Shown: positions 1 through 64,000 of the stretch, one piece after another
Position numbering within the stretch: position 1 is the stretch's first letter
How the letters are laid out: each line of letters starts with the position of its first letter
Assembly (NCBI GenBank): GCA_963774685.1
Contig: CAVZFU010000005.1
Coordinates: 1,081,538 to 1,145,537 of the forward strand
Length of the DNA stretch: 64,000 nucleotides
DNA from: an uncultured Alphaproteobacteria bacterium
GTDB lineage: Bacteria; Pseudomonadota; Alphaproteobacteria; Rhizobiales; Xanthobacteraceae
Direction of reading: 5' to 3'
Position numbers and translations under genes: made by a program
Notes under the pieces: model-generated
The model's input: the letters and a program-made list of their open reading frames with translations, nothing else
The model's database searches: none
What the model was told of the DNA's origin: nothing

Positions 1-595
1 TGGTGATGCCGATGAACACCTGGCCGAGCTGGACATTGGGCTCGACCGTGGTGCCGACCCGGCGCACCTTGCCGACGACGTCGCCGCCGCCGATCACCTT
101 GATCTCGGCGTCCTGGCCGGGCTTGAGCTTGGCGAGATTCTCGGTCGGCACCAGGCCGACCAGGTCGAATTCGTTGCGGGCGATGATGGAAAACAGCGCC
201 TCGCCCTTGCCCGACGCATTGGCGCCGATCACCGCCGAGGAGGTGGCGATCAGCCCGCCGACCGGCGCCTGCACCTGCACCGAGCCGCCTTCCGGCAGCG
301 TGAGCCGGGCCAGCACCTGGCCGGCGGTCACGGTATCGCCGGCGTCGGCCAGGATTTCCGCGACTTTCAGGCCCTGCCGCTCGGGGCGGACCATGGTCTC
401 GTCCCGCGCGATCACGGTGCCCGAAACCTCGGCGACGGCGTCAAAGCACGACTTCGCCGCCTTGAGCACGGTGACCGTGGCGCCCTTCGGGGCGTCGGCT
501 TCGTCGGCGGCGAGGGAAGGGGACGCCGCGGCGAGGGTGAGGATGCTGGCGGCCATCGGGACCAGCCACGTCCGCGCGCGTTTGGATGCATTCAT
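1..595 (-). CDS. Efflux RND transporter periplasmic adaptor subunit (3' end outside the window); lacks the alpha-helical hairpin
   Basis: Not in the ORF track; translated manually from ATG at 595: MNASKRARTWLVPMAASILTLAAASPSLAADEADAPKGATVTVLKAAKSCFDAVAEVSGTVIARDETMVRPERQGLKVAEILADAGDTVTAGQVLARLTLPEGGSVQVQAPVGGLIATSS... It has a signal peptide and both lipoyl half-motifs, and resembles the adaptor at 10800-11729. Confidence 0.85.
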   Translation of the reverse strand, partial: MNASKRARTWLVPMAASILTLAAASPSLAADEADAPKGATVTVLKAAKSCFDAVAEVSGTVIARDETMVRPERQGLKVAEILADAGDTVTAGQVLARLTLPEGGSVQVQAPVGGLIATSSAVIGANASGKGEALFSIIARNEFDLVGLVPTENLAKLKPGQDAEIKVIGGGDVVGKVRRVGTTVEPNVQLGQVFIGIT

Positions 596-673
596 TAGCT
601 TTTGATCCCGTTTCCACGGTCATCGATATCAGAAGGCTGGCTTGGGAGCCAAGTGGCATCGAAAAGGTATAAC

Positions 674-710
674 TTGGTTTGCCAATTGGTAACATGTATG
701 GTACCATATG
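674..710 (+). promoter_or_regulatory. Putative sigma70 promoter and operator of the TA operon (leaderless start)
   Basis: TTGGTT(674-679)-N17-TATGGT(697-702), with ATG at 708 and no SD. Perfect palindrome TATGGTACCATA (697-708) overlaps the -10; CCAATTGG (682-689) lies in the spacer. Confidence 0.5.
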
Positions 711-1049
711 ATCGACGTCCAGGAATTCATTACCGAACAGGACGTAAACCCGTTCAGGCGCTGGTTTGACGATCTCGATGCTCAAGCAGCAGCCTGGGTT
801 ACGATTGCAATCGATCGGCTTGGCGAAGGCAACACTTCGAACGCGAAGTCACTTGGCGAAGGCGTTTCGGAACTGCGGATCAATCGAGGCCCCGGCTATC
901 GAATCTACTTCGGCTGGGACAGCAAGGTGCTTGTCATTCTGCTTGGCGGTGGCACCAAGCGACGGCAGCAGAGCGATATACAGACCGCGTTACATCACTG
1001 GCGTACATATAAGGCGCGCAAAGTGTCCGGACGGGCGAAGAGGGAGTAA
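708..1049 (+). CDS. Type II TA toxin, RelE/ParE superfamily (addiction module killer type)
   Basis: 113 aa with PFRRWFDDL...RLGEGN...GEGVSELRINRGPGYRIYF...LLGGGTK..QQSDI, characteristic of this family. Confidence 0.9.
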   Translation: MIDVQEFITEQDVNPFRRWFDDLDAQAAAWVTIAIDRLGEGNTSNAKSLGEGVSELRINRGPGYRIYFGWDSKVLVILLGGGTKRRQQSDIQTALHHWRTYKARKVSGRAKRE

Positions 1050-1051
1050 TC

Positions 1052-1378
1052 ATGCCGCTGACAAGAAGCTTTCGCGAGACGGTGCAAGCGCGGGCCCGCC
1101 GCGACGTCAAATTCCGGCAAGCATTACTAGCTGAAGCGATGCAGTTGCTGCTGGACGGCAATTTAGAGGAGGGGCGCTCTGCCTTGCGCTCGTGCATCAA
1201 CGCCACGGTCGGTTTCGAAAAACTTGGCAAAGCACTCGGCAGATCGCCAAAGAGCCTGATGCGCATGTTCGGACCGTCAGGCAATCCTACTGCGGAAAAT
1301 CTGCTTGCAGTGATCGGTCTGTTGCAGGAGGAGACCGGCGTTCGCCTCCACGTGCGTGCCGCGGCCGACGCTGCTTGA
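1052..1378 (+). CDS. Cognate HTH antitoxin / transcriptional regulator
   Basis: 108 aa, 2 nt after the toxin; INATVGFEKLGKALGRSPKSLMRMFGPSGNPTAENL is a Cro/C1-type HTH with the GNPT motif typical of these antidotes. Confidence 0.85.
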   Translation: MPLTRSFRETVQARARRDVKFRQALLAEAMQLLLDGNLEEGRSALRSCINATVGFEKLGKALGRSPKSLMRMFGPSGNPTAENLLAVIGLLQEETGVRLHVRAAADAA

Positions 1379-1440
1379 CGAAAGTCAAGCTTTGTAACTT
1401 GTCGCCTCTTGGCGAATTCTCCTGTCGTATCAATATGCTC

Positions 1441-1935
1441 TTACCCGACGGGCAAATCACCAAATCCTGTCAAGCCCCTCGCGTAAAAATATTCTGTTTT
1501 TCAGAAACGCGAATCAGCGCTATATCCATTCCGTCTCGCCCCCTGCAGGGGCGCTCGCGATCGTCACGGACGCGGGGCGGGATGCGGTGGACGCGGATGG
1601 CGCTGTTGACGAACAGCGCTTGACGCGGACGGTGAAGCCGTGTGGTCCTGACGCCTCGACGCCGGCGTCAAGTTTGCGAATTTTCGCAAATGACGGTGAC
1701 AAGAAAGCCCGATCACCGGGGAGAGCACGGAGTAAGCCGTAAACCATTGTGCGGGGAATGCCGGGTGATTCCGGTGTGACCGTGGTGACTGTTACTACTG
1801 GCATGGCTTGTTTTTCTGCCCTGCCAGGCTGCGGGCGCATTGGGCGCCCGGCATTCCCTGCGCCCTCTGTTTTCGAGGCGAAGGATTCTTTTACAACCCG
1901 GGTGGAATCGCGCCGCGGGATCGCGGAGGTACGTT
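1441..1935. repeat. Large, highly structured intergenic element (recalled as a dispersed Bradyrhizobiaceae repeat; possible ncRNA or non-autonomous element)
   Basis: Many hairpins: CGCCCC-TGCA-GGGGCG, GCGCTGTT-GACG-AACAGCGC, TTTGCGAA-TT-TTCGCAAA, CGGGCGC-ATTG-GCGCCCG, plus long-range GGGGAATGCCGGG / CCCGGCATTCCCT pairing. No credible ORF. The dispersed nature is recalled, not verifiable here. Confidence 0.6.
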
Positions 1936-1972
1936 TGTCGTTCCTGTGAACGCCCGCACTCGCCGCGGTTCT

Positions 1973-2125
1973 CCCTCGCCCCGCGCTTGCGGAGTCGAGA
2001 CGAGCGGAGCTCGCTCTTAGAGCGTCGGGGTGAGGGGCTCTCTCAACAGGCAGACTCGTGGAGGGTCCCCCTCACCCGAAATTCGCGATAGCGAATTTCG
2101 ACCTCTCCCCGCAAGCGGGGCGAGG
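1973..2125. repeat. REP/REPIN-like nested inverted repeat
   Basis: CCTCGCCCCGC..TTGCGG pairs with CCGCAAGCGGGGCGAGG; GGGGTGAGGGG pairs with CCCCTCACCC; internal hairpin CGAAATTCGC-GATA-GCGAATTTCG. Confidence 0.75.
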
Positions 2126-2131
2126 TAAAGT

Positions 2132-4615
2132 TTACGACGACAACTGGCTGCGCCGCGGCTCTGTGGCGGACACGTCATTCGCGGCCTCGGTCGGCTCGCC
2201 GTCGCCGATCCAGCGCAGGATATCCATGGCCAGCACCGGATGATTGAAACCCTTCAGCTGCAGGTCGTCGAGCTGGGCGGCTTCGACCCATTCCTCGACG
2301 ATGCCATAGACGCGCCGGGAGACCACGACCTGGCCGGCCTTGGCTTCGTCGCACAGCCGCGACGCCAGATTGGTGACGCTGCCGATCGCGGCATATTCCA
2401 GCCGTTGTTCGAATCCGATCTGGCCCAGCGTCGCATAGCCGAGCGCGATGCCGACGCCGAATCCGAGGCTGTGGCCGCGGTTGCGCCATTTCTGGGTCAA
2501 CAGGCCGATGGCGTCGCGCATCTCGACCGCCATCTTGACCGCGCGCCTGGTGTGGTCGGCAAACTTGATCGGCGCGTTGAACAGGATCATCACGCCGTCG
2601 CCGGCATAGCGGTCGAGCGTGCCTTCGTAGCGGAAGATCAGTTCGCCCAGTGCGGCATGATATTCGCGCAGCACGTTCATGGCTTCCTCGGGCTCGGTGG
2701 CCTCGGTGAAAGCGGTGAAGCCGCGCAGGTCGCAGAACACCACCGTCACTTCGCGGCGGTGGCTGTCGAGCAGCGAATCCTGGCCGTCGGAGGAGGCGAT
2801 CAGTTGCGCGACCTGCGGCGGCAGGAAGCGCTCGAGCCGGCGGATGCGCTCGATTTCGCCGATCTGCTTCTCGACCCGTTCTTCCAGCGACTTGTTCCAG
2901 TCCAGGAGCTGCTCGGTCTGTTCCTGCAGCTTGCCGGCCTGTTGCTGCACGATCGAATGCGCGGAGGCCAGTTCGCGGCCCTTATGGTCGACTTCGGTGA
3001 ACAGCCGCGCGTTGCGCATGGCGAGCACCGATTGATGCGCAAAGGTCCGCATCAGTCCGATCAGGTTCGGCGAGAATTCGCCGGTGGCCCGGCGCAGCAC
3101 CACCAGCGATCCGAGCGTGCCCTGCTGGTCGACCAGCGGCACCACCAGCACCGATTGAAAGCCGGCCTTGAGCGCGATATCGCGCAACAGGTTGTCGTCG
3201 GCGCCGGCAAGGTCGGAAATCGCGATCGGCTCGTCCCTGGTGGCGGCTTCGCCGAGCACGCTGGCGCCGTAGTCGATCGCAAGGTGCGCGCCTTCGGCGG
3301 TCTTGTCGATGCCGATGGCCTCGGTCAGGTTGAACTGCTGCTTTGCCGCGTCATAGCCGTAGATCAGCACCGCGTCGGCATGGGTGATTTCGAGCGCGCG
3401 CGCCGCCACCGTCGGCAGCACGGCGTTGAGATCGAGCGAGGAGGAGACGGCGCGGCCGACTTCCTCGAGCACTTTGAGTTCGTTGACCGAGCGCGCCAGA
3501 TCGCGGGTGCGCTCCTGGACCTTGGATTCAAGGCCCGAATAGGTCTCGGCGAGCTGGCCCGCCATGCTGTTGAACTGGTCGGCGAGCTCCTTCAGCTCAT
3601 CCCTGGTGCGCACTTCGATGCGGTGGCTGAAATCGCCTTCGCCGAGACGGCGCGCGCCGCTGCGCAAGGCGGTGATCGGGATCAGCATGCGTCGCGCCAG
3701 CACGGTGCCGGCGAGACTCGCCACCACCAGCCCGAGCATGATCAACAGCACGATCCGCGCCAGCTGATCGCGGATCGGCGCCATCGCCTGGCTGGTCGGT
3801 TGCTCGAAGAACACGTACCAGCCGAGTTTCGGCAGTCCGTTCGATGCGGTCAGCACCGCATGGCCGTCGGTATCGGTGCCCGAGGTCGGAGCCTGGCTCG
3901 CCGAGGTCAGGCGTGCGGCGACCTGCGGCAGGGTCGCGACGTTCTTGCCGACCTCCGGGCCCTTCGACGAACTCGCCAGCACCTGGCCTTTCGGATCGAC
4001 CACATAGGCAAAGGCGGCCCTGCCGACCTGGGCGTCGCCGATAAATTCCGACAGGAAATGCAGGTCGATATCGGCGATGGTGACCCCGGCGTTGTAGCCG
4101 GAATGCGACACCGAGATCGACATGAAGGGCTGCCGCTCCCGGAAGAACGCCGGCGAGTAGCTGACGCCCCTCGCAACGGTTTCGGTGAATCTCGGGTCGT
4201 GGGAGAGGTCGGCCTTGCTGCCGACCGCAATCGTCAGGCGCGACAGCCGCAACAGTTCACGGCCGCTGCCGTCGATCAGCGAGAGCTGGTTGACCGCGGG
4301 CACCTGGTTGAGCAGCTGGGCATAGTCGGCGCGGTGCTGTTCGAGCGGCGCGCGCGCTGCGTCCGAACTGGCGCGGGTCACCCAGCTGATCTGCCGCTCG
4401 AGTTCGGAGACCGACTGTTCGATCCGCCGCGCGGTGGTCTCGGCCTTGTCCGACATCGCCCCGGTCAGCGTGGTCTTGATGCTGCTGTAGCTGATCCAGG
4501 TTTCCAGCGCGCCGTTGACCGCGAGCACGAACACGACAAGACCAACCAGCGCGATCACGTATTTGGCGAACAGGCCCTCGCGCAGACGTCCAATTTTTTC
4601 CCTGAAACCGCTCAT
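2132..4615 (-). CDS. Membrane class III adenylate/guanylate cyclase (TM-Cache-TM-HAMP-GAF-cyclase)
   Basis: 827 aa with two TM segments, HAMP (DELKELADQFNSM), GAF (GTLGSLVV...TFAHQSVLAM) and catalytic motifs FCDLRGFT, AGDGVM, NLASRL. Confidence 0.92.
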   Translation of the reverse strand: MSGFREKIGRLREGLFAKYVIALVGLVVFVLAVNGALETWISYSSIKTTLTGAMSDKAETTARRIEQSVSELERQISWVTRASSDAARAPLEQHRADYAQLLNQVPAVNQLSLIDGSGRELLRLSRLTIAVGSKADLSHDPRFTETVARGVSYSPAFFRERQPFMSISVSHSGYNAGVTIADIDLHFLSEFIGDAQVGRAAFAYVVDPKGQVLASSSKGPEVGKNVATLPQVAARLTSASQAPTSGTDTDGHAVLTASNGLPKLGWYVFFEQPTSQAMAPIRDQLARIVLLIMLGLVVASLAGTVLARRMLIPITALRSGARRLGEGDFSHRIEVRTRDELKELADQFNSMAGQLAETYSGLESKVQERTRDLARSVNELKVLEEVGRAVSSSLDLNAVLPTVAARALEITHADAVLIYGYDAAKQQFNLTEAIGIDKTAEGAHLAIDYGASVLGEAATRDEPIAISDLAGADDNLLRDIALKAGFQSVLVVPLVDQQGTLGSLVVLRRATGEFSPNLIGLMRTFAHQSVLAMRNARLFTEVDHKGRELASAHSIVQQQAGKLQEQTEQLLDWNKSLEERVEKQIGEIERIRRLERFLPPQVAQLIASSDGQDSLLDSHRREVTVVFCDLRGFTAFTEATEPEEAMNVLREYHAALGELIFRYEGTLDRYAGDGVMILFNAPIKFADHTRRAVKMAVEMRDAIGLLTQKWRNRGHSLGFGVGIALGYATLGQIGFEQRLEYAAIGSVTNLASRLCDEAKAGQVVVSRRVYGIVEEWVEAAQLDDLQLKGFNHPVLAMDILRWIGDGEPTEAANDVSATEPRRSQLSS

Positions 4616-4732
4616 CCAGTCCCCTCGTGCGCCATTCCTAGCACAAATCGGGGGGTTTTGGCCGGGGACTGCCGGTGTGGTTAGCCGGGATTTTGGGCCG
4701 TTAATGCTAATTCCGGCGGCAGTGATGGAGGC

Positions 4733-6716
4733 CTAGCGATTGAATAACTGCTTGAGGACGTTGTTCATCGGCTGGCTGTCCTGCGGGGGCTGCGACGTCG
4801 AGTTGCTCTGCGCGCGGAGGCGTTGCGGCCGGCGGCGCGGCCGGGTTGGGGGGGCCGCCTTGCACGTTGCGGTTATTGCCCAATCCCTGCTGCAGCAGGT
4901 TACCGAGGGTCTCGCCGAGCTTGCCGCCGAGCAGGCCGGACTGGTCGGTGCCGCCGCCGATCCGGGGCCGCCAGATTGCGAGGTTGCCGAGACCGCCGCC
5001 TGCGAACAGGCCTTTGCCCATCTCCCTGAGCTTGGCATAGGCCGCGTCGGGGTTGTCGAAAATGCCGTTCATTTCCGGATAGATGCGCGGCTGGGCCCAG
5101 GGGCCGTCGATGATGACGGGAATGCCGAGCCCGACCGGGTCGCCGGCGCGGCCCTGGCCTTCGGTGGTCATCACGAGCTTCGGCTCGACCCGGAACGCGA
5201 GCTGCTTGCCGATCAGGTCGATGGTGCCGGCGCCGGTCATTTTAACCAGCGGGCCCACCAGGGTGAGATCGGAGGTGGTGGCCTGGCCCTTGTCGAGCCG
5301 GAACGAGGCGCTGAGCTGCGCAAGGTCGGTGGCTTGTCCTTTGCCTTCCTGCCAACCCGACAGCGTTCCCGAGGTCAGCGAACGGATCATCTGGGCGACG
5401 TTGAGGCCGCGGATCGCGCCGTCCTGGAAAATCGCGAACACCGTTCCGTTCAAATTCGAGACGATCTCGCGCGGGCTGTTGCCGGAGGAGTTTACAACGA
5501 TCTTGGCCTGCATCTTTCCATCGAGCTTGTCGAAATCGGCCGCGCTCTTGAGCAGCGCCAGCGCGCCAACCCCGGCAAGATCGCTGCGCAGCGTGTAGGC
5601 CGGATAGGCTGCGGATACATCGACGGTGAGTTGGCCGCCGGCCTGGCCGTCATAGGCCCCGAGATTGGGGAAGTCGGCCTTGAGCACGCCGCTGACGAGC
5701 GTGGTGTCGATCGCAGCGGGGGCGAAATGCGCCGCGCCGATGTTCAATTCGGCGGCGGAAACCCTGACCTGGAGGTCGATATAGTTCAGCCGGTTGACGT
5801 CGATCGATTCGGTGCTCCAGCCCTGCTGGGAAGCCTGCGAAGCAACCGGGGCGGCAGCCGCCGGTGTCGTGATGTCAAGCCGCTGGAAGTCGAGATCGAC
5901 TTTTACCAGCGGCTTGCTGGAGAGATCGACCGATGCCCATCCGTTGAATGCGCCATCGCCGATCGTCCCGCTCAGGCCGTTGATCATGGCGACCGAACCG
6001 TTGAGCCGGACGTCGGCCTTGCCCGACAGCGGAGCCTGCAGACGATTCGGGTCGTCGAGGGTCAGTTCGACCGGAAAGTTTTGCCGCTCGATCGGGGAAG
6101 CCGGCAGCGCCGCCCTGATTCCGAATTTGATCGGGCGTTCGCCCGCGCCGGCACTGCCGTTGATCTCGATCCTTCGATCGTCGCCGATCTTGATATCGGC
6201 ATTGATGTTGTCGATACGGCTGTTGACGAGGTCCCGCACGTTGGAAAATACCGCGGTGCCGTCGGTGACCGTCACGTGATCGATGACGAAAGCCTTCGCA
6301 TCGGTCGTGCTGGAGGATGTCGCCGGCCGGGGCGGCAAATTGGGTGCAATGGTGCGTTCGCGCAGCAGCGGGATGTGGACGGTCGGGTGAACAATCGCAA
6401 GCTCGGTGACTTGCGGATGACCCGACCATACGCTGGCAAGCGTCACATCGGCCTCGACGCTGCCGATGGTCAGGTGCTTGCTGATGTCGCGTTGTTGCGG
6501 GTCCTCAAGCGTGAGGTCTTTCAACGTCAGGTGCAGCGACGGCCAGATGCCGATTTTGGTCCCGCCGTGGATGGTCAGCTGATAGCCGGTTTCGCGCTCG
6601 ACCTGGTCCTGTATCGCCGACGTCAGAAAGCCGGAGGGAACGCCGACGATCAGCAACAGGATCGCGACAACCACCACGGCAGCGATGGTTGTGCCTGCAA
6701 TTTTCAGTGCTTTCAT
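4733..6716 (-). CDS. AsmA family protein (apparent +1 frameshift near 4815)
   Basis: N-terminal anchor with AsmA-like N and C domains. The plausible C-terminus QDSQPMNNVLKQLFNR* lies in another frame ending at 4733. Confidence 0.8.
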
Positions 6717-6848
6717 ATCGTCGTTCCAAACCGGGCAAGCAGCATCTAGGTAGCCCGTCGCGATCGGGCGTTGCTAATCATTCAAGCTTATCCCGGAGGG
6801 GAAACAGCTCAAAGCGACCAAAAATTAAGCGGGGGTGCTGCAAAGTTA

Positions 6849-6864
6849 TGTGACTTATGGCACA
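6849..6864. promoter_or_regulatory. CRP-type box between asmA and crp
   Basis: TGTGA-CTTATG-GCACA, one mismatch to TGTGA-N6-TCACA. Confidence 0.55.
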
Positions 6865-6922
6865 CTTCGAACGAAGCGGGTTTCGTACGATCCCTGTTGG
6901 CCACCTCAAGTAGCCGGAAGGC

Positions 6923-7603
6923 ATGGCAATGAGCAAACAGAGCGAATTCGCGGTTATTTTGAAGATGAATCCGATGTTCGCGGACCTCGGCGCCGACGAA
7001 TTGCAGCGAATCTCCGGTCTTTGTCATACCCAGCAGCTTTCAGTGGGCGGGGTGCTGTTCCAGAAAGGCGACAGCGGTGACGCCCTGTATGGGGTCCGCC
7101 GCGGCCAGATCCGGATCGAAACCGGCGCCTCCGATGGCAGCCGCCTGACCCTCAATTTCCTGGGTCCGGGCGACGTATTCGGCGAGGTCGCAGTGCTCGA
7201 CGGCGAGACCCGCACCGCGGACGCCACCGCAGGCGAGCCGACCGAATTGTTCGTGCTCCGGCGGGAAGACTTTCTCGCCCATCTCGAACGCGAGCCGCGC
7301 GTGGCGATCAAGCTGATCCAGCTTCTGTGCCAGCGGATTCGCTGGCAGAGCGAGCGGATGGAGGAATCGGTGCTGCAGCCGCTGCCGGTACGGCTGGCGC
7401 GACGGCTCTGCGCGCTCGCCTCCGATTTCGGCTCCGAGGTGCATATCTCCCAGGAGCAGCTCGGCGTTTTCGTCGGAGCGGCGCGCGAAAGCGTCAACCG
7501 TCAACTGCAGCAATGGCGCAAGGACGGCATCCTGGACCTGCAGCGCGGCCGGATTTTATTGCGAAACATCGGCCGGCTGACCGCAGTGGCGCGCAACGAA
7601 TAG
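6923..7603 (+). CDS. Crp/Fnr family transcriptional regulator (cNMP-binding)
   Basis: Phosphate-binding cassette GEVAVLDGETRTADA; HTH SQEQLGVFVGAARESVNRQL retains the CRP R-E-x3-R recognition residues. Confidence 0.93.
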   Translation: MAMSKQSEFAVILKMNPMFADLGADELQRISGLCHTQQLSVGGVLFQKGDSGDALYGVRRGQIRIETGASDGSRLTLNFLGPGDVFGEVAVLDGETRTADATAGEPTELFVLRREDFLAHLEREPRVAIKLIQLLCQRIRWQSERMEESVLQPLPVRLARRLCALASDFGSEVHISQEQLGVFVGAARESVNRQLQQWRKDGILDLQRGRILLRNIGRLTAVARNE

Positions 7604-7656
7604 CGCAAGGCTGCGCCCGCTCGCGGTACGACCGCGATGCGCTCCTCGGCTGATCG

Positions 7657-10600
7657 TTATTCCGCGGCCGGCGAATGTACGATGCTCGGCGGAGGTTTGG
7701 GATCTCCGGAATGATCGGCCGGCGGTTGCTCGGTATCGGTATTTGTAGAGACCAGTTTGTGGCCGAGCCGACTGAACAGCACGGCCACATCATCCATCAT
7801 CATGAACATCGCCGGCACGAACACCAGCGACAGCACGGTGGAGAATATCAGGCCGCCGATCACGGCCAGCGCCATCGGCGAGCGGAATTCACCACCGGCG
7901 CCTTCTGCCAACGCGCTCGGCGTCATGCCGGCCGCCATGGCAATGGTCGTCATGACGATGGGTCGGGCGCGCTTCATGCCGGCGTCGATGATCGCTTCGG
8001 TGCGGGGTTTGCCTTCGCGGATCGCTTCGACCGCGAATTCCACCAGCATGATGGCGTTCTTGGTAACGATGCCCATCAGCATCAGCATGCCGATATAGAC
8101 CGGAACCGTCAGCTGGTTGCCGGTCAGCAGCAATGCCCCGATCGCGCCGCCGATCGAGAGCGGCAGCGAGAACAGGATGGTGATCGGCTGCAGGAACGTT
8201 CCGAACAGCAGCACCAGGACGGCGTAAACAATCATCAAGCCCAGGGTCATCGCGGTGACAAAGCCGCTCGCCAGATCCTTGAGGGCTTCAGCATCGCCGG
8301 AGGGGGCGACCGTGACGCCCTTCGGCAGGCTTTTCTTGACGGGCAGCTCATCGATCCTCTTGGTGGCTTCGCCCAACGCCGCGGATCCGACGAGGTCGGC
8401 AGCAACCGTCGCCTGGCGTTGCCGGTCGTAGCGATTGATGCTGGTGGGGCCCTGATCGAGCTTGATGTCGGCGACAACGGACAGCGGCACGCCGCCCTTT
8501 TCGCCGCGCTGGCCCAAAGGGACCCTCAATTGCTCGAGGATCGGCAGATCGCCGCGCGCTGAATCCTCGAGCTGGACCCGGATCGGCACCAGCCGGTCGC
8601 CGGCGTCGAACTTGGCAAGCGCCGGACCGACGTCGCCGATGGTGGCGACCCGAATCGTCTGCGACAGGCTTTCGGTGGAAACGCCGAGCCGCGCCGCCAG
8701 ATCCGCCCGCGGCTGGATCCGTAATTCGGGACGGTCGAGCGAGGTCTCGGAGATCACGTCCGAGATCAGCGGAATCCGCTTCATCTGCGTCGCCAGCTCG
8801 TTGGCGACGTTGCCGACCACGTTGCTGTCCACGCCGGTCACGACCAGCGATATGGCGCGCTGACCATTCTCGTCGAGGAACCAGTACCGGATGTCCGGAA
8901 CATTTTCGAGGTCCTTGGCGATCGAAAGCTCAAGTTGGCGTTGCGTGATCTTGCGTTCGCCTTTCGGCGTGTAGTTGATGATCAATGCCGCGCGACGTAC
9001 TTCGAGCGTTCCCGGCGGCACCCGGCCGCCATCGACGAACACGCTCTTGACCTCCGGCCGCTTGCGCAGACGCGCGACAATTTCTTCGGTGACCTTCTCG
9101 GTGAAAGCGAGCTGCGAGCCGGGCGGCAACTCCATTGCCAGCAGCGAGCGCGCCGCGTCCTGGGCCGGAAGGTAACCTTGTGGCAGCTGGGTAATGCTCC
9201 AGATCGAGGCTGCGAAGATTCCGAAGCCGACCAGCACGGTGATGAAATAGTGCTGCACCGACCAGGCTACGAGGCGATGATAGCTTTGCAGCGCGCGTCC
9301 CGGCGGCGGATCTTCGTGCGTATGATGCTTCAAGAAATAAGCGGCCAGCATCGGCGTGACGAAGCGGGCCGCTAGCAATGAAAAGAATACCTGCACCGAC
9401 ACCGTAATGCCGAACTGCTTGAAGAATTGACCGGCGATCCCGGACATGAAGCTTGCAGGTGCAAAGATCGCGATGATGGTCAGGCTGATCGCGATAACGG
9501 CCAGCCCGATTTCGTCGGCGGCCTCGAGGGCCGCACGATAGGGCGTCTTGCCCATCCGCATGTGCCGGACGATGTTCTCGATCTCGACGATGGCGTCATC
9601 GACCAGAATGCCGGTCGAAAGGGTGATGGCAAGAAAACTGATGAGGTTGAGCGAGAACCCGAGAATGTCCATCGCCCAGAATGCCGGGAAAATCGACAGT
9701 GGTAGCGAGATCGCCGCGATGGCGGTGGCGCGGATGTCGCGCAGGAACAGCAGGACGATGATGACGGCGAGAATGGCGCCCTCGAACAGCGTCCGGATGG
9801 CAGCCTCGTAGTTGCCTTTGGTGAAGTCGACCGACGTGTCGATCAGCTTGAGATCGACATCGGGATACTGATCCTTGAGGGCATCGATGCGTTTCTGGAT
9901 CGCCGCTGCGACGACCACGTCGCTGGCGCCCTTCGAACGTTTGATGCCGAGCGCGACCACCGGTTCGCCGTTGAAGCGGGCAAATGTCCGGCGGTCGGCG
10001 ATGGTGTCGGTCACGGTCCCGAGATCGTCCAGGCGTACTTCGCCGCCGCCGAATAGCGGAATCATGGTTCCGGCGAGATCGTTGAGCGTCTTGGCGCCCG
10101 CCAGCGTCCGGATCGCCTGATCGTTCTTTCCAATCTCAGCCCGGCCGCCGGCAAGGTCGACATTGGTGCCGCGCAGGCTTTGGCTGACGTTGACGGCGGT
10201 CAGGCCGGCGGCCTGCAACCGGTCGGGATCGAGCGACACCAGGATTTCGCGCTCGACGCCGCCGATGCGCTCGACCTGGGCGACGTTGCGCACGCCTTGC
10301 AGCGCGCGCTTGACCACATCGTCGACGAAGTAAGACAACTGTTCGGGCGTCTTGCCGGGCGAGATCGCGGCATAGGTGACGATGGGCAGACCGATCACAT
10401 CAACGCGTTGAATCAGCGGCTCGTTGACGTTTTGCGGCAGATTGCTTCGAACGCTGGTGACGGCATCCTTGACGTCATTCAGCGCCCGGTCGGTGTTGGT
10501 TTCGAGCGCGAACTCGATCGTCGTCAACGACAGTCCGTCGGTGATCGAGGATGAGATGTGCCGCACGCCCTCGACGCCTGATACGCCGTCTTCGATGGTC

Positions 10601-10803
10601 TTGGTAACCTGCAATTCCAGTTCGGCCGGGGCGGCGCCGAATTGTGCTACCGCAACCGAAATCACGGGGATATCGGCGCTGGGAAGGCGGGTCACCGCGA
10701 GCTTGGTGAAACTCATCCAGCCCAAAACCAGCAGGATGATCGAAAAAACGATGGACGGAAGCGGGTTTCGAATCGACCACGCCGAGATATTCAGAGCCAT
10801 CAA
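7657..10803 (-). CDS. RND efflux permease (AcrB/D/F family)
   Basis: 1048 aa; proton-relay motifs GILVDDAIVEIENI, GIVTKNAI and RARPIVMT are intact. Confidence 0.95.
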   Translation of the reverse strand: MMALNISAWSIRNPLPSIVFSIILLVLGWMSFTKLAVTRLPSADIPVISVAVAQFGAAPAELELQVTKTIEDGVSGVEGVRHISSSITDGLSLTTIEFALETNTDRALNDVKDAVTSVRSNLPQNVNEPLIQRVDVIGLPIVTYAAISPGKTPEQLSYFVDDVVKRALQGVRNVAQVERIGGVEREILVSLDPDRLQAAGLTAVNVSQSLRGTNVDLAGGRAEIGKNDQAIRTLAGAKTLNDLAGTMIPLFGGGEVRLDDLGTVTDTIADRRTFARFNGEPVVALGIKRSKGASDVVVAAAIQKRIDALKDQYPDVDLKLIDTSVDFTKGNYEAAIRTLFEGAILAVIIVLLFLRDIRATAIAAISLPLSIFPAFWAMDILGFSLNLISFLAITLSTGILVDDAIVEIENIVRHMRMGKTPYRAALEAADEIGLAVIAISLTIIAIFAPASFMSGIAGQFFKQFGITVSVQVFFSLLAARFVTPMLAAYFLKHHTHEDPPPGRALQSYHRLVAWSVQHYFITVLVGFGIFAASIWSITQLPQGYLPAQDAARSLLAMELPPGSQLAFTEKVTEEIVARLRKRPEVKSVFVDGGRVPPGTLEVRRAALIINYTPKGERKITQRQLELSIAKDLENVPDIRYWFLDENGQRAISLVVTGVDSNVVGNVANELATQMKRIPLISDVISETSLDRPELRIQPRADLAARLGVSTESLSQTIRVATIGDVGPALAKFDAGDRLVPIRVQLEDSARGDLPILEQLRVPLGQRGEKGGVPLSVVADIKLDQGPTSINRYDRQRQATVAADLVGSAALGEATKRIDELPVKKSLPKGVTVAPSGDAEALKDLASGFVTAMTLGLMIVYAVLVLLFGTFLQPITILFSLPLSIGGAIGALLLTGNQLTVPVYIGMLMLMGIVTKNAIMLVEFAVEAIREGKPRTEAIIDAGMKRARPIVMTTIAMAAGMTPSALAEGAGGEFRSPMALAVIGGLIFSTVLSLVFVPAMFMMMDDVAVLFSRLGHKLVSTNTDTEQPPADHSGDPKPPPSIVHSPAAE

Positions 10804-11729
10804 CGTCCCCGCGTTCGATCGAGGTCCTCGGCGAATATGGTCTTGATCTGGTCGCCGTCATGCAGCGAACTGCCGGCGTCGGCCACGACGGTTTCGCCTA
10901 CGTCGAGACCTTCCAGGATTTCCGTCGAGGTGTCGGACACCAGTCCGACACGAACCTTTCGCGTCTCGACCGTATTCCCTTTGACCACCTGAACGGTCAG
11001 ATGGTCAATGGCGGTGCGCGGGACGGAAACGCCGTTGCAGCTTTGTTTGGCGTTGATGTTGGCGCGGGCGAACATGCCTACCTTGAGGGACGGATTGTTG
11101 GTGAGCGATATCCTGACATGGCCGAGCTGGGTCGCGCGATCGATTTGCGGCGACACCTGCCTGACGCGCCCGACGAGATCCGGCGCGTTATCCCGGCTGA
11201 TCCGTACTATCGCTCCCGGATTGAGCTTCGTCATGTGGAAGGCAGGTACTTCGGCGTCGAGTTCGATTTCGTTGTTGACGGAAATTCGAAACATCGGACC
11301 GGCCTGCGGCGAGGCCGGCGCTCCGACGATGGTATTGACCTGGATGACCAGCCCGGCGGCCGGCGCACGCAGCGAGGTCGGAGCGGATCGCGCGCCGCCG
11401 GCGGGAGCTCCGGGCTGCGCCGGCGGAGGCGTCAAGCGGGCCAGTTCCTGATTGTCGGTAACCGTGTCGCCTTCGTGGACCAGAAGATCGGAAACCTTGG
11501 ATCCCTCCTGGTCGACCCCGACAACCGCTTCCCGGCGGGGCACGACAAATCCGGTGGCCCGCACCAGGTCGGAGAAACAGGCATTGGTGGATTTGGTCAC
11601 GACAACCAGGGCTTTGCCCGGCGCTTCCTTGTCTTCGACAGGGGGACGATGCTCGAACCAGTACCATGCGCCACCCAGGGCAATCACGGCAACCGCGGCT
11701 ATCGCGGGTTTGAAGTATGCGGAGAGCAT
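10800..11729 (-). CDS. RND periplasmic adaptor, hairpin-less
   Basis: N-terminal TM; lipoyl halves VHEGDTVTDNQELARL and LRAPAAGLV joined by a ~20 aa Pro/Gly/Ala linker; beta-barrel and membrane-proximal domains (GLDVGETVV). Overlaps the permease start. Confidence 0.88.
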   Translation of the reverse strand: MLSAYFKPAIAAVAVIALGGAWYWFEHRPPVEDKEAPGKALVVVTKSTNACFSDLVRATGFVVPRREAVVGVDQEGSKVSDLLVHEGDTVTDNQELARLTPPPAQPGAPAGGARSAPTSLRAPAAGLVIQVNTIVGAPASPQAGPMFRISVNNEIELDAEVPAFHMTKLNPGAIVRISRDNAPDLVGRVRQVSPQIDRATQLGHVRISLTNNPSLKVGMFARANINAKQSCNGVSVPRTAIDHLTVQVVKGNTVETRKVRVGLVSDTSTEILEGLDVGETVVADAGSSLHDGDQIKTIFAEDLDRTRGR

Positions 11730-11776
11730 CATCGCCGGATCAATCCAGGCCCTGTGTCGGGAGGAGCGTTTTGGAT

Positions 11777-11818
11777 CGTCATTCCGGAGCGAAGCGAAGC
11801 ATCGAATCCCGGATCTCG
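11777..11818. repeat. Partial REP-like element
   Basis: CGTCATTCCGGAGCGAAGCGAAGC...; shares GAGCGAAGCGAAGC with 16716-16746. Confidence 0.45.
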
Positions 11819-11938
11819 AACCACCGTGTCCGTGCCAGCGCACCATCCCTGAATGGCAAAGAATGCGTCCCGCAAGGCTGCGGGACGCATAACGGTTGCA
11901 GAACTTTACTCAGTGCCAGCGCCTGTCGACGGGTCCGT

Positions 11939-12598
11939 TCACTTGTTGGACGCGGTGGTCTTGTTCTCCATATTCACGACCTGCACGCGACGGTTCGCCT
12001 CAGCCAGCGGGTCGCTCTGGTTCTTGAGCTTGGTCTTGCCATAGCCGACCGTCACGAGATCGGGGGCGGCGATACCGAACTTGCTCATCAGGTAACGCTT
12101 GATCGAGTCCGCGCGCCGCTCGGACAGGTCCTGGTTGAAGGAGTCACCGCCGGCGGCGTCGGTATGGCCCGCGACGAGGAAGGTCGACCCCTTCAGGTCG
12201 GGATTGGTAAGCGCTCTTCCGAGAGCCTGAACCGCCGGCAATGATTTGGCGCTGATATCGGCTGAATTGTAGTCGAAAGTGATTTCCAGATCGATATTCG
12301 GCTTGTCCTTGACCATGGTGGCGATTTCTTCGCGCTCGACGTTCGAGAGCGAGCGGGTCGACCGGTTGCGAATGGTGCTGACAAAACGCCCTTCGCGGGC
12401 GACGGCCTCCGGATCGACCTGTGGGCCCACCGACAAGCCTCTGGTCAAGACCGGCTTGACCGGAACCAGCGCCTTGACGATTTGATCCTCAGTGACATCG
12501 CCGGCGACGGCTCTTCCCACGCCAAAGGAAAGTGTCACGGCAATCGTCGCGATCGAAAGGATCGCGGTGAGATTTTTCCTTCCAGACATCTTCAACAT
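11939..12598 (-). CDS. OmpA/MotB C-terminal-like peptidoglycan-binding protein
   Basis: Signal peptide; ITFDYNSADI, VAGHTDAAGGDSFNQDLSERRADSIK, NRRVQV. No beta-barrel. Confidence 0.9.
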   Translation of the reverse strand: MLKMSGRKNLTAILSIATIAVTLSFGVGRAVAGDVTEDQIVKALVPVKPVLTRGLSVGPQVDPEAVAREGRFVSTIRNRSTRSLSNVEREEIATMVKDKPNIDLEITFDYNSADISAKSLPAVQALGRALTNPDLKGSTFLVAGHTDAAGGDSFNQDLSERRADSIKRYLMSKFGIAAPDLVTVGYGKTKLKNQSDPLAEANRRVQVVNMENKTTASNK

Positions 12599-12766
12599 TT
12601 CCCAGTCCTCCTGCGCTGCCCGCGCGGTTCAAATCGATTTGCAAACAAGCTGCCGGACAATAATTCATCGCGGCCGGTTCTTCCGAATTTTGACTGCTTC
12701 GTCCTTTGTCTCCGGTGCAGGCCCTCAGGTTCGAGGAAACACCGTTCCTCCCACTCAAATTACCCG

Positions 12767-14284
12767 TCAATTTACCCCATAACTCGCGAATTCCTTAGCA
12801 ATATTTGGGTCCATGGCCTTGGCGTTGTTTATATCCAGGTTGCCCTCCTCCGTCGCGCCATTGCGTTGCTTGGCGAGGCCGCGCCCGTACAGGGACGAAG
12901 TCAGCCTCGGATTGATCTTCAGGGCGGCGTCGAAATCGGCAATCGCATTCTTGGTCTGCCCGCTCTTCAGGTTCACGAGGCCACGGCTGTCGAGGGCGTC
13001 GACAAAGTTCGGGCGCAACCGAAGCGCCTCGTTGCAATCCTTCAAGGCGGCCTGCAGGTCGCCGATCACCGTGCGCGCCCAGCACCGGTTGTTGTAGGCC
13101 TCGACGTCCTTGGGATTGAGCCGCAGCGAGTCGTCGAAGTCCCTGATTGCAAGGCTATAAGCTCCCTTGCTGGCGTAGACCTGTCCGCGCCGGTAAAGCG
13201 AGGCCGAGTCGTCCGGGTTTTCGATCAGCTTGGCCGTCAGGCTTTTGATGGTCGGGTCATCTGCGAATGTGTCGTTTTTGGCTACCGATGTAATCGGGGG
13301 AGTGACCGGAGCAGCGACTGGCGGAGCCACCGGAGCAGCGACCGGGGGAGTAACCGGTGGGGCGACTGGGGGAGCAACGGGTGGCGCGACTGGCGGGGCA
13401 ATCGGCGGTGCGACCGAAACCTCCGGCGATTTTGGAGGCAAAGGCGGCAGCGGTGGCGGCTGTGGCGGCAGCGGCGGGGGTTCGTGAGCGGGGACCGATG
13501 CTACCGGACCGGGCGGCCGCGGGCTCGAACCCGGCGTACCCGGGATAAACGAAAAATCCTCAGCCAGAGAGGACGAAATCCATGGCACCTGTTCGAGGCG
13601 GGATGCGCGGGTGACGCCGACGCGGGTTCGATTGAGCGTCTCTTCAGCCATCAGGTCGGGAACGCGAATTTCCTTGAGCAGCTCTTGTACGAACAGGCTG
13701 CGGTCGCCGCCATCATCTGAGACGACCGAACTAAGCGCCGCCGAGTACATCACCAGCGTTCCGTTCGGCGCGATCACCGGTGCGAGACCGGCCGAAAAAC
13801 TCCGGAATCGGCGCTCAAAGGGATTGCGCCTGCTGGCGTCGATCAGTGCGATTTTGACGCCGGCGCCGCGGCTGTTGATTTCGCTCAGCACCGTTTCGAG
13901 GCTGAAACCATCGCGGCGCACGTCAGGCTCGGTCCAGATCTGCGCATCGACCGGGATCATGTAGCTCTGGCGGGCTGACTGTACGCCGAATCCGCTGAAG
14001 AAAATCAGCGCAATAGAGCCGGGCTTGATGCGAGCGTAGAGGCGATCGAAGGCGCGGCGCATGTTTTCGCCGGTCAGGTTTTCGCCGATTTCGACGCTAA
14101 ACCCGTCGCGCTTGAGCTCGTCGGCGACGTCACGGGCGTCGTTTATCGGTTCCTTGAGCGGCGCATCGGCGTCGGGATATTTGGCGTTGCCGATGACCAG
14201 AGCGAACCGGTCGGCCGCAGCCGACGGGGCGGCTGGCGCGATCGAAAAAATCAAGATCAGAAGCAGTGCAAGGCGCGTTCTCAT
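12767..14284 (-). CDS. Secreted caspase-like (peptidase C14) domain + Pro-rich linker + TPR repeats; catalytic dyad substituted
   Basis: RFALVIGNAKY...PINDA; FFSGFG replaces the usual AGHG and DASR replaces DACR; C-terminal TPRs (AYNNRCWAR, ALDSRGLVNL). Confidence 0.9.
   Translation of the reverse strand: MRTRLALLLILIFSIAPAAPSAAADRFALVIGNAKYPDADAPLKEPINDARDVADELKRDGFSVEIGENLTGENMRRAFDRLYARIKPGSIALIFFSGFGVQSARQSYMIPVDAQIWTEPDVRRDGFSLETVLSEINSRGAGVKIALIDASRRNPFERRFRSFSAGLAPVIAPNGTLVMYSAALSSVVSDDGGDRSLFVQELLKEIRVPDLMAEETLNRTRVGVTRASRLEQVPWISSSLAEDFSFIPGTPGSSPRPPGPVASVPAHEPPPLPPQPPPLPPLPPKSPEVSVAPPIAPPVAPPVAPPVAPPVTPPVAAPVAPPVAAPVTPPITSVAKNDTFADDPTIKSLTAKLIENPDDSASLYRRGQVYASKGAYSLAIRDFDDSLRLNPKDVEAYNNRCWARTVIGDLQAALKDCNEALRLRPNFVDALDSRGLVNLKSGQTKNAIADFDAALKINPRLTSSLYGRGLAKQRNGATEEGNLDINNAKAMDPNIAKEFASYGVN
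13290..13414 (-). repeat. Degenerate 12-nt tandem repeat encoding about ten PPVA-like units
   Basis: Protein VAPPIAPPVAPPVAPPVAPPVTPPVAAPVAPPVAAPVTPPIT. Confidence 0.9.
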
Positions 14285-14507
14285 ACGACGGCAGTCCAGC
14301 CCACAACAGGCGCCGATCCGAGCTTGCGCCGCGGCGACCTTACTCTACGGAAACTCCATTATCAAACCGGCTGATCGAGGCCTGTCAACTGGCACAAAGC
14401 CGCTGATAACAGTGACAATTAACCGCGACGGCGCATCGCAGAACCTTACTCGAAATCGGTCAACGGGACAGCCGCGGAGCGACGCATTTCGCACCGCAAT
14501 GACATAA

Positions 14508-14523
14508 TGTGATGAATATCACA
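14508..14523. promoter_or_regulatory. Perfect CRP-type box
   Basis: TGTGA-TGAATA-TCACA within ATGTGATGAATATCACAT, between the divergent caspase-like and lactonase-like genes. Confidence 0.65.
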
Positions 14524-14647
14524 TAGCGGCATAACAGTATCCGCGCGGGTTTGACCTTTGTCGATGACGGTGGCTTGGTGCGACGATCGGTCATAGGCCC
14601 CGAAAATTGGTGCCCGAGAAGCTGGCACCCAAGAAAAAGTGAAACCG

Positions 14648-15454
14648 ATGGGAAACGTCTACGAAATTTACGCGCTCCGCTACGCAACCATGTCGCCGCG
14701 CACGCCCCAGATGAATTATCTCACGCCGGATCCTCACGAAACCACGGCCTCTGATCTCGATTACTTCGTGTGGCTGATCCGGGGCGGCGGCCGCGATATC
14801 CTGGTCGACACCGGCTTCAATGCCGCCGAGGCGCAGGCGCGAAACCGCAAGCTGACGCTCAATCCGGTCGATGCGCTGGCGCGCTTCGATGTCCGCGCCG
14901 ACGACATCAGGGACGTGGTCGTCACCCATCTGCATTACGACCATGCCGGTAATCTCGATCGTTTTCCCAAGGCGCGATTCCATCTGCAGGATCGAGAGAT
15001 GAGTTTCGCCACCGGACGCTGCATGTGCTTCGGGACTTTGCGTCATCCGTTCTCGGTCGAACATGTCACGCTGATGGTCCGCCACGTCTATGGCGAACGC
15101 GTCACCTTTCATTCCGGTGACGGCGAGGTTGCGCCGGGCGTGACGGTGCATCGGGTCGGCGGCCATTCCGATGGCTTGCAGGTGGTGCGGGTCGAAACCG
15201 CGCGCGGAGCGGTGGTACTGGCGTCGGATGCGGCGCATTACTACGGCAATCTGCATCGCCGCAGTCCGTTTCCGATCGTCTATAACGTCGGCGATATGTG
15301 CGTAGGCTGGGAAATTGTCGAGCGTCTGGCCGGCCATCCCGACCGCGTCATTCCCGGGCACGATCCGCTGGTTGCCGAGATCTATCCGCGCGCCAGCGAC
15401 AAGGTCGATGCCTATTCGTTGCATCTGCAGCCTTCTCGCTCCTTCGTCAAATAG
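14648..15454 (+). CDS. N-acyl homoserine lactonase-like MBL-fold hydrolase
   Basis: LVDTG, THLHYDHAGN (HxHxDH), GGHSDG, LASDA, PGHDP. Confidence 0.85.
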   Translation: MGNVYEIYALRYATMSPRTPQMNYLTPDPHETTASDLDYFVWLIRGGGRDILVDTGFNAAEAQARNRKLTLNPVDALARFDVRADDIRDVVVTHLHYDHAGNLDRFPKARFHLQDREMSFATGRCMCFGTLRHPFSVEHVTLMVRHVYGERVTFHSGDGEVAPGVTVHRVGGHSDGLQVVRVETARGAVVLASDAAHYYGNLHRRSPFPIVYNVGDMCVGWEIVERLAGHPDRVIPGHDPLVAEIYPRASDKVDAYSLHLQPSRSFVK

Positions 15455-15471
15455 CTCGTGGCGAAGCGAAA

Positions 15472-16365
15472 ATGACGTCACCAACCAGCACCATCGGCTT
15501 TGTCGGTCTCGGCGTGATGGGTGAGCCGATCTGCCGGAATCTCGTGAAGAAGAGCGGCGCAGCCGTGATCGCCTTCGATCTGTCGCAGGAAGCACTATCG
15601 CGGCTGCGCGCGGAGGGCGCGGCGATTGCCGGTTCGGTTGCCGAAATCGTCGGCAAAAGCGAAATCCTGTTCCTGTGCCTTCCCAGCGCCAAACATGTGC
15701 GCAGCGTGTTTGAAGGCGACGGCATCCTGAAAAATATCCGAAAGCGCCAGGTCGTGGTCGATCTCGGAACTTCATCGGTGAAACTCACCCGCGATTTCGC
15801 CGGGCAGTTAAAGTCCAAGGGCGCATGCTGGGCGGATGCGCCGATCGCGCGTACCCGTCAGGCGGCGCAGGATGGCACGCTCAGCGTCATGGTCGGCGCC
15901 ACGCCGGAATTATTCGCCCGGATCGAACCCTTGATCCGCTGCTTTGCCACCGACGTCACCCACTGTGGCGGCATTGGAGCCGGACAAGTAACAAAGATCC
16001 TCAACAACATGGTGCTGTTCGAAACCGTCAACGCGCTGGCCGAGGCGGTTGCGGTGGCCAAACGCAATGGCGTCGATCCGGCATTGCTGCTGGACACCTT
16101 GTCGAAGGGCTCGGCCGACAGCTTTGCGCTGCGTAATCATGGCATGAAGGCCATCGTTCCCGGTAACTTTCCCGAGCGCGCGTTCTCGGCCGAGTACGCG
16201 CTAAAGGACTTGTCCTATGCGCTGGAACTGGCCGGCGATGCCGGCATCAAAATCCGCGGCGCCGAATTGATCGGCAAGGTTTTACAGGAGGCGATCGATG
16301 CCGGTTCGGGGGATGCGTATTTTCCGGTGATCGCCAAGCACATCGGTGGAGGGAGCAAGCCATGA
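15472..16365 (+). CDS. NAD(P)-dependent oxidoreductase, 3-hydroxyisobutyrate dehydrogenase family
   Basis: IGFVGLGVMG, DAPIAR, GAGQVTKILNN. Confidence 0.88.
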   Translation: MTSPTSTIGFVGLGVMGEPICRNLVKKSGAAVIAFDLSQEALSRLRAEGAAIAGSVAEIVGKSEILFLCLPSAKHVRSVFEGDGILKNIRKRQVVVDLGTSSVKLTRDFAGQLKSKGACWADAPIARTRQAAQDGTLSVMVGATPELFARIEPLIRCFATDVTHCGGIGAGQVTKILNNMVLFETVNALAEAVAVAKRNGVDPALLLDTLSKGSADSFALRNHGMKAIVPGNFPERAFSAEYALKDLSYALELAGDAGIKIRGAELIGKVLQEAIDAGSGDAYFPVIAKHIGGGSKP

Positions 16366-16706
16366 TCGATCGTTTTGCCGGCCTGACGCCAACCCGCAGC
16401 CGTGCCGTCACTCACGATGGCCTTGTGTTCACCGTGGCGGTCGCGCCCGATCCGGTGACGTCCTCGATGTACGAACAGACCGTCAAGGCGCTCGCCCGCA
16501 TCGACGAAAGCCTCGCATTATGCGGATCCGACAAGAGCAGGATCCTCTCGGCCATCGTCTATGTCGCCGACATCAGGCGCAAAGCCGAGATGAACCGCGC
16601 CTGGGATGAATGGGTCGATGCAAAGAATCCGCCGATGCGGGCCTGCATCGGCGTCGATCTCGAACCTCCGCATATCGTGGAGATCGTGGTGACGGCTGTG
16701 AAATAG
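16362..16706 (+). CDS. RidA/YjgF family protein
   Basis: 114 aa; EQT..ALARID..L..GSDKSRIL...MNRAWDEW...PPMRACI..VEI. Confidence 0.85.
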   Translation: MIDRFAGLTPTRSRAVTHDGLVFTVAVAPDPVTSSMYEQTVKALARIDESLALCGSDKSRILSAIVYVADIRRKAEMNRAWDEWVDAKNPPMRACIGVDLEPPHIVEIVVTAVK

Positions 16707-16715
16707 GCCTGCCCG

Positions 16716-16746
16716 TTCATTATTGCGAGCGAAGCGAAGCCAATCC
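16716..16746. repeat. Partial REP-like element
   Basis: TTATTGCGAGCGAAGCGAAGCCAATCC between convergent ridA and marR. Confidence 0.45.
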
Positions 16747-16791
16747 GTAGCAATTCATCGCGTGCAAGCGCGCATGGGGAAAGGTTCGCGC

Positions 16792-17331
16792 TCAATACGC
16801 CTCGCTGGCGCCAGCTTCCTCGCTGTTCTGCACGAGATCGAGACTGCCCTCGATTTTGCCGAGCAGCCGCGCAAACTCCTTGCGTTCCGCGGCCGAGAGG
16901 CATGACAGGATCTCCTGTTCCTTGCGCAACAGGCGCGGAATCAGTTCCTGGTACAGCGTCCTGCCCTTCCGCGTCATGCGCAAAACGAACTCACGGCGGT
17001 CGTCTTCATTCTCGATGCGCTCGACGAGTTGCCGTTTCATCAGTGCCGTGACGGCGCGGCTGATGGTGGACTTATGGGTGCGGGTGCAATGCACGATGTA
17101 TTGCGCGCTGCAGGCGTCATTACGGAAACCGAGCGTCGCCAGCACGCGCCATTCCGGGATATCCAGCCCGTAGCGCGCTTGATATTCGCCGGATAGCGCG
17201 GCGCTGACCTCGGCCGCCAGCCGGTTCAGCCGGAACGGCACAAACCTGAAGAGATCGAGTGTGGAGCCTCTTTTGGACGCGGTTTCGTCGCGCCAGCCGG
17301 TACCCGCTTCGCCTGCCAACGCTTTTGTCAA
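16792..17331 (-). CDS. MarR family regulator
   Basis: EWRVLATL...STISRAVTALMKRQLVERIENEDDRR...TRKG winged helix. Confidence 0.9.
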   Translation of the reverse strand: MTKALAGEAGTGWRDETASKRGSTLDLFRFVPFRLNRLAAEVSAALSGEYQARYGLDIPEWRVLATLGFRNDACSAQYIVHCTRTHKSTISRAVTALMKRQLVERIENEDDRREFVLRMTRKGRTLYQELIPRLLRKEQEILSCLSAAERKEFARLLGKIEGSLDLVQNSEEAGASEAY

Positions 17332-17375
17332 AAATCGCTCCGATGGGAGTTGACGCCGGAACGCCAGAGGCGTTT

Positions 17376-17399
17376 AGATAGTTGCAGCTGAGACTATCT
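17376..17399. promoter_or_regulatory. Candidate MarR operator
   Basis: AGATAGT-N10-ACTATCT inverted repeat between marR and the monooxygenase. Confidence 0.5.
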
Positions 17400-17439
17400 T
17401 AGCGTACGTGGATTTCCTTGGCCAGAGCAATGTGAGCGG

Positions 17440-19036
17440 ATGGCGCAGCAGTCCAAAATCCAGTTCGGCTATCGCCGGCATCCCGATCAGGATCGCGCCG
17501 ATGCGGCTGAGCATCCGGTGGTGGTGATCGGCGCCGGGCCGGTGGGACTGTCGCTGGCGATCGACCTGGCGCAGCGCGGCCAACCGGTCGTGCTGCTCGA
17601 CGATGCCGACCGGATCGGCGAAGGGTCGCGCGCCATCTGTTTTTCCAAGCGCTCGCTCGAGTACTGGGATCGGTTGGGCACGGGCCAGCGCATGGTCGAC
17701 AAGGGCGTGGTGTGGAGCGTCGGCAAGATCTTCCACGGCGCGTCGCAGCTTTATCAGTTCAACCTGCTGCCGGAGCAGGGACACAAGCGGCCCGCCTTCA
17801 TCAACCTGCAGCAATTCCATGCCGAAGCCTACCTGGTCGATCGCGTCCGCGAGCTTTCGGCGGTCGATCTGCGCTGGCGCAACAAGGTGATCGGGCTGGA
17901 ACAGCGCAACGACCATGTGATGCTGACCATCGAGACGCCGGATGGGCCCTATCCGATACGCGCGCAATATGTTGTCGCCTGCGATGGGGCACGATCGTCA
18001 TTGCGGCAGATGGTCGGCGCCGAATTCGAGGGGCAGGTGTTCGAGGATCAATTCCTGATCGCAGACGTCAGGATGACGGCGGAATTTCCAACCGAACGCT
18101 GGTTCTGGTTCGACCCGCCGTTTCACGCCGGCCGCTCGGCGCTGTTGCACAAGCAGCCGGACGACATCTGGCGGATCGATCTTCAACTCCATCCGGATGC
18201 CGACCCCGTCGATCGAGAAGCGGCCGGAAAAGGTGCGGCCGCGGATCGCGCGCATGCTCGGGCATGACAAGTTCGATTTCGAATGGATCTCGCTTTATAA
18301 ATTCCAGTGCCGCCGGATGGAAAAATTCATCCATGGCCGGGTGATGTTCGCCGGCGATGCCGCGCATCAGGTCTCGCCGTTCGGCGCGCGCGGCGCCAAT
18401 TCCGGGCTGGAAGACGCCGAGAACCTGGCGTGGAAACTCGATCGCGTGCTGCGCCGGAGTTCTCCGGAAGCCTTGCTCGAGACCTATCATATCGAACGCA
18501 GCGCCGCGGCCGACGAGAACATCCGGGAATCCACCCGCTCGACCGATTTCATGGCACCCAGCTCTCGCCAGGAGGCGCGGCTGCGCAAGGCGGTGCTGTC
18601 GCTGGCCAAAGAAACGGAATTCGGCAAGCGCATGATCAATGGTGGACGGCTGTCGGTTCCCTCGATCTACGACACGCCGCTTTCGACCGCGGATACCGAG
18701 GTATGGCGCGGCGGCCCGCGGCCCGGCTCCTCGATGCCGGATGCTCCGCTCGACGCGCGCCCCGGCGGCCCAGGATTCTTGACCGAAGCCTTTATCGAGG
18801 CGGGAACACGGTTCACGCTGCTGGCGTTTTCCAATGGCGCGGCGGTCGATCCGCCCGATGGCGTCGGCGCGATCCGTATCGGTGTCAACGATGGGGATCT
18901 GGTCGCCACACGCTACGATGCCGCGCCCGGCACCGCCTATCTGTTGCGGCCCGATGGCTATGTCGCCGCGCGTTTCCGGCATCCGACCCGCGCCATACTC
19001 GACGCCGCGTTGGCGCGGGCCGCCGGCATCAATTGA
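17440..19036 (+). CDS. FAD-dependent aromatic monooxygenase (MhpA/MhaA-like); apparent +1 frameshift near 18211
   Basis: GAGPVG, VACDGARS, FAGDAAHQVSPFGARGANSG, LLRPDGYV. The gene is split across ORFs 17440-18267 and 18197-19036. Confidence 0.85.
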
Positions 19037-19044
19037 GGTTTCCA

Positions 19045-19272
19045 ATGGCGCTGTCCACCCGTTCGAATTTCGCCAAGCCGGATGACGCGTTTCGTGCCGT
19101 GGTCGAGGCGCATCGTGGCTTGAGCGACGAGCAAAGCGCCGATCTCGACGCGGCGCTGGTCCTGATCCTCGCCAATCATATCGGCGATCTCGAGGTGCTG
19201 CGCGAGGCGATCGAGCTTGCCAGGCGGCGGATGCTGGATGCCAGCCAGCAACAACAGCAGCAACAACAATAA
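19045..19272 (+). CDS. DUF2783-like small protein with poly-Gln tail
   Basis: PDDAFRAVVEAHRGLSDEQSADLDAALVLILANHIGD...QQQQQQQQ*. Confidence 0.85.
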   Translation: MALSTRSNFAKPDDAFRAVVEAHRGLSDEQSADLDAALVLILANHIGDLEVLREAIELARRRMLDASQQQQQQQQ

Positions 19273-19292
19273 GCACAGAGGGAATCGAATCG

Positions 19293-20246
19293 ATGGCCAA
19301 GGGTTTTGCATCCACCACCGACATGGCGGAGAAGAAGGTCACCTTCTCCGAGATCGGTACCGATCTCTATGCCTTCACCGCCGAAGGCGATCCGAATTCC
19401 GCTGTCATCGTCGGCGATGACGGCTGCATCGTATTCGATGCGCAGGCGACGCCGGCGATGGCGAATAAAGTGATCGAACGGGTGCGCACCGTCACCGACA
19501 AGCCGATCAAATATGTGGTGCTGTCGCATTATCATGCGGTGCGGGTGCTCGGCGCGTCGGCCTACAAGGCGCAGGCCGTGATTGCGTCTTCGGAAACCTA
19601 TCGGCTGGTCGAGGAACGCGGCCAGCAGGACTGGGATTCGGAATACGGCCGCTTTCCGCGGCTGTTCCAGGATGCCCAGAGCATTCCCGGGCTGACCTGG
19701 CCGACGCTGACTTTCGAAGGCGCGATGTCGATCTATCTCGGCAAGCGCGAAGTGCAGTTGATGCAGCTCGGCGCCGGACATACGTCGGGCGATATTGTCG
19801 CCTGGGTGCCGGACGCCGAGGTGATGTTTTCCGGTGACCTGATCGAATATCATTCGGCCTGCTATTGCGGCGACGCGCATTTGCGCGAATGGCCGACGAC
19901 GCTGAACGAAATCCGCGCCTTCAATCCCAGGGCGATCGCGCCGGGGCGCGGCGATGCGCTCAAGGGGCTCGCTACCGCGCGCGACGCCATCGCGATGACG
20001 CGCGATTTCGTCACCACGCTGTTCGGCGCCGCCGAGACCGCGGTCGCCAAGGGCCGCAACCTCAAGCAGACCATGGCGGCGGCGCGCGAGGTGATGGACC
20101 CGAAGTTTTCCAGTTTCGCGATCTACGAACACTGCCTGCCGTTCAACGTGTCGCGCGCCTTCGATGAAGCATCGGGAATCGACGATCCCGTGATCTGGAC
20201 CGACAAGCGCGACCAGGAAATGTGGGCGGCCCTGCAAGGAGGATGA
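19293..20246 (+). CDS. MBL-fold metallohydrolase with degenerate metal motif
   Basis: FDAQATP; SHYHAVR replaces HxHxDH; GHTSGD, FSGDL, PGRG. Confidence 0.8.
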
Positions 20247-20248
20247 CC

Positions 20249-21595
20249 ATGAATATCAACACGTCGCCGGACGTTATCAGCCGCAGTACCGTCAATATCA
20301 CGCCGGGCTACATGTCCGGCTTCGGCAACAGTTTCGAGACCGAGGCACTGCCCGGCGCGCTGCCGATCGGACGAAATTCACCGCAGCGTTGCGCCTACGG
20401 CCTTTATGCCGAGCAACTATCGGGCTCGCCGTTCACGGCACCCCGCGGCAGCAACGAGCGCTCATGGCTGTATCGAATCAGGCCTTCGGTGCGGCATTCC
20501 GGGCGCTTCGCCAAGGTCGATGCCGGATTGTGGCGCACCGCGCCCTGTCATGAGTACGAGCTGCCGATCGCGCAATTGCGCTGGGATCCGGCGCCGATCC
20601 CGAAACAGGACATGACGTTCCTGCAGGGCGTGCAGACCATGACCACGGCGGGAGACGCCAACACCCAGGCCGGCATGGCGGCGCACGTCTATCTCATCAC
20701 GCGATCGATGGTCGATCAGCATTTCTACAATGCCGACGGCGAGATGATGTTCGTGCCGCAGCAGGGCAGTCTGCGCTTCGTTACCGAGTTTGGCCGCATC
20801 GATGTCGAGCCCGGCGAGATCGCGGTGATCCCGCGCGGCGTTAAATTCCGCGTCGAGATCACCGCCGGCCCCGCCCGCGGCTATCTCTGCGAAAATTACG
20901 GCGGCGCCTTTACGCTGCCCGAGCGCGGCCCGATCGGCGCCAATTGCCTCGCCAATGCGCGGGATTTCCTCACCCCGGTTGCGGCCTATGAGGACAAGGA
21001 CACGCCGACCGAATTGTTCGTCAAATGGGGCGGCTCGTTGTTCAAGACGACATTGCCGCATTCGCCGATCGACGTGGTGGCGTGGCATGGCAACTACGCG
21101 CCGTACAAATACGACCTGCGGACCTTCTCGCCGGTCGGCGCCATCGGATTCGACCATCCCGATCCGTCGATCTTCACCGTGCTGACGTCGCCGTCGGAAA
21201 CCGCCGGCACCGCAAATATCGACTTCGTGATTTTCCCGGAGCGCTGGGCGGTGGCGGAAAACACCTTCCGCCCGCCCTGGTATCACATGAACATCATGTC
21301 GGAGTTCATGGGGCTGATCTACGGCGTCTACGACGCCAAGCCGGAAGGCTTCACGCCCGGCGGCATCAGCCTGCACAACCAGATGCTGCCGCACGGCCCG
21401 GATCGCCAGGCCTTCGAGCACGCCAGCAATTCGGAACTGAAGCCGGTCAAGCTGACGGGCACCATGGCCTTCATGTTCGAAACCCGATACCCGCAGCGCG
21501 TCACCGCGCATGCCGCGAAGTCCTCGACCTTGCAGGATGATTATGCGGATTGCTGGAAGGGACTGGAAAAGCGGTTCGATCCGAACAAGCCGTGA
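20249..21595 (+). CDS. hmgA: Homogentisate 1,2-dioxygenase
   Basis: [44 protein letters not shown]. Confidence 0.97.
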
Positions 21596-21608
21596 GATGC
21601 TTTCTGCC

Positions 21609-21685
21609 CGTCATCGCCGGGCCTGACCCGGCGATCCATCTGCTTCTTTGAAAGCTGGATGCCCGGGTCAAGCCCGGGCATGACG
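21609..21685. repeat. REP doublet
   Basis: CGTCATCGCCGGGCCTGACCCGGCGATCC and inverted GGATGCCCGGGTCAAGCCCGGGCATGACG. Confidence 0.8.
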
Positions 21686-21707
21686 ATTTACTGATTGGAG
21701 AAATATT

Positions 21708-22979
21708 TTGCCCCATCCCAACGATCCGAGCCTCCGCTCCTTCATCGACGTCGATCCCGCATCGGACTTCTCCATCCAGAACCTGCCTTATGGGGTGTTT
21801 TCGGCCAAGGATGGCCTGGCCCCTCGCGTCGGGGTTGCGATCGGCGATTATGTGCTCGATCTCTGGGAGCTTGAACAGGATGGACGGCTGGATGTCGGCG
21901 AACTCGGCGTGTTTGCCGCACCGATGCTCAATCCGTTCATGGCGCTGGGGCCGAAAGTGTGGTCGCGCACCCGCGCGCGGATCAGCGAGCTATTGCGTCA
22001 CGACAATCCGGAACTGCGCGACAACGACGAGTTGCGCAAGCGCGCGCTGGTGCCGATGGCGAATGTCAAACTGTATCTGCCGATCGCGGTCTCGGGCTAC
22101 ACTGATTTCTATTCGTCAAAGGAGCATGCCACCAATGTCGGCGTCATGTTTCGCGGCAAGGACAATGCGCTGCAGCCGAACTGGCTGCACATGCCGATCG
22201 GCTACAACGGCCGGGCATCGACCGTGGTGGTCAGCGGCACCAAAGTCCGCAGGCCGCGCGGGCAGTTGAAGCCGCCGAACGCCGACGCGCCCTCGTTCGG
22301 TCCCTGCAAGCGGCTCGATTTTGAACTCGAGATGGGCGTCGTGATCGGGCAGCCATCGCCGATCGGCGAGATGCTCACCGAGAAGCAGGCGGAGCAGATG
22401 ATCTTCGGCTTTGTGCTGCTCAACGACTGGAGCGCGCGGGATATCCAGCAATGGGAATACGTGCCGCTCGGCCCGTTCCAGGCCAAGGCGTTCGCAACCT
22501 CGATCAGTCCCTGGATCGTGACGCGCGAGGCGCTGGAGCCGTTTCGCGTTCACGGCCCGGCGCAGGATCCGGCGCCGCTGCTCTATCTGCAGCAGGCACA
22601 GCCGAACAATTACGACCTTGAACTTGATGTCGGCTTGCGCGCTGCCTCAATGAACGAAGCCGTCGGTATCTGCCGCACCAATTTCAAGTACATGTATTGG
22701 TCATCGGTGCAACAACTGGTGCATCACGCTTCGTCCGGCTGCGCCATGAATGTCGGCGATCTCCTGGGGAGCGGCACCATCAGCGGTCCCGACAAGCATC
22801 AGCGCGGCAGCCTTCTCGAAATAAGCTGGAACGGCACGGAGCCGATTGAACTGGCCGGCGGCGTCAAGCGGACCTTTCTCGAAGACGGCGATTCGCTTGT
22901 GATGCGCGGCTGGTGCCAGGGCGAGGGCTACCGCGTCGGCTTCGGCGAAGTCGAGGGAACGATAGTGGCGGCGGCCTAG
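21708..22979 (+). CDS. fahA: Fumarylacetoacetase
   Basis: FSIQNLPYGVF, YTDFYSSKEHATNVG, LDFELE, NDWSARDIQQWEYVPLGPF. Confidence 0.96.
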   Translation: MPHPNDPSLRSFIDVDPASDFSIQNLPYGVFSAKDGLAPRVGVAIGDYVLDLWELEQDGRLDVGELGVFAAPMLNPFMALGPKVWSRTRARISELLRHDNPELRDNDELRKRALVPMANVKLYLPIAVSGYTDFYSSKEHATNVGVMFRGKDNALQPNWLHMPIGYNGRASTVVVSGTKVRRPRGQLKPPNADAPSFGPCKRLDFELEMGVVIGQPSPIGEMLTEKQAEQMIFGFVLLNDWSARDIQQWEYVPLGPFQAKAFATSISPWIVTREALEPFRVHGPAQDPAPLLYLQQAQPNNYDLELDVGLRAASMNEAVGICRTNFKYMYWSSVQQLVHHASSGCAMNVGDLLGSGTISGPDKHQRGSLLEISWNGTEPIELAGGVKRTFLEDGDSLVMRGWCQGEGYRVGFGEVEGTIVAAA

Positions 22980-23287
22980 CGCTCTTCCGGCGGAATGCCT
23001 CGAATCCGCGCCGAATGCGCGGCGACGTCGTCATGGCCAAAGGACAACTGGACCCGCTTGGTCGACGGCGGATGCTTTTCGACGGATATGCCGGGCCGCC
23101 ATTCCTTTGCCGGCCGGATCGGCCGCGGGACGAAACCGCCGCCGCAGTTCGGGCATACATTGTTCAGTTTGGTCTCGACGCAATCGGCGCAGAACGTGCA
23201 TTCATAGCTGCAGATGCGCGCTTCTGTCGAATTTGGCGGAAGGTCCTTGTCGCAATACTCGCAGTTCGGTCGCAGTTGCAGCGCCAT
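22976..23287 (-). CDS. DUF1272-like Cys-rich protein
   Basis: LRPNCEYCDKDLPP...ICSYECTFCADC...CPNCGG. Confidence 0.85.
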   Translation of the reverse strand: MALQLRPNCEYCDKDLPPNSTEARICSYECTFCADCVETKLNNVCPNCGGGFVPRPIRPAKEWRPGISVEKHPPSTKRVQLSFGHDDVAAHSARIRGIPPEER

Positions 23288-23379
23288 GGCGGTCTCGTGG
23301 TTGTCCGGACGTAGCGGATGATCGCAAATCGATCGCCTGAACCGAATGACGAATATCCCTCGATTTCAGCCATGCGGTC

Positions 23380-23853
23380 TCAGCGCAGGGATTTTAGCGG
23401 CAGCTTTTGCGTCTCCTTCAGGCGATCGAGCACGATCGAGGAGCGCACATGCGCCACGCTCTGGTGCGGCATCAGCACGTTGTTGACGATATCCGACAGG
23501 CTCTTGAGATCGCGCAGCACCGCCTTCAGCAGATAATCGGCGTCGCCGGTGAGCGAATAGGCTTCCTGGATATCGTCGACGCGATTGACCAGCGTGCGAA
23601 ACCGCTTGGCATTATCTGGCGAATGCGTTGCGAGCGTGATGTGAATGAAGGCGATGACATTGAAGCCGAGCGGCTCGCTGGCAAGGTCGGCATGATAGCC
23701 CGAGATGACCTTGTCCTGCTCCAGCCGCATGCGCCGCCGCGAGCATTGCGACGCCGACAGGCCGGCCACGTCGGCGAGCTGCTGGTTGGTCAGGCGGCCG
23801 TCATCCTGCAGCGCGGCCAGTATTTTGAGGTCGAAGGCGTCAACCGATATCAT
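23380..23853 (-). CDS. Lrp/AsnC regulator
   Basis: DAFDLKILAALQDDGRLTNQQLA..GLSASQCSRR; LTGDADYLL. Confidence 0.9.
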   Translation of the reverse strand: MISVDAFDLKILAALQDDGRLTNQQLADVAGLSASQCSRRRMRLEQDKVISGYHADLASEPLGFNVIAFIHITLATHSPDNAKRFRTLVNRVDDIQEAYSLTGDADYLLKAVLRDLKSLSDIVNNVLMPHQSVAHVRSSIVLDRLKETQKLPLKSLR

Positions 23854-23872
23854 GCGTGAAATGCCATATTTG

Positions 23873-23887
23873 TGCACAGATTGTGCA
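23873..23887. promoter_or_regulatory. Candidate operator between lrp and hppD
   Basis: TGCACA-GAT-TGTGCA inverted repeat. Confidence 0.35.
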
Positions 23888-23975
23888 TATCCATAGCACA
23901 AGACGGCTCCATTTGCATACACATTGCGCGTCATGTGGCTGATGATGCACGTCAGCAAAATCAGGGAGATCAGCC

Positions 23976-25094
23976 ATGGGTCCGTTTCCGCACGACGCGC
24001 CGGCCGCCAGGATTTCCGCCGACAACCCGATGGGGACCGACGGTTTCGAGTTCGTTGAATATGCGCATCCCCGGCCCGAAGAACTGCACGCGCTGTTCAA
24101 GCTGATGGGCTATGTGCCGGTCGCGCGCCACAGGACGAAAAAGATCACGGTCTATCGCCAGGGCGACATCAATTATCTCGTCAACGAGCAGCCCGGTACC
24201 CACGGCGTCGATTTCGTTGCCGCGCATGGTCCCTGCGCGCCATCGATGGCGTTTCGCGTGGTCGATGCAAAGCAGGCCTATGAGCGTGCATTGTCGCTTG
24301 GCGCCGAACCCGCCGGCGTTTCCTCAGCGCAGAAGACGCTCGATGTTCCCGCCATCAAGGGCATTGGCGGCAGCTTGCTGTATTTCGTCGATCGCTATGG
24401 CGCCAAGGGTTCGGCCTACGATGCTGAATTCGAGTGGCTGGGTGCCGGAAATCCGCGGCCCGAGGGCGCGGGGCTGTTTTATCTCGATCACCTCACCCAT
24501 AACGTCCATCGCGGGCGGATGGACGTCTGGACCGGTTTCTACGAAAGACTGTTCAACTTCCGGCAGATTCGCTTTTTCGATATCGAAGGCCGCGCATCCG
24601 GCCTGTTCTCGCGGGCGCTGACCAGTCCTGACGGCAAGATCCGGATTCCAATCAACGAGGATGCGGGCGATTCCGGCCAGATCGAGGAATATCTCAACGT
24701 CTATCGCGGCGAGGGCATCCAGCATATCGCCTGCGGGGCAAAGGATATCTATCGCACCGTCGAGGCGTTGCGCACGGACGGCCTGCCGTTCATGCCGTCG
24801 CCGCCTGCCACCTATTTCGAGAAGATCGACGCGCGCCTGCCCAAGCACGGCGAGGACGTTGCGCGGCTTACGCGCGATGGCATCCTGATCGACGGCGAAG
24901 GCGTCGTCGAAGGCGGCCATACCAAGGTGCTGCTGCAGATTTTCTCCGCCAACGCCATCGGGCCGATCTTCTTCGAGTTCATCCAGCGCAAGGGCGATGA
25001 CGGCTTCGGCGAAGGCAACTTCAAGGCGCTGTTCGAATTGATCGAGGAAGACCAGATCCGCCGCGGTGTACTGAAGGTAGAGGACGCGGCGTAG
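23976..25094 (+). CDS. hppD: 4-hydroxyphenylpyruvate dioxygenase
   Basis: NPMGTDGFEFVE, DHLTHNV, GEGIQHIA, FFEFIQRKGDDGFGEGNFKALFE. Confidence 0.96.
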   Translation: MGPFPHDAPAARISADNPMGTDGFEFVEYAHPRPEELHALFKLMGYVPVARHRTKKITVYRQGDINYLVNEQPGTHGVDFVAAHGPCAPSMAFRVVDAKQAYERALSLGAEPAGVSSAQKTLDVPAIKGIGGSLLYFVDRYGAKGSAYDAEFEWLGAGNPRPEGAGLFYLDHLTHNVHRGRMDVWTGFYERLFNFRQIRFFDIEGRASGLFSRALTSPDGKIRIPINEDAGDSGQIEEYLNVYRGEGIQHIACGAKDIYRTVEALRTDGLPFMPSPPATYFEKIDARLPKHGEDVARLTRDGILIDGEGVVEGGHTKVLLQIFSANAIGPIFFEFIQRKGDDGFGEGNFKALFELIEEDQIRRGVLKVEDAA

Positions 25095-25102
25095 TAAACG
25101 AT

Positions 25103-25222
25103 GTCGTCCCGGCCTCCGAGCCGGGACCCATATGCCGCGGCTTTGCGTTTGGGTGCAATGTTAGAGACCTTCTACAACAACAGATGACCGGGATTATGGG
25201 TCCCGGCGTTCGCCGGGACGAC
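25103..25222. repeat. REP doublet with spacer
   Basis: GTCGTCCCGGCCTCCGAGCCGGGACCCATA ... TATGGGTCCCGGCGTTCGCCGGGACGAC. Confidence 0.8.
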
Positions 25223-25227
25223 CAAGG

Positions 25228-26340
25228 TTACTTTCCGCTCTGCCACTCCCGCGTGACTTCGGCGATATCGGCCGTTGCGGCCTCACGGATCGCCGAGGGC
25301 GTGCGTGAAAAACGTGGCGCGGGCGCCGGCTGGGTGACGCCGTGGCGGGTGACGAAAATCTCGCGTGCCTTCATGTGCGGATGTTCCGGCGCTTCTTTCA
25401 TGGTCAGAACCGGCGCGAAGCAGATGTCGGTGCCTTCCATGATGGTGCACCACTCGTCGCGGGTCTTGCTCTTGAACACATCCACCAGCTTCTGCTTGAG
25501 CGCGGGCCAGGCCTTGCGATCCATCTGATGATCGAAGTCGGCGTCCGAAAGGCCGGCGTGCTGGCGCAGCAGCGCGTAGAATTGCGGCTCGATCGAACCG
25601 ATCGAAATGAACCGGCCGCAGCCGCATTCATAGACGCCATAGAAGTGCGCACCGCCATCGAGGAAATTGCTCTCGCGCTGTTCGGTCCATCGTCCCGCAG
25701 CCGTCATGTCGAAGAACATCGACATCAACGAAGCTGCACCATCGCACATCGCAGCATCCACCACCTGCCCCTTGCCCGATTTCTGCGCTTCCAATAGCGC
25801 AGCGAGCACACCGACCACGAGGTAGAGCGCGCCGCCGCCGAAGTCGCCGACCAGATTGAGCGGCGGCACCGGTTTGTCCTTGCCGCCGATCGCAGCCAGC
25901 GCGCCGGTCACCGAGATGTAGTTGATGTCGTGGCCGGCGGCCTGCGCCAGCGGGCCTTGCTGACCCCATCCGGTCATCCGGCCGTAGACCAGGCGCGGAT
26001 TACGCGCCTGCACAACATCGGGCCCAAGCCCCAATCGCTCCATCACGCCGGGCCGAAAGCCTTCGATCAGCGCGTCGGCATTGGCCAGAAGGTCGAGTGC
26101 CTGCGCGATGGCGGCCTTGTCCTTCAGGTCGAGTTCGACGACCTTTCGCCCGCGCCCCGCGATCGATTTCAAATTCTTCCTGGCACCGACGCGATCGAGC
26201 GTGATGACCTCCGCGCCCATGTCCGCCAGCAGCATGCAGGCAAAGGGACCGGGCCCGATACCGGCAAATTCGACGATGCGAAAACCTGCCAGCGGGCCGG
26301 AGGTGCGGGTGGAGGATTGCGGGGCTGATTTGTCGAGCAC
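25228..26340 (-). CDS. CaiB/BaiF CoA-transferase / alpha-methylacyl-CoA racemase family
   Basis: [38 protein letters not shown]. Confidence 0.92.
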
Positions 26341-26367
26341 GTTGTTTTCCGTTGATGAATCAAGGAA

Positions 26368-27684
26368 TCATGAAGTTGCGGAAGTCTTGGTGCCGTGGCG
26401 TCCAGGGTCGCTCAACGTCACCTTGGCGGCGTCCGCCCACAGTTTGGCGTTCTGCTTTTGCCGTTCGGTGCCGGTGCCTTCTTCCGCCACCTTGCGGCCG
26501 AGCGCGATGAAGACCGGAATTTCGTCGTCACGCATCGGTTTGACGGCTTGCTTGCGTGCCATCGCCTTCTCGATATAGGGCGCGAGTTCTTCCTGCTTCT
26601 GCTTTTCCCGCTCGATTTCGCGCGCCCTGAATTCCGGCATCACGTCCCTGGCGAACAGCTCCAGTGCCTCGCAGATGTCCTTGTGCTGGTTGCGGCCGCC
26701 CTGCTGGATGAACACGGTCTGGTCGACACCCGATTCCTCGAAGTGCCGCAGATGGGTCCGCAACTGGTCGGGCGTGCCGATGCCGTGATCGGCGCCGGCC
26801 GGCGGCAACGCGTGCCGGGCCTTTTCGAAATTGGCCCAGATGTCGGTGCGTCCCGGCTTGTGCTCGCCGAAGATATAATGATGCGCGAGACCGTAGCGGA
26901 AAAACCGCAGGCCGTCCTCGCCGCGGCGGCGCGATTCCATTTCATCGGCATGTACCGAGAAGCCGGTCACCATCGCAACGTTGGGATTGACGGCATGGCC
27001 GATCGGTACGCATTCCTCCTTGAAGATGCGGTAGTAGTCATCGACCCATTGCCGGGCTTCACGCGGATCGACAAAGGCGAAGGTCAGCGCGCCGATGCCG
27101 CACCGCGCCGCCATCTTGATGGTCTCGCGATTGGAGCAGGCAACCCAGAGCGGAGGATGCGGCTTCTGCAGCGGCTTCGGCACCACGTTGCGGCACGGCA
27201 TCTCGAAGAACTCGCCCTTGAAGCCGGGATAGGGGTCCATCGCCATCATGTCGGTGCATTGCTCGACGCCTTCTTTCCACATCCGCCGCTTCTCGACCGG
27301 ATCGAAACCGACGTTGAAGCCGCCGAGCTCCATCAGCGAAGCACTTTCGCCGGTGCCGAATTCGACGCGACCGTTGGAGACGAGATCGAGCGTGGCGATG
27401 CGCTCGGCGACCCGCGCCGGATGATTGTATTTCGGCGGCATCAGGCAGATGCCGTGGCCGAGCCGGATTCTGCTGGTGCGCTGTGAGCACGCCGCGAGGA
27501 ATATTTCGGGCGCGGAGGAATGCGAATATTCCTCGAGGAAGTGATGCTCGACTTCCCAGGCGTAATCGATGCCGAGTTTGTCGGCGAGTTCGACCTGATC
27601 GAGCGCCTCCTGGAACAGCCGGTGCTCGTCGCCCTCGTTCCACGGGCGCGGCAACTGGTGCTCGTAGAAAATCCCGAATTTCAT
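26368..27684 (-). CDS. LLM class flavin-dependent oxidoreductase
   Basis: AWEVEHHF, RIRLGHG, HPARVAERIATLDLVSNGRVEFGTG. Confidence 0.9.
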   Translation of the reverse strand: MKFGIFYEHQLPRPWNEGDEHRLFQEALDQVELADKLGIDYAWEVEHHFLEEYSHSSAPEIFLAACSQRTSRIRLGHGICLMPPKYNHPARVAERIATLDLVSNGRVEFGTGESASLMELGGFNVGFDPVEKRRMWKEGVEQCTDMMAMDPYPGFKGEFFEMPCRNVVPKPLQKPHPPLWVACSNRETIKMAARCGIGALTFAFVDPREARQWVDDYYRIFKEECVPIGHAVNPNVAMVTGFSVHADEMESRRRGEDGLRFFRYGLAHHYIFGEHKPGRTDIWANFEKARHALPPAGADHGIGTPDQLRTHLRHFEESGVDQTVFIQQGGRNQHKDICEALELFARDVMPEFRAREIEREKQKQEELAPYIEKAMARKQAVKPMRDDEIPVFIALGRKVAEEGTGTERQKQNAKLWADAAKVTLSDPGRHGTKTSATS

Positions 27685-27773
27685 GGGCGCTCCCGAAATG
27701 CTTGTTTTGGGGAAATTGTCTAGCGTTGCGGGGAGGGTGGCAAGCGGCTTTTGATGCGAATATGGCTAAATAG

Positions 27774-27808
27774 AAAGCGGCGCGCATTGCTGCACGCCGC
27801 TTGTTTTT
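27774..27808. terminator. Probable intrinsic terminator downstream of coxM
   Basis: AAGCGGCG...CGCCGCTT stem flanked by A- and T-tracts. Confidence 0.5.
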
Positions 27809-27823
27809 AACGCGAAATAACGA

Positions 27824-28624
27824 TCAGCCGGCGTCGGCAACCGCGCGCTGCGCCATCACCTTGATCAGGTTGGCGCGATAGGCCGACGATCCATGGATGT
27901 CGGTCAACAATCCGTCGGCGGAAATCTTGACGTTGTCGAGCGCGCCGGGGGACCAGTTGGCCTTGAGCGCCGCCTCGATCGCCGGTACCCGCATGACGCC
28001 GTTCTGCGAGGCGCCGGTGGCGGCGACACGGACATCGCCCGCCTTGGTCTTGACCACGAACACGCCGGTCAGGGCAAAGCGCGAGGCCGGATGGCGCATT
28101 TTCGAATATCCCGCCTTGGCCGGAATCGGGAACGACACCGCGGTGATAATCTCGTCATCCGCCAGCGCAGTTGCGAACAGGCCCTTGAAGAAATCATCCG
28201 CCGGTATCGAGCGCTTGTTGGTCTTGACGGTGGCGCCGAGCGCCAGCACCGCGGCCGGATAGTCCGCCGCCGGATCGTTGTTGGCGATCGAGCCGCCGAT
28301 GGTGCCGCGATAACGCACTTGGGGATCGCCAAGCACCGACGTCAGATGCACGATCGCGGGGATCGCTTTCTTGGCATCGGCGCTCTGCAGGATGTCGAAA
28401 TAGGTGGTCGCAGCCTTGATGGTCAGCGCATCGGCTGAAAGTTCGATACCGACCAGTTCCTTGATCTTTCCGAGATCGATCACGTCGGATGGCGAGGCCA
28501 GCCGCTGTTTCATCACCGGAAGCAAGGTATGGCCACCGGCGAGATATTTTGACTCGGCGCCCTTGGCGAACAAGGCGGCAGCTTCTGCGACGGTGGAGGG
28601 GCGATGATAGGTTGTCTGGTACAT
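27824..28624 (-). CDS. coxM: Molybdo-flavoenzyme FAD subunit (CoxM/CutM-like)
   Basis: KYLAGGHTLLP, RYRGTIGGSIANNDPAADYP. Confidence 0.85.
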   Translation of the reverse strand: MYQTTYHRPSTVAEAAALFAKGAESKYLAGGHTLLPVMKQRLASPSDVIDLGKIKELVGIELSADALTIKAATTYFDILQSADAKKAIPAIVHLTSVLGDPQVRYRGTIGGSIANNDPAADYPAAVLALGATVKTNKRSIPADDFFKGLFATALADDEIITAVSFPIPAKAGYSKMRHPASRFALTGVFVVKTKAGDVRVAATGASQNGVMRVPAIEAALKANWSPGALDNVKISADGLLTDIHGSSAYRANLIKVMAQRAVADAG

Positions 28625-28638
28625 GGCAGTATTCCCTC

Positions 28639-30978
28639 TCAACCGTGAATGGCGTGCCACACCCGGTCGGGTGTCGCCGGCATTTCCAGCTTGTTGTTGC
28701 CGATCGCGTCCGTGATGGCGTTGATGACGGCGGCGGATGCGCCGATCGCGCCGGCCTCGCCGCAACCCTTGACGCCCAAAGGATTGCCCGGACACAGCGT
28801 CGTGGTGTGGGACAACTTGAACGACGGCAGGTCGTCGGCGCGCGGCATGGTGTAGTCCATGAACGACGCGGTCACGAGCTGGCCGCTGGAATCGTAGACC
28901 GCGCCTTCCAAAAGCGCCTGGCCGATGCCCTGGGCGAGGCCGCCATGGACCTGGCCTTCGACGATCATCGGATTGATCATCCGGCCGAAATCGTCGGCGG
29001 CGACGAAGTTGACGAATGAAGTCTTGCCGGTGCCGGCGTCGACCTCGATTTCGCAGATGTAGGCGCCGGCCGGGAAGGTGAAGTTGGTGGGATCATAGAA
29101 CGCGGTCTCCTTCAGGCCGGGCTCCATGCCGTCGGGCAGGTTATGCGCGGTATAGGCCGCAAGCGCCACCATCGGCAGCGCGATCGACTTGTCGGTGCCG
29201 GTGACCTTGAACTCGCCGTTCTCGATCACGATGTCGTTCTCCGACGCCTCCAGCGCATGGGCTGCGATCTTCTTGGCCTTGGCTTCGACCTTCTCCATCG
29301 CCTTGATGATGGCGGTGCCGCCAACCGCGATCGAGCGCGAACCGTATGTGCCCATGCCGAATTGCACCTTGTCGGTGTCGCCATGGACGATCTGGACCTG
29401 GCTGATCGGAACGCCCAGGCGTTCGGCGACCAGCTGGCAGAAGGTGGTCTCATGGCCCTGGCCGTGGCTGTGCGAACCGGTGAGGATTTCGATGGTGCCG
29501 ACCGGATTGACGCGGACTTCTGCGGATTCCCACAGGCCGACGCCGGCGCCGAGGCTGCCGACCGCTTTGGAGGGCGCGATGCCGCAGGCTTCGATGTAGC
29601 AGGAGAAGCCGATGCCGCGGAGCTTGCCTTCTTTCTTGGCTTTATCTTTACGCGCCGGGAAGCCTTTGTAATCGATCGCCTTCAAGGCGGAGTCGAGCGA
29701 GGCGCCGAAATCTCCGACGTCGTAGGCCATGATCACGGGGGTCTGGTGCGGGAAGCTGGTGATGAAGTTCTTGCGACGAAGTTCCGCCGGATCGACCTTC
29801 AATTGACGCGCCGCGGTTTCCATCAGCCGTTCCACCACGAAACTGGCTTCGGGCCGGCCCGCGCCACGGTAGGCATCGACCGGGACGGTATTGGTGTAGA
29901 CGCTGATCACCTCGGCGAAGATGTTGGGGATGTTGTACTGGCCCGACAGCAGCGTCGCGTAGAGATAGGTCGGCACCGACGACGAGAACAGCGACATATA
30001 GGCGCCGAGATTGGCGTGGGTCTTCACGCGCAGCCCGGTGATCTTGTTGTCCTTGTCGAAAGCAATCTCGGCCTTGGTGAGGTGATCGCGGCCATGGGCA
30101 TCGGTCAGGAAGGCCTCGGTGCGATCTCCGGTCCACTTCACCGGCCGCCGCACTTTCTTGGAGGCCCAGAGTGCCACCATTTCTTCGGGATAGATGAAGA
30201 TCTTCGAGCCGAAACCGCCGCCGACATCGGGCGCTACCACCCGCAGCTTGTGTTCCGGCGCGATGTTATAGAAAGCCGACAGCACCAGACGCGCGACGTG
30301 CGGATTCTGCGACGTCGTGTACAGCGTGAAATGCTCTTCGGCGTCGTTGTATTCCGCAATCGCCGCACGCGGCTCCATCGCGTTCGGGACCAGCCGGTTG
30401 TTGGTGATGTCGAGCGAGACGACGTTCGCGGCCGATTTGAATGCCGCCTCCGTCGCCGCTTCGTCGCCGATGGTCCAGTCGTAGATCACGTTACCGGCTG
30501 CTTCCGGATGAAGCTGCGGCGCGCCCGGTTTGATCGCCGCGCGAATATCGGGGACCGCCGGAAGCTCCTCGTAATTGACGACGACGGCTTCCGCCGCATC
30601 CTTGGCCTGGTTCTTGGTCTCGGCGATCACCACGGCGACCGCCTGGCCGACAAAGCGCACCGTCTCCGGCGCCATCGCCGGCCATGCGCCCATCTTCATC
30701 GGCGTGCCGTCCTTGGATGTGATGGCCCAGCCGCAGATCAGATTGCCGACCTTGTCATCGACGATCTGTTGTCCGGTCAGCACGTCGACCACGCCCGGCA
30801 TTTTCATCGCCGCCGACGAGTCGATGCTCTTCACTTTGGCGTGCGCATGCGGGCTGCGGACGAAGTGGGCGTGGGTCATGCCCTGAAGCTTGATGTCGTC
30901 GACGTAACGGCCGCGGCCTGTAATGAAACGGCGGTCTTCCTTGCGCACCACGCTTGCGCCAATGCCTTCAACGCCCAT
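28639..30978 (-). CDS. coxL: Molybdopterin large subunit, form II CoxL-like
   Basis: GGGFGSK; active-site AYRGAGR (form I would be AYRCSFR); SHGQGHET; KGCGEAG. Confidence 0.88.
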
Positions 30979-31067
30979 GTCCTGATCTCCCAACCGGAGT
31001 TTTTGTTTCCGCCATTTCCATCGAAATTCGGCGGTCTTGAATTCAGCAATTGCTGGTTTTCAGGCCG

Positions 31068-31553
<486 letters not shown>

Positions 31554-31912
31554 GCCTGATACCTCCCGATGCTCTTTAATTATTCTAATTAGAAACAGGG
31601 GTGGGGGACTTTGCAACTGGAATTTCGTCGCGGAGCGTCATCGTGATGCGGGTTCGCGCGAGATATTTTTATTCCTTCGGGGAGGGGACCGAGGGTGGCG
31701 AGGGCGCCCTCGTGGCCGGAGATGCGAAAGCACCCTTTCGAACCGGAAGGCTGCCCATTTTCCGAAATGCGGCCCGAAACCGCTTCCTGGGGGGAGGATT
31801 GGCGGCAAATTTACGCCCCCTTATCCATTCTCCCCTAAATCTTCAGGGTGGATTCGGGCGGCTCACGCTGCTCCGATTTCGCTGGTTTTCTTCACGAAGA
31901 CGGGGGTTCGGG

Positions 31913-33960
31913 GTGGGGTTATCAAAGCGCACCTGGCGGCAGTCGATCTCGCCGAAAATCCCGACCTTGCGGTTTCGCGCCAAGGTCATGCTCGGTTTCG
32001 CCGTGGTGCTCGCCATATCGGCCGCCAGCCTCGGGATTGCCTATCTGGGATTCGAACGGATCTCGACTGGCGTGACGCTCTATCGCGATAGCGTGTCGCA
32101 AGCCGATCTGGCGCGCAACATCGACCGCGAACTGATTTCGTACCGGGCGCTGGCGCGATATTACGTGGTGACCGGCAAAGACGATGACGCCAACGCGGCG
32201 CTGACCGCCGAAGCGAGCCTGAAGGACGCCATCGATCAATCGATGAGGGGCACCACCAATCCGGAGAGCCTCGATCATCTCACGCGCCTCGCCAGGGAAT
32301 TCAATATCTTCACCAGGATTTTTGCCGATATCCTGAAGGTCAAGCGCGACAACGCCTTTATCACGCAGAATCAACTCACGCGCGGCGGTACCATGCTGCG
32401 CTACAAGCTCGACGATCTCGCGAGCATTGCCGCCGAGGCCGGGCTTCCGGCAGTCGAACTCGGCGCCAAGCAAGTCATGGCGCAATATCTGGCGGTGATG
32501 GCGCTTGCCAATACGTTCGTCATCAATTCCGATCAGACGGTCGCCGCCAGTACATTGTCGCGTCTCACATTCGTCGATAATTCGCTGCAGGCGATATCGT
32601 CGACCGATGAAAAGGTCGTGCAGGCGCTCAGGGAGATTTCGGGATTGCTGGAGGAATACCGGCAATCCTTCGGCTAAACTGGTCGAGAATTCCAAATCGA
32701 TTGATGAACTGACAGCGGAGATGGCTGATTCTGCGACCGCGATCATGCAGGGATCGAGTGCCATGAAGGCCGAACTGCTTTCCGAGCAACAGCGGCTTGA
32801 AATCCGAATCGAACGCGATCGTCGGCGAGACCGAACGCCTGATCGTGATGCTCGCGGCCGGCGGATTGCTGCTGGGAGGAGCGCTGGCTCTGATGCTCGG
32901 CAGGGGAATTTCCGCACCCATGACCGCGATGTGCAAGGCGATGCGCAAACTCGCCGGCGGCAATTTCGATGTCGTGCTGCCCGGCCTCGGCCGCAAGGAT
33001 GAACTCGGCGAGATGGCGGACGCGGTGGAAGAATTCAAGGTGCAGGCCATTGCCAAGGCCGAACGCGACGCCGCCGCGCATGACGCCCAGAACAGGGCTG
33101 CGAGCGCTGCGCGCCGCGCCGAACTCATTCGCTTCGCCGATCAATTCGAAACCGCCGTGGGCTCGATCGTCTCCAATGTTTCGGCATCGGCCGTTCAGCT
33201 TGAATCGGCCGCCGGAGTCCTGACGCGCACCGCGGAGACCACCCAGGGTCTGTCCAGTCAGGTCGCCGGAGCATCGGAAGAAGCCTCCAGCAACATGCAA
33301 TCGGTCGCCGCTGCGACCGAGGAACTGTCCGCGTCGGTCGATGAGATCGGCAGGCGGGTTCGCGAATCCAACCGGATCGCGGAGGCCGCGGTGCTTCAGG
33401 CGCAACAAACCGACGGGCGCATCGGTAAGTTGTCGCGTGCCGCGCAGGAGATCGGTGACGTCGTCAAGCTGATCACGGCGATTGCCGAGCAGACCAATCT
33501 GCTGGCGCTGAATGCAACCATCGAAGCGGCCCGTGCCGGCGAAGCCGGCCGGGGTTTTGCCGTGGTCGCCTCCGAGGTCAAGTCGCTGGCAAGCCAGACC
33601 GCGAAGGCGACCGATGAGATATCGTCGCATATTTCGGGCATGCAGGACGCGACGCAGGAATCGGTCGCAGCCATCAAGGAGATCGGCGGCACCATCGCCC
33701 AGGTCTCGAGCATCGCTTCGACGATCGCCAGTGCGGTCGAGCAGCAAAGCTCGGCGACACAGGAAATTGCGCGTAGCGTCCAGAACGTCGCCCAAGGTAC
33801 CCAGGAGGTCGCCGCCAACATCACGCAAGTGAATCGCGGCGCCACCGAAACCGGTTCTGCGTCGGAGGATGTATTGAATTCGGCGCGAACGCTCTCGACC
33901 GAAAGCACGCGCCTGCGCGAGGAGCTTAACCGCTTCATGGCGAATATTCGCGCGGCTTAG
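31913..33960 (+). CDS. Methyl-accepting chemotaxis protein (apparent +1 frameshifts near 32672 and 32801)
   Basis: TM, periplasmic helices, HAMP (RKDELGEM) and signalling domain [34 protein letters not shown], split over three frames. Confidence 0.85.
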
Positions 33961-33998
33961 TGTTGATTAGTTGTCCGGCCGCAGGCCGGGACGACGCG

Positions 33999-34322
33999 TT
34001 ATTCCCTTCCAAACTGCCGTTTCAACTCGCCCTTGGCGCGCTCCAGCCGCTCGCGTTGGGTTTTCGGCAGCGTCTTGCCGGCGCGGTTGATGTAGAAGGT
34101 CAGCATCGAGAGCGCCGAACGATAGGCGCCGGTCTTGCGGCGCGAACTGCGCTCCGCCGAGCGCTTGAGCGACGCCGCAATCCGCCTTGGATCCCGCAGC
34201 GTAAACACGCCGCGCTTCAGGTCGAGCGCGTCGCTTTCCCGGGTGACCCGCTGCGACCAGCGCCTGGTCGCTGCCTTCCCGCCGGGCGCAGTCTTTCGTT
34301 TTGTCTTAGCCTTTGCGGCCAT
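33999..34322 (-). CDS. DUF3175-like protein
   Basis: RRWSQRVTRESDALDL...DPRRIAASLKRSAE...RSALSMLTFYINRAG. Confidence 0.85.
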   Translation of the reverse strand: MAAKAKTKRKTAPGGKAATRRWSQRVTRESDALDLKRGVFTLRDPRRIAASLKRSAERSSRRKTGAYRSALSMLTFYINRAGKTLPKTQRERLERAKGELKRQFGRE

Positions 34323-34346
34323 GATCGATCTCCGCGTTTTGTTCAA

Positions 34347-34371
34347 AACCCGAAGCGGCTCAATCGGTTCC
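34347..34371 (-). promoter_or_regulatory. EcfG-type promoter for the DUF3175 gene
   Basis: On the minus strand, GGAAC-N16-GGTT. Confidence 0.6.
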
Positions 34372-34386
34372 GCATGCTCTCGACGC

Positions 34387-34411
34387 GGAACCTGCCCCGT
34401 TGCCGCGCGTT
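34387..34411 (+). promoter_or_regulatory. EcfG-type promoter for MFS-otsB
   Basis: GGAAC-N16-CGTT. Confidence 0.7.
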
Positions 34412-34519
34412 AGCAAGGCAAGCACTGGTAGCCCGGAAGAAAGGTTCCCGGGCTCCATTTTGCTTGGTCCGATCCCGATGTATTTGCCGAAGTCCGATCA
34501 TTTTGCAGGCAGTGATCGA

Positions 34520-35953
34520 ATGACTGAAAGTCGCGTCGTCGAGACCGATATTCCTGCACGGCTCGATAGCCTGTACTGGAGCGGCTTTCACACCCGCGTG
34601 GTGCTGGCGCTCGGCATTACCTGGATCCTGGATGGATTGGAGGTGACGCTGGCCGGCGCCCTGTCGGGGGCGTTGAAGGAAAGTCCGGTGCTTCGATTCA
34701 CGAACTTCGACGTCGGATTTGCCAACAGCGCCTATCTTGCCGGCGCCGTGATCGGCGCGCTCGGGTTCGGTTGGCTCACCGACCGGATCGGACGCAAGAA
34801 ACTGTTCTTCATCACGTTGGCACTCTATCTCACGGCGACGGCCGCAACGGCGCTGTCCTGGAATGTCGGGAGTTACGCATTGTTTCGTTTTCTCACGGGC
34901 GCGGGCATCGGCGGTGAATATACCGCGATCAATTCGACGATTCAGGAATTGGTGCCGGCGCGTTATCGCGGGTGGACCGACCTTTTGATCAATGGCAGCT
35001 TCTGGATCGGTGCGGCGATCGGTGCGACCAGCGCCATCGTGCTGCTCGATCCGGCCATCATTGGCCCCGATCTCGGCTGGCGGCTGGCGTATCTCACCGG
35101 CGCTTGCCTGGGTCTTGTAGTGTTCGTGATGCGGATGTGGATTCCGGAAAGCCCGCGCTGGCTGATGATTCACGGTCATCCCGATCGCGCGCAGGAAATT
35201 GTGAATGATATCGAACGATCGGTCATGGCAACGGCGCAAGATCCATCGAAACAGGCGCTACCGAAAATCAAACTGAAAATGCGCGATCACACCCCGCTGG
35301 GCGAGGTGGCGCGAACGCTATTCTTCAGCTATCGCCAGCGCTCGCTGGTCGGATTGGCGCTGATGATCGCGCAGGCATTTTTCTATAATGCGATCTTCTT
35401 TACGTTTGCGCTGGTGCTGACCGATTTCTTCGGCATCGCCTCGAGCCAGGTCGGCTGGTACATCCTCCCCTTTGCGGCGGGTAATTTTCTGGGTCCGTTG
35501 CTGCTCGGCCGCCTGTTCGATACGCTCGGACGCCGCACGATGATTGCACTGACTTACGGCGTTTCGGGTATTTTGCTCGCGCTCTCTGGATACTTGTTCT
35601 CGATCGGTGCATTGAGCGCGCAGACCCAGACCATCGCATGGATGGTGATTTTCTTTTTTGCGTCTCCTGCCGCAAGTTCCGCCTATCTCACCGTCAGCGA
35701 GACGTTTCCGCTGGAGGTCCGCGCGCTTGCGATTGCACTGTTCTACGCGGTCGGAACCGCCATTGGCGGCGTTGCCGGTCCGGCGCTGTTCGGTGCGCTG
35801 ATCGATACCGGGTCGCGCCAGAGCGTATTCGCGGGCTATCTGTTTGGAGCGGGGTTGATGGTCGTGGCGGCGGCTATTGCGTGGCGTTATTGCATCGCAG
35901 CCGAACGCCAGCCGCTGGAATCGGTTGCACCGCCGCTCGCCTTTGTGGAGTAG
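34520..35953 (+). CDS. MFS transporter
   Basis: DIPARLD; LTDRIGRKK; IPESPRWL; ETFPLEVRA. Confidence 0.9.
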   Translation: MTESRVVETDIPARLDSLYWSGFHTRVVLALGITWILDGLEVTLAGALSGALKESPVLRFTNFDVGFANSAYLAGAVIGALGFGWLTDRIGRKKLFFITLALYLTATAATALSWNVGSYALFRFLTGAGIGGEYTAINSTIQELVPARYRGWTDLLINGSFWIGAAIGATSAIVLLDPAIIGPDLGWRLAYLTGACLGLVVFVMRMWIPESPRWLMIHGHPDRAQEIVNDIERSVMATAQDPSKQALPKIKLKMRDHTPLGEVARTLFFSYRQRSLVGLALMIAQAFFYNAIFFTFALVLTDFFGIASSQVGWYILPFAAGNFLGPLLLGRLFDTLGRRTMIALTYGVSGILLALSGYLFSIGALSAQTQTIAWMVIFFFASPAASSAYLTVSETFPLEVRALAIALFYAVGTAIGGVAGPALFGALIDTGSRQSVFAGYLFGAGLMVVAAAIAWRYCIAAERQPLESVAPPLAFVE

Positions 35954-35959
35954 AATGCG

Positions 35960-36820
35960 ATGACTGAGGACTTGATGGATCAAGATTTGGCTGACATGCC
36001 GCAGGAAGATTTGTCGGAAGAAGAAGCGTCACCGGACGCCGTTCCGGTGCCGCGCTCGCTGGTGCCGCAACTGGATCATTGCGCGATCCTGCTCGATATC
36101 GACGGCACGCTGCTTGATTTCGCGCCGACGCCGCGCGAGATCTGGGTGCCGCCGGGCCTCACAAAAACGCTCAACCGCTTGCTTCAGCGAACTTCGGGAG
36201 CGTTGGCACTGGTCAGCGGACGTTCGCTGAACGATATCGATTTGATCTTTGCTCCCGCTCAATTTCCGGCGGTTGGAGGCCACGGTGCGGAAATGCGAAT
36301 CTCGAGGGATAGCGAAGCCGTCGCCACCCACGCGCCGCCGATGGACAAGGAATTGAAGATACGGCTGGCGGCAATTGCGAAACTCAGCCCGGGCATTCTG
36401 CTCGAGGACAAGGGCTATTCGCTGGCGCTTCATTACCGGCTGGCGCCGCATGCTGAAAAGGCGATTTATGAGGCGGTATCGCTGATACGGGCCGATCTTC
36501 CAAACGCACCGATCGAGGTGCTGCCCGGAAAATGCGTTTGTGAAATCAAGCACTCCGGTTTCACCAAGGCGACGGGTGTCACCGAACTGATAACTCACGA
36601 ACCATTCCGGGGACGCCGCCCCATTTTTATCGGCGACGACGTGACGGACGAGACCGTGTTCGCGATCATGCCCGACCTTGGCGGCCTTGCATTTTCTGTC
36701 GGCCGTCGTGCGCAAGGTGTGGCCGGCCATTTCGACGAGCCTCGCGATGTGCGCGAATGGCTCGCACATCTGCTTGATGACGAAAAGGCGGCGCTGGATT
36801 CACAAGATACGGTCCGTTGA
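35960..36820 (+). CDS. otsB: Trehalose-6-phosphate phosphatase
   Basis: LLDIDGTL, SGRS, IGDDVTDE HAD motifs; adjacent to otsA. Confidence 0.93.
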   Translation: MTEDLMDQDLADMPQEDLSEEEASPDAVPVPRSLVPQLDHCAILLDIDGTLLDFAPTPREIWVPPGLTKTLNRLLQRTSGALALVSGRSLNDIDLIFAPAQFPAVGGHGAEMRISRDSEAVATHAPPMDKELKIRLAAIAKLSPGILLEDKGYSLALHYRLAPHAEKAIYEAVSLIRADLPNAPIEVLPGKCVCEIKHSGFTKATGVTELITHEPFRGRRPIFIGDDVTDETVFAIMPDLGGLAFSVGRRAQGVAGHFDEPRDVREWLAHLLDDEKAALDSQDTVR

Positions 36821-36986
36821 GAAGGCAATGTCGCATGGAACCGGAAGCGGACACTTCTGTCCGGTTGAAAAGTCGAAACAATCTTCTTTGACCGGAATTA
36901 TTCCGACAAATTCTCTGTGTTGTGGATGTGCAAGTTCCGGCGGAGTTCCGCCTGAATTTGGTGCCTTTTCGTTGAAAGGGTGACAC

Positions 36987-37011
36987 GGAACCATATTGAT
37001 GAATGGCTGTT
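36987..37011 (+). promoter_or_regulatory. EcfG-type promoter for otsA
   Basis: GGAAC-N17-GTT. Confidence 0.55.
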
Positions 37012-37040
37012 AACTGGCGATGGACATCAGGAGGGGACCT

Positions 37041-38501
37041 GTGAACCTCGTCGTCGTTTCAAATCGCGTGGCGCGCGGCAAGACCAATGAGCCCATGACG
37101 GGGGGGCTAGCGGCCGCTTTATTGCCGGTGGTGGAGAAATCCGGCGCTATTTGGGTGGGTTCGAGCGGCCGGGTCCGCGATGGCACCCAAAAGGAACCAT
37201 TCGCCGAAATCGAAGCCCTTGGTGCGGGGGCGCTGGCGATGCTGGATCTGCCTGCAGCGCATTACGGCGGATATTACGAGGGTTTTGCCAATTCGGCGTT
37301 ATGGCCGGCGCTGCATTCCCGCACCGATCTGATCCGCTCCTCGCAGCAGGATTATCTCTCCTATCGCGAAGTCAACGCCTTCATGGCGCGGGCGCTGAAG
37401 CAATTCATCAAGCCGGACACCGTGTTCTGGATTCAGGATTATCATTTCCTGGCGCTGGGGGCAGAGTTGCGCGATCTCGGCGTCGCCCAGCCGGTCGGAT
37501 TTTTTCTGCATACGCCCTGGCCCGCGCGTACCATTGTTGCCGGAGTCCCGCACCATCGTGAACTGGTCGAGGCGATGCTGGCTTACGACCTGATCGGGTT
37601 CCAGACCGAGGATGATTATGAAAATTTCCTCGGATATCTCCGGTCGGATCTGGATCTTCGAATCGAGAACGGTGTCGTTACTTCGCGTTACGGCACCTCG
37701 CGCATGGCGGTGTTTCCGATTGGAATCGATCCCGAAAAATTCGCCCGGCAAGCCGCCAAGGCAATATCCCATCCCGACGTATCACGGTTGCGGCGAAGCC
37801 TGAACGGCGAGAGGCTGGCGATCGGTGTCGATCGGCTTGATTATTCCAAGGGACTGGTCAACCGCATCGAGGCTTTCGATCGGATGTGGACCTTGCAGCC
37901 GGCGCTGCAACGCGCGGTCTCCTTGCTGCAGATCGCAACGCCGTCGCGCGGCGCGATCGAAGCCTACGGCAATCTGCAAAACGAAGTCGCAAAACTGGTC
38001 AGCGACGTCAATGGCCGTCATGGCGAAGTCGACTGGACTCCGATCCGCTATCTCAACAAGGGTTTCAGCCAGACCGTACTGTCGGGTCTCTACCGCACCG
38101 CCCAGGTTGGTGTGGTGACACCGTTGCATGACGGAATGAATCTCGTGGCCAAGGAATATGTCGCGGCACAAAATCCCGCCGATCCCGGCGTTCTGGTGTT
38201 GTCAAAATTCGCCGGCGCGGCCAACGAACTGGATACGGCGCTGTTGGTAAATCCTCACGACATCGACGGCATGGCGCGGACCATCGCGCTCGCGCTCTCG
38301 ATGCCGTTGCTGGAACGGCGGATGCGGTGGGAAGCGATGATGACGAAACTTCGCAACCACACCATCCAGCAATGGTTTGCCGATTTCCTCGACGCGCTGC
38401 AGGAGACCCACACCGGAAACGCGCCGGCCCGGCCGCCGATACCCGAACCGCCGACATTATGGCCGCTGCGCTCGGTCAATTCCGGCGTGAGGTATCACTA
38501 G
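37041..38501 (+). CDS. otsA: Trehalose-6-phosphate synthase (GTG start)
   Basis: VVSNRV, YYEGFANSALWPALH, WIQDYH, GVDRLDYSKG, DGMNLVAKEY. Confidence 0.96.
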   Translation: MNLVVVSNRVARGKTNEPMTGGLAAALLPVVEKSGAIWVGSSGRVRDGTQKEPFAEIEALGAGALAMLDLPAAHYGGYYEGFANSALWPALHSRTDLIRSSQQDYLSYREVNAFMARALKQFIKPDTVFWIQDYHFLALGAELRDLGVAQPVGFFLHTPWPARTIVAGVPHHRELVEAMLAYDLIGFQTEDDYENFLGYLRSDLDLRIENGVVTSRYGTSRMAVFPIGIDPEKFARQAAKAISHPDVSRLRRSLNGERLAIGVDRLDYSKGLVNRIEAFDRMWTLQPALQRAVSLLQIATPSRGAIEAYGNLQNEVAKLVSDVNGRHGEVDWTPIRYLNKGFSQTVLSGLYRTAQVGVVTPLHDGMNLVAKEYVAAQNPADPGVLVLSKFAGAANELDTALLVNPHDIDGMARTIALALSMPLLERRMRWEAMMTKLRNHTIQQWFADFLDALQETHTGNAPARPPIPEPPTLWPLRSVNSGVRYH

Positions 38502-38721
38502 CTGCAGCGACATCGGATCCGGCTATCCTTCGAAGCTCGAAAACGCTTGCACCGAAGGATGTTGGGTGCCTGCAACCGGCTTTCGATTCACCGATTTTGG
38601 AAGTTGAAAGCCCGGCTCTCACCGAGATCGGATTATCCATTCCGTTCAGATGTTGCGGAAACTGTAAGTTACGTGGCCCCGGTCGCTTGCAAAAGTCGTC
38701 TCGCCCCTTCAAGAGAGGGTA

Positions 38722-38811
38722 GGAGAGATGGCCGAGTGGCTTAAGGCGCACGCTTGGAAAGCGTGTGTGCGGGAAACCGTACCGTGGGTTCGAATCCCAC
38801 TCTCTCCGCCA
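38722..38811 (+). tRNA. tRNA-Ser (GGA)
   Basis: GGAGAGA acceptor stem, anticodon arm CACGC-TTGGAAA-GCGTG, long variable arm, GGTTCGAATCC, 3' CCA. Confidence 0.97.
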
Positions 38812-38822
38812 GCTTGCCCAAT

Positions 38823-39027
38823 TGTCCGGCCCGGACAGATGGGTAACGGAACGTACCTAAGACATGGGTGACAACCTCGTGCCGAACGGGTTGTCGAGGG
38901 GCTGCAGGGTTTTCTGCTCCAGGTCGAAATATCCGAGATCATAGTGCATGAAGCTGACGAGCCAAATGCCATCGTCGACTTCCTTGATGCCGAGTTTTTG
39001 TCCTGCCAGCACGGTTGAAATGTGACC
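38823..39027 (-). mobile_element. IS481-family remnant (transposase C-terminus and terminal repeat)
   Basis: Minus strand reads ISTVLAGQKLGIKEVDDGIWLVSFMHYDLGYFDLEQKTLQPLDNPFGTRLSPMS*, followed by an end with repeated TACCCAT/CACCCAT motifs terminating in ...GGACA. Confidence 0.8.
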
Positions 39028-39068
39028 CGCTTATCTGGCGACCGTGTTCATCGGCCAACGCGCCGATG

Positions 39069-39133
39069 ATAGCCGAGGGCAACTATATGATAGTTTTTGC
39101 ATATTTGACGGACCGGATGCGGTAGCGCTCCAT
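39069..39133 (+). promoter_or_regulatory. Tandem LysR-type boxes and promoter for panB-like copy 1
   Basis: ATAG-N7-CAAC (39069) and ATAG-N7-ATAT (39090), 21 bp apart, abutting TTGACG-N17-CTCCAT. Confidence 0.6.
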
Positions 39134-39222
39134 GCGCCTGCAACAGAAACGGCCGGGCGGCGAAGGTCGCTGCCGGCTTCTTCAAGGCTTTCGAAATAGG
39201 CTTTGTGAGTGGGGGATTGGTT

Positions 39223-40131
39223 ATGGCTGACGTACCGGCACGGAAGAAGGTCACCATCAACACCTTGATGGCGAAGATGAAGAAGGGCGAGCCGATCACC
39301 CAGCTTGCCGCGTACGATTATCGCACTGCGGTCGTTGCCGACCGCCTTGGCATGGATATCCTGTGCGTATCCGATACCGGCGGCATGATCCTGTTCGGCC
39401 ACAAGAGCACCGTCTCGGTGAGCTTCGACGAAGTCATGATGATGTCGAAGGCGATCGACCGCGGCTCCAAATACGGGCTGCGCATGGTCGACATGCCGTA
39501 TTGGAGCTTCCACGTCTCGCCGGAACAGGCGGTGGCCAATGCCGGCCGCTTCGTGCACGAAGCCAATGCCGAAGTGATGAAATGCGAGGGAAACAAGCAT
39601 CACGCCAGGAATATCGAGGCGATCGTGCGCGCCGGGATCCCGGTGCAGGGCCACATCGGCATCACTCCGATGCGGATGCCGCAGCTTGGCGGCTTCGTCG
39701 CCCAGGGCAAGACCGCCCAGCGCGCCAAGGAGATGGTGGAAGACGCCAAGGCGATGGTCGATGCCGGCTGCTTCTCGATCCTGTGCGAGGTCACGACGTC
39801 TGAAGTTGCCGAATATCTGGCGCAGACGCTGCCGGTGCCGGTCATCAGCCTCGGCGCGGGCAATGCCGCGCATGGCGTTCACATCATATCTTCGGATCTG
39901 TTCCATCTCTGGGAAGAGCATGTTCCGCGCCACTCGCGGATCTACACCGATCTGATCCCGATCATGGAAGACGTCATCTCGCGCTATATGAAGGATGTCG
40001 TTACCCGCAACTATCCCGGTCCGAAGGAAACCGTCTTCATGAGCCCGGAAGAGTGTCTGCTGTTCGCCCAGGACATGAAGTGGGAACGCAAGGTCGATGA
40101 ATTGAGGTCGGTGGCCAAAAAAACCGCCTGA
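39223..40131 (+). CDS. panB: Divergent 3-methyl-2-oxobutanoate hydroxymethyltransferase (PanB)-like, copy 1
   Basis: AAYD, VSDTGGM, VDMPY, KCEG, GHIGITP, GGFVAQGK, LCEV, GAG; no panC nearby. Confidence 0.8.
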   Translation: MADVPARKKVTINTLMAKMKKGEPITQLAAYDYRTAVVADRLGMDILCVSDTGGMILFGHKSTVSVSFDEVMMMSKAIDRGSKYGLRMVDMPYWSFHVSPEQAVANAGRFVHEANAEVMKCEGNKHHARNIEAIVRAGIPVQGHIGITPMRMPQLGGFVAQGKTAQRAKEMVEDAKAMVDAGCFSILCEVTTSEVAEYLAQTLPVPVISLGAGNAAHGVHIISSDLFHLWEEHVPRHSRIYTDLIPIMEDVISRYMKDVVTRNYPGPKETVFMSPEECLLFAQDMKWERKVDELRSVAKKTA

Positions 40132-40275
40132 TCCCGGCTCCCCGCAGATAGCGTCACCAGCGATACTGGAAACGCACAATGGACAGCGTCTAGCCGCCGC
40201 CCGGTTGCTGGCGCTTGTCTAAAGGCTTCGAAAATCCTCGCTTCGCAGCATCCTTGAAGGACACTGGAACTTTCA

Positions 40276-41973
40276 ATGCCCGCATCACAACATCAGTCAC
40301 CGAAGTCCGACATCGAAATCTCGCAGTCCGCCCCGAAGCGGCGAATCGCGGATATCGCCAGCGAAAAGCTTGGCATTGCGGTGGAAAACCTCGAGCCCTA
40401 CGGCCACTACAAGGCCAAGATGTCGATGGACTACATCAAGTCGCTCAAGGACAAGCCGAGCGGCAAGCTGATCCTGGTGACGGCCATCAGCCCGACCCCG
40501 GCCGGTGAGGGCAAGACCACCACCACGGTAGGCCTCACCGACGCGCTCAACCATATCGGCAAGAAGGCGATGCTCTGCCTGCGCGAACCCTCGCTCGGTC
40601 CGTCCTTTGGCATGAAGGGAGGTGCCGCCGGCGGTGGTTATGCCCAGGTGATTCCCATGGAGGATATCAACCTCCACTTCACCGGCGACTTTCACGCCAT
40701 TACCTCGGCCCATAATCTGTTGTCCGCGCTGATCGACAATCACATCCACTGGGGAAATGCGCTCGGCATCGACAGCCGCCGGGTGGCCTGGCGCCGCGTC
40801 ATCGACATGAACGATCGCGCCCTGCGCGAGATCCTCTGTTCGCTCGGCGGCCCCGCCAACGGCTTTCCGCGCGAGGCTGGCTTCGACATCACCGTCGCGT
40901 CCGAGGTCATGGCGATCTTCTGTCTCGCCAGGGACCTTGATGACCTGAGGGAGCGGCTCGGCAACGTCATCATCGCCTATACCCGCGAGCGCAAGCCGAT
41001 CCGCGGCAAGGACATCAAGGCGCATGGCGCCATGACCGCGCTGCTGAAGGATGCGATCGCACCCAACCTCGTGCAGACGCTGGAAGGCACGCCCGCCTTC
41101 ATCCACGGCGGTCCGTTCGCCAACATCGCCCATGGCTGCAACTCGGTGGTCGCTACCTCGACGGCGCTGAAACTTGCCGACTATGTGGTCACGGAAGCCG
41201 GCTTCGGCGCCGACCTCGGCGCGGAGAAGTTCATCGACATCAAGTGCCGCAAGGCCGGTCTGGAGCCGTCCTGCGTGGTGATCGTCGCCACCATCCGCGC
41301 GCTCAAGATGCATGGCGGCGTCAAAAAGGAAGAACTCAAGAAGGAAGACCTCAAGGCGCTGGAAGCCGGCATGGCCAACCTGCGCCGCCATGTCGAGAAC
41401 ATAAAGAAATTCGGTCTGCCGGCGGTGATCTCGATCAACCGCTTCTCAGCCGACACCGACGCCGAGATCGCGCTGGTCAAGGAAAAGTGCAACGCGCTCG
41501 GCGTCGAAGCGGTGATGGCCGATCATTGGGCCCTGGGCGGCGAGGGCGCCGCTGACGTCGCCAGGGCGGTGGTCAAGACCATCGACGCCGGCGGCGGCAA
41601 GCTCAAGTTTCTCTACCCGGACGAGATGCCGCTGTTCGAGAAGATCGAAACCATCGCGCGCGAGATCTACCGCGCCAAGGAAGTCACCGCCGAGAGGTCG
41701 GTCAAGGATCAGCTCAAAACCTGGGAAGAGATGGGCTTCGGCAAGCTGCCGGTCTGCATCGCCAAGACCCAATACAGCTTCTCGACCAATCCGGACGCCA
41801 AGGGCGCACCGGTCGATCATATCATCAATGTGCGGGAGGTGCGGCTTTCGGCGGGTGCGGAATTCGTGGTGGCGGTATGCGGCGAGATCATGACCATGCC
41901 GGGCCTGCCCAAGCTGCCGGCCGCCGACTCAATCGACGTCGGCGCCGACGGCCGGATCGTCGGTCTGTTCTAG
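40276..41973 (+). CDS. fhs: Formate--tetrahydrofolate ligase
   Basis: [48 protein letters not shown]. Confidence 0.97.
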
Positions 41974-42080
41974 CTCTTAACAACAGGCCAAAATCAGCGG
42001 GTTATCTGAATTGAAGATGCAGCTTTTCCGCTGCCCATGGTGGCGCTCCGCGAAGCGCCAAGGTCAAGTTTGCAGCCGAG

Positions 42081-42989
42081 CTATTTCGCGTCGGCCAGAG
42101 CGCCCAGGGCGGCCATCTTAGTCGAAACCTTTATCTGCTGCTGCCATCGTTCGCAGGATCCGATCGTGTTGTACAGCAGCATCGATACCGTCATGGGGCC
42201 AACTCCGCCCGGCACCGGCGTGATGTAGGACGCCTTTGCCGCGACGCCTTCGAAGTCGACGTCGCCAACCAGGGTGCCGTCCGCCAGGCGATTGATGCCG
42301 ACATCGATAACCACAGCACCGGTGCGCACCATCTCGGGACTTATTAGTCTCGGCTTGCCAGCTGCCACGATCAGGATGTCGGCCAGGATGGTGAATTGCG
42401 CCAGATCCCGGGTCTTGGCGTGACAGATGCTGACGGTCGCCTCATGCTGCATCAGCATCAGCGCCATCGGCTTGCCGACGATGTTGCTGGCGCCGACCAC
42501 GACGACATTTCTGCCCTCGATCGGGATCCTTGCGTGTTCGAGCAGTTTCACCACGCCGAACGGGGTGCAGGGCGGAAACACCGTTCCGCCCGCCACCAGG
42601 CCGCCTACATTGTAGAGATGAAACCCATCGACATCCTTCTCGACCGAAATCGTGTGGAGTATTCGGGCAAGATCGAACGAGGCCGGCAGCGGCAGTTGGA
42701 CGAGAATGCCGTGAATAGACGGGTCCTGGTTGAGATCCTCGATCGTGTCGACGACGACTTGCTGGGACACGTCGAGCGGGAAACGGATCTCGCGCGAACG
42801 GATTCCAACGTCGTTGCAGGCGCGAATCTTGTTCCGTACATAAAGCTCCGAAGCGGGATCCGATCCGACGAGCACCACGGCGAGGCCTGGCGGCGTCCCG
42901 CCACGGGCGACAATGCGATCCACGCGCTCGCGGCATTCGCCGCGAATCTCGGCAGCGACGGCCTTACCATCGATAATGATTGCGGTCAC
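42081..42989 (-). CDS. folD: Methylene-THF dehydrogenase / cyclohydrolase (GTG start)
   Basis: IIDGK, GILVQLPLP, KDVDGFH, PCTP, SNIVGKP, GDVD, TPVPGGVGPMT. Confidence 0.96.
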   Translation of the reverse strand: MTAIIIDGKAVAAEIRGECRERVDRIVARGGTPPGLAVVLVGSDPASELYVRNKIRACNDVGIRSREIRFPLDVSQQVVVDTIEDLNQDPSIHGILVQLPLPASFDLARILHTISVEKDVDGFHLYNVGGLVAGGTVFPPCTPFGVVKLLEHARIPIEGRNVVVVGASNIVGKPMALMLMQHEATVSICHAKTRDLAQFTILADILIVAAGKPRLISPEMVRTGAVVIDVGINRLADGTLVGDVDFEGVAAKASYITPVPGGVGPMTVSMLLYNTIGSCERWQQQIKVSTKMAALGALADAK

Positions 42990-43059
42990 AGAAAAATCTT
43001 TCCGTTGGTTCGATTGCGGGTTTCAGAGTGCTGAAGCTTTTGATGCCGATCGTGGCCTG

Positions 43060-43944
43060 TCATTCCTTACTGACGCGCTTCGAGTAGGCTTCGATGAAGT
43101 CGGCAGCCGCCTTGCTGCCGCGGACGAAGGACTTCATCGCTTCCTCGTGCAGAAGTCCCAGTGCCTGCATCTTGATGGCATTGGCCTCATCGCTTTCCGT
43201 GATGTTTTCGACGTTGCGAGGTCGCGGCAGACTGACGTCGATGGAGGCGCGCACCTCGGTCGGGATGTTGGTCATGATCAGGATGCGATCGGCGAGATAG
43301 ATGGCCTCGTCGATATCCGTCGTCACGAAGAACGTCGTGCGCTGAAACTCGCTATAGAGATTGGCATAATATTCCTGCATCAGACGTTTCGTCATGGCGT
43401 CGAGCCCGCGAAATGGCTCGTCGAGGATCATGACGTTCGGCTCGTTGATCATGGCGCGGGCGAGCTCCGCACGCCGCTGCATGCCGCCGGAGAGCTGGGA
43501 CGGGTACTTCTTGCGGAACGCCCCGAGTCCCACTTTCTGCAGCAACATCTCTGCAAGATCGCGGGTCTCCGGGGTGTCCTGGCCGCGGGCGCGCGGGCCG
43601 TACATGATGTTGTCGTAAGTCGACATCCACGGAAAAAGTGCGGTTTCCTGGAACACGACCAGGCGATCGACGCCGGGTCCGGTCATCGGCTTGCCGTCGA
43701 CGGTAATGGTACCGCTGCTGGGACGTTCGAAGCCAGCCAGCAGCCGGATCAACGTGCTCTTGCCGCAGCCGGACGGGCCGATCATCACCGTCAGTTTGCC
43801 CCGCTCCAGCGTGAAGCTGCAGTTGTGGATGACCTGCTTGCCGAAATGCTCGGTGCCGTAGGATTTGCTGACGTTCCGGACGCTGATTTCGCTCCCGAGC
43901 GAAGCTCCACCGTTGGCCGCGAGAATGGGTGTCATTTGCTGCAT
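43060..43944 (-). CDS. ABC ATP-binding subunit (second; nitrate/sulfonate type)
   Basis: GPSGCGKST, LSGGMQRR, ILDEPF; switch reads VTTDIDEA (T in place of the usual H). Confidence 0.9.
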   Translation of the reverse strand: MQQMTPILAANGGASLGSEISVRNVSKSYGTEHFGKQVIHNCSFTLERGKLTVMIGPSGCGKSTLIRLLAGFERPSSGTITVDGKPMTGPGVDRLVVFQETALFPWMSTYDNIMYGPRARGQDTPETRDLAEMLLQKVGLGAFRKKYPSQLSGGMQRRAELARAMINEPNVMILDEPFRGLDAMTKRLMQEYYANLYSEFQRTTFFVTTDIDEAIYLADRILIMTNIPTEVRASIDVSLPRPRNVENITESDEANAIKMQALGLLHEEAMKSFVRGSKAAADFIEAYSKRVSKE

Positions 43945-43964
43945 TGTCCGGTTCCGACCGTCCT

Positions 43965-44786
43965 TCAGTCTTCGTTGAGCCAGGGCGTCATCCATTTGCC
44001 CAGCTTTCGCAGCGCCGCGCTGGAAATGTAGCCGGCAACGCCGATGCTGATCATGCCGGCGACGATTTGGGTGTATGATCCGCCCACGTAGGAATTCCAG
44101 ATAAAGAAGCCGAGCCCGCCGCCGGCGCCGCTGCCGCCGCCGGAAATCATTTCGGCGGCGACCACCACGGCCCAGGTGATGCCGACGCCGACCGTGGCGC
44201 CGACGGCCATCGACGGCAGGGTTGCCGGCAGAATGATGCGCCGGAAAATGTCCCAGGTGGATGAGCCCATCGAGCGAGCCGCCTGGAAATAGCGCACGTC
44301 AATCGCCTGGGCACCGCCGATCACATTGATGACGATGGTGAAGAACGCCCCGAGGAACGTCACGAACGCGATTGAGAGTTCCTGGGTAGGCCAGAAAATG
44401 ATCGACGCGGGAACCCAGGCCAGCGGCGGGATCGGTCGCAGCACCTCGAAAACCGGAAACGTGATTCCATAGAAGGTTCTGCTGACGGCCATGGCGAGGC
44501 CGAGCGGTATGCCGATCACCATCGCGGCGAAAAACCCTTCGAATACCCGCAAGGTGCTGAGAAGCGCGCTCTGCCAGAAGCTGGCTTCGTGAAACAGCGT
44601 GAACAGCTCCCGCATCACCGCGACCGGCGGCGGTATCTGGGAGATCCAGGGCAACGCAAACCCGAACCAGCTCAGCGAGCGCGATCCGGTTTCCCAGAAC
44701 ATCAGAAAAGCCAGGATCGCGACGATACCTCGCCAGAAATCCTCGCCGGTCACGAATCCGCCCGCCTTCAGGGACCAATTCATCAT
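43965..44786 (-). CDS. ABC permease (MsmH-like)
   Basis: LRPIPPLAWVP, AARSMG, VVAAEM. Confidence 0.88.
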   Translation of the reverse strand: MMNWSLKAGGFVTGEDFWRGIVAILAFLMFWETGSRSLSWFGFALPWISQIPPPVAVMRELFTLFHEASFWQSALLSTLRVFEGFFAAMVIGIPLGLAMAVSRTFYGITFPVFEVLRPIPPLAWVPASIIFWPTQELSIAFVTFLGAFFTIVINVIGGAQAIDVRYFQAARSMGSSTWDIFRRIILPATLPSMAVGATVGVGITWAVVVAAEMISGGGSGAGGGLGFFIWNSYVGGSYTQIVAGMISIGVAGYISSAALRKLGKWMTPWLNED

Positions 44787-45682
44787 CAGCGCTCCTTCTC
44801 GCCGGCGGCAAACGCCTTGATCGCTTCTTCGTGGACCGCGGCCGCGGTTTCGTCCATGAACTCGCGGAACCGCTTTGTCGTCAGCACCCCATAGTCCCGC
44901 GGATGCGGAATATCGATGTCGAGTATCTTCTTCGGCCGGCAGGGCCGGCTCGTCATGATCACGACGCGGTGGCCGAGAAAGATCGCTTCTTCCAGGTCGT
45001 GCGTAATGAAGAAGATGGTGACGCGATTCTTGTAGAAGATCTCGAGCAGGGCCTCGTGCATCACCGACTTGGTGAGCGAATCAAGCGCGCGATAGGGTTC
45101 GTCGAGCAACAACACCTTGGGGTCCGTCATCAGCGCGCGTACGATCTCGACCCGGCGGCGAACGCCGGACGAAGTTTCGCCGGGATAATCGCTTTCGATG
45201 TCGCGCAGCCCGGCATCCGCCATCATGTAACGGGCCTTATCGTATGCTTCGGCCTTGGTCATGGTTCCCTGCATGATCGGTCCGAAGGCCACGTTTTCGA
45301 TATTGGTCTTCCACGGAAACAGCGCGCCGTTCTGGAAGACAACGATCCGATCCGGGCCGGGCTCGGCCTGGAGCTTGCCGGGGCCGCACAGCATCTGGTC
45401 GTCGAGATAAATGCTGCCGGACGACAGGCTGTGAAAACCGGCGATGGCATTGAGAAGTGTCGTTTTGCCGCAACCGGAGGGGCCGACCACGACGGTGATT
45501 TCCCCGGGCGGGACGTCGAATGTGCAGTGGTCGACCGCCAGAATGCCGCCGCCTTGCGTGCCGTAGGTCTTGACCGCGTCGACGATGCGAACGCCGCCTT
45601 TGCGCACGATCTCGGGATGTGTCGCAGGCCATGGGCCTTGCGCCGGGGAGGCGCCCGGGGGTGCCGATGGCTGGATGTTCAT
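44786..45682 (-). CDS. ABC ATP-binding subunit (MsmG-like)
   Basis: GPSGCGKTT; signature TSSGVRRR; LLDEPY; ITHDLEEA. Confidence 0.88.
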   Translation of the reverse strand: MNIQPSAPPGASPAQGPWPATHPEIVRKGGVRIVDAVKTYGTQGGGILAVDHCTFDVPPGEITVVVGPSGCGKTTLLNAIAGFHSLSSGSIYLDDQMLCGPGKLQAEPGPDRIVVFQNGALFPWKTNIENVAFGPIMQGTMTKAEAYDKARYMMADAGLRDIESDYPGETSSGVRRRVEIVRALMTDPKVLLLDEPYRALDSLTKSVMHEALLEIFYKNRVTIFFITHDLEEAIFLGHRVVIMTSRPCRPKKILDIDIPHPRDYGVLTTKRFREFMDETAAAVHEEAIKAFAAGEKER

Positions 45683-46596
45683 CTGTCTGCTCCGAGCGCG
45701 AGTTCTCGGGTGCGCCATTGCATCATGTAGTCGCCGAGCATGCGGATCGCGGCACTGGTGAGGTATCCGACGAGTCCAAGCGTTGCCATCGCGATGACGA
45801 TCGTCGGATAGCGAACCATCGTGTAGGAGGTGTTGATGAGGTAGCCCAAGCCGTACTGCCCGGAGACCATTTCACCGGCGACGAGCGAGAACCACGCCAC
45901 GCCGATTGAAATCTGCAACCCGGTGAAAATGAACGGCAACGCCGCCGGCACGATGACTTGGCGGAAGACCTGCCAGCGGTTGGCGCCGAGACAGCTTGCC
46001 GCCCGAATATAGGACACGTCGATGGATTCGACGCCGAGCATGGTGTTGAGCGCGGTCGCGTAGAACGATGCCAGGAAGGTCAGGAAAATGACCGGCGTTT
46101 CGGATCCCTGGAACATGACGATCGCGAGCGGCACCCATGCCAGCGGCGGCACCGGCCGCAGCAATTCGAAAACCGGAAAGACATACTGCTTGAACCGTTG
46201 CGACCAGCCGAGAAACAGCCCGAGCGGGACGCCGATCGCGGTGGCGAGAAAGAACGCTATCGCAATGCGCCGCGTGCTCACCCAGATGTGGAGGTAGTAT
46301 TCGGGGGTGAAGACCGACAGGCCGTAGACCGGATTCCGGCTGAACCATTCACGCAGGACCGCGGTCGGTCCGGGCATCTCGGCGAAGCGAGGCAGCTTCC
46401 ACACTTCCACGGCGAAGTACCAGAAGCCGAGAAACAGAGTGAATCCGATCAGCATCAGGTACGGCCGCGGGCTTCGCAGCCAAAGCGACAAGCGATACAT
46501 CGCGACCGCCAGTGGCGTCTGCTTGCGCGAAGGATGGCTGCCCGTTGCCGGCCCCGCGTTAAGTCCTGGAATGTCAGACGCCGCTGTTTCGCTCAT
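45679..46596 (-). CDS. ABC permease (MsmF-like)
   Basis: LRPVPPLAWVP, AASCLGA, LVAGEM. Confidence 0.88.
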   Translation of the reverse strand: MSETAASDIPGLNAGPATGSHPSRKQTPLAVAMYRLSLWLRSPRPYLMLIGFTLFLGFWYFAVEVWKLPRFAEMPGPTAVLREWFSRNPVYGLSVFTPEYYLHIWVSTRRIAIAFFLATAIGVPLGLFLGWSQRFKQYVFPVFELLRPVPPLAWVPLAIVMFQGSETPVIFLTFLASFYATALNTMLGVESIDVSYIRAASCLGANRWQVFRQVIVPAALPFIFTGLQISIGVAWFSLVAGEMVSGQYGLGYLINTSYTMVRYPTIVIAMATLGLVGYLTSAAIRMLGDYMMQWRTRELALGADR

Positions 46597-46670
46597 ATAG
46601 CTTGTCCTGCTGTAACTAGCCTTGGTCGTGTCCGCTCCGGTTCAGGAGGCTCGCAGAGAACTTGATCTGG

Positions 46671-46728
46671 CGTTTGCCGGGCGGGCGCTTTCTGTCGCGG
46701 CGGATTCCAGCAACCCGCCCGGCAAACG
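46671..46728. other. Intercistronic stem-loop after the binding-protein gene
   Basis: CGTTTGCCGGGCGGG ... CCCGCCCGGCAAACG, a 15-bp perfect inverted repeat. Confidence 0.7.
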
Positions 46729-46732
46729 ACGT

Positions 46733-47911
46733 TCATTTGTCGGTGTACATCTCAACCGGAAGCGCCTTGACCTGCCCCACCGGAGCTTTCAGGCCATGCG
46801 CCTTGAGAATTTCGTCGGTAAATTGCGGTACGACCGCTTCGGGCCGGATTTCCGCCTGGATGCTCTTGATTTCGACCAGGAATTTGGAGGCCTTTTGAAT
46901 CAGCTCATTCGCCTCAGGGGTAAATCCGTAAGGCAGCGTGATACGGATATCGGTGCCGCCCTCGGATGCCGGCGTCTGCCCGAATGCCGACGACCACAGC
47001 GCCTTCTCGGTGAAGCCGGTGGTCTGGCTGGTGGCCATCCTTGCGACATCCATCGCATTCTTGGGATCGACGAAATACTGAGCGGCATCGAGCTCGGCCT
47101 CAAGCCACGCCTTGACGACGTCGGGCCGCTGCTCGATCAGGGCTTGCGGCATCACCATGAAGCCTCCATCGCGCTCGTTGACCGAGACGCCGGACGCAAC
47201 CCTGCGTGCAAGCCCCTCCTGAACGAGGCGCGACGCCGTCGGCTCCCAGATTACGGCGGCGTCCAGTTTGCCGGCGCGCAAGCCGCTGGTGATGACCTCG
47301 ATGCTTTGATTGAGGTATTCCGATGGCGTGATTCCGCGTTCCTTGAACACGGCCTGTGCGAACCGGTCGGTGCAGCTTCCTTTCGGAACCGCGACAATCT
47401 TGCCGTTCAGCCACTTCAACGCTTCATCGGGTGTCTTGAACTGCGGCGCGTCGGGGCGGGTCAGAAAGATATTGCATTGGTCGAAGCCGAGGCCGAGCAC
47501 GGAGACGATGCGGACGTCACGGACTTCCGGATGGCTGGTGGAAACAATCCCGGGCATGTCGCCGACGTAGCCAACGTCGACCTTTCCGGCGAGCATTCCG
47601 TTGACGATAATCGCGCCCTGCAGGCCGATCTGGAAGCTGACATTAGAGCCCTTGGGCAAGTATTTCTCATAGAACTTCTTGTCCCGCATGATCATGCCGG
47701 TCCATGATTCCGTGTAATACGGCTGGTAGCCGATCACGAGTTCGATCGGTTCCCCCGGTTTGCCGTATGCCTTTGACGCGGCCGCGTTAGCGGGCCCGGT
47801 GCCGGCGACAAGCGCCCCGATTGACCACAAACCGGCCAGCAAAAGGCCGAGTGCCCATCCTGATGTCGCAGAGCGCGCGGCGCGTGCGGCTCCCTGGTGC
47901 TTATGTTGCAT
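46733..47911 (-). CDS. ABC substrate-binding protein (MsmE/SsuA-like)
   Basis: Signal peptide; IGYQPY; GKVDVGYVGDMP; GKIVAVPKGS; AAVIWEP. Confidence 0.85.
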   Translation of the reverse strand: MQHKHQGAARAARSATSGWALGLLLAGLWSIGALVAGTGPANAAASKAYGKPGEPIELVIGYQPYYTESWTGMIMRDKKFYEKYLPKGSNVSFQIGLQGAIIVNGMLAGKVDVGYVGDMPGIVSTSHPEVRDVRIVSVLGLGFDQCNIFLTRPDAPQFKTPDEALKWLNGKIVAVPKGSCTDRFAQAVFKERGITPSEYLNQSIEVITSGLRAGKLDAAVIWEPTASRLVQEGLARRVASGVSVNERDGGFMVMPQALIEQRPDVVKAWLEAELDAAQYFVDPKNAMDVARMATSQTTGFTEKALWSSAFGQTPASEGGTDIRITLPYGFTPEANELIQKASKFLVEIKSIQAEIRPEAVVPQFTDEILKAHGLKAPVGQVKALPVEMYTDK

Positions 47912-48094
47912 TGCAAACTCCCCCTGGGTCTTTTGTGTTAAGTGTTGAAACTCTTTGGTTTCTTCGATTGTATCAGTTTGGTTGTTTGTATTTATCCAAT
48001 GCCTTACGTGTCTTGCTCTCGCTCCAAGTTCCAAACCGATCACAGCATGCCAGCACGGCTCATTTGGGAGAAAATCGTTCCTCCAAATGACTCG

Positions 48095-48109
48095 ATAGAG
48101 CAAACCTAT
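48095..48109. promoter_or_regulatory. Perfect LysR-type box between the divergent ABC and msm operons
   Basis: ATAG-AGCAAAC-CTAT (T-N11-A dyad). Confidence 0.6.
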
Positions 48110-48292
48110 GTTTTGGATTTGCGCAAGAGTTTGGTTCAGCCGATGCGTTCGGAATGCGTCCAAACGCGCCTGATCCGAGTTGCCTCCAAAGCTTCAGTCT
48201 ATTGTTAGATAACGAGTTTCGATTGCAGCCTATCTAGCGTTGATGACGCCACGGCTCGTATTGTACGGGTCGTAAGGTCAGCAGAACCTTCA

Positions 48293-49564
48293 ATGATTAC
48301 AGGAGCGAGCGCTGTGGCAGCGAAAAATCATGCGCAATGGCTTTCGGAACCCAATTTGCAGCAGAATGAATGGGTCGATAGCCGGATCTACTCCGACCCG
48401 CAGATCTTCGAAGAAGAAATCGAGAAGATCTTTTCCAAGACCTGGGTTCCCGTCTGTCACGAATCCGAACTGCCGAACGCATACGACTTCCGAACCATGT
48501 CGATCGCGCGCGAACCGGTGATCGTGTGTCGTGGTCCCGACAACGAGGTTCGTGCGTTCCTCAACGTCTGCCCGCATCGCGGCATGATCATCGAGCGCCG
48601 GCCGTCGGGCAGCTTTCTCGAAGGCCAGCCGTCGGGAAATCCGAAGCGGATGACCTGCATGTTCCATGCGTGGCAATACGATATGCGCGGCAATTGCGTC
48701 TATATCAGCCGCGAGAAGGAGGGTTTCCAGGATCGGCTTTGCAAGGAAGACGTCGGGCTGCGCCGGCTGCGCTGCGAGGTGAAGTTCGGCGGCTTCGTCT
48801 GGGTCAACCTGGACGACAATCCGAAGGTGTCGCTGGAGGACTGGGCGGCGCCCGCCTTTAACTGCCTGCGCAAGACGCTCGACGCCGAGCCGATGGAGGT
48901 TTTTCACTATCACAAGGCGATCGTGAACGCGAACTACAAGCTGTGGCATGACACCAACTGTGAATTCTATCACGACTTCATGCACTACCATAACCGCGTC
49001 ACCGGCTTTAACGACGCGTACTTCGCGCGCAAGAACGAATCGTTCGAGCACGGCCACATCGTCGTCGGCACGTTTGAGGTCAATTACGAGAAATACGAAG
49101 GCTTCGACAGCCGCGCGGCGCTCTCGTTCCCGCATCTGCCGCCGAACCAGTGGTACATGATCGATCTGTTCCCAGGCATGAACTTCAATCTGCGCGGTTC
49201 GGCGCTACGTTGCGACATCGTGACGCCGCTCGGTCCGGACAAGATGATGATCGAATTCCGCGGCCTCGGGCTGAAGCGCGATACGCCGGAAGAGCGGCAG
49301 ACCCGCATCAACCACCACAATTCGATCTGGGGTCCGTTCGGCCGCAATCTGCACGAAGATCTGATCGGCGTGCAGGGGCAGGGCACCACGATGCAGACCG
49401 GGTCGGAGCCGCGGAGAATTCTTCACGGCCGTCATGAGAACCAGACCATTCATGACGAGAACGGCATGCGGCACTATTACGAAGAGTGGGGCCGCTGGAT
49501 GAACAGAATGCCCAACCATCCCGACCAGTCGTACTCCGGGGCCGCTTCGATTGCCGCGGAGTAG
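48293..49564 (+). CDS. msmA: Methanesulfonate monooxygenase hydroxylase alpha subunit
   Basis: Rieske motif CPH-X26-CMFH; the 26-residue spacer is the described hallmark of MsmA. Also NYKLWHDTNCEFYHDFMH (mononuclear Fe ligands). The start could be GTG at 48314. Confidence 0.9.
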   Translation: MITGASAVAAKNHAQWLSEPNLQQNEWVDSRIYSDPQIFEEEIEKIFSKTWVPVCHESELPNAYDFRTMSIAREPVIVCRGPDNEVRAFLNVCPHRGMIIERRPSGSFLEGQPSGNPKRMTCMFHAWQYDMRGNCVYISREKEGFQDRLCKEDVGLRRLRCEVKFGGFVWVNLDDNPKVSLEDWAAPAFNCLRKTLDAEPMEVFHYHKAIVNANYKLWHDTNCEFYHDFMHYHNRVTGFNDAYFARKNESFEHGHIVVGTFEVNYEKYEGFDSRAALSFPHLPPNQWYMIDLFPGMNFNLRGSALRCDIVTPLGPDKMMIEFRGLGLKRDTPEERQTRINHHNSIWGPFGRNLHEDLIGVQGQGTTMQTGSEPRRILHGRHENQTIHDENGMRHYYEEWGRWMNRMPNHPDQSYSGAASIAAE

Positions 49565-49679
49565 CCGATGTGTCCCCGGCCGGGCGAGGCACGGCCGGGT
49601 TTCATGATCTGCCAGCGCGTCGCTCGTCTGCGCGGTGACGCCGGTTGCCCGGCCTCTGACGACCAAATGGGGATTAGCT

Positions 49680-50160
49680 GTGGACGTCTACGCTCTCGTT
49701 CGTGACACTGTTTACCGGTCGACCATTCTGCTCGATCAGCAGGACTGGAACGGCTGGCTGGCGCATTGCGACGACCAGTTTCAGTATGCCATCCGTGCAT
49801 GGAGTCCGGAAATCAACAAGGACGTGACGTATCTCTCGCATGACCTGAAAGGTCTCGCGAGCATGGTCAAGCTATTGCCCAAGCATAATACCGATCATTC
49901 GCCGCTGACCCGGCATACGTCGCTCTATACCGTCGATGTCGATGAATCGACGCGCTCGGCCAGGTCGGTCAGTTCGGTCATCGTCTATCAAAACCTTCTC
50001 GACGGTATCAATTCCCACGTCGATGCCGGCGAGAGCCGCTTGTTCCTGGTGGGCAAATACATCGACACCTTCAGGATCGAGTAACAAGGCGACCTTTCTG
50101 AGCCGGGAGGTGCGGATCGAGAATCGTCGGCTGGACAAGGGCTCGCACTGGCCGATTTGA
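49680..50160 (+). CDS. msmB: Methanesulfonate monooxygenase beta subunit (apparent +1 frameshift at 50082)
   Basis: Ring-hydroxylating beta-subunit-like; frame 1 ends YIDTFRIE* and the next frame continues NKATFLSREVRIENRRLDKGSHWPI*. Confidence 0.8.
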
Positions 50161-50217
50161 TAGCGCTTGCGCGAACGCGCTGGCTTCGCGGAAGGCAACG
50201 GTGAAAGAAGTCGAGAA

Positions 50218-50580
50218 ATGACCTGGAAGCGCATATGCGGGTTGAGCGATGTCGCCGAGAACACCGTTAGGAAATTCGACATCGAGGGCATCCCGATCCT
50301 GCTGGTCAATTACGGCGGCGGCTACCGCGCCATCCCGCCGATTTGCCCGCACATGGAAGAACCGCTGGAGGAATCCGGCGTCGTCGTGCGCTGCATCCTG
50401 ACTTGCACCAAACATCTGTGGGCCTGGAAACTCGACACGCTCGAAATGCAGGGAGAGACCGAAAAACCGCTCAAGATCTATGAGACCAAACAGGAAGATG
50501 GTTCGATTCTCGTCAATGTCGAACAGGAACTGGTCTATGAATTCGACGAAGCCGCCGACGACGACGACTTTTTCAAATAG
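50218..50580 (+). CDS. msmC: Rieske ferredoxin
   Basis: CPHMEEPL...CTKH; acidic C-terminus. Confidence 0.85.
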   Translation: MTWKRICGLSDVAENTVRKFDIEGIPILLVNYGGGYRAIPPICPHMEEPLEESGVVVRCILTCTKHLWAWKLDTLEMQGETEKPLKIYETKQEDGSILVNVEQELVYEFDEAADDDDFFK

Positions 50581-50593
50581 CCGCGTCAACTCG

Positions 50594-51626
50594 ATGAAGA
50601 TTGCAGTTCAAAGCAGGAGCGGCGAAACCGCCTTCGAATGCGGAGATGGCGAAGCCATTCTGCACGCGGGATTGCGGCAAGGCATCAGCCTTCCCTATGA
50701 ATGCGCCACCGGTAGCTGCGGGACCTGCCGCGCCCGCGTGGTGAGTGGTGACGTCGACGTGCGCTGGAAGGAAGCGCCCGGTAGCGCACGGCTCAAGCCG
50801 GAAAAAGGCGACATCTTGATGTGCCAGACCAGGGCGCGATCGGATTGCGTCCTCAAGATTCCTTCGGATATCGGGATCGTGGAACAGCGTCCGGCGCCGC
50901 GCCGCGGCGTCATTTGCAATATTCAAAGATTGACCAGGGACGTGGCCCGGTTCGATATCCGTCTTTCGTCGCCGATGCGTTTTGAGGCCGGGCAGTTTGT
51001 CGTTGTCGACTCTTCCCGACCTCGCGGGCGCGCGCGCCTACTCGATGGTCAACTTCGATACCGAGGTAGATCTGATCGAACTGGTCCTCAAACGCAAGCC
51101 CGGCGGGCGATTTAGCGATTGGCTGTTCAGCGCCGGGCAGGAAGATCCGGAAGTCGCGGTATTCGGTCCGCTCGGCCGCGCCGTGTTTCGCCCGCACGAG
51201 GACAAGAACATCCTGTGCATCGCCGGCGGCTCGGGAATCGCCGGAATCATGTCGATCCTCGAATGCGCGGTTCAGGTCGATTACTTTCGCGATCACAAAG
51301 GCTCGGTGTTCTTCGGCGTGCGGACGCTGCAGGATGCCTTCTATCTGGAGGCATTCACCCGGTATGTCGCCTCATCGCACGGCAATCTCGAGGTCACGAT
51401 CGCTTTGTCCGATGAAGCCGCGACGGCCGGCTTTCATGCCGATTACCCGCTGCTGCGGCTCGCAGACGGCTTCGTTCACGAGGTCGCGGGTAAGGCGATG
51501 GCCGGCGAGGCCGGGGACGCGATCGCCTATGTGGCAGGGCCGCCGGTCATGGTGGACAGCGCCATTCGCGGGCTGATTATGTGCGGCATGCCCAGTCGGG
51601 ACATTCGATATGACAAGTTCGGTTAA
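50594..51626 (+). CDS. msmD: Oxygenase reductase, 2Fe-2S/FAD/NAD (apparent +1 frameshift near 51008)
   Basis: CATGSCGTC...C, RAYSM, GPLG, IAGGSGIAG, YVAGPPVMV, YDKF. Confidence 0.85.
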
Positions 51627-51646
51627 GACGCTCGCAAGGCCTGCGA

Positions 51647-52414
51647 TTGATCCGGCGGGATGGCAGTCGGTGCGAGCGCTTGATCTCGATGGTCTTGCGC
51701 AAGGCGAGGGCGGAGACCCTCAATCTCATACAGTGGCTGGCCCGGGTCGCGAACAGTTACGTGCCTGCCGGTTTCCCAGAAGGGCGGCAGCAGCTCGAGT
51801 ACCGGGCCGCCACCGCGACCTTCCTCACCAGGCCTTTCGATAAGGACCTGACCCTCGCCTTGCAGATGCCGACTCTTGAAATGCAATTTCACGGGCACAG
51901 AAAGGCGGAGCCGCATATTTTCGATCCCGAAGAACGCTCGCCGGCGGAAGCCGAGGCGTGGCTGCTGGTCGAACTTCTGCATCGCGGAGTCGATACCGCA
52001 AGGTTCTCGAAAAAGCTGCCCTACGATATTCCCGGTTTGATGACCGGCGATGCCGCTGACCATTCGCCGCAATCGTGTCAACACGCCTTGACGCAATTGA
52101 CCGCCTGGTTTCGCAAGGCGGCAGCGATACTTGATGCCGCGGCCTGGACCTCGGACACCGAACAGACCTGCATTGTCTGCTGGCCGCAGACGCTCAGCCT
52201 CTCATGCGCGTCGAAGGGCGGATCGGCGCGCCCCGACATCGGATTTTCGCCGGGCGATGCGGATCACAACGAGCCGTATTTCTACCGGGGTCATCGGGCG
52301 AGCAACGGACCTGGGACTCGCAAGGGCCGCTCGATTTTGACGGCGTCGGAACTGCTGGCTGCCAGCGATCCGGCCGCCACGGCATTCGGCTTTCTGACCA
52401 CCGCGGCAACGTGA
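51647..52414 (+). CDS. Hypothetical protein, directly after msmD
   Basis: 255 aa ORF; C-terminal WP...GFSPGD..EPYFY is reminiscent of DUF5996-like proteins. The start is uncertain (ATG 51689 possible). Confidence 0.6.
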   Translation: MIRRDGSRCERLISMVLRKARAETLNLIQWLARVANSYVPAGFPEGRQQLEYRAATATFLTRPFDKDLTLALQMPTLEMQFHGHRKAEPHIFDPEERSPAEAEAWLLVELLHRGVDTARFSKKLPYDIPGLMTGDAADHSPQSCQHALTQLTAWFRKAAAILDAAAWTSDTEQTCIVCWPQTLSLSCASKGGSARPDIGFSPGDADHNEPYFYRGHRASNGPGTRKGRSILTASELLAASDPAATAFGFLTTAAT

Positions 52415-52431
52415 ACCTCGGATCGCGGACC

Positions 52432-53403
52432 CTAGACCGCGGTTTTCCGATTCTTGATCGGCCCGTCATAGACGGTGGCGTGATCGCCCTCGATGCGTTT
52501 GCGCAATTCGCCCGACTTGTTCATCGTGCGCACGGCGGATATGAACGCACCAGCCATCGGCAACACGATCTCTCCTTCGGTCCAGAACAGGCCGACCTCC
52601 TGACTGACGGTCGGACTGATCAGCGGTATCGCGCGCGTTCCGCGATGCAGCCCGGGCGCGTGGGCGAAGTGCGATGGGATAATGGTGCAAAGCTCGGTGA
52701 ATTGAACCTGGAACATCAGGTGCAAAATCGATTCGGATTCGATTTGAGCCTCCGGCTTGCAGCCGACGCTGGCGAACACCTGGTCGACAAACCGGCGCTC
52801 ATGCATCGAGGGACGCAGCATCGCCAGCGGATACTTCGCTGCATCCTTCCAGGTGATGGTCTTGCGATTCTGGAATTCGGCCGTATCGGGAACCAGCAGG
52901 CTCAATTGCTCGGTGTAGATCGGCAAGGTGTTCTTGCGTCCGAGATCCGCCTTGTCGAGATAGGTCATCGCGACATCGAGCGCGAAATTGTTAAGTCCGA
53001 GCTTCATCGCCTCGTTGCCGATGAATTGCACGTCGACGCGCAGGCCGGGATATTTCTCCCGCAGGCCCTGCAGCATGAACGGCAGCACCGGCGACATCGA
53101 GGGCATCACACCCATGCGCAAATGGCCGGTCAGGTTATTCTTCATGACCTCGATTTCTTTACGCATCGCGTCACAATGCGCCAACACCGCACGCGACCAT
53201 ATCGCAACGCGCTCGCCTTCCGCCGTCAGCCCCTGAAAGCGCTGGCCGCGACCGCGCAGAAAGATCGGAACGCCAAGCTCCAGCTCCAATTGTGTTATGC
53301 CGCTGGAAAGGCTGGGTTGGGTGACGTTGCAGCGCTGGGCGGCGCGGCCGAAATGGCGTTCTTCCGCAACGGCAACCAGATAGCGAAATTGCCTGAGAAA
53401 CAT
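52432..53403 (-). CDS. LysR family regulator
   Basis: RQFRYLVAVAEERHFGRAAQRCNVTQPSLSSGITQLE. Confidence 0.95.
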   Translation of the reverse strand: MFLRQFRYLVAVAEERHFGRAAQRCNVTQPSLSSGITQLELELGVPIFLRGRGQRFQGLTAEGERVAIWSRAVLAHCDAMRKEIEVMKNNLTGHLRMGVMPSMSPVLPFMLQGLREKYPGLRVDVQFIGNEAMKLGLNNFALDVAMTYLDKADLGRKNTLPIYTEQLSLLVPDTAEFQNRKTITWKDAAKYPLAMLRPSMHERRFVDQVFASVGCKPEAQIESESILHLMFQVQFTELCTIIPSHFAHAPGLHRGTRAIPLISPTVSQEVGLFWTEGEIVLPMAGAFISAVRTMNKSGELRKRIEGDHATVYDGPIKNRKTAV

Positions 53404-53456
53404 GGATAGGCTCGGTGCGACGCTGGACCTGAAATCACGATAGCGGAAATTTCAGA

Positions 53457-53471
53457 ATAGACCAGATGTAT
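53457..53471. promoter_or_regulatory. LysR-type box between lysR and tauE
   Basis: ATAG-ACCAGAT-GTAT; a further ATAG at 53488. Confidence 0.5.
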
Positions 53472-53556
53472 CGAGTCGGACGAGACGATAGGCACGGTAT
53501 TGTTTGTTGCGACGCACAACGCATGATCCGCGCGCGAAGGAAGTGGGGCGACGTCA

Positions 53557-54315
53557 GTGGCAATATCGAGTCTGATTTGGATATCGCTCCTGGGACTGAC
53601 TTCCGGCCTGATGATCGGATGCGTCGGCATTGGCGGCGTGATCCTGGTACCGGCGCTGGTGTTTCTTGCCGACATTCCGATCGAGACCAGCATTCCGGCG
53701 GCGCTGATGGCCTACGTGCTGCCCGGCCTCGTCGCGACAATCGTGTTTGCGCGTAACAAATCCATCCGTTGGGACATCGCGACATGGCTGTGCGTGGGCG
53801 CGGTGCCGACCGCGTTTGTCGGGGCGTGGGCGGTCAGCGTCGTCAATCCCCGATTACTGGAGGCGTGTCTCGGCCTTCTGACATTCCTGTCGGGCCTCAA
53901 TTCGCTAAGGACACAAAGCGCGGCCGGCAAACTCGAGTGCGTTCCGTCCAGCACGCGGCTGCTTGTCGTCGGAGCGGTGACCGGGTTTCTGTCGTCGATC
54001 ACCGGCACAGGGGGTCCCCTGGTGCTGGTGTCGATCGTCATTTCCATGAGCGTGCCGGTGCTGGTCGCGGTCGGGCTGAGCCAGGTGATTCAGCTTCCGG
54101 TGGCGATCGTCGCAACCTTCGGTAATCTGCTCTACGGACAGCTTGACTTTGAGTTGGGCGGCGTTCTGGCGGTGTCCTTGACCATCGGATCCTGGTACGG
54201 GGCAAAGCTTGTCCACGCCGTGCCGCGCACGACCTTGCACTGGATCGTATCGGTCGTGCTCGTGGTGGTAGGCGCTTTCATTCTTGGAAATGTCATTTGG
54301 CGGCTGTGGAAGTAA
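53557..54315 (+). CDS. TauE/SafE (TSUP) sulfite exporter family
   Basis: GCVGIGGVILVP and SITGTGGPLV internal repeat; about 8 TMs. Confidence 0.88.
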   Translation: MAISSLIWISLLGLTSGLMIGCVGIGGVILVPALVFLADIPIETSIPAALMAYVLPGLVATIVFARNKSIRWDIATWLCVGAVPTAFVGAWAVSVVNPRLLEACLGLLTFLSGLNSLRTQSAAGKLECVPSSTRLLVVGAVTGFLSSITGTGGPLVLVSIVISMSVPVLVAVGLSQVIQLPVAIVATFGNLLYGQLDFELGGVLAVSLTIGSWYGAKLVHAVPRTTLHWIVSVVLVVVGAFILGNVIWRLWK

Positions 54316-54318
54316 GCG

Positions 54319-55338
54319 ATGGCGCTGGAAGGATTTAAGCTTATCTACGATTTCGGCGACCCCGCAGCCGAGGCGAAGACATGCCGGACGGACTGTGCGC
54401 TGTTCGATTTCTCCTTCCTGGAATGTGCGCGGCTTGCCGGGAATCGCGCGTGCGACCTCATCGAGAGGTTCACCGGAAGGTCAATGGCCACGTTGAGGGA
54501 AAACGAGATATTTTATGCCTTGCGCGTTGATTCCGACGGCCGAATAACTGCCGATTGGACCGTGTGGAAGATCGCTGAGAATTCGTTCGATGTGATGAGC
54601 GGGCGCCGCGAGGATATTCTGGATTTGCTCGCGTGCTCCGGTCCGGGCGTTGCCGTCGTCGACATGACGGCGGATCGAGCGACGTTCGCGCTGCAGGGTC
54701 CCCGTGCGCTGGATATGTTGCGCAAACTCGGCGACGTCGGTCACATCGGCTCGCTCAAATACTTCACGTTCGACCACGCCCGTCTTGCGGGCATTCCCTG
54801 CACGATTGGTCGGCTCGGCTATACCGGGGAGCCCGGCTTCGAGATCATCGCAGAGCAGGGGAAAGCGCGCGATCTGTGGGACGCATTGTCCGCCCGTGTC
54901 GCCGCCGCGGGATTCATTGCGGCCGATATCCTGCGCATCGAGGCTGGCTTTATTCTGTTCAGCAATGAGTTCCGGCTACCCGTGTCGCCCTCTGAAGTCG
55001 GTCTTGGGAAATTCAGCCGTCCCGTCGATCCGCTTGAACCCGCCATAAAGCTGGTCTCGTTCCTCGCCGATGCGCAACCCCAGTCGTGGCCCTGGCGGCC
55101 GTCGCGCGACCTGCAGCGGCCCTCCGGGCTCGGGGCAATCGCGGTGACGTCGGCCTGCCAAAGCGTTGCGGCCGGCGGAATTCTCGGTCTTGGCTATGTC
55201 CTCGCCGAAGCATCGCCCGACACGGTTCTGCGCGATGAAGCAGGCAACTTCCGCAATATTCGTTTGGCGCCGAGGCCATTTTACGACACCGCAAAACAAC
55301 GTCCTCGCGAGCCCTGGCAGCAATCAGGCGACCGGTAA
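54319..55338 (+). CDS. Stand-alone GcvT-like folate-binding aminomethyltransferase family protein
   Basis: ALFDFS, GRITAD, FALQGPRA, RLGYTGEPGFEI, LRIEAG; no gcvH/P in the window. Confidence 0.85.
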   Translation: MALEGFKLIYDFGDPAAEAKTCRTDCALFDFSFLECARLAGNRACDLIERFTGRSMATLRENEIFYALRVDSDGRITADWTVWKIAENSFDVMSGRREDILDLLACSGPGVAVVDMTADRATFALQGPRALDMLRKLGDVGHIGSLKYFTFDHARLAGIPCTIGRLGYTGEPGFEIIAEQGKARDLWDALSARVAAAGFIAADILRIEAGFILFSNEFRLPVSPSEVGLGKFSRPVDPLEPAIKLVSFLADAQPQSWPWRPSRDLQRPSGLGAIAVTSACQSVAAGGILGLGYVLAEASPDTVLRDEAGNFRNIRLAPRPFYDTAKQRPREPWQQSGDR

Positions 55339-55349
55339 TCGCGGTGATC

Positions 55350-55414
55350 ATAGCCCGGGGCAACTATAAGATAGCTTTTGCGTATTTGACGGACCGGAGG
55401 CCGCAGCGCCCAAT
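55350..55414 (+). promoter_or_regulatory. Tandem LysR-type boxes and promoter for metF (homologous to the panB leaders)
   Basis: ATAG-N7-CAAC (55350), ATAG-N7-GTAT (55371), TTGACG-N17-CCCAAT. Confidence 0.6.
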
Positions 55415-55576
55415 GTTCCCGCAAACGAGAAGCGGCGGATTGGCGTTCACCGCTGCCGGGTTCTGCAAGACCATTTGGAGCGATTGCTACCTCGAAAACT
55501 CCCAATCCCCGCTGACGATGTCGCCGAGGACGATGGTTTCGCCATGCGGAGCTATGGCATTGAGAGACCGCCGCCC

Positions 55577-56458
55577 ATGACGATGGAATCGCGCGCGCAG
55601 CGAAACTCGACAGCAAACTGCGTCTCGTCATTGATGCAGGATCTTTCCATAGAGGCCACGCTGCCAAACCAAATGGAATTGGAGTCGCTGCGCGACATCC
55701 TTCCCTCTACGACTCAGATCTTTGTTGCAGCTCCACCGGGTCGTCCGTATTTGCGGCTGGTAGAAACGGCAATACAAATTCGCAAAGCCGGTTTTGAACC
55801 GGTTCCGCATATCGCGGCCCGAAATTATGAATCTCTGAAAGCCCTCGGCGACTTCGTCGCGCGGATATGCGGCGAATCCGGTGCGCGACGGGTTTTGGTA
55901 ATTGCCGGCGATGTCGATCGCCCGGCGGGACCATTTTTGGGGGCCAACGCGGTCATCGAGAGTGATCTCCTGCAGCGCTACGGAATTCGCGAGATCGGGG
56001 TCTCCGGATACCCGGACGGCCATCCGAAGCTAAGCGACGCAATTGTAATCGGTGCTCTGAGACGAAAGCTGAATTCGGCAAAGGAGAGAAATCTAAAGGT
56101 AACAATTGTCTCTCAACTGTGTTTTGACGCGGACCAAATCACCGCTTGGGTGAAGTCGTTGCGGAGCTCGGGCATCAGTGTGCCAGTTAGTATCGGTCTC
56201 GCAGGGCCGACAAGCATCAGAGGACTGGCGCGTTTTGCCTTAATGTGCGGTGTGCGCAATTCTTTCAAGGCATTTGTCGACGGCAAGACAAGTCAACTCT
56301 TCGGCGAAGCGTCGCCGGGCGACATCATCCATGACCTCAGCGAAGCCCTCGATCTATCGATGCCGGGGCAAATTTCCCTGCACCTCTACGCGTACGGCGG
56401 TCTGGTCCGAACGGTGAACTGGGCAAAGGATTTTCAAACTCGTTTCGGGGACGTTTAG
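55577..56458 (+). CDS. metF: Methylenetetrahydrofolate reductase-like
   Basis: PVPHIAAR, VIAGD, SGYPDGHP, SQLCFD, GLAGP, LHLYAYGG. Confidence 0.85.
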   Translation: MTMESRAQRNSTANCVSSLMQDLSIEATLPNQMELESLRDILPSTTQIFVAAPPGRPYLRLVETAIQIRKAGFEPVPHIAARNYESLKALGDFVARICGESGARRVLVIAGDVDRPAGPFLGANAVIESDLLQRYGIREIGVSGYPDGHPKLSDAIVIGALRRKLNSAKERNLKVTIVSQLCFDADQITAWVKSLRSSGISVPVSIGLAGPTSIRGLARFALMCGVRNSFKAFVDGKTSQLFGEASPGDIIHDLSEALDLSMPGQISLHLYAYGGLVRTVNWAKDFQTRFGDV

Positions 56459-56490
56459 CGTGAGCGCGGCTCCGGGCGTAGGCCCGAGCC

Positions 56491-57569
56491 GCCAACGCGC
56501 CGATGATAGCCGAGGGCAACTATATGATAGTTTTTGCATATTTGACGGACCGGATGCGGTAGCGCTCCATGCGCCTGCAACTGAAACGGCCGGGCGGCGA
56601 AGGTCGCTGCCGGCTTCTTCAAGGCTTTCGAAAACTAGGCTTGTGAGTGGGGGATTGGTTATGGCTGACGTACCGGCACGGAAGAAGGTCACCATCAACA
56701 CCTTGATGGCGAAGATGAAGAAGGGCGAACCGATCACCCAGCTTGCCGCGTACGATTATCGCACTGCGGTCGTTGCCGACCGCCTTGGCATGGATATCCT
56801 GTGCGTATCCGATACCGGCGGCATGATCCTGTTCGGCCACAAGAGCACCGTCTCGGTGAGCTTCGACGAAGTCATGATGATGTCGAAGGCGATCGACCGC
56901 GGCTCCAAATACGGGCTGCGCATGGTCGACATGCCGTATTGGAGCTTCCACGTCTCGCCGGAACAGGCGGTGGCCAATGCCGGCCGCTTCGTGCACGAAG
57001 CCAATGCCGAAGTGATGAAATGCGAGGGAAACAAGCATCACGCCAGGAATATCGAGGCGATCGTGCGCGCCGGGATCCCGGTGCAGGGCCACATCGGCAT
57101 CACGCCGATGCGGATGCCGCAGCTTGGCGGCTTCGTCGCCCAGGGCAAGACCGCCCAGCGCGCCAAGGAGATGGTGGAAGACGCCAAGGCGATGGTCGAT
57201 GCCGGCTGCTTCTCGATCCTGTGCGAGGTCACGACGTCTGAAGTTGCCGAATATCTGGCGCAGACGCTGCCGGTGCCGGTCATCAGCCTCGGCGCGGGCA
57301 ATGCCGCGCATGGCGTTCACATCATATCTTCGGATCTGTTCCATCTCTGGGAAGAGCATGTTCCGCGCCACTCGCGGATCTACACCGATCTGATCCCGAT
57401 CATGGAAGACGTCATCTCGCGCTATATGAAGGATGTCGTTACCCGCAACTATCCCGGTCCGAAGGAAACCGTCTTCATGAGCCCGGAAGAGTGTCTGCTG
57501 TTCGCCCAGGACATGAAGTGGGAGCGCAAGGTCGATGAATTGAGGTCGGTGGCCAAAAAAACCGCCTGA
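56491..57569 (+). repeat. Direct repeat copy 2 (panB-like gene plus promoter)
   Basis: See copy 1; LysR-type boxes at 56506 and 56527, TTGACG at 56542. Confidence 0.95.
56661..57569 (+). CDS. panB: Divergent PanB-like, copy 2
   Basis: Translation is identical to copy 1 from MADVPARKK onward. Confidence 0.8.
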   Translation: MADVPARKKVTINTLMAKMKKGEPITQLAAYDYRTAVVADRLGMDILCVSDTGGMILFGHKSTVSVSFDEVMMMSKAIDRGSKYGLRMVDMPYWSFHVSPEQAVANAGRFVHEANAEVMKCEGNKHHARNIEAIVRAGIPVQGHIGITPMRMPQLGGFVAQGKTAQRAKEMVEDAKAMVDAGCFSILCEVTTSEVAEYLAQTLPVPVISLGAGNAAHGVHIISSDLFHLWEEHVPRHSRIYTDLIPIMEDVISRYMKDVVTRNYPGPKETVFMSPEECLLFAQDMKWERKVDELRSVAKKTA

Positions 57570-57646
57570 GTTACGGTGGCGCATGAAGCCGCGCCAACAA
57601 GCAACTCTGACGTTCTGACGGAATAAGAAAAATTTTGGGAGAAGCA

Positions 57647-59071
57647 ATGGATCTCGCGGTCATTCATAACGGTGTGGCCGCTCCTGCGGCCAGCGAAGCG
57701 GTGCGGCTCAACATTCCAGGGCGGCTCGAGCGCTTGCCGATGACGGCGTATCAAAAGCGGATGTTTGCGATTGTTGCCACCGCGTGGCTCGCCGATCAGG
57801 TGGACGTTGCGCTGCTGGTATTTCTGGTCGGCGCTCTTAAAAACTATTTCAATCTTACGGCAGTGCAGATCGGTTTTCTTTCGTCGATGACCTTCCTCGG
57901 CCAGCTCGTCGGCAATCTGCTGATTGGCTCGATCTCCGACCTGTACGGCCGTCGCATAGCTTTTCAAAGCACGATGGTGATTTGGGGCGTTGCGAGCTTC
58001 CTGGCCGCGGGTGCGTGGGACGTCACCTCGCTCATGGTGTTCCGTTTCCTCATTGGAGTCGGTGTTGGTGGCGAAGCGCCGGTCGCGCAGGCTGTTCTGT
58101 CGGAGATTATTCCCGCGAATGTGCGTGCAAAATATATCGCATTTATGGAGGGATTTTGGGCGGTCGGCTTCGTCATCTCCGGCACGATCGCCTATACGGT
58201 GCTGCCCTACGCCGGGTGGCGTTGGGTTTTCGTGGTGGTCGGCATGTTCTCGTTGGTGGTATTTTGGGTGCGCCGCAGTTTGCTCGAATCGCCACGCTGG
58301 TTAGCGGATCATGGTCGGTACGCCGAAGCAGAGCAGGTCATGTCCGAGATCGAGGCCGGCGTTCAGAAAGCCAGCGGGGTCAAGCTCGCAGCAGCCAAGC
58401 CATTTCTTGCAGAAACCTCGCTCGAGACCCGAAATCCGCTCGGCGTGTTGTTTTCGCGGTTCTATCTGCGCGCCAATACCATGATCTTCAGCGTATGGTT
58501 TTTTGCGCTGCTCGGCTATTTCGGCCTGACGTCATGGCTCGGCATTATTCTGGGCGAGCATGGATTTTCTATCGTGACGTCGATTGGATTCATAACCCTG
58601 ATCACGCTCGGCGGTATTCCAGGGTTTTATAGTGCTGCCTTGCTGCTGGAGCGGATCGGGCGAAAGCCGACCACTGCCGTGTTTCTCTTCGCAAGCGCCT
58701 TGATGGCCTATGTGTATGGTCACGCGACGAATGACGTGATGTTGTTCTGCAGCGGCTTCGTCATGCAGTTCTTCATGTTCGGAATGTGGTCTTGCCTTTA
58801 TGCCTATACACCCGAGCTCTATCCAACGCGGGCGCGGTCGACTGCGGCCGGGATGGCGTCTGCCTTTGGTCGATTGGGTGCGATAACCGGGCCGATTGTG
58901 GTCGGCTATATTATCAGCTCGGTTGGCGCGACCGGCGTGTTTACATTGGGCGCCATGAGTTTCGTGATCGCCGCACTTATCGTGCTGATTCTCGGCATCG
59001 AGACCAGGGGCCGTACGCTGGAAGAGATTTGCCGCGAAGAGGAAGTGGTTGGTCTGCATTCAGCGGCTTAG
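57647..59071 (+). CDS. MFS transporter (organic acid / sugar-porter-like)
   Basis: RLERLP, SDLYGRR, ESPRWL, ELYPTRARSTAAG, IETRGRTLE. Confidence 0.9.
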   Translation: MDLAVIHNGVAAPAASEAVRLNIPGRLERLPMTAYQKRMFAIVATAWLADQVDVALLVFLVGALKNYFNLTAVQIGFLSSMTFLGQLVGNLLIGSISDLYGRRIAFQSTMVIWGVASFLAAGAWDVTSLMVFRFLIGVGVGGEAPVAQAVLSEIIPANVRAKYIAFMEGFWAVGFVISGTIAYTVLPYAGWRWVFVVVGMFSLVVFWVRRSLLESPRWLADHGRYAEAEQVMSEIEAGVQKASGVKLAAAKPFLAETSLETRNPLGVLFSRFYLRANTMIFSVWFFALLGYFGLTSWLGIILGEHGFSIVTSIGFITLITLGGIPGFYSAALLLERIGRKPTTAVFLFASALMAYVYGHATNDVMLFCSGFVMQFFMFGMWSCLYAYTPELYPTRARSTAAGMASAFGRLGAITGPIVVGYIISSVGATGVFTLGAMSFVIAALIVLILGIETRGRTLEEICREEEVVGLHSAA

Positions 59072-59125
59072 AGACCTTCACCCCCGGGGCCTGGCTGTGT
59101 CCGATAGCTCATTGGATTATCTGCA

Positions 59126-59824
59126 ATGATCGACAAAGACGACGTTGACAAGGAGCGGGCCTTGCCTGTTCGCGTCACTGATGAAGTCGATCCTGCGGTT
59201 TCAGGTATTTACGCAGAGGATGGCGCCGCCAATCATCGGGATGTGATGCAGTGGCGAAAGGCGGAGAGGGCCCGATTAATCGACGAACGACTTCAGGTTA
59301 GCGCCGATACACGCAAGAAAAACTCCGATTTCATCGCAGGGCACCTCGACGTGGCGATTGGTGATCCATGCGGGCGCGTCGTGAGTGGATATTGGCCGTT
59401 CCGCGGCGAGCCCGATTTGCGTGAATGGCTCGAAGGCCTGGAAGGCCGCGGCGGCCGATGTGCGTTGCCAGTGGTTATTGAGGCGAAAGCGCCCCTGGTC
59501 TTCCGCATCTGGAAACGGGGCGAGAAGCTGGAGCGAGGTGTGTGGGACATTCCCGTGCCAGCCGCCGGGGAAGAGGTGTGCCCGGACGTCGTCATTGCAC
59601 CGATCGTTGGCTATGATCGAGATGCATACAGGCTTGGGTATGGTGGCGGATATTTCGACAGGACACTCGCCGTCATGCAGAAGCGGCCGCTGGTCATCGG
59701 TGTTGGGTACAGCCACGCCGCAATACCGACAATCTACCCCAAGCTACATGATATTCCGATGGACAAGATTGTGACGGAACGGGGGATTGTTCTTCCTGCG
59801 AGGAGCAGGGCGCAATGCAGTTAG
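59126..59824 (+). CDS. 5-formyltetrahydrofolate cyclo-ligase
   Basis: YWPFRGEPDL, IAPIVGYD...RLGYGGGYFDRTL, HDIPMDKIVTE. Confidence 0.92.
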   Translation: MIDKDDVDKERALPVRVTDEVDPAVSGIYAEDGAANHRDVMQWRKAERARLIDERLQVSADTRKKNSDFIAGHLDVAIGDPCGRVVSGYWPFRGEPDLREWLEGLEGRGGRCALPVVIEAKAPLVFRIWKRGEKLERGVWDIPVPAAGEEVCPDVVIAPIVGYDRDAYRLGYGGGYFDRTLAVMQKRPLVIGVGYSHAAIPTIYPKLHDIPMDKIVTERGIVLPARSRAQCS

Positions 59825-59854
59825 AATTGCCCGAAAGCTGGGAGCAGATCGGGA

Positions 59855-60223
59855 TTGATGCCACTTTGCGAGTTCGAGCGCCGTTTGATCGCGCCTTTAG
59901 AAGCGGTAGCAATCAAACTGAACGGTCCGGCGGACTCTGTCGCAAAGGAGCCATCGATTCATACGCAAAATAAGCCTCGTTCAAGCGGCAAGTTGGAAGA
60001 GAAGAAAAGCAAAATTGCCTGGATCGACGTCGAGCACGTCGCAGAGCCAGGCGACTACAAATTCCGTGATGGCATTGTCCGCATCAAACGCAAACATCTA
60101 ACTACCTGGAAAAAAGACCCAGACGCTACGTTCACCTTGGTCCGCTTCGTGCCAAGCGTCGGTAATTTTCAAATGTACGGACTATATCCGGACAATTTTC
60201 TCGAGGGTGAGCAGCGGACGTAG
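59855..60223 (+). CDS. Hypothetical protein
   Basis: 122 aa ORF with no recognised motif. Confidence 0.35.
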   Translation: MMPLCEFERRLIAPLEAVAIKLNGPADSVAKEPSIHTQNKPRSSGKLEEKKSKIAWIDVEHVAEPGDYKFRDGIVRIKRKHLTTWKKDPDATFTLVRFVPSVGNFQMYGLYPDNFLEGEQRT

Positions 60224-60558
60224 CGTGCGAAAAATTCCGGAAAATAGCGGACCTGAACGGCGGCATGCTCCGCGCACTTGGCGCAATTGATAGCTGCACG
60301 CCGCGGCCTCGGTTTATTGGCGGAGCCAATATGTCGCCATTATCAAAACGAGGATGCTAGCTTTGCTGAAATCGGCCGCGGCTGGCCGATCCGGCCAATC
60401 AGAGGGCTCGCTGCGGGCTTGGTCGAGGCGCGGGGCGGTCTTGCTGCACTCATTGGGGGCAGCGCTCTACCGGCCCTGGGAGGCGTGGGGCCCGTAGGAT
60501 ATCGCTGGCCCCAGGGTTGCTACAAACAATCTCCGGCGGCTCGGGGCCTTGAGGAGAT

Positions 60559-60589
60559 GGTTCGACCCCCAGTTTCTCTCCCTCCGCCA
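60559..60589 (+). other. Degenerate tRNA 3'-end-like sequence (possible att scar)
   Basis: GGTTCGACCCCCAGTTTCTCTCCCTCCGCCA versus the tRNA-Ser end GGTTCGAATCCCACTCTCTCCGCCA, same orientation, followed by an AT-rich tract. Confidence 0.35.
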
Positions 60590-61030
60590 GAAAATTAACT
60601 CAACAAATTGATTTCATTAGATATTTTTTGGAATACTGATGCTCGTCCCCAAATAAGTCCACGATCATCTGCGGGACCGGCGAATTCAGCCGAGCGCAAG
60701 ATTGTTCTGACGTTCGATATTCTCAGTCCGTTTGGAGTTTGTCTGTGGCGCAAGGGAAATGGTTAGCCGTTTCGTCCCGCGTTTGAAAGGCAGACGCTGC
60801 GGCCCATGCGCCGGCGATGGGCCTAAGGCGCTCGATCGAACAGCGTTCGCGGTTCACGAAATAGTAGATAGAGCGAGGGCGCTGCATAAGAAATACCAGG
60901 AAGCGTCCGAGCAGGGACAAACGCTGCTGGGAGTCTGTGCGCAGGATTAGCGCGACTGTGGCCTAAAGGCGACACGGTTTTCGCTCGCAAAGTGTTATCC
61001 CTCGCGCATCAAGCGTCGGGGAGAAGAACA

Positions 61031-61804
61031 ATGCGTCGGACACTATTGGCGGTAGCTTCGGTTCTCGCAAGCAGCATCCTTACCGCCAATGCCGCAGACA
61101 TGGCGGCCCGCCCGACTTACAAGGCGCCTCCGCCTCCGCCAGCGCCAGTCTTTAGCTGGACGGGCTGCTACGTCGGCGGCAATCTCGGTGGCGGACGGAC
61201 CCATAAGCATTTTGAATTCGCGGCGGATGGAGGGGAGCTTTTTGACGAAGGCACTCTAGACCAGGGCGGCTTTGTCGGCGGCGGGCAACTCGGCTGCGAC
61301 TACCAGTTCGGATCGAACTTCGTGGTCGGCGTGCAAGGCATGTTCGATGGCACCTCCATCAAGGGCACGGAGACCTTTTTCTCTGGCATCGACCAGTTCA
61401 ACGAGCAGTATGCGGTGAGCCTGCACTGGTTCACGACCTTGACGGGGCGCGTGGGTTTCCTCGCCACCCCATCGTTACTCCTCTACGGCAAGGGTGGCGC
61501 GGCTTGGGTCAATGAAAAGATCGACTATGTGCCGGGAGTGGAGGTCGTAGCAAGCACCGGGAACACCACCCGGAGCGGCTGGGACGCAGGCGCCGGAATC
61601 GAGTGGATGTTTGCGCCGCAATGGTCGGCGTTTGTCGAATACAATCACATGGGCTTCGGCACCAAGGACATGAATTTAAACTTTGTAGTTGGCGGCAGCT
61701 TTGACTTCACCGAGCACGTGAAGCAAAGCGTCGACATGGTGGTGGTCGGTGTGAACTGGCGGTTTAACCCGACCACGCCCGGCGCAGCGGCCACGCGCTA
61801 CTGA
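61031..61804 (+). CDS. Outer-membrane beta-barrel protein (Omp25/RopB-like)
   Basis: AADMAARPTYKAPPPP..FSWTGCYVGGNLG, GGGQLGCDYQF, GAGIEWMFAPQWSAFVEY. Confidence 0.9.
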   Translation: MRRTLLAVASVLASSILTANAADMAARPTYKAPPPPPAPVFSWTGCYVGGNLGGGRTHKHFEFAADGGELFDEGTLDQGGFVGGGQLGCDYQFGSNFVVGVQGMFDGTSIKGTETFFSGIDQFNEQYAVSLHWFTTLTGRVGFLATPSLLLYGKGGAAWVNEKIDYVPGVEVVASTGNTTRSGWDAGAGIEWMFAPQWSAFVEYNHMGFGTKDMNLNFVVGGSFDFTEHVKQSVDMVVVGVNWRFNPTTPGAAATRY

Positions 61805-62282
61805 AACAGCCTGTCAGGAGACACGGAATACCTGCCATTGCGGGCCGCGCGGGCGACCGTTGATATCATTAATGTTATGTAGGAAACCGCTCTGCGCCGG
61901 ACCTTCCACCTGCGGCGAGCAGAAGCAGATGCCCTGACTACGCATTATATCGATGCCCACACGCCGCGCCGTGTGGCATGCCCGTCCTGACCAGCGGCCG
62001 GCGAATGTCACGTCCTCTTCTGACAGAAACACCGCCCGTCCAACCCTCCGGCAGCACGCTATTCCTCGTTGATAACTCGGCCTCAGAATCGAAAGCCGGA
62101 TTTGCGCCATTGCCGCTAGCGGTTTTTGCACGTGGCTTGGCGCTGCCGAATACATCGAACCGTTGAACCGCCGTGGTTTCGATTGACACCGGTATCTTCA
62201 ACGGTAGGCTGACCAACCGGAAAGCTTTTCCGCAAAGAACAAAGAAAAGGGCAGGGAACGCCGTGAAACGCTTCATCGCATC

Positions 62283-63548
62283 TTGAGCGGATCTGCGCGG
62301 ACTTCCGTGCTGGCGCCATTTCGCATCCGCAACTACCGCTATCAATGGCCCTCCGATCTGCTCACCTCCTGGGCGTTTGAGATAGAGACGCTTGTGCTCG
62401 GCTGGTACATCATGGTTGAGACCGGCTCGGTGCTGCTGCTGACGGTGCTCGCATCGTTGCAATATGTCGGGACACTGATTGCGCCGGTATTGGGGATGAT
62501 CGGGGACCGGATGGGGCATCGGGACCTTTTGGCCGCGATGCGCTTCATCTATACTGCACTCTCCGCGACCATCATGACGATCGCGCTGACCGGCCATCTG
62601 ACTCCGCTCAATGTCATGATCATCGTCGCGATCATGGGCTTGGTACGCCCTTCGGATCTCGGCGTACGCGCTGCGTTGCTTGCCGACATCATGCCGGTCG
62701 AGCAACTGGTGGGGGCAATCAGCCTTTCGCGCACGACCCAAGACAGCGCGCGCATTGCCGGCGCTTTGACCGGTGCTGGACTATTTTCAATCCTTGGCCT
62801 TGGTTTCGTGTACGTGGCGGTCACTTGTCTCTATCTCACGGCCGCCATCCTGATGTTATGCCTGACCCGGCCGGCACAATCTCACGGCTCGGTCGATCAG
62901 CTATCAGATGGTTTGCCCGGGTCCTCGCTCCTGCGGGACCTGAAGGAGGGCATTGTTTACGCCTGGAGCGGTCCCGGTATGCGCGCAGCACTCTGCGTCG
63001 CTTTTCTCGCCAACCTGACTGCGTTTCCGCTGACGTCGGGATTACTTCCTTACGTGGCGCGCGAAATCTTTCACACCAACCAGACCGGTCTCGGCTATTT
63101 GTCGGCAACCTTCGCCGTGGGCTCGCTGACCGGTTCGATAATCACGGTTAGTTTGGCGGGCGGGCTGCGCATCGCCAGGCTTTTGATCGGTGCGACGCTT
63201 GCCTGGTACGCGATGCTGCTGGTGTTCGTGGAGATCAGGAGCATGCCGGCGGCGATGGCCTGTCTCGTACTCGCCGGCATAGCACAGAGCATGTCGATGA
63301 TTTCGGCCGCCGTGATCCTGATGCGTACCGCGAGCGCGCATCTTCGCGGCCGCGTCATGGGGGTGCGCATGATGGTAATCTACGGCCTGCCGCTCGGACT
63401 GCTTGCGGCCGGCAGCCTGATCGATCTCATCGGTTATTCGGCGACCGGCACGCTCTATGCGGCCTCGGGATTTATCGCGATGACCGCGATCGCGCTGTAT
63501 TGGCGCTTCGATCTCTGGCCGGTGCACGCACCGGCGAATGCACGGTAA
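62283..63548 (+). CDS. MFS transporter (start uncertain, TTG)
   Basis: APFRIRNYR, GDRMGHR, RGRVMG; about 12 TMs. Confidence 0.85.
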   Translation: MSGSARTSVLAPFRIRNYRYQWPSDLLTSWAFEIETLVLGWYIMVETGSVLLLTVLASLQYVGTLIAPVLGMIGDRMGHRDLLAAMRFIYTALSATIMTIALTGHLTPLNVMIIVAIMGLVRPSDLGVRAALLADIMPVEQLVGAISLSRTTQDSARIAGALTGAGLFSILGLGFVYVAVTCLYLTAAILMLCLTRPAQSHGSVDQLSDGLPGSSLLRDLKEGIVYAWSGPGMRAALCVAFLANLTAFPLTSGLLPYVAREIFHTNQTGLGYLSATFAVGSLTGSIITVSLAGGLRIARLLIGATLAWYAMLLVFVEIRSMPAAMACLVLAGIAQSMSMISAAVILMRTASAHLRGRVMGVRMMVIYGLPLGLLAAGSLIDLIGYSATGTLYAASGFIAMTAIALYWRFDLWPVHAPANAR

Positions 63549-63630
63549 ACCAATTCCGTACCGCTTTTCAAAAACCGACTTGTGGATTTGGAAAACAAGG
63601 ACCGGAGCCTGAGCCGAGATTGACATACGA

Positions 63631-64000
63631 CTATGAAACTCGCTTGCGCTTTCGATCGGGCCCGAGCCCGTTATTCGTGCGATCGTTCGCAGTTAGGCCT
63701 TCGGCATGCGCGGATTCAAGTGGCCTGGCTGCAGCGTTCATAAACTGCCAGATCGGGGTTCGGCCCTGATCAGGGTCGAACGAGACCGACAAAACGCCGG
63801 CATCCTCTTTGCTGACCGATATGTAGACATGTGGCATGGAGCTATCGAAATATGCGCTCTCTCCCTGATTCAGACGAAACGGCGCGTAAAATTCGGTATG
63901 GATCTCAACTGCGCCAGACAGCACGTAAACGAATTCCTCGCCATTGTGCTGGCTCCAGTGATCGAACTCCGTGACGGCGCGTGCACGTACCTTCATCACC
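63631..64000 (-). CDS. Cupin-domain (probably XRE-cupin) protein, 5' end outside the window
   Basis: HNGEEFVYVLSGAVEIH...LNQGESAYFDSSMPH. Confidence 0.85.
   Translation of the reverse strand, partial: VMKVRARAVTEFDHWSQHNGEEFVYVLSGAVEIHTEFYAPFRLNQGESAYFDSSMPHVYISVSKEDAGVLSVSFDPDQGRTPIWQFMNAAARPLESAHAEGLTANDRTNNGLGPDRKRKRVS

Follow-up and report, generated by a model that had tools for sequence, protein, structure and literature searches.

Results

Gene content of the locus

The window (the whole stretch of 64,000 nucleotides analysed here) holds two genes for a divergent PanB-family protein, here called PanBL, and the pair flanks msmABCD/EFGH, lysR, tauE, a GcvT-like gene, fhs and folD. The features are as follows.

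38722..38811, +, tRNA-Ser(GGA) (ARAGORN; Rfam tRNA, 61 bits)
39054..40131, +, first copy of the 1,080-nt direct repeat, holding a promoter-like element and PanBL-1 (blastn, repeat search)
39069..39086, +, ATAG-N10-CTAT dyad box 5′ of PanBL-1, then GATAG and TATTTGAC
39223..40131, +, PanBL-1, divergent PanB-family protein, 302 aa (PF02548, tree, AF2 model)
40276..41973, +, fhs, formate--tetrahydrofolate ligase, directly 3′ of PanBL-1 (PF01268, E 1e-272)
42081..42989, -, folD, methylene-THF dehydrogenase/cyclohydrolase (PF00763, PF02882)
43060..48163, -, sulfonate-type ABC importer (Pfam ABC_tran, BPD_transp_1, NMT1_2; SsuA family), comprising the next five lines
43060-43995, -, extra ATPase
43965-44786, -, msmH
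44786-45718, -, msmG
45679-46596, -, msmF
46733-48163, -, msmE
48293..51626, +, msmABCD, methanesulfonate (MSA) monooxygenase (Rieske, Ring_hydroxyl_A/B, Fer2), comprising the next four lines
48293-49564, +, msmA
49635-50084, +, msmB
50167-50580, +, msmC
about 50594-51626, +, msmD, split over two frames by a frameshift near 51018-51028 in this assembly
51647..52414, +, conserved hypothetical ORF, ~240 aa, between msmD and lysR
52432..53403, -, LysR-family regulator, CynR-like, divergent from tauE (HTH_1, LysR_substrate)
53557..54315, +, tauE/safE-type sulfite exporter (PF01925, E 6e-38)
54319..55338, +, GcvT-like, stand-alone folate-binding aminomethyltransferase-fold protein (PF01571, E 4e-47)
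55350..55367, +, second ATAG-N10-CTAT box, 5′ of the MTHFR-like gene
55475..56458, +, MTHFR-like gene by a weak match (PF02219, E 1e-9), an insertion that parts PanBL-2 from the GcvT-like gene
56491..57569, +, direct repeat copy 2, third box and PanBL-2 (blastn, repeat search)
56506..56523, +, third ATAG-N10-CTAT box, 5′ of PanBL-2
56661..57569, +, PanBL-2, second PanB-family ORF, within repeat copy 2
57635..59071, +, MFS transporter, 3′ of PanBL-2 (MFS_1, Sugar_tr)
59126..59824, +, 5-formyl-THF cyclo-ligase, adding another folate gene to the island (PF01812, E 3e-25)

The repeats (39054-40131 and 56491-57569) are 99.35% identical by blastn and, as the sequence-only reading had it, their 302-aa products are identical, the coding sequences differing by three synonymous changes (39291, 39666, 40086) and no non-synonymous one. 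Since the copies differ at three bases, the duplication is not an artefact of a collapse or doubling in the assembly, and constraint seems to act on both copies. The tRNA-Ser(GGA) ends 243 nt 5′ of repeat copy 1 and is a possible island boundary.

The box ATAG-N10-CTAT has exactly three matches in the 64 kb (39069, 55350 and 56506) against 0.15 expected by chance, all within a common element of about 65 nt whose 3′ end is TATTTGAC, and a degenerate form of the box is kept 5′ of PanBL in relatives. The LysR-type promoter first proposed to be common to PanBL and metF is therefore real as a shared element, 5′ of both PanBL copies and of the MTHFR-like gene, whilst the LysR protein may be what binds it. 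This element and the synteny described below agree with the earlier view of PanBL as embedded in the msm cluster and apparently co-regulated with it.

MsmA carries the MSAMO-specific CXH-X26-CXXH motif (motif per PMC4433239). The GcvT-like protein scores under every GcvT/DmdA cut-off; the MTHFR-like protein reaches 38 bits against TIGR00676 (cut-off 294), and its gene is found at 0/85 related PanBL loci. The ORF at 51647-52414 has no Pfam match at E<=5, and tblastn finds its homologues at 74/85 PanBL loci and at 18/36 PanBL-negative msmA loci.

PanBL is not the housekeeping PanB

PanBL belongs to the same Pfam family as PanB (EC 2.1.2.11), matching PF02548 with an E of 1e-81 and about 272 bits, against about 345 for canonical PanB; it barely passes the cut-off of the NCBIfam panB equivalog TIGR00222 (209.4 against 207.55) and stays below the threshold of the PRK00311 subfamily model (249 against 272). 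Its AF2 model (pLDDT 86) has the PanB fold (Foldseek TM 0.88-0.90 to PDB 1M3U, 1OY0, 1O66/1O68, 3EZ4 and 3VAV), with a C-terminal extension of ~35 aa predicted to form two extra helices. In the tree it forms a separate clade, very slowly evolving, with 100/100 support and a long stem, and the canonical PanB proteins from those genomes fall elsewhere, so that the divergent, non-housekeeping paralogue suspected from the sequence is borne out. Identity is 81-95% within the clade and about 28-38% to PanB, and the closest sequences in a 50%-identity library are one full-length representative at 78% and then others at 45-46%. Across relatives PanBL is the best-conserved protein of the msm cluster (mean identity 90.8%, as against 88.5 for MsmA, 75.5 for MsmB, 65 for TauE and 64 for MsmD).

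As already read from the letters, the Mg/enolisation residues survive in an altered pocket. PanBL keeps all six catalytic and metal residues (E. coli numbering: the Mg2+ ligands D45, D84 and E114, and K112, H136 and E181), and its chemistry is probably a hydroxymethyl transfer with a folate, as in PanB. All four pocket motifs are changed (LVGDS to CVSDT, DLPF..Y to DMPYWSF, GIGAG to SLGAG, DGQxLV to HGVHII), the stretches CVSDT, HIGITPMR, VPVISLGAG and HGVHIISSD all differing from PanB. The substitutions are G44S, S46T, G116N, Q142M, G201S, Q211V, G220H and F229H, with Q211V separating 100% of PanBL from 100% of canonical PanB. The altered motifs correspond to the four lining the ligand pocket of EcKPHMT (PMC13488298).

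Might PanBL nevertheless be an ordinary ketopantoate hydroxymethyltransferase isozyme, whose place in the msm island is accidental or serves CoA supply (for example, tolerant to sulfite/formaldehyde, or induced to use a methylene-THF surge)? Its strong PF02548 match, the TIGR00222 cut-off it just passes and its intact catalytic residues would fit, as would the fact that neither this genome nor G057, which has PanC, carries another PanB-family gene. Being the only one does not make it the housekeeping enzyme here, however, since canonical panB and panC are deleted. The window has no panC, as noted before, and genome-wide only a 95-codon stump remains, most of its length having gone with a 1.33-kb deletion; at canonical panB about 2.5-3.1 kb are replaced by 47 bp (C2:955897-955944). 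Both deletions are clean and lie in contiguous syntenic regions, and therefore PanBL, which persists in two intact copies without pan gene context, cannot serve pantothenate synthesis in this genome. Two Geminicoccales genomes also have PanBL with PanC and canonical PanB both absent, G055 and G085 have PanBL without PanC, and canonical PanB sits alongside PanBL in 20/24 PanBL genomes. Given also the separate clade, the four changed and otherwise invariant motifs (Q211V included) and the msm synteny over four alphaproteobacterial lineages, the isozyme is very improbable. On sequence grounds, PanBL is a neofunctionalised ketopantoate hydroxymethyltransferase paralogue in an MSA catabolic module, outside pantothenate synthesis.

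Distribution and gene partners

PanBL nearly always accompanies MsmA and TauE, plus FolD, Fhs or GcvT-like genes, and the co-occurrence with msm proposed as a check is thus found. TauE is its most constant neighbour (75/85 loci), followed by the GcvT-like gene (66/85) and MsmA within 10 kb (47/85); where MsmA is not within 10 kb, it lies elsewhere in the genome in 21/23 tested cases. In a set of 54 msmA loci whose flanks were complete, 34/34 loci with PanBL and 0/20 without it carry FolD, Fhs or GcvT-like genes. The synteny is kept in Xanthobacteraceae, Hyphomicrobiaceae, Geminicoccaceae and SAR116, the order in the latter being msmABCD...lysR-tauE-PanBL-fhs-folD, and PanBL-fhs recurs in some Xanthobacteraceae loci as well. 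Sister clade P0132 adjoins TauE, and a P0142-like one has the operon FolD-PurU-LysR<->PanB-like-SsuA/MsmE-like binding protein-permease-ATPases, which lacks an oxygenase.

The constancy of TauE, and the sister clades' adjoining TauE or an SsuA/MsmE-like importer, could be taken to mean that PanBL is a THF-independent, Mg2+-dependent sulfonate C-S lyase splitting hydroxymethanesulfonate into formaldehyde and sulfite, or acting on another small sulfonate, with the GcvT-like protein, Fae or a spontaneous reaction then taking up the formaldehyde. The Gly-to-Ser/Asn and X-to-His changes would make for a more polar pocket, and the fold superfamily (isocitrate lyase/PEP mutase) is rich in lyases. But FolD, Fhs, GcvT-like and PurU genes co-occur with PanBL as strongly as TauE does, free formaldehyde would be hazardous in Fae-negative genomes, and the THF-loading step would still be missing in SAR116 and Filomicrobium-type loci, which have no GcvT-like gene. 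We hold such a lyase to be improbable.

Fae, of which this genome has none, is present in 16/17 msm-positive genomes without PanBL, and PanBL in 15/16 Fae-negative msm-positive genomes (Fisher p=0.0016, uncorrected for phylogeny, which confounds the association); Hyphomicrobiaceae carry both. Cultured degraders of MSA, among them Methylobacterium, Hansschlegelia and Methylocella, possess msm and lack PanBL, so that MSA oxidation in itself does not require PanBL.

Discussion

It was first suggested that PanBL replaces a missing SHMT as a C1 sink, taking the hydroxymethyl group from free formaldehyde or methylene-THF and placing it on some 2-oxo acid that is not ketoisovalerate (pyruvate, for example, giving 4-hydroxy-2-oxobutanoate) in assimilation or detoxification. 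The retention of every enolisation and metal residue in a remodelled pocket and the apparent co-regulation with a formaldehyde-producing oxygenase speak for it, as does the use of free formaldehyde and other 2-oxo acids by PanB enzymes in vitro, as related in PMC7770189 (citing Sugantino et al. 2003) and in PMC10127515. SHMT, however, is absent from the window only, glyA being present at C2:1665936-1667069, and the context lends the sink no support: the partners are the sulfite exporter, the GcvT-like gene, and FolD, Fhs or PurU, which consume methylene-THF oxidatively, and no conserved neighbour at the compared loci could process a hydroxymethyl-oxo-acid. Furthermore, PanBL is strictly tied to MsmA and sulfite export, not to C1 substrates in general, it occurs in SAR116, for which we know of no C1 assimilation, and stoichiometric use of an oxo acid would be costly. 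We consider the sink doubtful, and less likely than the loading of THF.

The gene context fits better with PanBL feeding the THF pool than with its draining it, and it is very probable that PanBL has a role in C1 metabolism not described before, as the sequence-only reading had supposed. We give roughly even chances to the proposal that the oxygenase product, be it hydroxymethanesulfonate or formaldehyde, gives up its hydroxymethyl unit to tetrahydrofolate through PanBL. The monooxygenase would hydroxylate MSA, giving the adduct of formaldehyde and bisulfite, hydroxymethanesulfonate (HOCH2SO3-), and PanBL would run the ‘reverse’ PanB half-reaction on it or on formaldehyde released from it. Mg2+ and the Lys would stabilise sulfite as leaving group instead of the ketoisovalerate enolate, with Glu181 acting on the hydroxyl group. 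The CH2 unit would pass to tetrahydrofolate as 5,10-methylene-THF, to be oxidised to formate by FolD and Fhs with ATP gain or used by SHMT and MTHFR, whilst TauE would export the sulfite. In a variant, a bound 2-oxo acid would be a catalytic carrier between formaldehyde and THF. To our knowledge, no PanB-THF complex exists, and the changed residues may lie in the site for either the C1 donor or the oxo acid. As an adduct, hydroxymethanesulfonate is stable and reverses slowly (PMC6459274), and the condensation of formaldehyde with THF is too slow in vivo when spontaneous and has no known enzyme, PanB having been considered as a candidate catalyst (PMC7073904). If true, PanBL would be the enzyme for loading MSA-derived C1 onto THF, a step without a known enzyme.

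Against THF loading stand the complete enolisation apparatus, which equally suits a 2-oxo-acid substrate, the cultured degraders that do without PanBL, the phylogenetic confounding of the Fae pattern with both genes in Hyphomicrobiaceae, and the frameshifted msmD of this assembly. THF might just as well be loaded by the GcvT-like protein. It is missing from about one fifth of PanBL loci, SAR116 included, and is therefore not the sole link to THF, so that in SAR116 PanBL is the only candidate linking the oxygenase product to THF. The ORF at 51647-52414, found in msm clusters with and without PanBL, could be the true hydroxymethanesulfonate handler.

The role proposed for PanBL is analogous to that of H4MPT-dependent Fae, in that an enzyme would load carbon at the formaldehyde level onto a pterin before dehydrogenase/cyclohydrolase steps, and their distributions among msm-positive genomes are largely complementary; the folds, however, are unrelated, the cofactor of Fae is H4MPT where THF is proposed for PanBL, and Fae takes free formaldehyde and has no link to sulfite export. 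GcvT, DmdA and the folate domains of sarcosine/dimethylglycine oxidase capture CH2 or CH3 on THF as it leaves a heteroatom; this family, which has a stand-alone member within the PanBL operon, differs from PanBL in fold and uses no metal.

A PanB-like gene beside msm is already on record: the msm region of ‘Candidatus Filomicrobium marinum’ Y, tabulated by Henriques & De Marco 2015 (Table 1; PMC4433239), has the same set of genes, namely LysR, TauE/SafE, a ‘glycine cleavage T protein’, a ‘3-methyl-2-oxobutanoate hydroxymethyltransferase’, a sulfite dehydrogenase, msmEFGH and msmABCD. The gene is labelled there as ‘C1-moiety transfer’, without phylogeny, comparison to housekeeping PanB, functional proposal or test. 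In our genome, by contrast, PanBL is duplicated, paired with fhs and the last PanB-family gene left.

Gene organisation

Two copies of a gene for a divergent member of the PanB family (PanBL, 302 amino acids) flank the msm cluster, which encodes the methanesulfonate (MSA) monooxygenase.

Features of the msm region
38722-38811: tRNA-Ser(GGA), just upstream of repeat copy 1
39223-40131: PanBL-1, PF02548
40276-41973: fhs
42081-42989, minus strand: folD
43060-48163, minus strand: five-gene SsuA-type ABC importer, including msmEFGH
48293-51626: msmA, msmB, msmC and msmD
51647-52414, plus strand: conserved ORF of about 240 amino acids with no Pfam family, between msmD and lysR
52432-53403, minus strand: lysR
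53557-54315: tauE (sulfite exporter)
54319-55338: stand-alone gcvT-like gene
55475-56458: weak MTHFR-like gene
56661-57569: PanBL-2, PF02548
57635-59071: MFS transporter
59126-59824: 5-formyl-THF cyclo-ligase, downstream of the MFS gene

Both PanBL genes lie in a direct repeat of 1,080 nt (39054-40131 and 56491-57569; 99.35% identity by blastn and repeat search), each copy of which comprises about 169 nt of upstream DNA and the 909-nt ORF. The two ORFs differ at three positions, all three of them synonymous, and their products are identical, whilst the upstream parts are one substitution and a small indel patch apart. These differences rule out an assembly artefact as the source of the duplication; the duplication is thus genuine, with both copies apparently under constraint.

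In the 64 kb the dyad ATAG-N10-CTAT turns up three times, against 0.15 expected, upstream of PanBL-1, the MTHFR-like gene and PanBL-2, each time within a common element some 65 nt long with TATTTGAC at its end. Related genomes keep a degenerate form of the element, CATAGCC..GATAG..TATTTGAC, some 130 nt upstream of their PanBL. The exact box was found at none of 85 related PanBL loci, and the exact dyad is therefore specific to the genome of the window (G000). Control of PanBL by a riboswitch or leader was rejected, as an Rfam E-value scan of 36-60 kb returned none upstream of PanBL, a tRNA being its sole match.

The msm cluster comprises the Rieske alpha and beta subunits, ferredoxin, reductase and an SsuA-type ABC system, and its MsmA has the 26-residue spacer of the CXH-X26-CXXH motif that marks methanesulfonate monooxygenases (PMC4433239). 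The reductase gene msmD (50594-51626) is split into two reading frames, with residues 20-164 in one and 161-362 in the next, by a frameshift near 51018-51028 beside a GCGCGCGC run, the mark either of a genuine pseudogene or of an indel error in long reads. The tRNA-Ser(GGA) gene and the 1.08-kb direct repeats, 17.4 kb apart, suggest that the msm block is an integrated island open to amplification or excision. This island has gathered extra folate genes, namely those for the 5-formyl-THF cyclo-ligase and the MTHFR-like protein; the latter scores 38 bits against a cut-off of 294, has its own copy of the PanBL promoter element and is present in none of the 85 related loci.

Divergence of PanBL from housekeeping PanB

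PanBL matches PF02548 (Pantoate_transf) at E 1e-81 over profile positions 1-258 of 259. Its score with TIGR00222, the NCBIfam panB equivalog, is barely above the cut-off (209.4 vs 207.55), and that with NF001452, the PRK00311 subfamily, is below it (249.3 vs 272). The AlphaFold2 model (pLDDT 86, pTM 0.87) has the (beta/alpha)8 fold of PanB, with TM-scores of 0.88-0.90 to PanB crystal structures, the next-best folds being 2-methylisocitrate lyases; E. coli PanB lacks an equivalent of the two additional C-terminal helices (275-301). Domain fusions gave no functional clue, since the long proteins near the query that contain PanB join canonical PanB to PanE and are uninformative for PanBL. The closest named relatives belong to Pseudolabrys and Xanthobacteraceae MAGs, and named relatives with 81-95% identity are spread across Xanthobacteraceae, Hyphomicrobiaceae, Geminicoccaceae and SAR116.

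That PanBL diverges from housekeeping PanB, as the sequence-only reading had it, is borne out by the phylogeny, where PanBL forms a tight clade with 100/100 support and a long stem, to which neither the canonical PanB encoded by the PanBL genomes nor the E. coli and M. tuberculosis enzymes belong. After clustering at 50% identity, the library contains one full-length representative (78%), the next relatives being at 45-46%, and the PF02548 score splits the two types cleanly (about 345 bits for canonical PanB vs about 272 for PanBL). As to the separate panBC locus that the same reading had looked to as a check, 20 of the 24 PanBL-bearing genomes also encode canonical PanB, which together with the separate clade argues against orthology of the two, whilst in G000 the PanBL copies are the sole PanB-family genes and a stump is all that is left of panC. 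There 47 bp with contiguous flanks, on another contig (C2:955897-955944), stand in place of a canonical panB locus that measures 2.5-3.1 kb in relatives, and panC has lost 1.33 kb, or two thirds, compared with same-genus genomes, leaving about 95 codons and no functional gene (C2:1808971-1809036). An assembly gap was rejected as the cause, both being clean deletions within contiguous syntenic DNA, and going by these deletions the organism should be a pantothenate auxotroph. Two Geminicoccales genomes have PanBL and lack both PanC and canonical PanB; PanC is absent from genomes G055 and G085. As panB and panC are lost yet PanBL is kept, pantothenate synthesis cannot be its selective value. That PanBL is nothing else than an ordinary isozyme of the housekeeping ketopantoate hydroxymethyltransferase (KPHMT) seems to us, next to these deletions, very improbable.

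Other same-genus genomes (G005, G017, G019, G020, G022 and G023), some of them complete and single-contig, encode full-length PanC and have no PF02548 match, possibly because they salvage pantoate, use a non-orthologous PanB or were missed by the first filter of the search.

The active site was compared between 119 PanBL and 41 canonical PanB sequences, in E. coli numbering. D45, D84, K112, E114, H136, E181 and D217 are invariant in PanBL, the first six being those charged residues that lie no more than 5 Å from the ligand in the E. coli enzyme, EcKPHMT (PMC13488298). All four pocket-lining motifs described for EcKPHMT in the same work are altered, and the altered versions are themselves invariant.

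Pocket-lining motifs of EcKPHMT and their PanBL versions
LVGDS in EcKPHMT: CVSDT in PanBL
HLGLTPQS in EcKPHMT: HIGITPMR in PanBL
IPVIGIGAG in EcKPHMT: VPVISLGAG in PanBL
DGQILVMHD in EcKPHMT (consensus DGQ(I/V)LVxxD): HGVHIISSD in PanBL

Further changes are F87Y, Y90F, G116N, G220H and F229H, and at position 211 the Q of all 41 canonical sequences gives way to V in every PanBL. Several changes bring in Ser, Thr, Asn or His at sites that are Gly or hydrophobic in canonical PanB, which would fit a different, more polar ligand. The observations made earlier from the sequence alone, i.e., the identical pair, the promoter shared with the MTHFR-like gene, the altered motifs and the kept residues, thus all hold.

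Association with methanesulfonate oxidation

Of the 85 PanBL loci, taken with flanks of up to 10 kb, 75 have TauE, about 76 the divergent LysR and 66 the GcvT-like gene, whilst MsmA lies no more than 10 kb away in 47; lysR<->tauE-(gcvT-like)-PanBL is the core arrangement. In SAR116 the order is msmABCD, Mo-oxidoreductase, lysR, tauE, PanBL, fhs, folD and tauE, and the GcvT-like gene is absent. Where the PanBL flank has no msmA, MsmA is encoded elsewhere in 21 of 23 genomes (identity 78-87%), PanBL being at a contig end in the remaining two. Co-occurrence with msm, proposed earlier as a check, is thus found in one direction: PanBL implies MsmA, which is present in nearly all PanBL genomes checked, and the reverse fails in 17 msm-positive genomes that lack PanBL genome-wide, from genera including Methylobacterium, Hansschlegelia, Methylopila, Chelatococcus, Microvirga, Methylocella, Methylovirgula and Ancylobacter. 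Its absence from these 17 rejects PanBL as a universal part of MSA catabolism and makes it an accessory, folate-linked module, separate from the oxygenase itself.

Relatives of MsmA were found in 260 species genomes, PanBL in at least 177. Within the cluster PanBL shows the highest conservation of any protein, with a mean identity of 90.8% (MsmA 88.5, MsmB 75.5, MsmC 70.7, TauE 65.4 and MsmD 64.0), and its divergence correlates with that of MsmA (Spearman 0.62). Among the 54 msmA loci with full flanks, FolD, Fhs or GcvT-like genes accompany msmA in 34 of the 34 loci with PanBL and in none of the 20 without it. Homologues of the ORF at 51647-52414 adjoin lysR in 74 of the 85 PanBL loci and are also found in PanBL-negative msm clusters (Methylobacterium, Hansschlegelia, Methylocella and others); its product appears to be a universal, uncharacterised member of msm clusters.

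Fae, the H4MPT-linked formaldehyde-activating enzyme, was searched for with PF08714 in 46 msm-positive genomes. It is present in 16 of the 17 without PanBL and in 14 of the 29 with it; conversely, 15 of the 16 Fae-negative genomes, G000 among them, have PanBL (Fisher's exact test, p = 0.0016, which, like the other co-occurrence statistics, ignores the shared ancestry of the genomes). Hyphomicrobiaceae have both. This distribution suggests that PanBL may play on THF the part that Fae plays on H4MPT.

Proposed reaction

MSA oxidation by the monooxygenase passes through hydroxymethanesulfonate, and to our knowledge the onward path into central C1 metabolism has always been drawn as a spontaneous one, with hydroxymethanesulfonate falling apart into formaldehyde and sulfite, and formaldehyde combining with THF to methylene-THF. 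The products of the monooxygenase are formaldehyde and sulfite (PMC4424283). Neither of the two supposedly spontaneous steps is a strong assumption: the hydroxymethanesulfonate adduct is stable and releases formaldehyde slowly (PMC6459274), and spontaneous joining of formaldehyde to THF is too slow in vivo for growth, with no enzyme known to catalyse it (PMC7073904). PanB shifts a hydroxymethyl group in either direction between ketoisovalerate, as its Mg2+-stabilised enolate, and 5,10-methylene-THF. It also accepts free formaldehyde (PMC7770189 and works cited there), and has been raised as a conceivable catalyst of formaldehyde-THF joining via a ketopantoate shuttle (PMC7073904).

We are confident that PanBL has an MSA-specific, non-pantothenate C1 role. 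On its specific reaction our judgement is evenly balanced: gene context and active site point to a transfer of the C1 unit of the oxygenase product to THF as methylene-THF. PanBL would then run the reverse PanB half-reaction on that product, with sulfite in place of the enolate as leaving group or, alternatively, with a bound oxo acid serving as carrier; the methylene-THF would pass to FolD and Fhs, and TauE would clear the sulfite. The sequence-only reading took PanBL as a C1 sink, perhaps on another 2-oxo acid. Its premise of a missing SHMT fails at the genome level, as glyA is present elsewhere in G000, and we consider this sink unlikely. A THF-independent C-S lyase would account for the sulfite exporter, and the presence of folate genes in 34 of 34 PanBL-bearing msmA loci has to be set beside it; we hold it to be somewhat less likely still. 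The GcvT-like protein could be the THF-loading enzyme in place of PanBL, and the product of the ORF at 51647-52414, kept in msm clusters with and without PanBL, could handle the hydroxymethanesulfonate adduct.

Loading onto THF by PanBL, if true, would make it the first known enzyme to put formaldehyde-level carbon on THF, a counterpart of Fae, and would mean that the 'spontaneous' breakdown of the monooxygenase product is actually catalysed. As a dedicated PanB paralogue conserved to an extreme degree, PanBL is a concrete candidate for this missing catalyst and one that could be tested cheaply. It occurs in at least 177 species-level genomes, among them abundant marine SAR116 and Xanthobacteraceae from soil, and it opens to direct test a long-standing gap, namely how formaldehyde-level carbon might be loaded onto folate by an enzyme. 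Confirmation would change the accepted MSA branch of the sulfur cycle, offer synthetic methylotrophy a folate-linked formaldehyde-fixing enzyme and correct a systematic mis-annotation, as PanBL genes are all labelled '3-methyl-2-oxobutanoate hydroxymethyltransferase', which would make pantothenate auxotrophs appear prototrophic. Hydroxymethanesulfonate is an abundant atmospheric organosulfur compound, and we know of no biological sink for it. For 'Ca. Filomicrobium marinum' Y, a PanBL gene beside msm has been listed in a table under 'C1-moiety transfer' but given no analysis (PMC4433239), and our literature search found no functional study linking hydroxymethanesulfonate with MSA monooxygenase or tetrahydrofolate, KPHMT with methanesulfonate, or msmA with panB. 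What this work adds is a natural 'knock-out', a genome in which panB and panC are deleted and a duplicated PanBL stays under constraint, together with the complementary distribution of PanBL and Fae and the oxygenase-free operon of a sister clade.

Sister clades

The closest outgroup of PanBL, P0132 (46% identity), has D84 and K112 replaced and adjoins a TauE gene. A second relative, P0142, typifies a clade with D45N and D84H, found in an Ancylobacter MAG (loci L194/L196), Hansschlegelia sp. KR7-227 (L197) and Chenggangzhangella methanolivorans CHL1 (L198). Its operon reads FolD(-)-PurU(-)-LysR(-)<->PanB-like-SsuA-family binding protein-permease-cNMP-domain ATPase-ATPase, with no oxygenase gene, and the binding protein has 33% identity to MsmE over 343 residues (E 2e-62). 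In two independent architectures, then, a PanB-like enzyme is linked both with the transport of sulfonates or the export of sulfite and with folate C1 oxidation. The operon is a candidate pathway for the import of, and C1 release from, a small sulfonate, e.g., hydroxymethanesulfonate. More tentatively, and as a possibility we rate below an even chance, PanBL and its sister clades may form a new enzyme class, sulfite-releasing hydroxymethanesulfonate:tetrahydrofolate hydroxymethyltransferases, the sister operon (Ancylobacter, Hansschlegelia, Chenggangzhangella) being a direct catabolic pathway for environmental hydroxymethanesulfonate.

P0130, another relative outside the PanBL clade, neighbours genes for an MFS transporter, a Crp regulator, GlcD/F-like oxidases and an SBP56-family protein. 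A third, very divergent PanB-like class (about 200 bits with PF02548; loci L102-L106, in genomes G046, G050, G060, G062 and G063) has H136Q and E181T replacements and shares some Xanthobacteraceae genomes with canonical PanB and PanBL.

Follow-up and report, generated by a model that had tools for sequence, protein, structure and literature searches.

Organization of the gcvTL Locus

The window, i.e., the whole stretch of 64,000 nucleotides that was analyzed, contains an msm island in which the gene of a stand-alone GcvT-superfamily protein, called here gcvTL, follows tauE. The following features were assigned:

39205–40131, plus strand: panBL-1, second panBL copy, within a direct repeat
40276–41973, plus strand: ftfL (Pfam FTHFS, 905.7 bits)
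42081–42989, minus strand: folD (Pfam THF_DHG_CYH and THF_DHG_CYH_C)
43965–48163, minus strand: msmEFGH-type ABC importer, divergent from msmA (Pfam NMT1, BPD_transp_1, ABC_tran)
48293–51626, plus strand: msmABCD, methanesulfonate monooxygenase, MSAMO (Pfam)
48293–49564, plus strand: MsmA (Pfam; CXH-X26-CXXH)
49635–50084, plus strand: MsmB (Pfam)
50167–50580, plus strand: Rieske ferredoxin of msmABCD (Pfam)
50594–51620, plus strand: reductase of msmABCD, split over two frames (Pfam)
51689–52414, plus strand: orf255, conserved gene after msmD (no Pfam match)
52432–53403, minus strand: lysR, divergent LysR-type regulator (Pfam HTH_1 and LysR_substrate)
53457–53471, plus strand: LTTR-like box ATAG-N7-GTAT in the lysR–tauE spacer (motif match)
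53557–54315, plus strand: tauE, TauE/SafE (TSUP) membrane protein, putative sulfite exporter (Pfam TauE, 5.7e-38)
54319–55338, plus strand: gcvTL, 339-aa stand-alone GcvT-superfamily protein, P0001 (Pfam GCV_T)
55475–56458, plus strand: MTHFR-like gene between gcvTL and panBL-2 (weak MTHFR match, E 1.2e-9, 38 bits)
56658–57569, plus strand: panBL-2, divergent ketopantoate hydroxymethyltransferase paralogue (Pfam Pantoate_transf, 273.7 bits)
57635–59071, plus strand: MFS transporter, lineage-specific cluster tail (Pfam, NCBIfam)
59126–59824, plus strand: 5-formyl-THF cyclo-ligase, lineage-specific cluster tail (Pfam, NCBIfam)

The ORFs agreed with the first-pass annotation, which had placed tauE and gcvT 3 nt apart and divergently from lysR: the junction reads TAA-gcg-ATG, and the motif GGAAG is located 8 nt 5' of the gcvTL ATG. 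Its claim that no glycine-cleavage partners accompany the gene was also borne out, as neither GcvH nor GcvP was found within the window and the sole GcvH match of the genome lies at C3:268342-268617. The gcvH gene directly follows the canonical gcvT (C3:267212-267962), on another contig than gcvTL.

MsmA carries the hallmark CXH-X26-CXXH, proposed previously as the criterion for this protein (PMC4433239). The msmD reductase gene is frameshifted relative to the intact 350-aa ORF of L018. The msmEFGH-type importer is conserved in the related loci, among which lysR shows about 80% identity. Neither Pfam nor a Foldseek comparison with the PDB returned a match for the orf255 product, and in its AF2 model (pLDDT 87.5) weak frataxin-like halves were noticed (Z 5.2–5.4). 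Export of sulfite is the function that the family name of TauE would suggest.

Five sites of the LTTR-like box were present in the window, all of them in the island spacers, against 0.61 expected, and none of 100 shuffles reached the observed count. The strict form ATAG-N7-VTAT occurred in only one of 55 lysR–tauE spacers elsewhere; the relaxed AATAG...TTA was conserved in at least 70% of 47 distinct lysR–tauE spacers. The panBL gene has an LTTR-like box of its own, which was conserved in 46 of 70 spacers.

The gene reported earlier as an adjacent metF turned out to be only a weak MTHFR match, the canonical metF being located at C5:262445-263294. The start of the MTHFR-like gene is likely to be near 55577, and a 293-aa form is on record. 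Homologues with 67–79% identity are encoded by Bradyrhizobium sp. Ash2021 and NP1, both of which also encode close gcvTL homologues. The partner of gcvTL that is conserved downstream, and that had been overlooked, is the divergent PanB paralogue. The panBL-2 ORF opens at 56460, with M67 as the likely start, and panBL-1 is part of a 1,080-bp direct repeat of 99.4% identity (39054–40131 corresponding to 56491–57569). PanBL is only 33% identical to canonical PanB and 78–93% identical among the msm islands, and other msm genomes also keep two canonical panB genes. Of the 80 metagenome loci, only 2 had a 5-formyl-THF cyclo-ligase gene after panBL.

GcvTL Forms a Separate Clade of the GcvT Superfamily

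The product of gcvTL matched Pfam PF01571 GCV_T over residues 9–231 (E 3.9e-47, 161.1 bits, cut-off 25.6), and no GCV_T_C match was obtained in the Pfam search. The AF2 model (pLDDT 85.1) predicted the full three-domain fold of T proteins, including the C-terminal barrel. In the Foldseek search, this model was aligned with 1YX2 and 1WOO at E of about 1e-25 and TM 0.79–0.80 over 340–344 columns; the YgfZ structures 1VLY and 1NRK reached TM 0.61 and IBA57 0.51–0.57.

In the alignment, both the catalytic Asp and, within the YTGE.G.E motif, the Tyr and Glu that bind folate are kept in GcvTL. D79, Y168, E171, and E175 were invariant in 35 of 35 family members; D79 aligned with D552 of DMGO and D96 of the Thermotoga T protein, and Y168/E175 with Y188/E195. 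The T-protein signatures FDVSHMG, YTGEDG, GLGARD, and TSG were replaced by FDFSF, YTGE(P/A/R)G, GFIAAD, and TSAC, respectively. The same four are replaced in DmmD, Tdm, and DMGDH. In the true GcvTs of the alignment, the His, the Asp, and the Gly of TSG were retained in 4/4 and the Arg in 3/4, Rhodococcus GcvT having GLACRD at the GLGARD position. The scores remained below the curated T-protein cut-offs (TIGR00528 99.4 bits vs. 235.85, PRK00389 132 vs. 300, PRK13579 98.7 vs. 459) and those of the demethylase models (DmdA NF009133 70.1 bits vs. 410, LigM NF047885 27.1 vs. 580, DesA NF047633 25.9 vs. 800). GcvTL is a member of the GcvT superfamily but very probably not the T protein of glycine cleavage, since the signatures are replaced and a canonical gcvT-gcvH pair is encoded elsewhere.

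In the phylogenetic tree, which was built without a DmdA sequence (DmdA being judged by the NCBIfam score only), GcvTL constituted its own clade with 100/100 support and a long branch of 1.13. The positions invariant only in this clade were mostly aromatic or small (F31, F33, W83, W259, C280, F311, W333). No clade-specific Arg or Lys able to bind a sulfonate was found among the invariant positions, R54 being common to DmmD and Tdm. Three cysteines, C22, C161, and C280, were invariant, and ordinary GcvT or Tdm proteins have the former two as well. A fused form of the clade was not found among longer proteins, which is weak evidence.

The gcvTL Module Is Linked to the msm Genes

The distribution was analyzed in a 201-genome family sample, a class-level sample of 400 other genomes, an order-level sample, and 80 metagenome loci; the set of gcvTL database homologues comprised 120 sequences. 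A scan of the genome contigs with the GcvTL protein alone indicated only two loci. In the family sample, MsmA reached at least 60% identity in seven genomes, among them G000; all of these carried gcvTL on the same contig, in the order lysR<->(tauE)-gcvTL-panBL. Among the metagenome loci with enough flanking sequence, tauE was present in 63/63, panBL in 64/64, lysR in 38/38, msmA in 23/23, and orf255 in 32/32. The gap between tauE and gcvTL ranged from -1 to 36 nt in every one of the 63 loci with enough upstream sequence, so the tight junction is not due to chance. Three further genomes, from two other families, carried gcvTL, with msmA adjacent in two of them and on another contig in one. In G963, a genome of the order-level sample, panBL is followed by a cytochrome c gene, and GcvTL shows 45–48% identity. 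Altogether, 10 other sampled genomes, belonging to three families, and one MAG contained the module. These loci do not represent independent events, as they come mostly from related islands of the Hyphomicrobiales type.

GcvTL was encoded in none of the 400 genomes of the class-level sample, and the plasmid collection, from which the DmmD, Tdm, and GcvT reference sequences were taken, contained no close relative, all matches being below 34% identity. Cases of msmA without gcvTL were counted outside the order-level sample, i.e., in the samples covered by the MsmA search. The alphaproteobacterial assembly G376 encodes a true MsmA (74% identity) on a 2.4-kb contig and lacks genes of both the GcvTL clade and the PanBL type; thus, the module is not obligatory for MSAMO. 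In G155, G603, and G661, tauE is absent from the module and gcvTL-panBL are retained. The sole gcvTL carrier without MsmA was G047. Its gcvTL is frameshifted in the middle, and the module therefore looks like a decaying remnant. The DASS transporter and orf255 found there beside the module, with msmA missing, had suggested import of hydroxymethanesulfonate, an idea that was dropped because of this frameshift.

Comparison with Known GcvT-Type Proteins

The adjacency of lysR, tauE, a gene for 'glycine cleavage system protein T', and panB next to msm had already been tabulated in 2015 for Candidatus Filomicrobium marinum strain Y (PMC4433239, Table 1), a record that the first-pass annotation had missed. 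The gene order and sizes are the same in strain Y (GcvT about 332 aa, PanB about 303 aa), and G963 has this layout too. In that work, the genes were annotated only as 'methylotrophic metabolism' or 'C1-moiety transfer', and no clade, residue analysis, distribution, or function was proposed (PMC4433239).

DmmD, encoded in the dmmDABC cluster of Ruegeria pomeroyi, Methylocella, and Paracoccus, adjoins the dimethylamine monooxygenase and was proposed to conjugate formaldehyde to H4F (PMC5520151). It resembles GcvTL in being a free-standing GcvT fold of 340–380 aa encoded beside a formaldehyde-releasing oxygenase in THF-reliant hosts; wherever the flank was long enough, gcvTL was located beside msmABCD. 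Both proteins have R54 and F199, and both lack the His, Asp, and Arg positions of T proteins. The best pairwise match of GcvTL to a named protein was Ponticoccus DmmD, with 35% identity over the N-terminal 220 aa only. In the tree, however, DmmD belongs to another clade, together with the Tdm C-terminal domain, own416, and an MttB-linked protein, and its partners are DmmABC, whereas those of GcvTL are a Rieske sulfonate monooxygenase, TauE, and the PanB paralogue. The genome studied here has its own DmmD-like gene at C3:766549.

For the C-terminal GcvT domain of Tdm, formation of methylene-THF from formaldehyde that is channelled to it has been demonstrated (PMC13619132). This domain is 29% identical to GcvTL over 356 aa and shares with it the C-terminal YD..K.RPR motif, and the Ponticoccus Tdm cluster also carries ftfL and folD. 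In Tdm, the GcvT and catalytic domains are joined in a fusion, and the former is supplied through an internal tunnel, in contrast to the separate GcvTL. GcvT proteins (PDB 1YX2, 1WOO, 1VLO, 3A8I) have the same three-domain fold and the same Asp and Tyr/Glu but only about 22–25% identity with GcvTL, in which the four signature positions are changed. The folate domains of DMGO, DMGDH, and sarcosine oxidase alpha (PDB 1PJ5, 4PAB, 1VRQ) trap the C1 unit of oxidative demethylation as methylene-THF and have the PFYD...R.R C-terminal motif in common with GcvTL. They differ in being fused to flavoprotein domains and in forming a separate clade, and Q126 of the GcvTL QGP motif is not conserved in them.

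GcvTL as a Probable C1-Capture Enzyme of Methanesulfonate Catabolism

Among the products of atmospheric dimethylsulfide oxidation, methanesulfonate (MSA) is a major one, and the MSA pathway of the textbooks goes no further than formaldehyde and sulfite as released by MSAMO. When formaldehyde and THF condense spontaneously, the reaction is too slow for growth (PMC7073904). No Fae, Mch, or glutathione-dependent formaldehyde dehydrogenase above the cut-off, and no H4MPT or glutathione formaldehyde pathway, was found in the 92.7%-complete host genome, and hence the host is apparently limited to the folate route.

We consider it fairly probable that GcvTL is a THF-dependent C1-capture enzyme dedicated to MSA catabolism, which makes methylene-THF from MSAMO-derived formaldehyde. 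In the proposed scheme, MsmABCD would hydroxylate MSA, and the products would be sulfite together with a C1 unit having the oxidation level of formaldehyde. THF would be bound in the T-protein-type cavity of GcvTL, and Asp79 would promote the conversion of formaldehyde and THF to 5,10-methylene-THF, the formaldehyde being either free or handed over by the oxygenase. The C1 unit would then be oxidized by FolD and FtfL of the island or directed to assimilation, and TauE would remove the sulfite, so that one LysR-controlled transcript would dispose of both reactive Msm products. The fold, the retained residues, the clade identity, the gene linkage, and the pathway context of GcvTL were established here. 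THF binding, the substrate, the product, and any contact with MsmAB or the PanB-like partner are proposed.

This reading is favored by the linkage with msmABCD, the presence of the folate and catalytic residues, the loss of the T-protein signatures, the location of folD and ftfL within the island, the lack of an H4MPT or glutathione route among the pathways found, and the DmmD and Tdm precedents; the enrichment of the shared LTTR-like box in the island spacers was counted in its favor as well. A methylene-THF synthase scavenging Msm-derived formaldehyde had been suggested in the first-pass annotation, and this part of the suggestion seems to hold, by analogy with DmmD and Tdm and on the msm linkage and the aligned residues, whereas the argument from metF for the alternative does not. 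Against it, besides the relatedness of the islands and the case of G376, stand two further points: the capture scheme leaves the PanB-like partner, although invariant, without a role, and what MSAMO delivers may be hydroxymethanesulfonate (HMS), a stable adduct, instead of free formaldehyde.

An unlikely possibility is that GcvTL acts on HMS, the adduct of formaldehyde and bisulfite, as the primary product of MSA hydroxylation. THF would attack the methylene carbon, with sulfite as the leaving group in a role resembling that of the thiolate of aminomethyl-S-lipoyl in T-protein catalysis, and the products would be methylene-THF and sulfite destined for TauE. The T-protein substrate is likewise an X-CH2-S compound. 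HMS is kinetically stable, with a lifetime of about a week at pH 5 that falls to between a day and a few hours at pH 6 (PMC7685164) and a dissociation constant of about 2e-4 M once the bisulfite pKa is exceeded (PMC6459274); the MSAMO products would therefore stay or re-associate as HMS at catabolic flux. The tight tauE-gcvTL junction conserved in 63/63 loci also fits an enzyme that itself releases sulfite. However, the clade-only invariant positions are mostly aromatic or small, with no clade-specific Arg or Lys for a sulfonate found among them, tauE is gone from three modules in which gcvTL-panBL persist, and no link between HMS and MSAMO was found in the literature searched. It is thus only with much doubt that GcvTL can be viewed as an HMS:tetrahydrofolate methylene-transferase that releases sulfite, possibly with the PanB-like partner, and yields methylene-THF without free formaldehyde. 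The partner itself would have its place if GcvTL and the PanB-like enzyme formed a two-step hydroxymethyl relay from formaldehyde via methylene-THF to a 2-oxo acid, or in reverse, i.e., an assimilation or carrier route and not simple detoxification. PanB chemistry uses methylene-THF, and panBL follows gcvTL in all 64 loci, persists in modules without tauE, is provided with a separate conserved LTTR-like box (46/70 spacers), and is a deep paralogue (33% to canonical PanB, 78–93% among islands); other msm genomes retain two canonical panB genes in addition. We still regard such a relay as quite unlikely, because no conserved genes downstream, for instance those of an aminotransferase or a reductase, accompany it, and it extends the capture explanation but does not replace it.

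A THF-dependent demethylase of the DmdA/LigM type would convert a methyl-sulfur or other methylated compound to 5-methyl-THF, to be oxidized by the MTHFR-like protein. DmdA and LigM belong to the same superfamily, and the MTHFR-like gene follows gcvTL in the window and in the closest relatives; its neighborhood had been taken earlier as fitting a methyl-sulfur demethylase. This gene was absent from all 80 metagenome loci and all 11 genome/MAG loci fetched, and for that reason it lends the idea no support. With DmdA, LigM, and DesA scores far under the cut-offs, a sole conserved catabolic enzyme that releases C1 at the formaldehyde level, and neither a transporter nor an enzyme conserved in the island that would serve a second substrate, demethylation is very unlikely. 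Finally, the GcvT fold, the Rieske and ferredoxin clusters carried by MSAMO, and the invariant C22, C161, and C280 could point to a spare glycine-cleavage T protein or to a YgfZ/IBA57-like folate protein maintaining the MSAMO Fe-S clusters. Both roles are highly improbable, as the T-protein signatures are lost and H and P proteins are not adjacent, YgfZ and IBA57 gave TM of 0.51–0.61 vs. 0.79–0.80 for T proteins, the genome has its own weak YgfZ-like match (C4:98856), and C22 and C161 are also seen outside the clade, in ordinary GcvT or in Tdm.

Nearly all soil-type msm islands encode a member of a dedicated clade of the GcvT superfamily together with a sulfite-exporter homologue and a deep PanB paralogue. 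If C1 capture by GcvTL is true, a small stand-alone enzyme forming methylene-THF would fill a gap in MSA methylotrophy and provide a useful part for synthetic methylotrophy. The comparison of this clade with DmmD and Tdm offers a clean view of the repeated recruitment of the GcvT fold to trap formaldehyde. If, instead, HMS is the substrate, T-protein chemistry, in which THF displaces a sulfur leaving group from an X-CH2-S carbon, would have been adapted to split HOCH2SO3-. This would be a new C-S bond-cleaving reaction and the missing enzymatic step in the textbook MSA pathway, and it would point to biological turnover of atmospheric HMS.

The gcvTL gene was among the fastest-evolving genes of the island, with a median identity of 53.5% vs. 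89% for msmA, which fits an accessory role and also a looser constraint. At such distances, synonymous sites were saturated.

The lysR–tauE–gcvTL locus and the msm island

The 339-aa stand-alone GcvT-superfamily gene gcvTL forms with tauE a pair divergent from lysR, as proposed in the first-pass annotation and borne out by the ORF coordinates, strands, Pfam matches and the TAA-gcg-ATG junction between tauE and gcvTL. The GGAAG motif precedes the gcvTL ATG by 8 nt.

39205-40131 and 56658-57569: PanB-like copies, within a 1,080-bp repeat
51689-52414: orf255, conserved gene after msmD
52432-53403, minus strand: lysR (Pfam HTH_1 and LysR_substrate)
53557-54315, plus strand: tauE (Pfam TauE, 5.7e-38)
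54319-55338, plus strand: gcvTL, 339 aa (Pfam GCV_T, 3.9e-47, 161 bits; cut-off 25.6)

The proposed lack of glycine-cleavage partners was also confirmed: neither an H- nor a P-protein gene was seen near gcvTL, and the sole GcvH match in the genome (C3:268342-268617) lies directly 3' of the canonical gcvT (C3:267212-267962).

The Rieske oxygenase encoded upstream of gcvTL is MsmA, having the CXH-X26-CXXH spacing used as the MsmA hallmark by Henriques and De Marco (PMC4433239). The msmA gene is followed by genes for MsmB, the Rieske ferredoxin and the reductase, with an msmEFGH-type ABC importer divergent from msmA, and folD, ftfL and the first PanB-like copy farther upstream. On the 3' side of gcvTL are arranged an MTHFR-like gene, the second PanB-like copy, an MFS transporter and 5-formyl-THF cyclo-ligase. 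Both PanB-like copies lie in a direct repeat of 1,080 bp with 99.4% identity (39054-40131 and 56491-57569), which brackets ftfL, folD, msmEFGH, msmABCD, orf255, lysR, tauE, gcvTL and the MTHFR-like gene (17.4 kb). Recombination could amplify this unit or excise it.

The MsmD reductase gene (50594-51620) is broken by a change of frame near 50982-51034, where GC repeats occur, while its orthologue in locus L018 is a single 350-aa ORF. The canonical gcvT and metF (C5:262445-263294) are likewise each split between frames, for which indels in the assembly are a likelier explanation than three separate pseudogenes. Upstream of the island, trehalose-phosphatase and GT20 otsA-like genes were found at 35960-38501.

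Fold and relationships of GcvTL

The AF2 model of GcvTL (pLDDT 85.1) showed the complete three-domain T-protein fold, and Foldseek matched it to 1YX2 and 1WOO at E of about 1e-25 (TM 0.79-0.80). GcvT models scored 99 and 132 bits, under their cut-offs of 236 and 300, as did those of Tdm (107; cut-off 1100), DmdA (70; 410) and LigM (27; 580), which places GcvTL, by sequence models, outside every named family scored. In the maximum-likelihood tree the GcvTL family formed its own clade (support 100/100) on a long branch (1.13); no fused form was found among longer proteins, which is weak evidence. The catalytic Asp and the Tyr/Glu of YTGE.G.E were unchanged in 35/35 family members, D79 aligning to DMGO D552 and Thermotoga D96, whereas the His of FDVSHMG, Asp of YTGEDG, Arg of GLGARD and Gly of TSG were replaced.

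The same four positions are replaced in DmmD, Tdm and the DMGDH group. The closest named pairwise match was Ponticoccus DmmD (35% over 220 aa), the Tdm C-terminal domain (Tdm-C) being 29% identical over 356 aa, and R54 and F199 are common only to GcvTL, DmmD and Tdm. In the tree DmmD and Tdm-C, together with an MttB-linked protein, formed a clade separate from GcvTL, as did true GcvT and DMGDH/SoxA, each on its own. DmmD is proposed to capture formaldehyde on folate for dimethylamine monooxygenase (PMC5520151), and Tdm-C was shown to make methylene-THF out of channelled formaldehyde (PMC13619132); both are direct precedents for the role proposed below for GcvTL. A 416-aa open frame at C3:766549-767247 (L002), near sarcosine-oxidase genes, groups with Ponticoccus DmmD (100/99); therefore, the genome has a DmmD-like protein besides GcvTL.

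Linkage of gcvTL to msm genes

Among 201 family genomes, including the one studied here, GcvTL (E at most 1e-40) was found in eight and MsmA (at least 60% identity) in seven. In all seven MsmA genomes gcvTL lies on the same contig as msmA, the module lysR<->(tauE)-gcvTL-panBL adjoining msmABCD. In the eighth, G047, the module is present but MsmA is missing (best match 31%); gcvTL there carries a mid-gene frameshift, leaving frame after the GRLGYT motif and regaining it later, and panBL is intact (88%). This locus (L024, G047:C39:68000-80028: DASS-family transporter, orf255, lysR, tauE, gcvTL, panBL) has the appearance of what remains of an msm island in decay. Upstream it carries GH15 trehalase-like and GT20 genes (L024 159-3448), and such trehalose-related genes, present here and in the window, may mark a shared insertion site.

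In the best 80 loci (51-74% identity) of 283 metagenome relatives, wherever the flank was long enough, tauE directly preceded gcvTL (63/63), panBL followed it (64/64), and lysR (38/38), orf255 (32/32) and msmA (23/23) were present. The order-level sample added three gcvTL genomes, belonging to two further families. In two of them lysR<->gcvTL-panBL adjoins msmABCD and tauE is missing; in the third (G963) orf255-lysR<->tauE-gcvTL-panBL is followed by a cytochrome c gene, as in Filomicrobium, and msmA (80% identity) lies on a separate contig. The same adjacency was tabulated in 2015 for Filomicrobium strain Y under generic annotations (PMC4433239); the literature search found no published assignment of function.

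GcvTL was absent from the 400 other genomes of the class-level sample. The one true MsmA found in that sample (74% identity) is encoded, together with MsmB, on a 2.4-kb contig (G376:C240:1-2400, L130) of an alphaproteobacterium of another family (G376), whose 98% complete assembly has no gene of the GcvTL clade and none of the PanBL type. Therefore, the module is tightly tied to msm, yet not universal, the loci surveyed being relatives and not independent events. Some msm lineages may handle formaldehyde another way. Many DMGDH/SoxA-type GcvT-domain proteins were seen in G376.

Putative function of GcvTL

Fae and Mch were not found in the 92.7% complete genome, and no glutathione-dependent formaldehyde dehydrogenase scored above cut-off (best 310 bits vs 544); FolD and FtfL are encoded within the island itself. 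Uncatalysed condensation of formaldehyde with THF proceeds too slowly to sustain growth (PMC7073904); therefore, a methanesulfonate user dependent on the folate route needs a catalyst at precisely the step of loading formaldehyde onto THF. From the observed fold, residues, linkage and context we infer substrate and product, and GcvTL is probably a THF-dependent formaldehyde-capture enzyme, on which formaldehyde from the MsmABCD monooxygenase would be captured on THF.

The most interesting alternative is that GcvTL acts directly on hydroxymethanesulfonate, the formaldehyde-bisulfite adduct. The T-protein reaction already displaces sulfur at an X-CH2-S carbon, which favours such use, and the adduct is tight (PMC6459274) and long-lived below neutral pH (PMC7685164); against it, no clade-specific cationic residue was found in GcvTL, and some islands do without tauE. 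We consider this reading unlikely. A hydroxymethyl relay from GcvTL to PanBL, which would extend formaldehyde capture rather than replace it, is a decidedly doubtful proposition.

The adjacent metF had been taken to fit a demethylase. This fit did not hold: the MTHFR-like gene gave only a weak match (38 bits) and was absent from every locus fetched, 80 from metagenomes and 11 from genomes or MAGs. Bradyrhizobium sp. Ash2021 and NP1 have homologues of it (67-79%) and encode close gcvTL homologues as well. The gene was inserted late, separating gcvTL from panBL, and therefore lends little support to demethylase activity, which we consider very unlikely; a spare T protein or a YgfZ-like Fe-S maintenance factor is the most improbable reading of all. 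GcvT folds recruited as traps for the formaldehyde of an oxygenase or a demethylase are a known kind; new as variations are the GcvTL clade, its pairing with a Rieske sulfonate oxygenase, its co-translation with TauE and the PanB paralogue.

PanBL, regulation and orf255

PanBL is 33% identical to canonical PanB and 78-93% identical among msm islands, a conservation second only to that of MsmA, and is a deep PanB paralogue. Other msm genomes carry panBL alongside two canonical panB genes; the genome studied yielded the island pair alone, with no canonical panB found.

The box ATAG-N7-VTAT occurs five times in the 64-kb window (0.61 expected; 0/100 shuffles reached the observed count), always in island spacers:

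39090: upstream of the first panBL copy
48095: msmE/msmA
53457: lysR/tauE
55371: gcvTL/MTHFR-like gene
56527: upstream of the second panBL copy

In related loci the strict box was present in 8/19 msmE-msmA spacers, and a related AATAG...TTA motif was kept between lysR and tauE. The pattern fits one LysR regulon, and conservation of the box before panBL in 46/70 gcvTL-panBL spacers suggests that panBL has its own LysR-dependent promoter.

In 32/32 related loci orf255 is the gene after msmD, and G047 and G963 also have it next to the module. Its product had no Pfam match, and its confident AF2 model (pLDDT 87.5) no Foldseek PDB match. ESM features point toward DUF5996, and in VIA-align its two halves weakly resembled frataxin/CyaY and Nqo15, at Z of 5.2-5.4, under the safe level. 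As a lead only, orf255 may serve the oxygenase as a factor for iron or for assembly.
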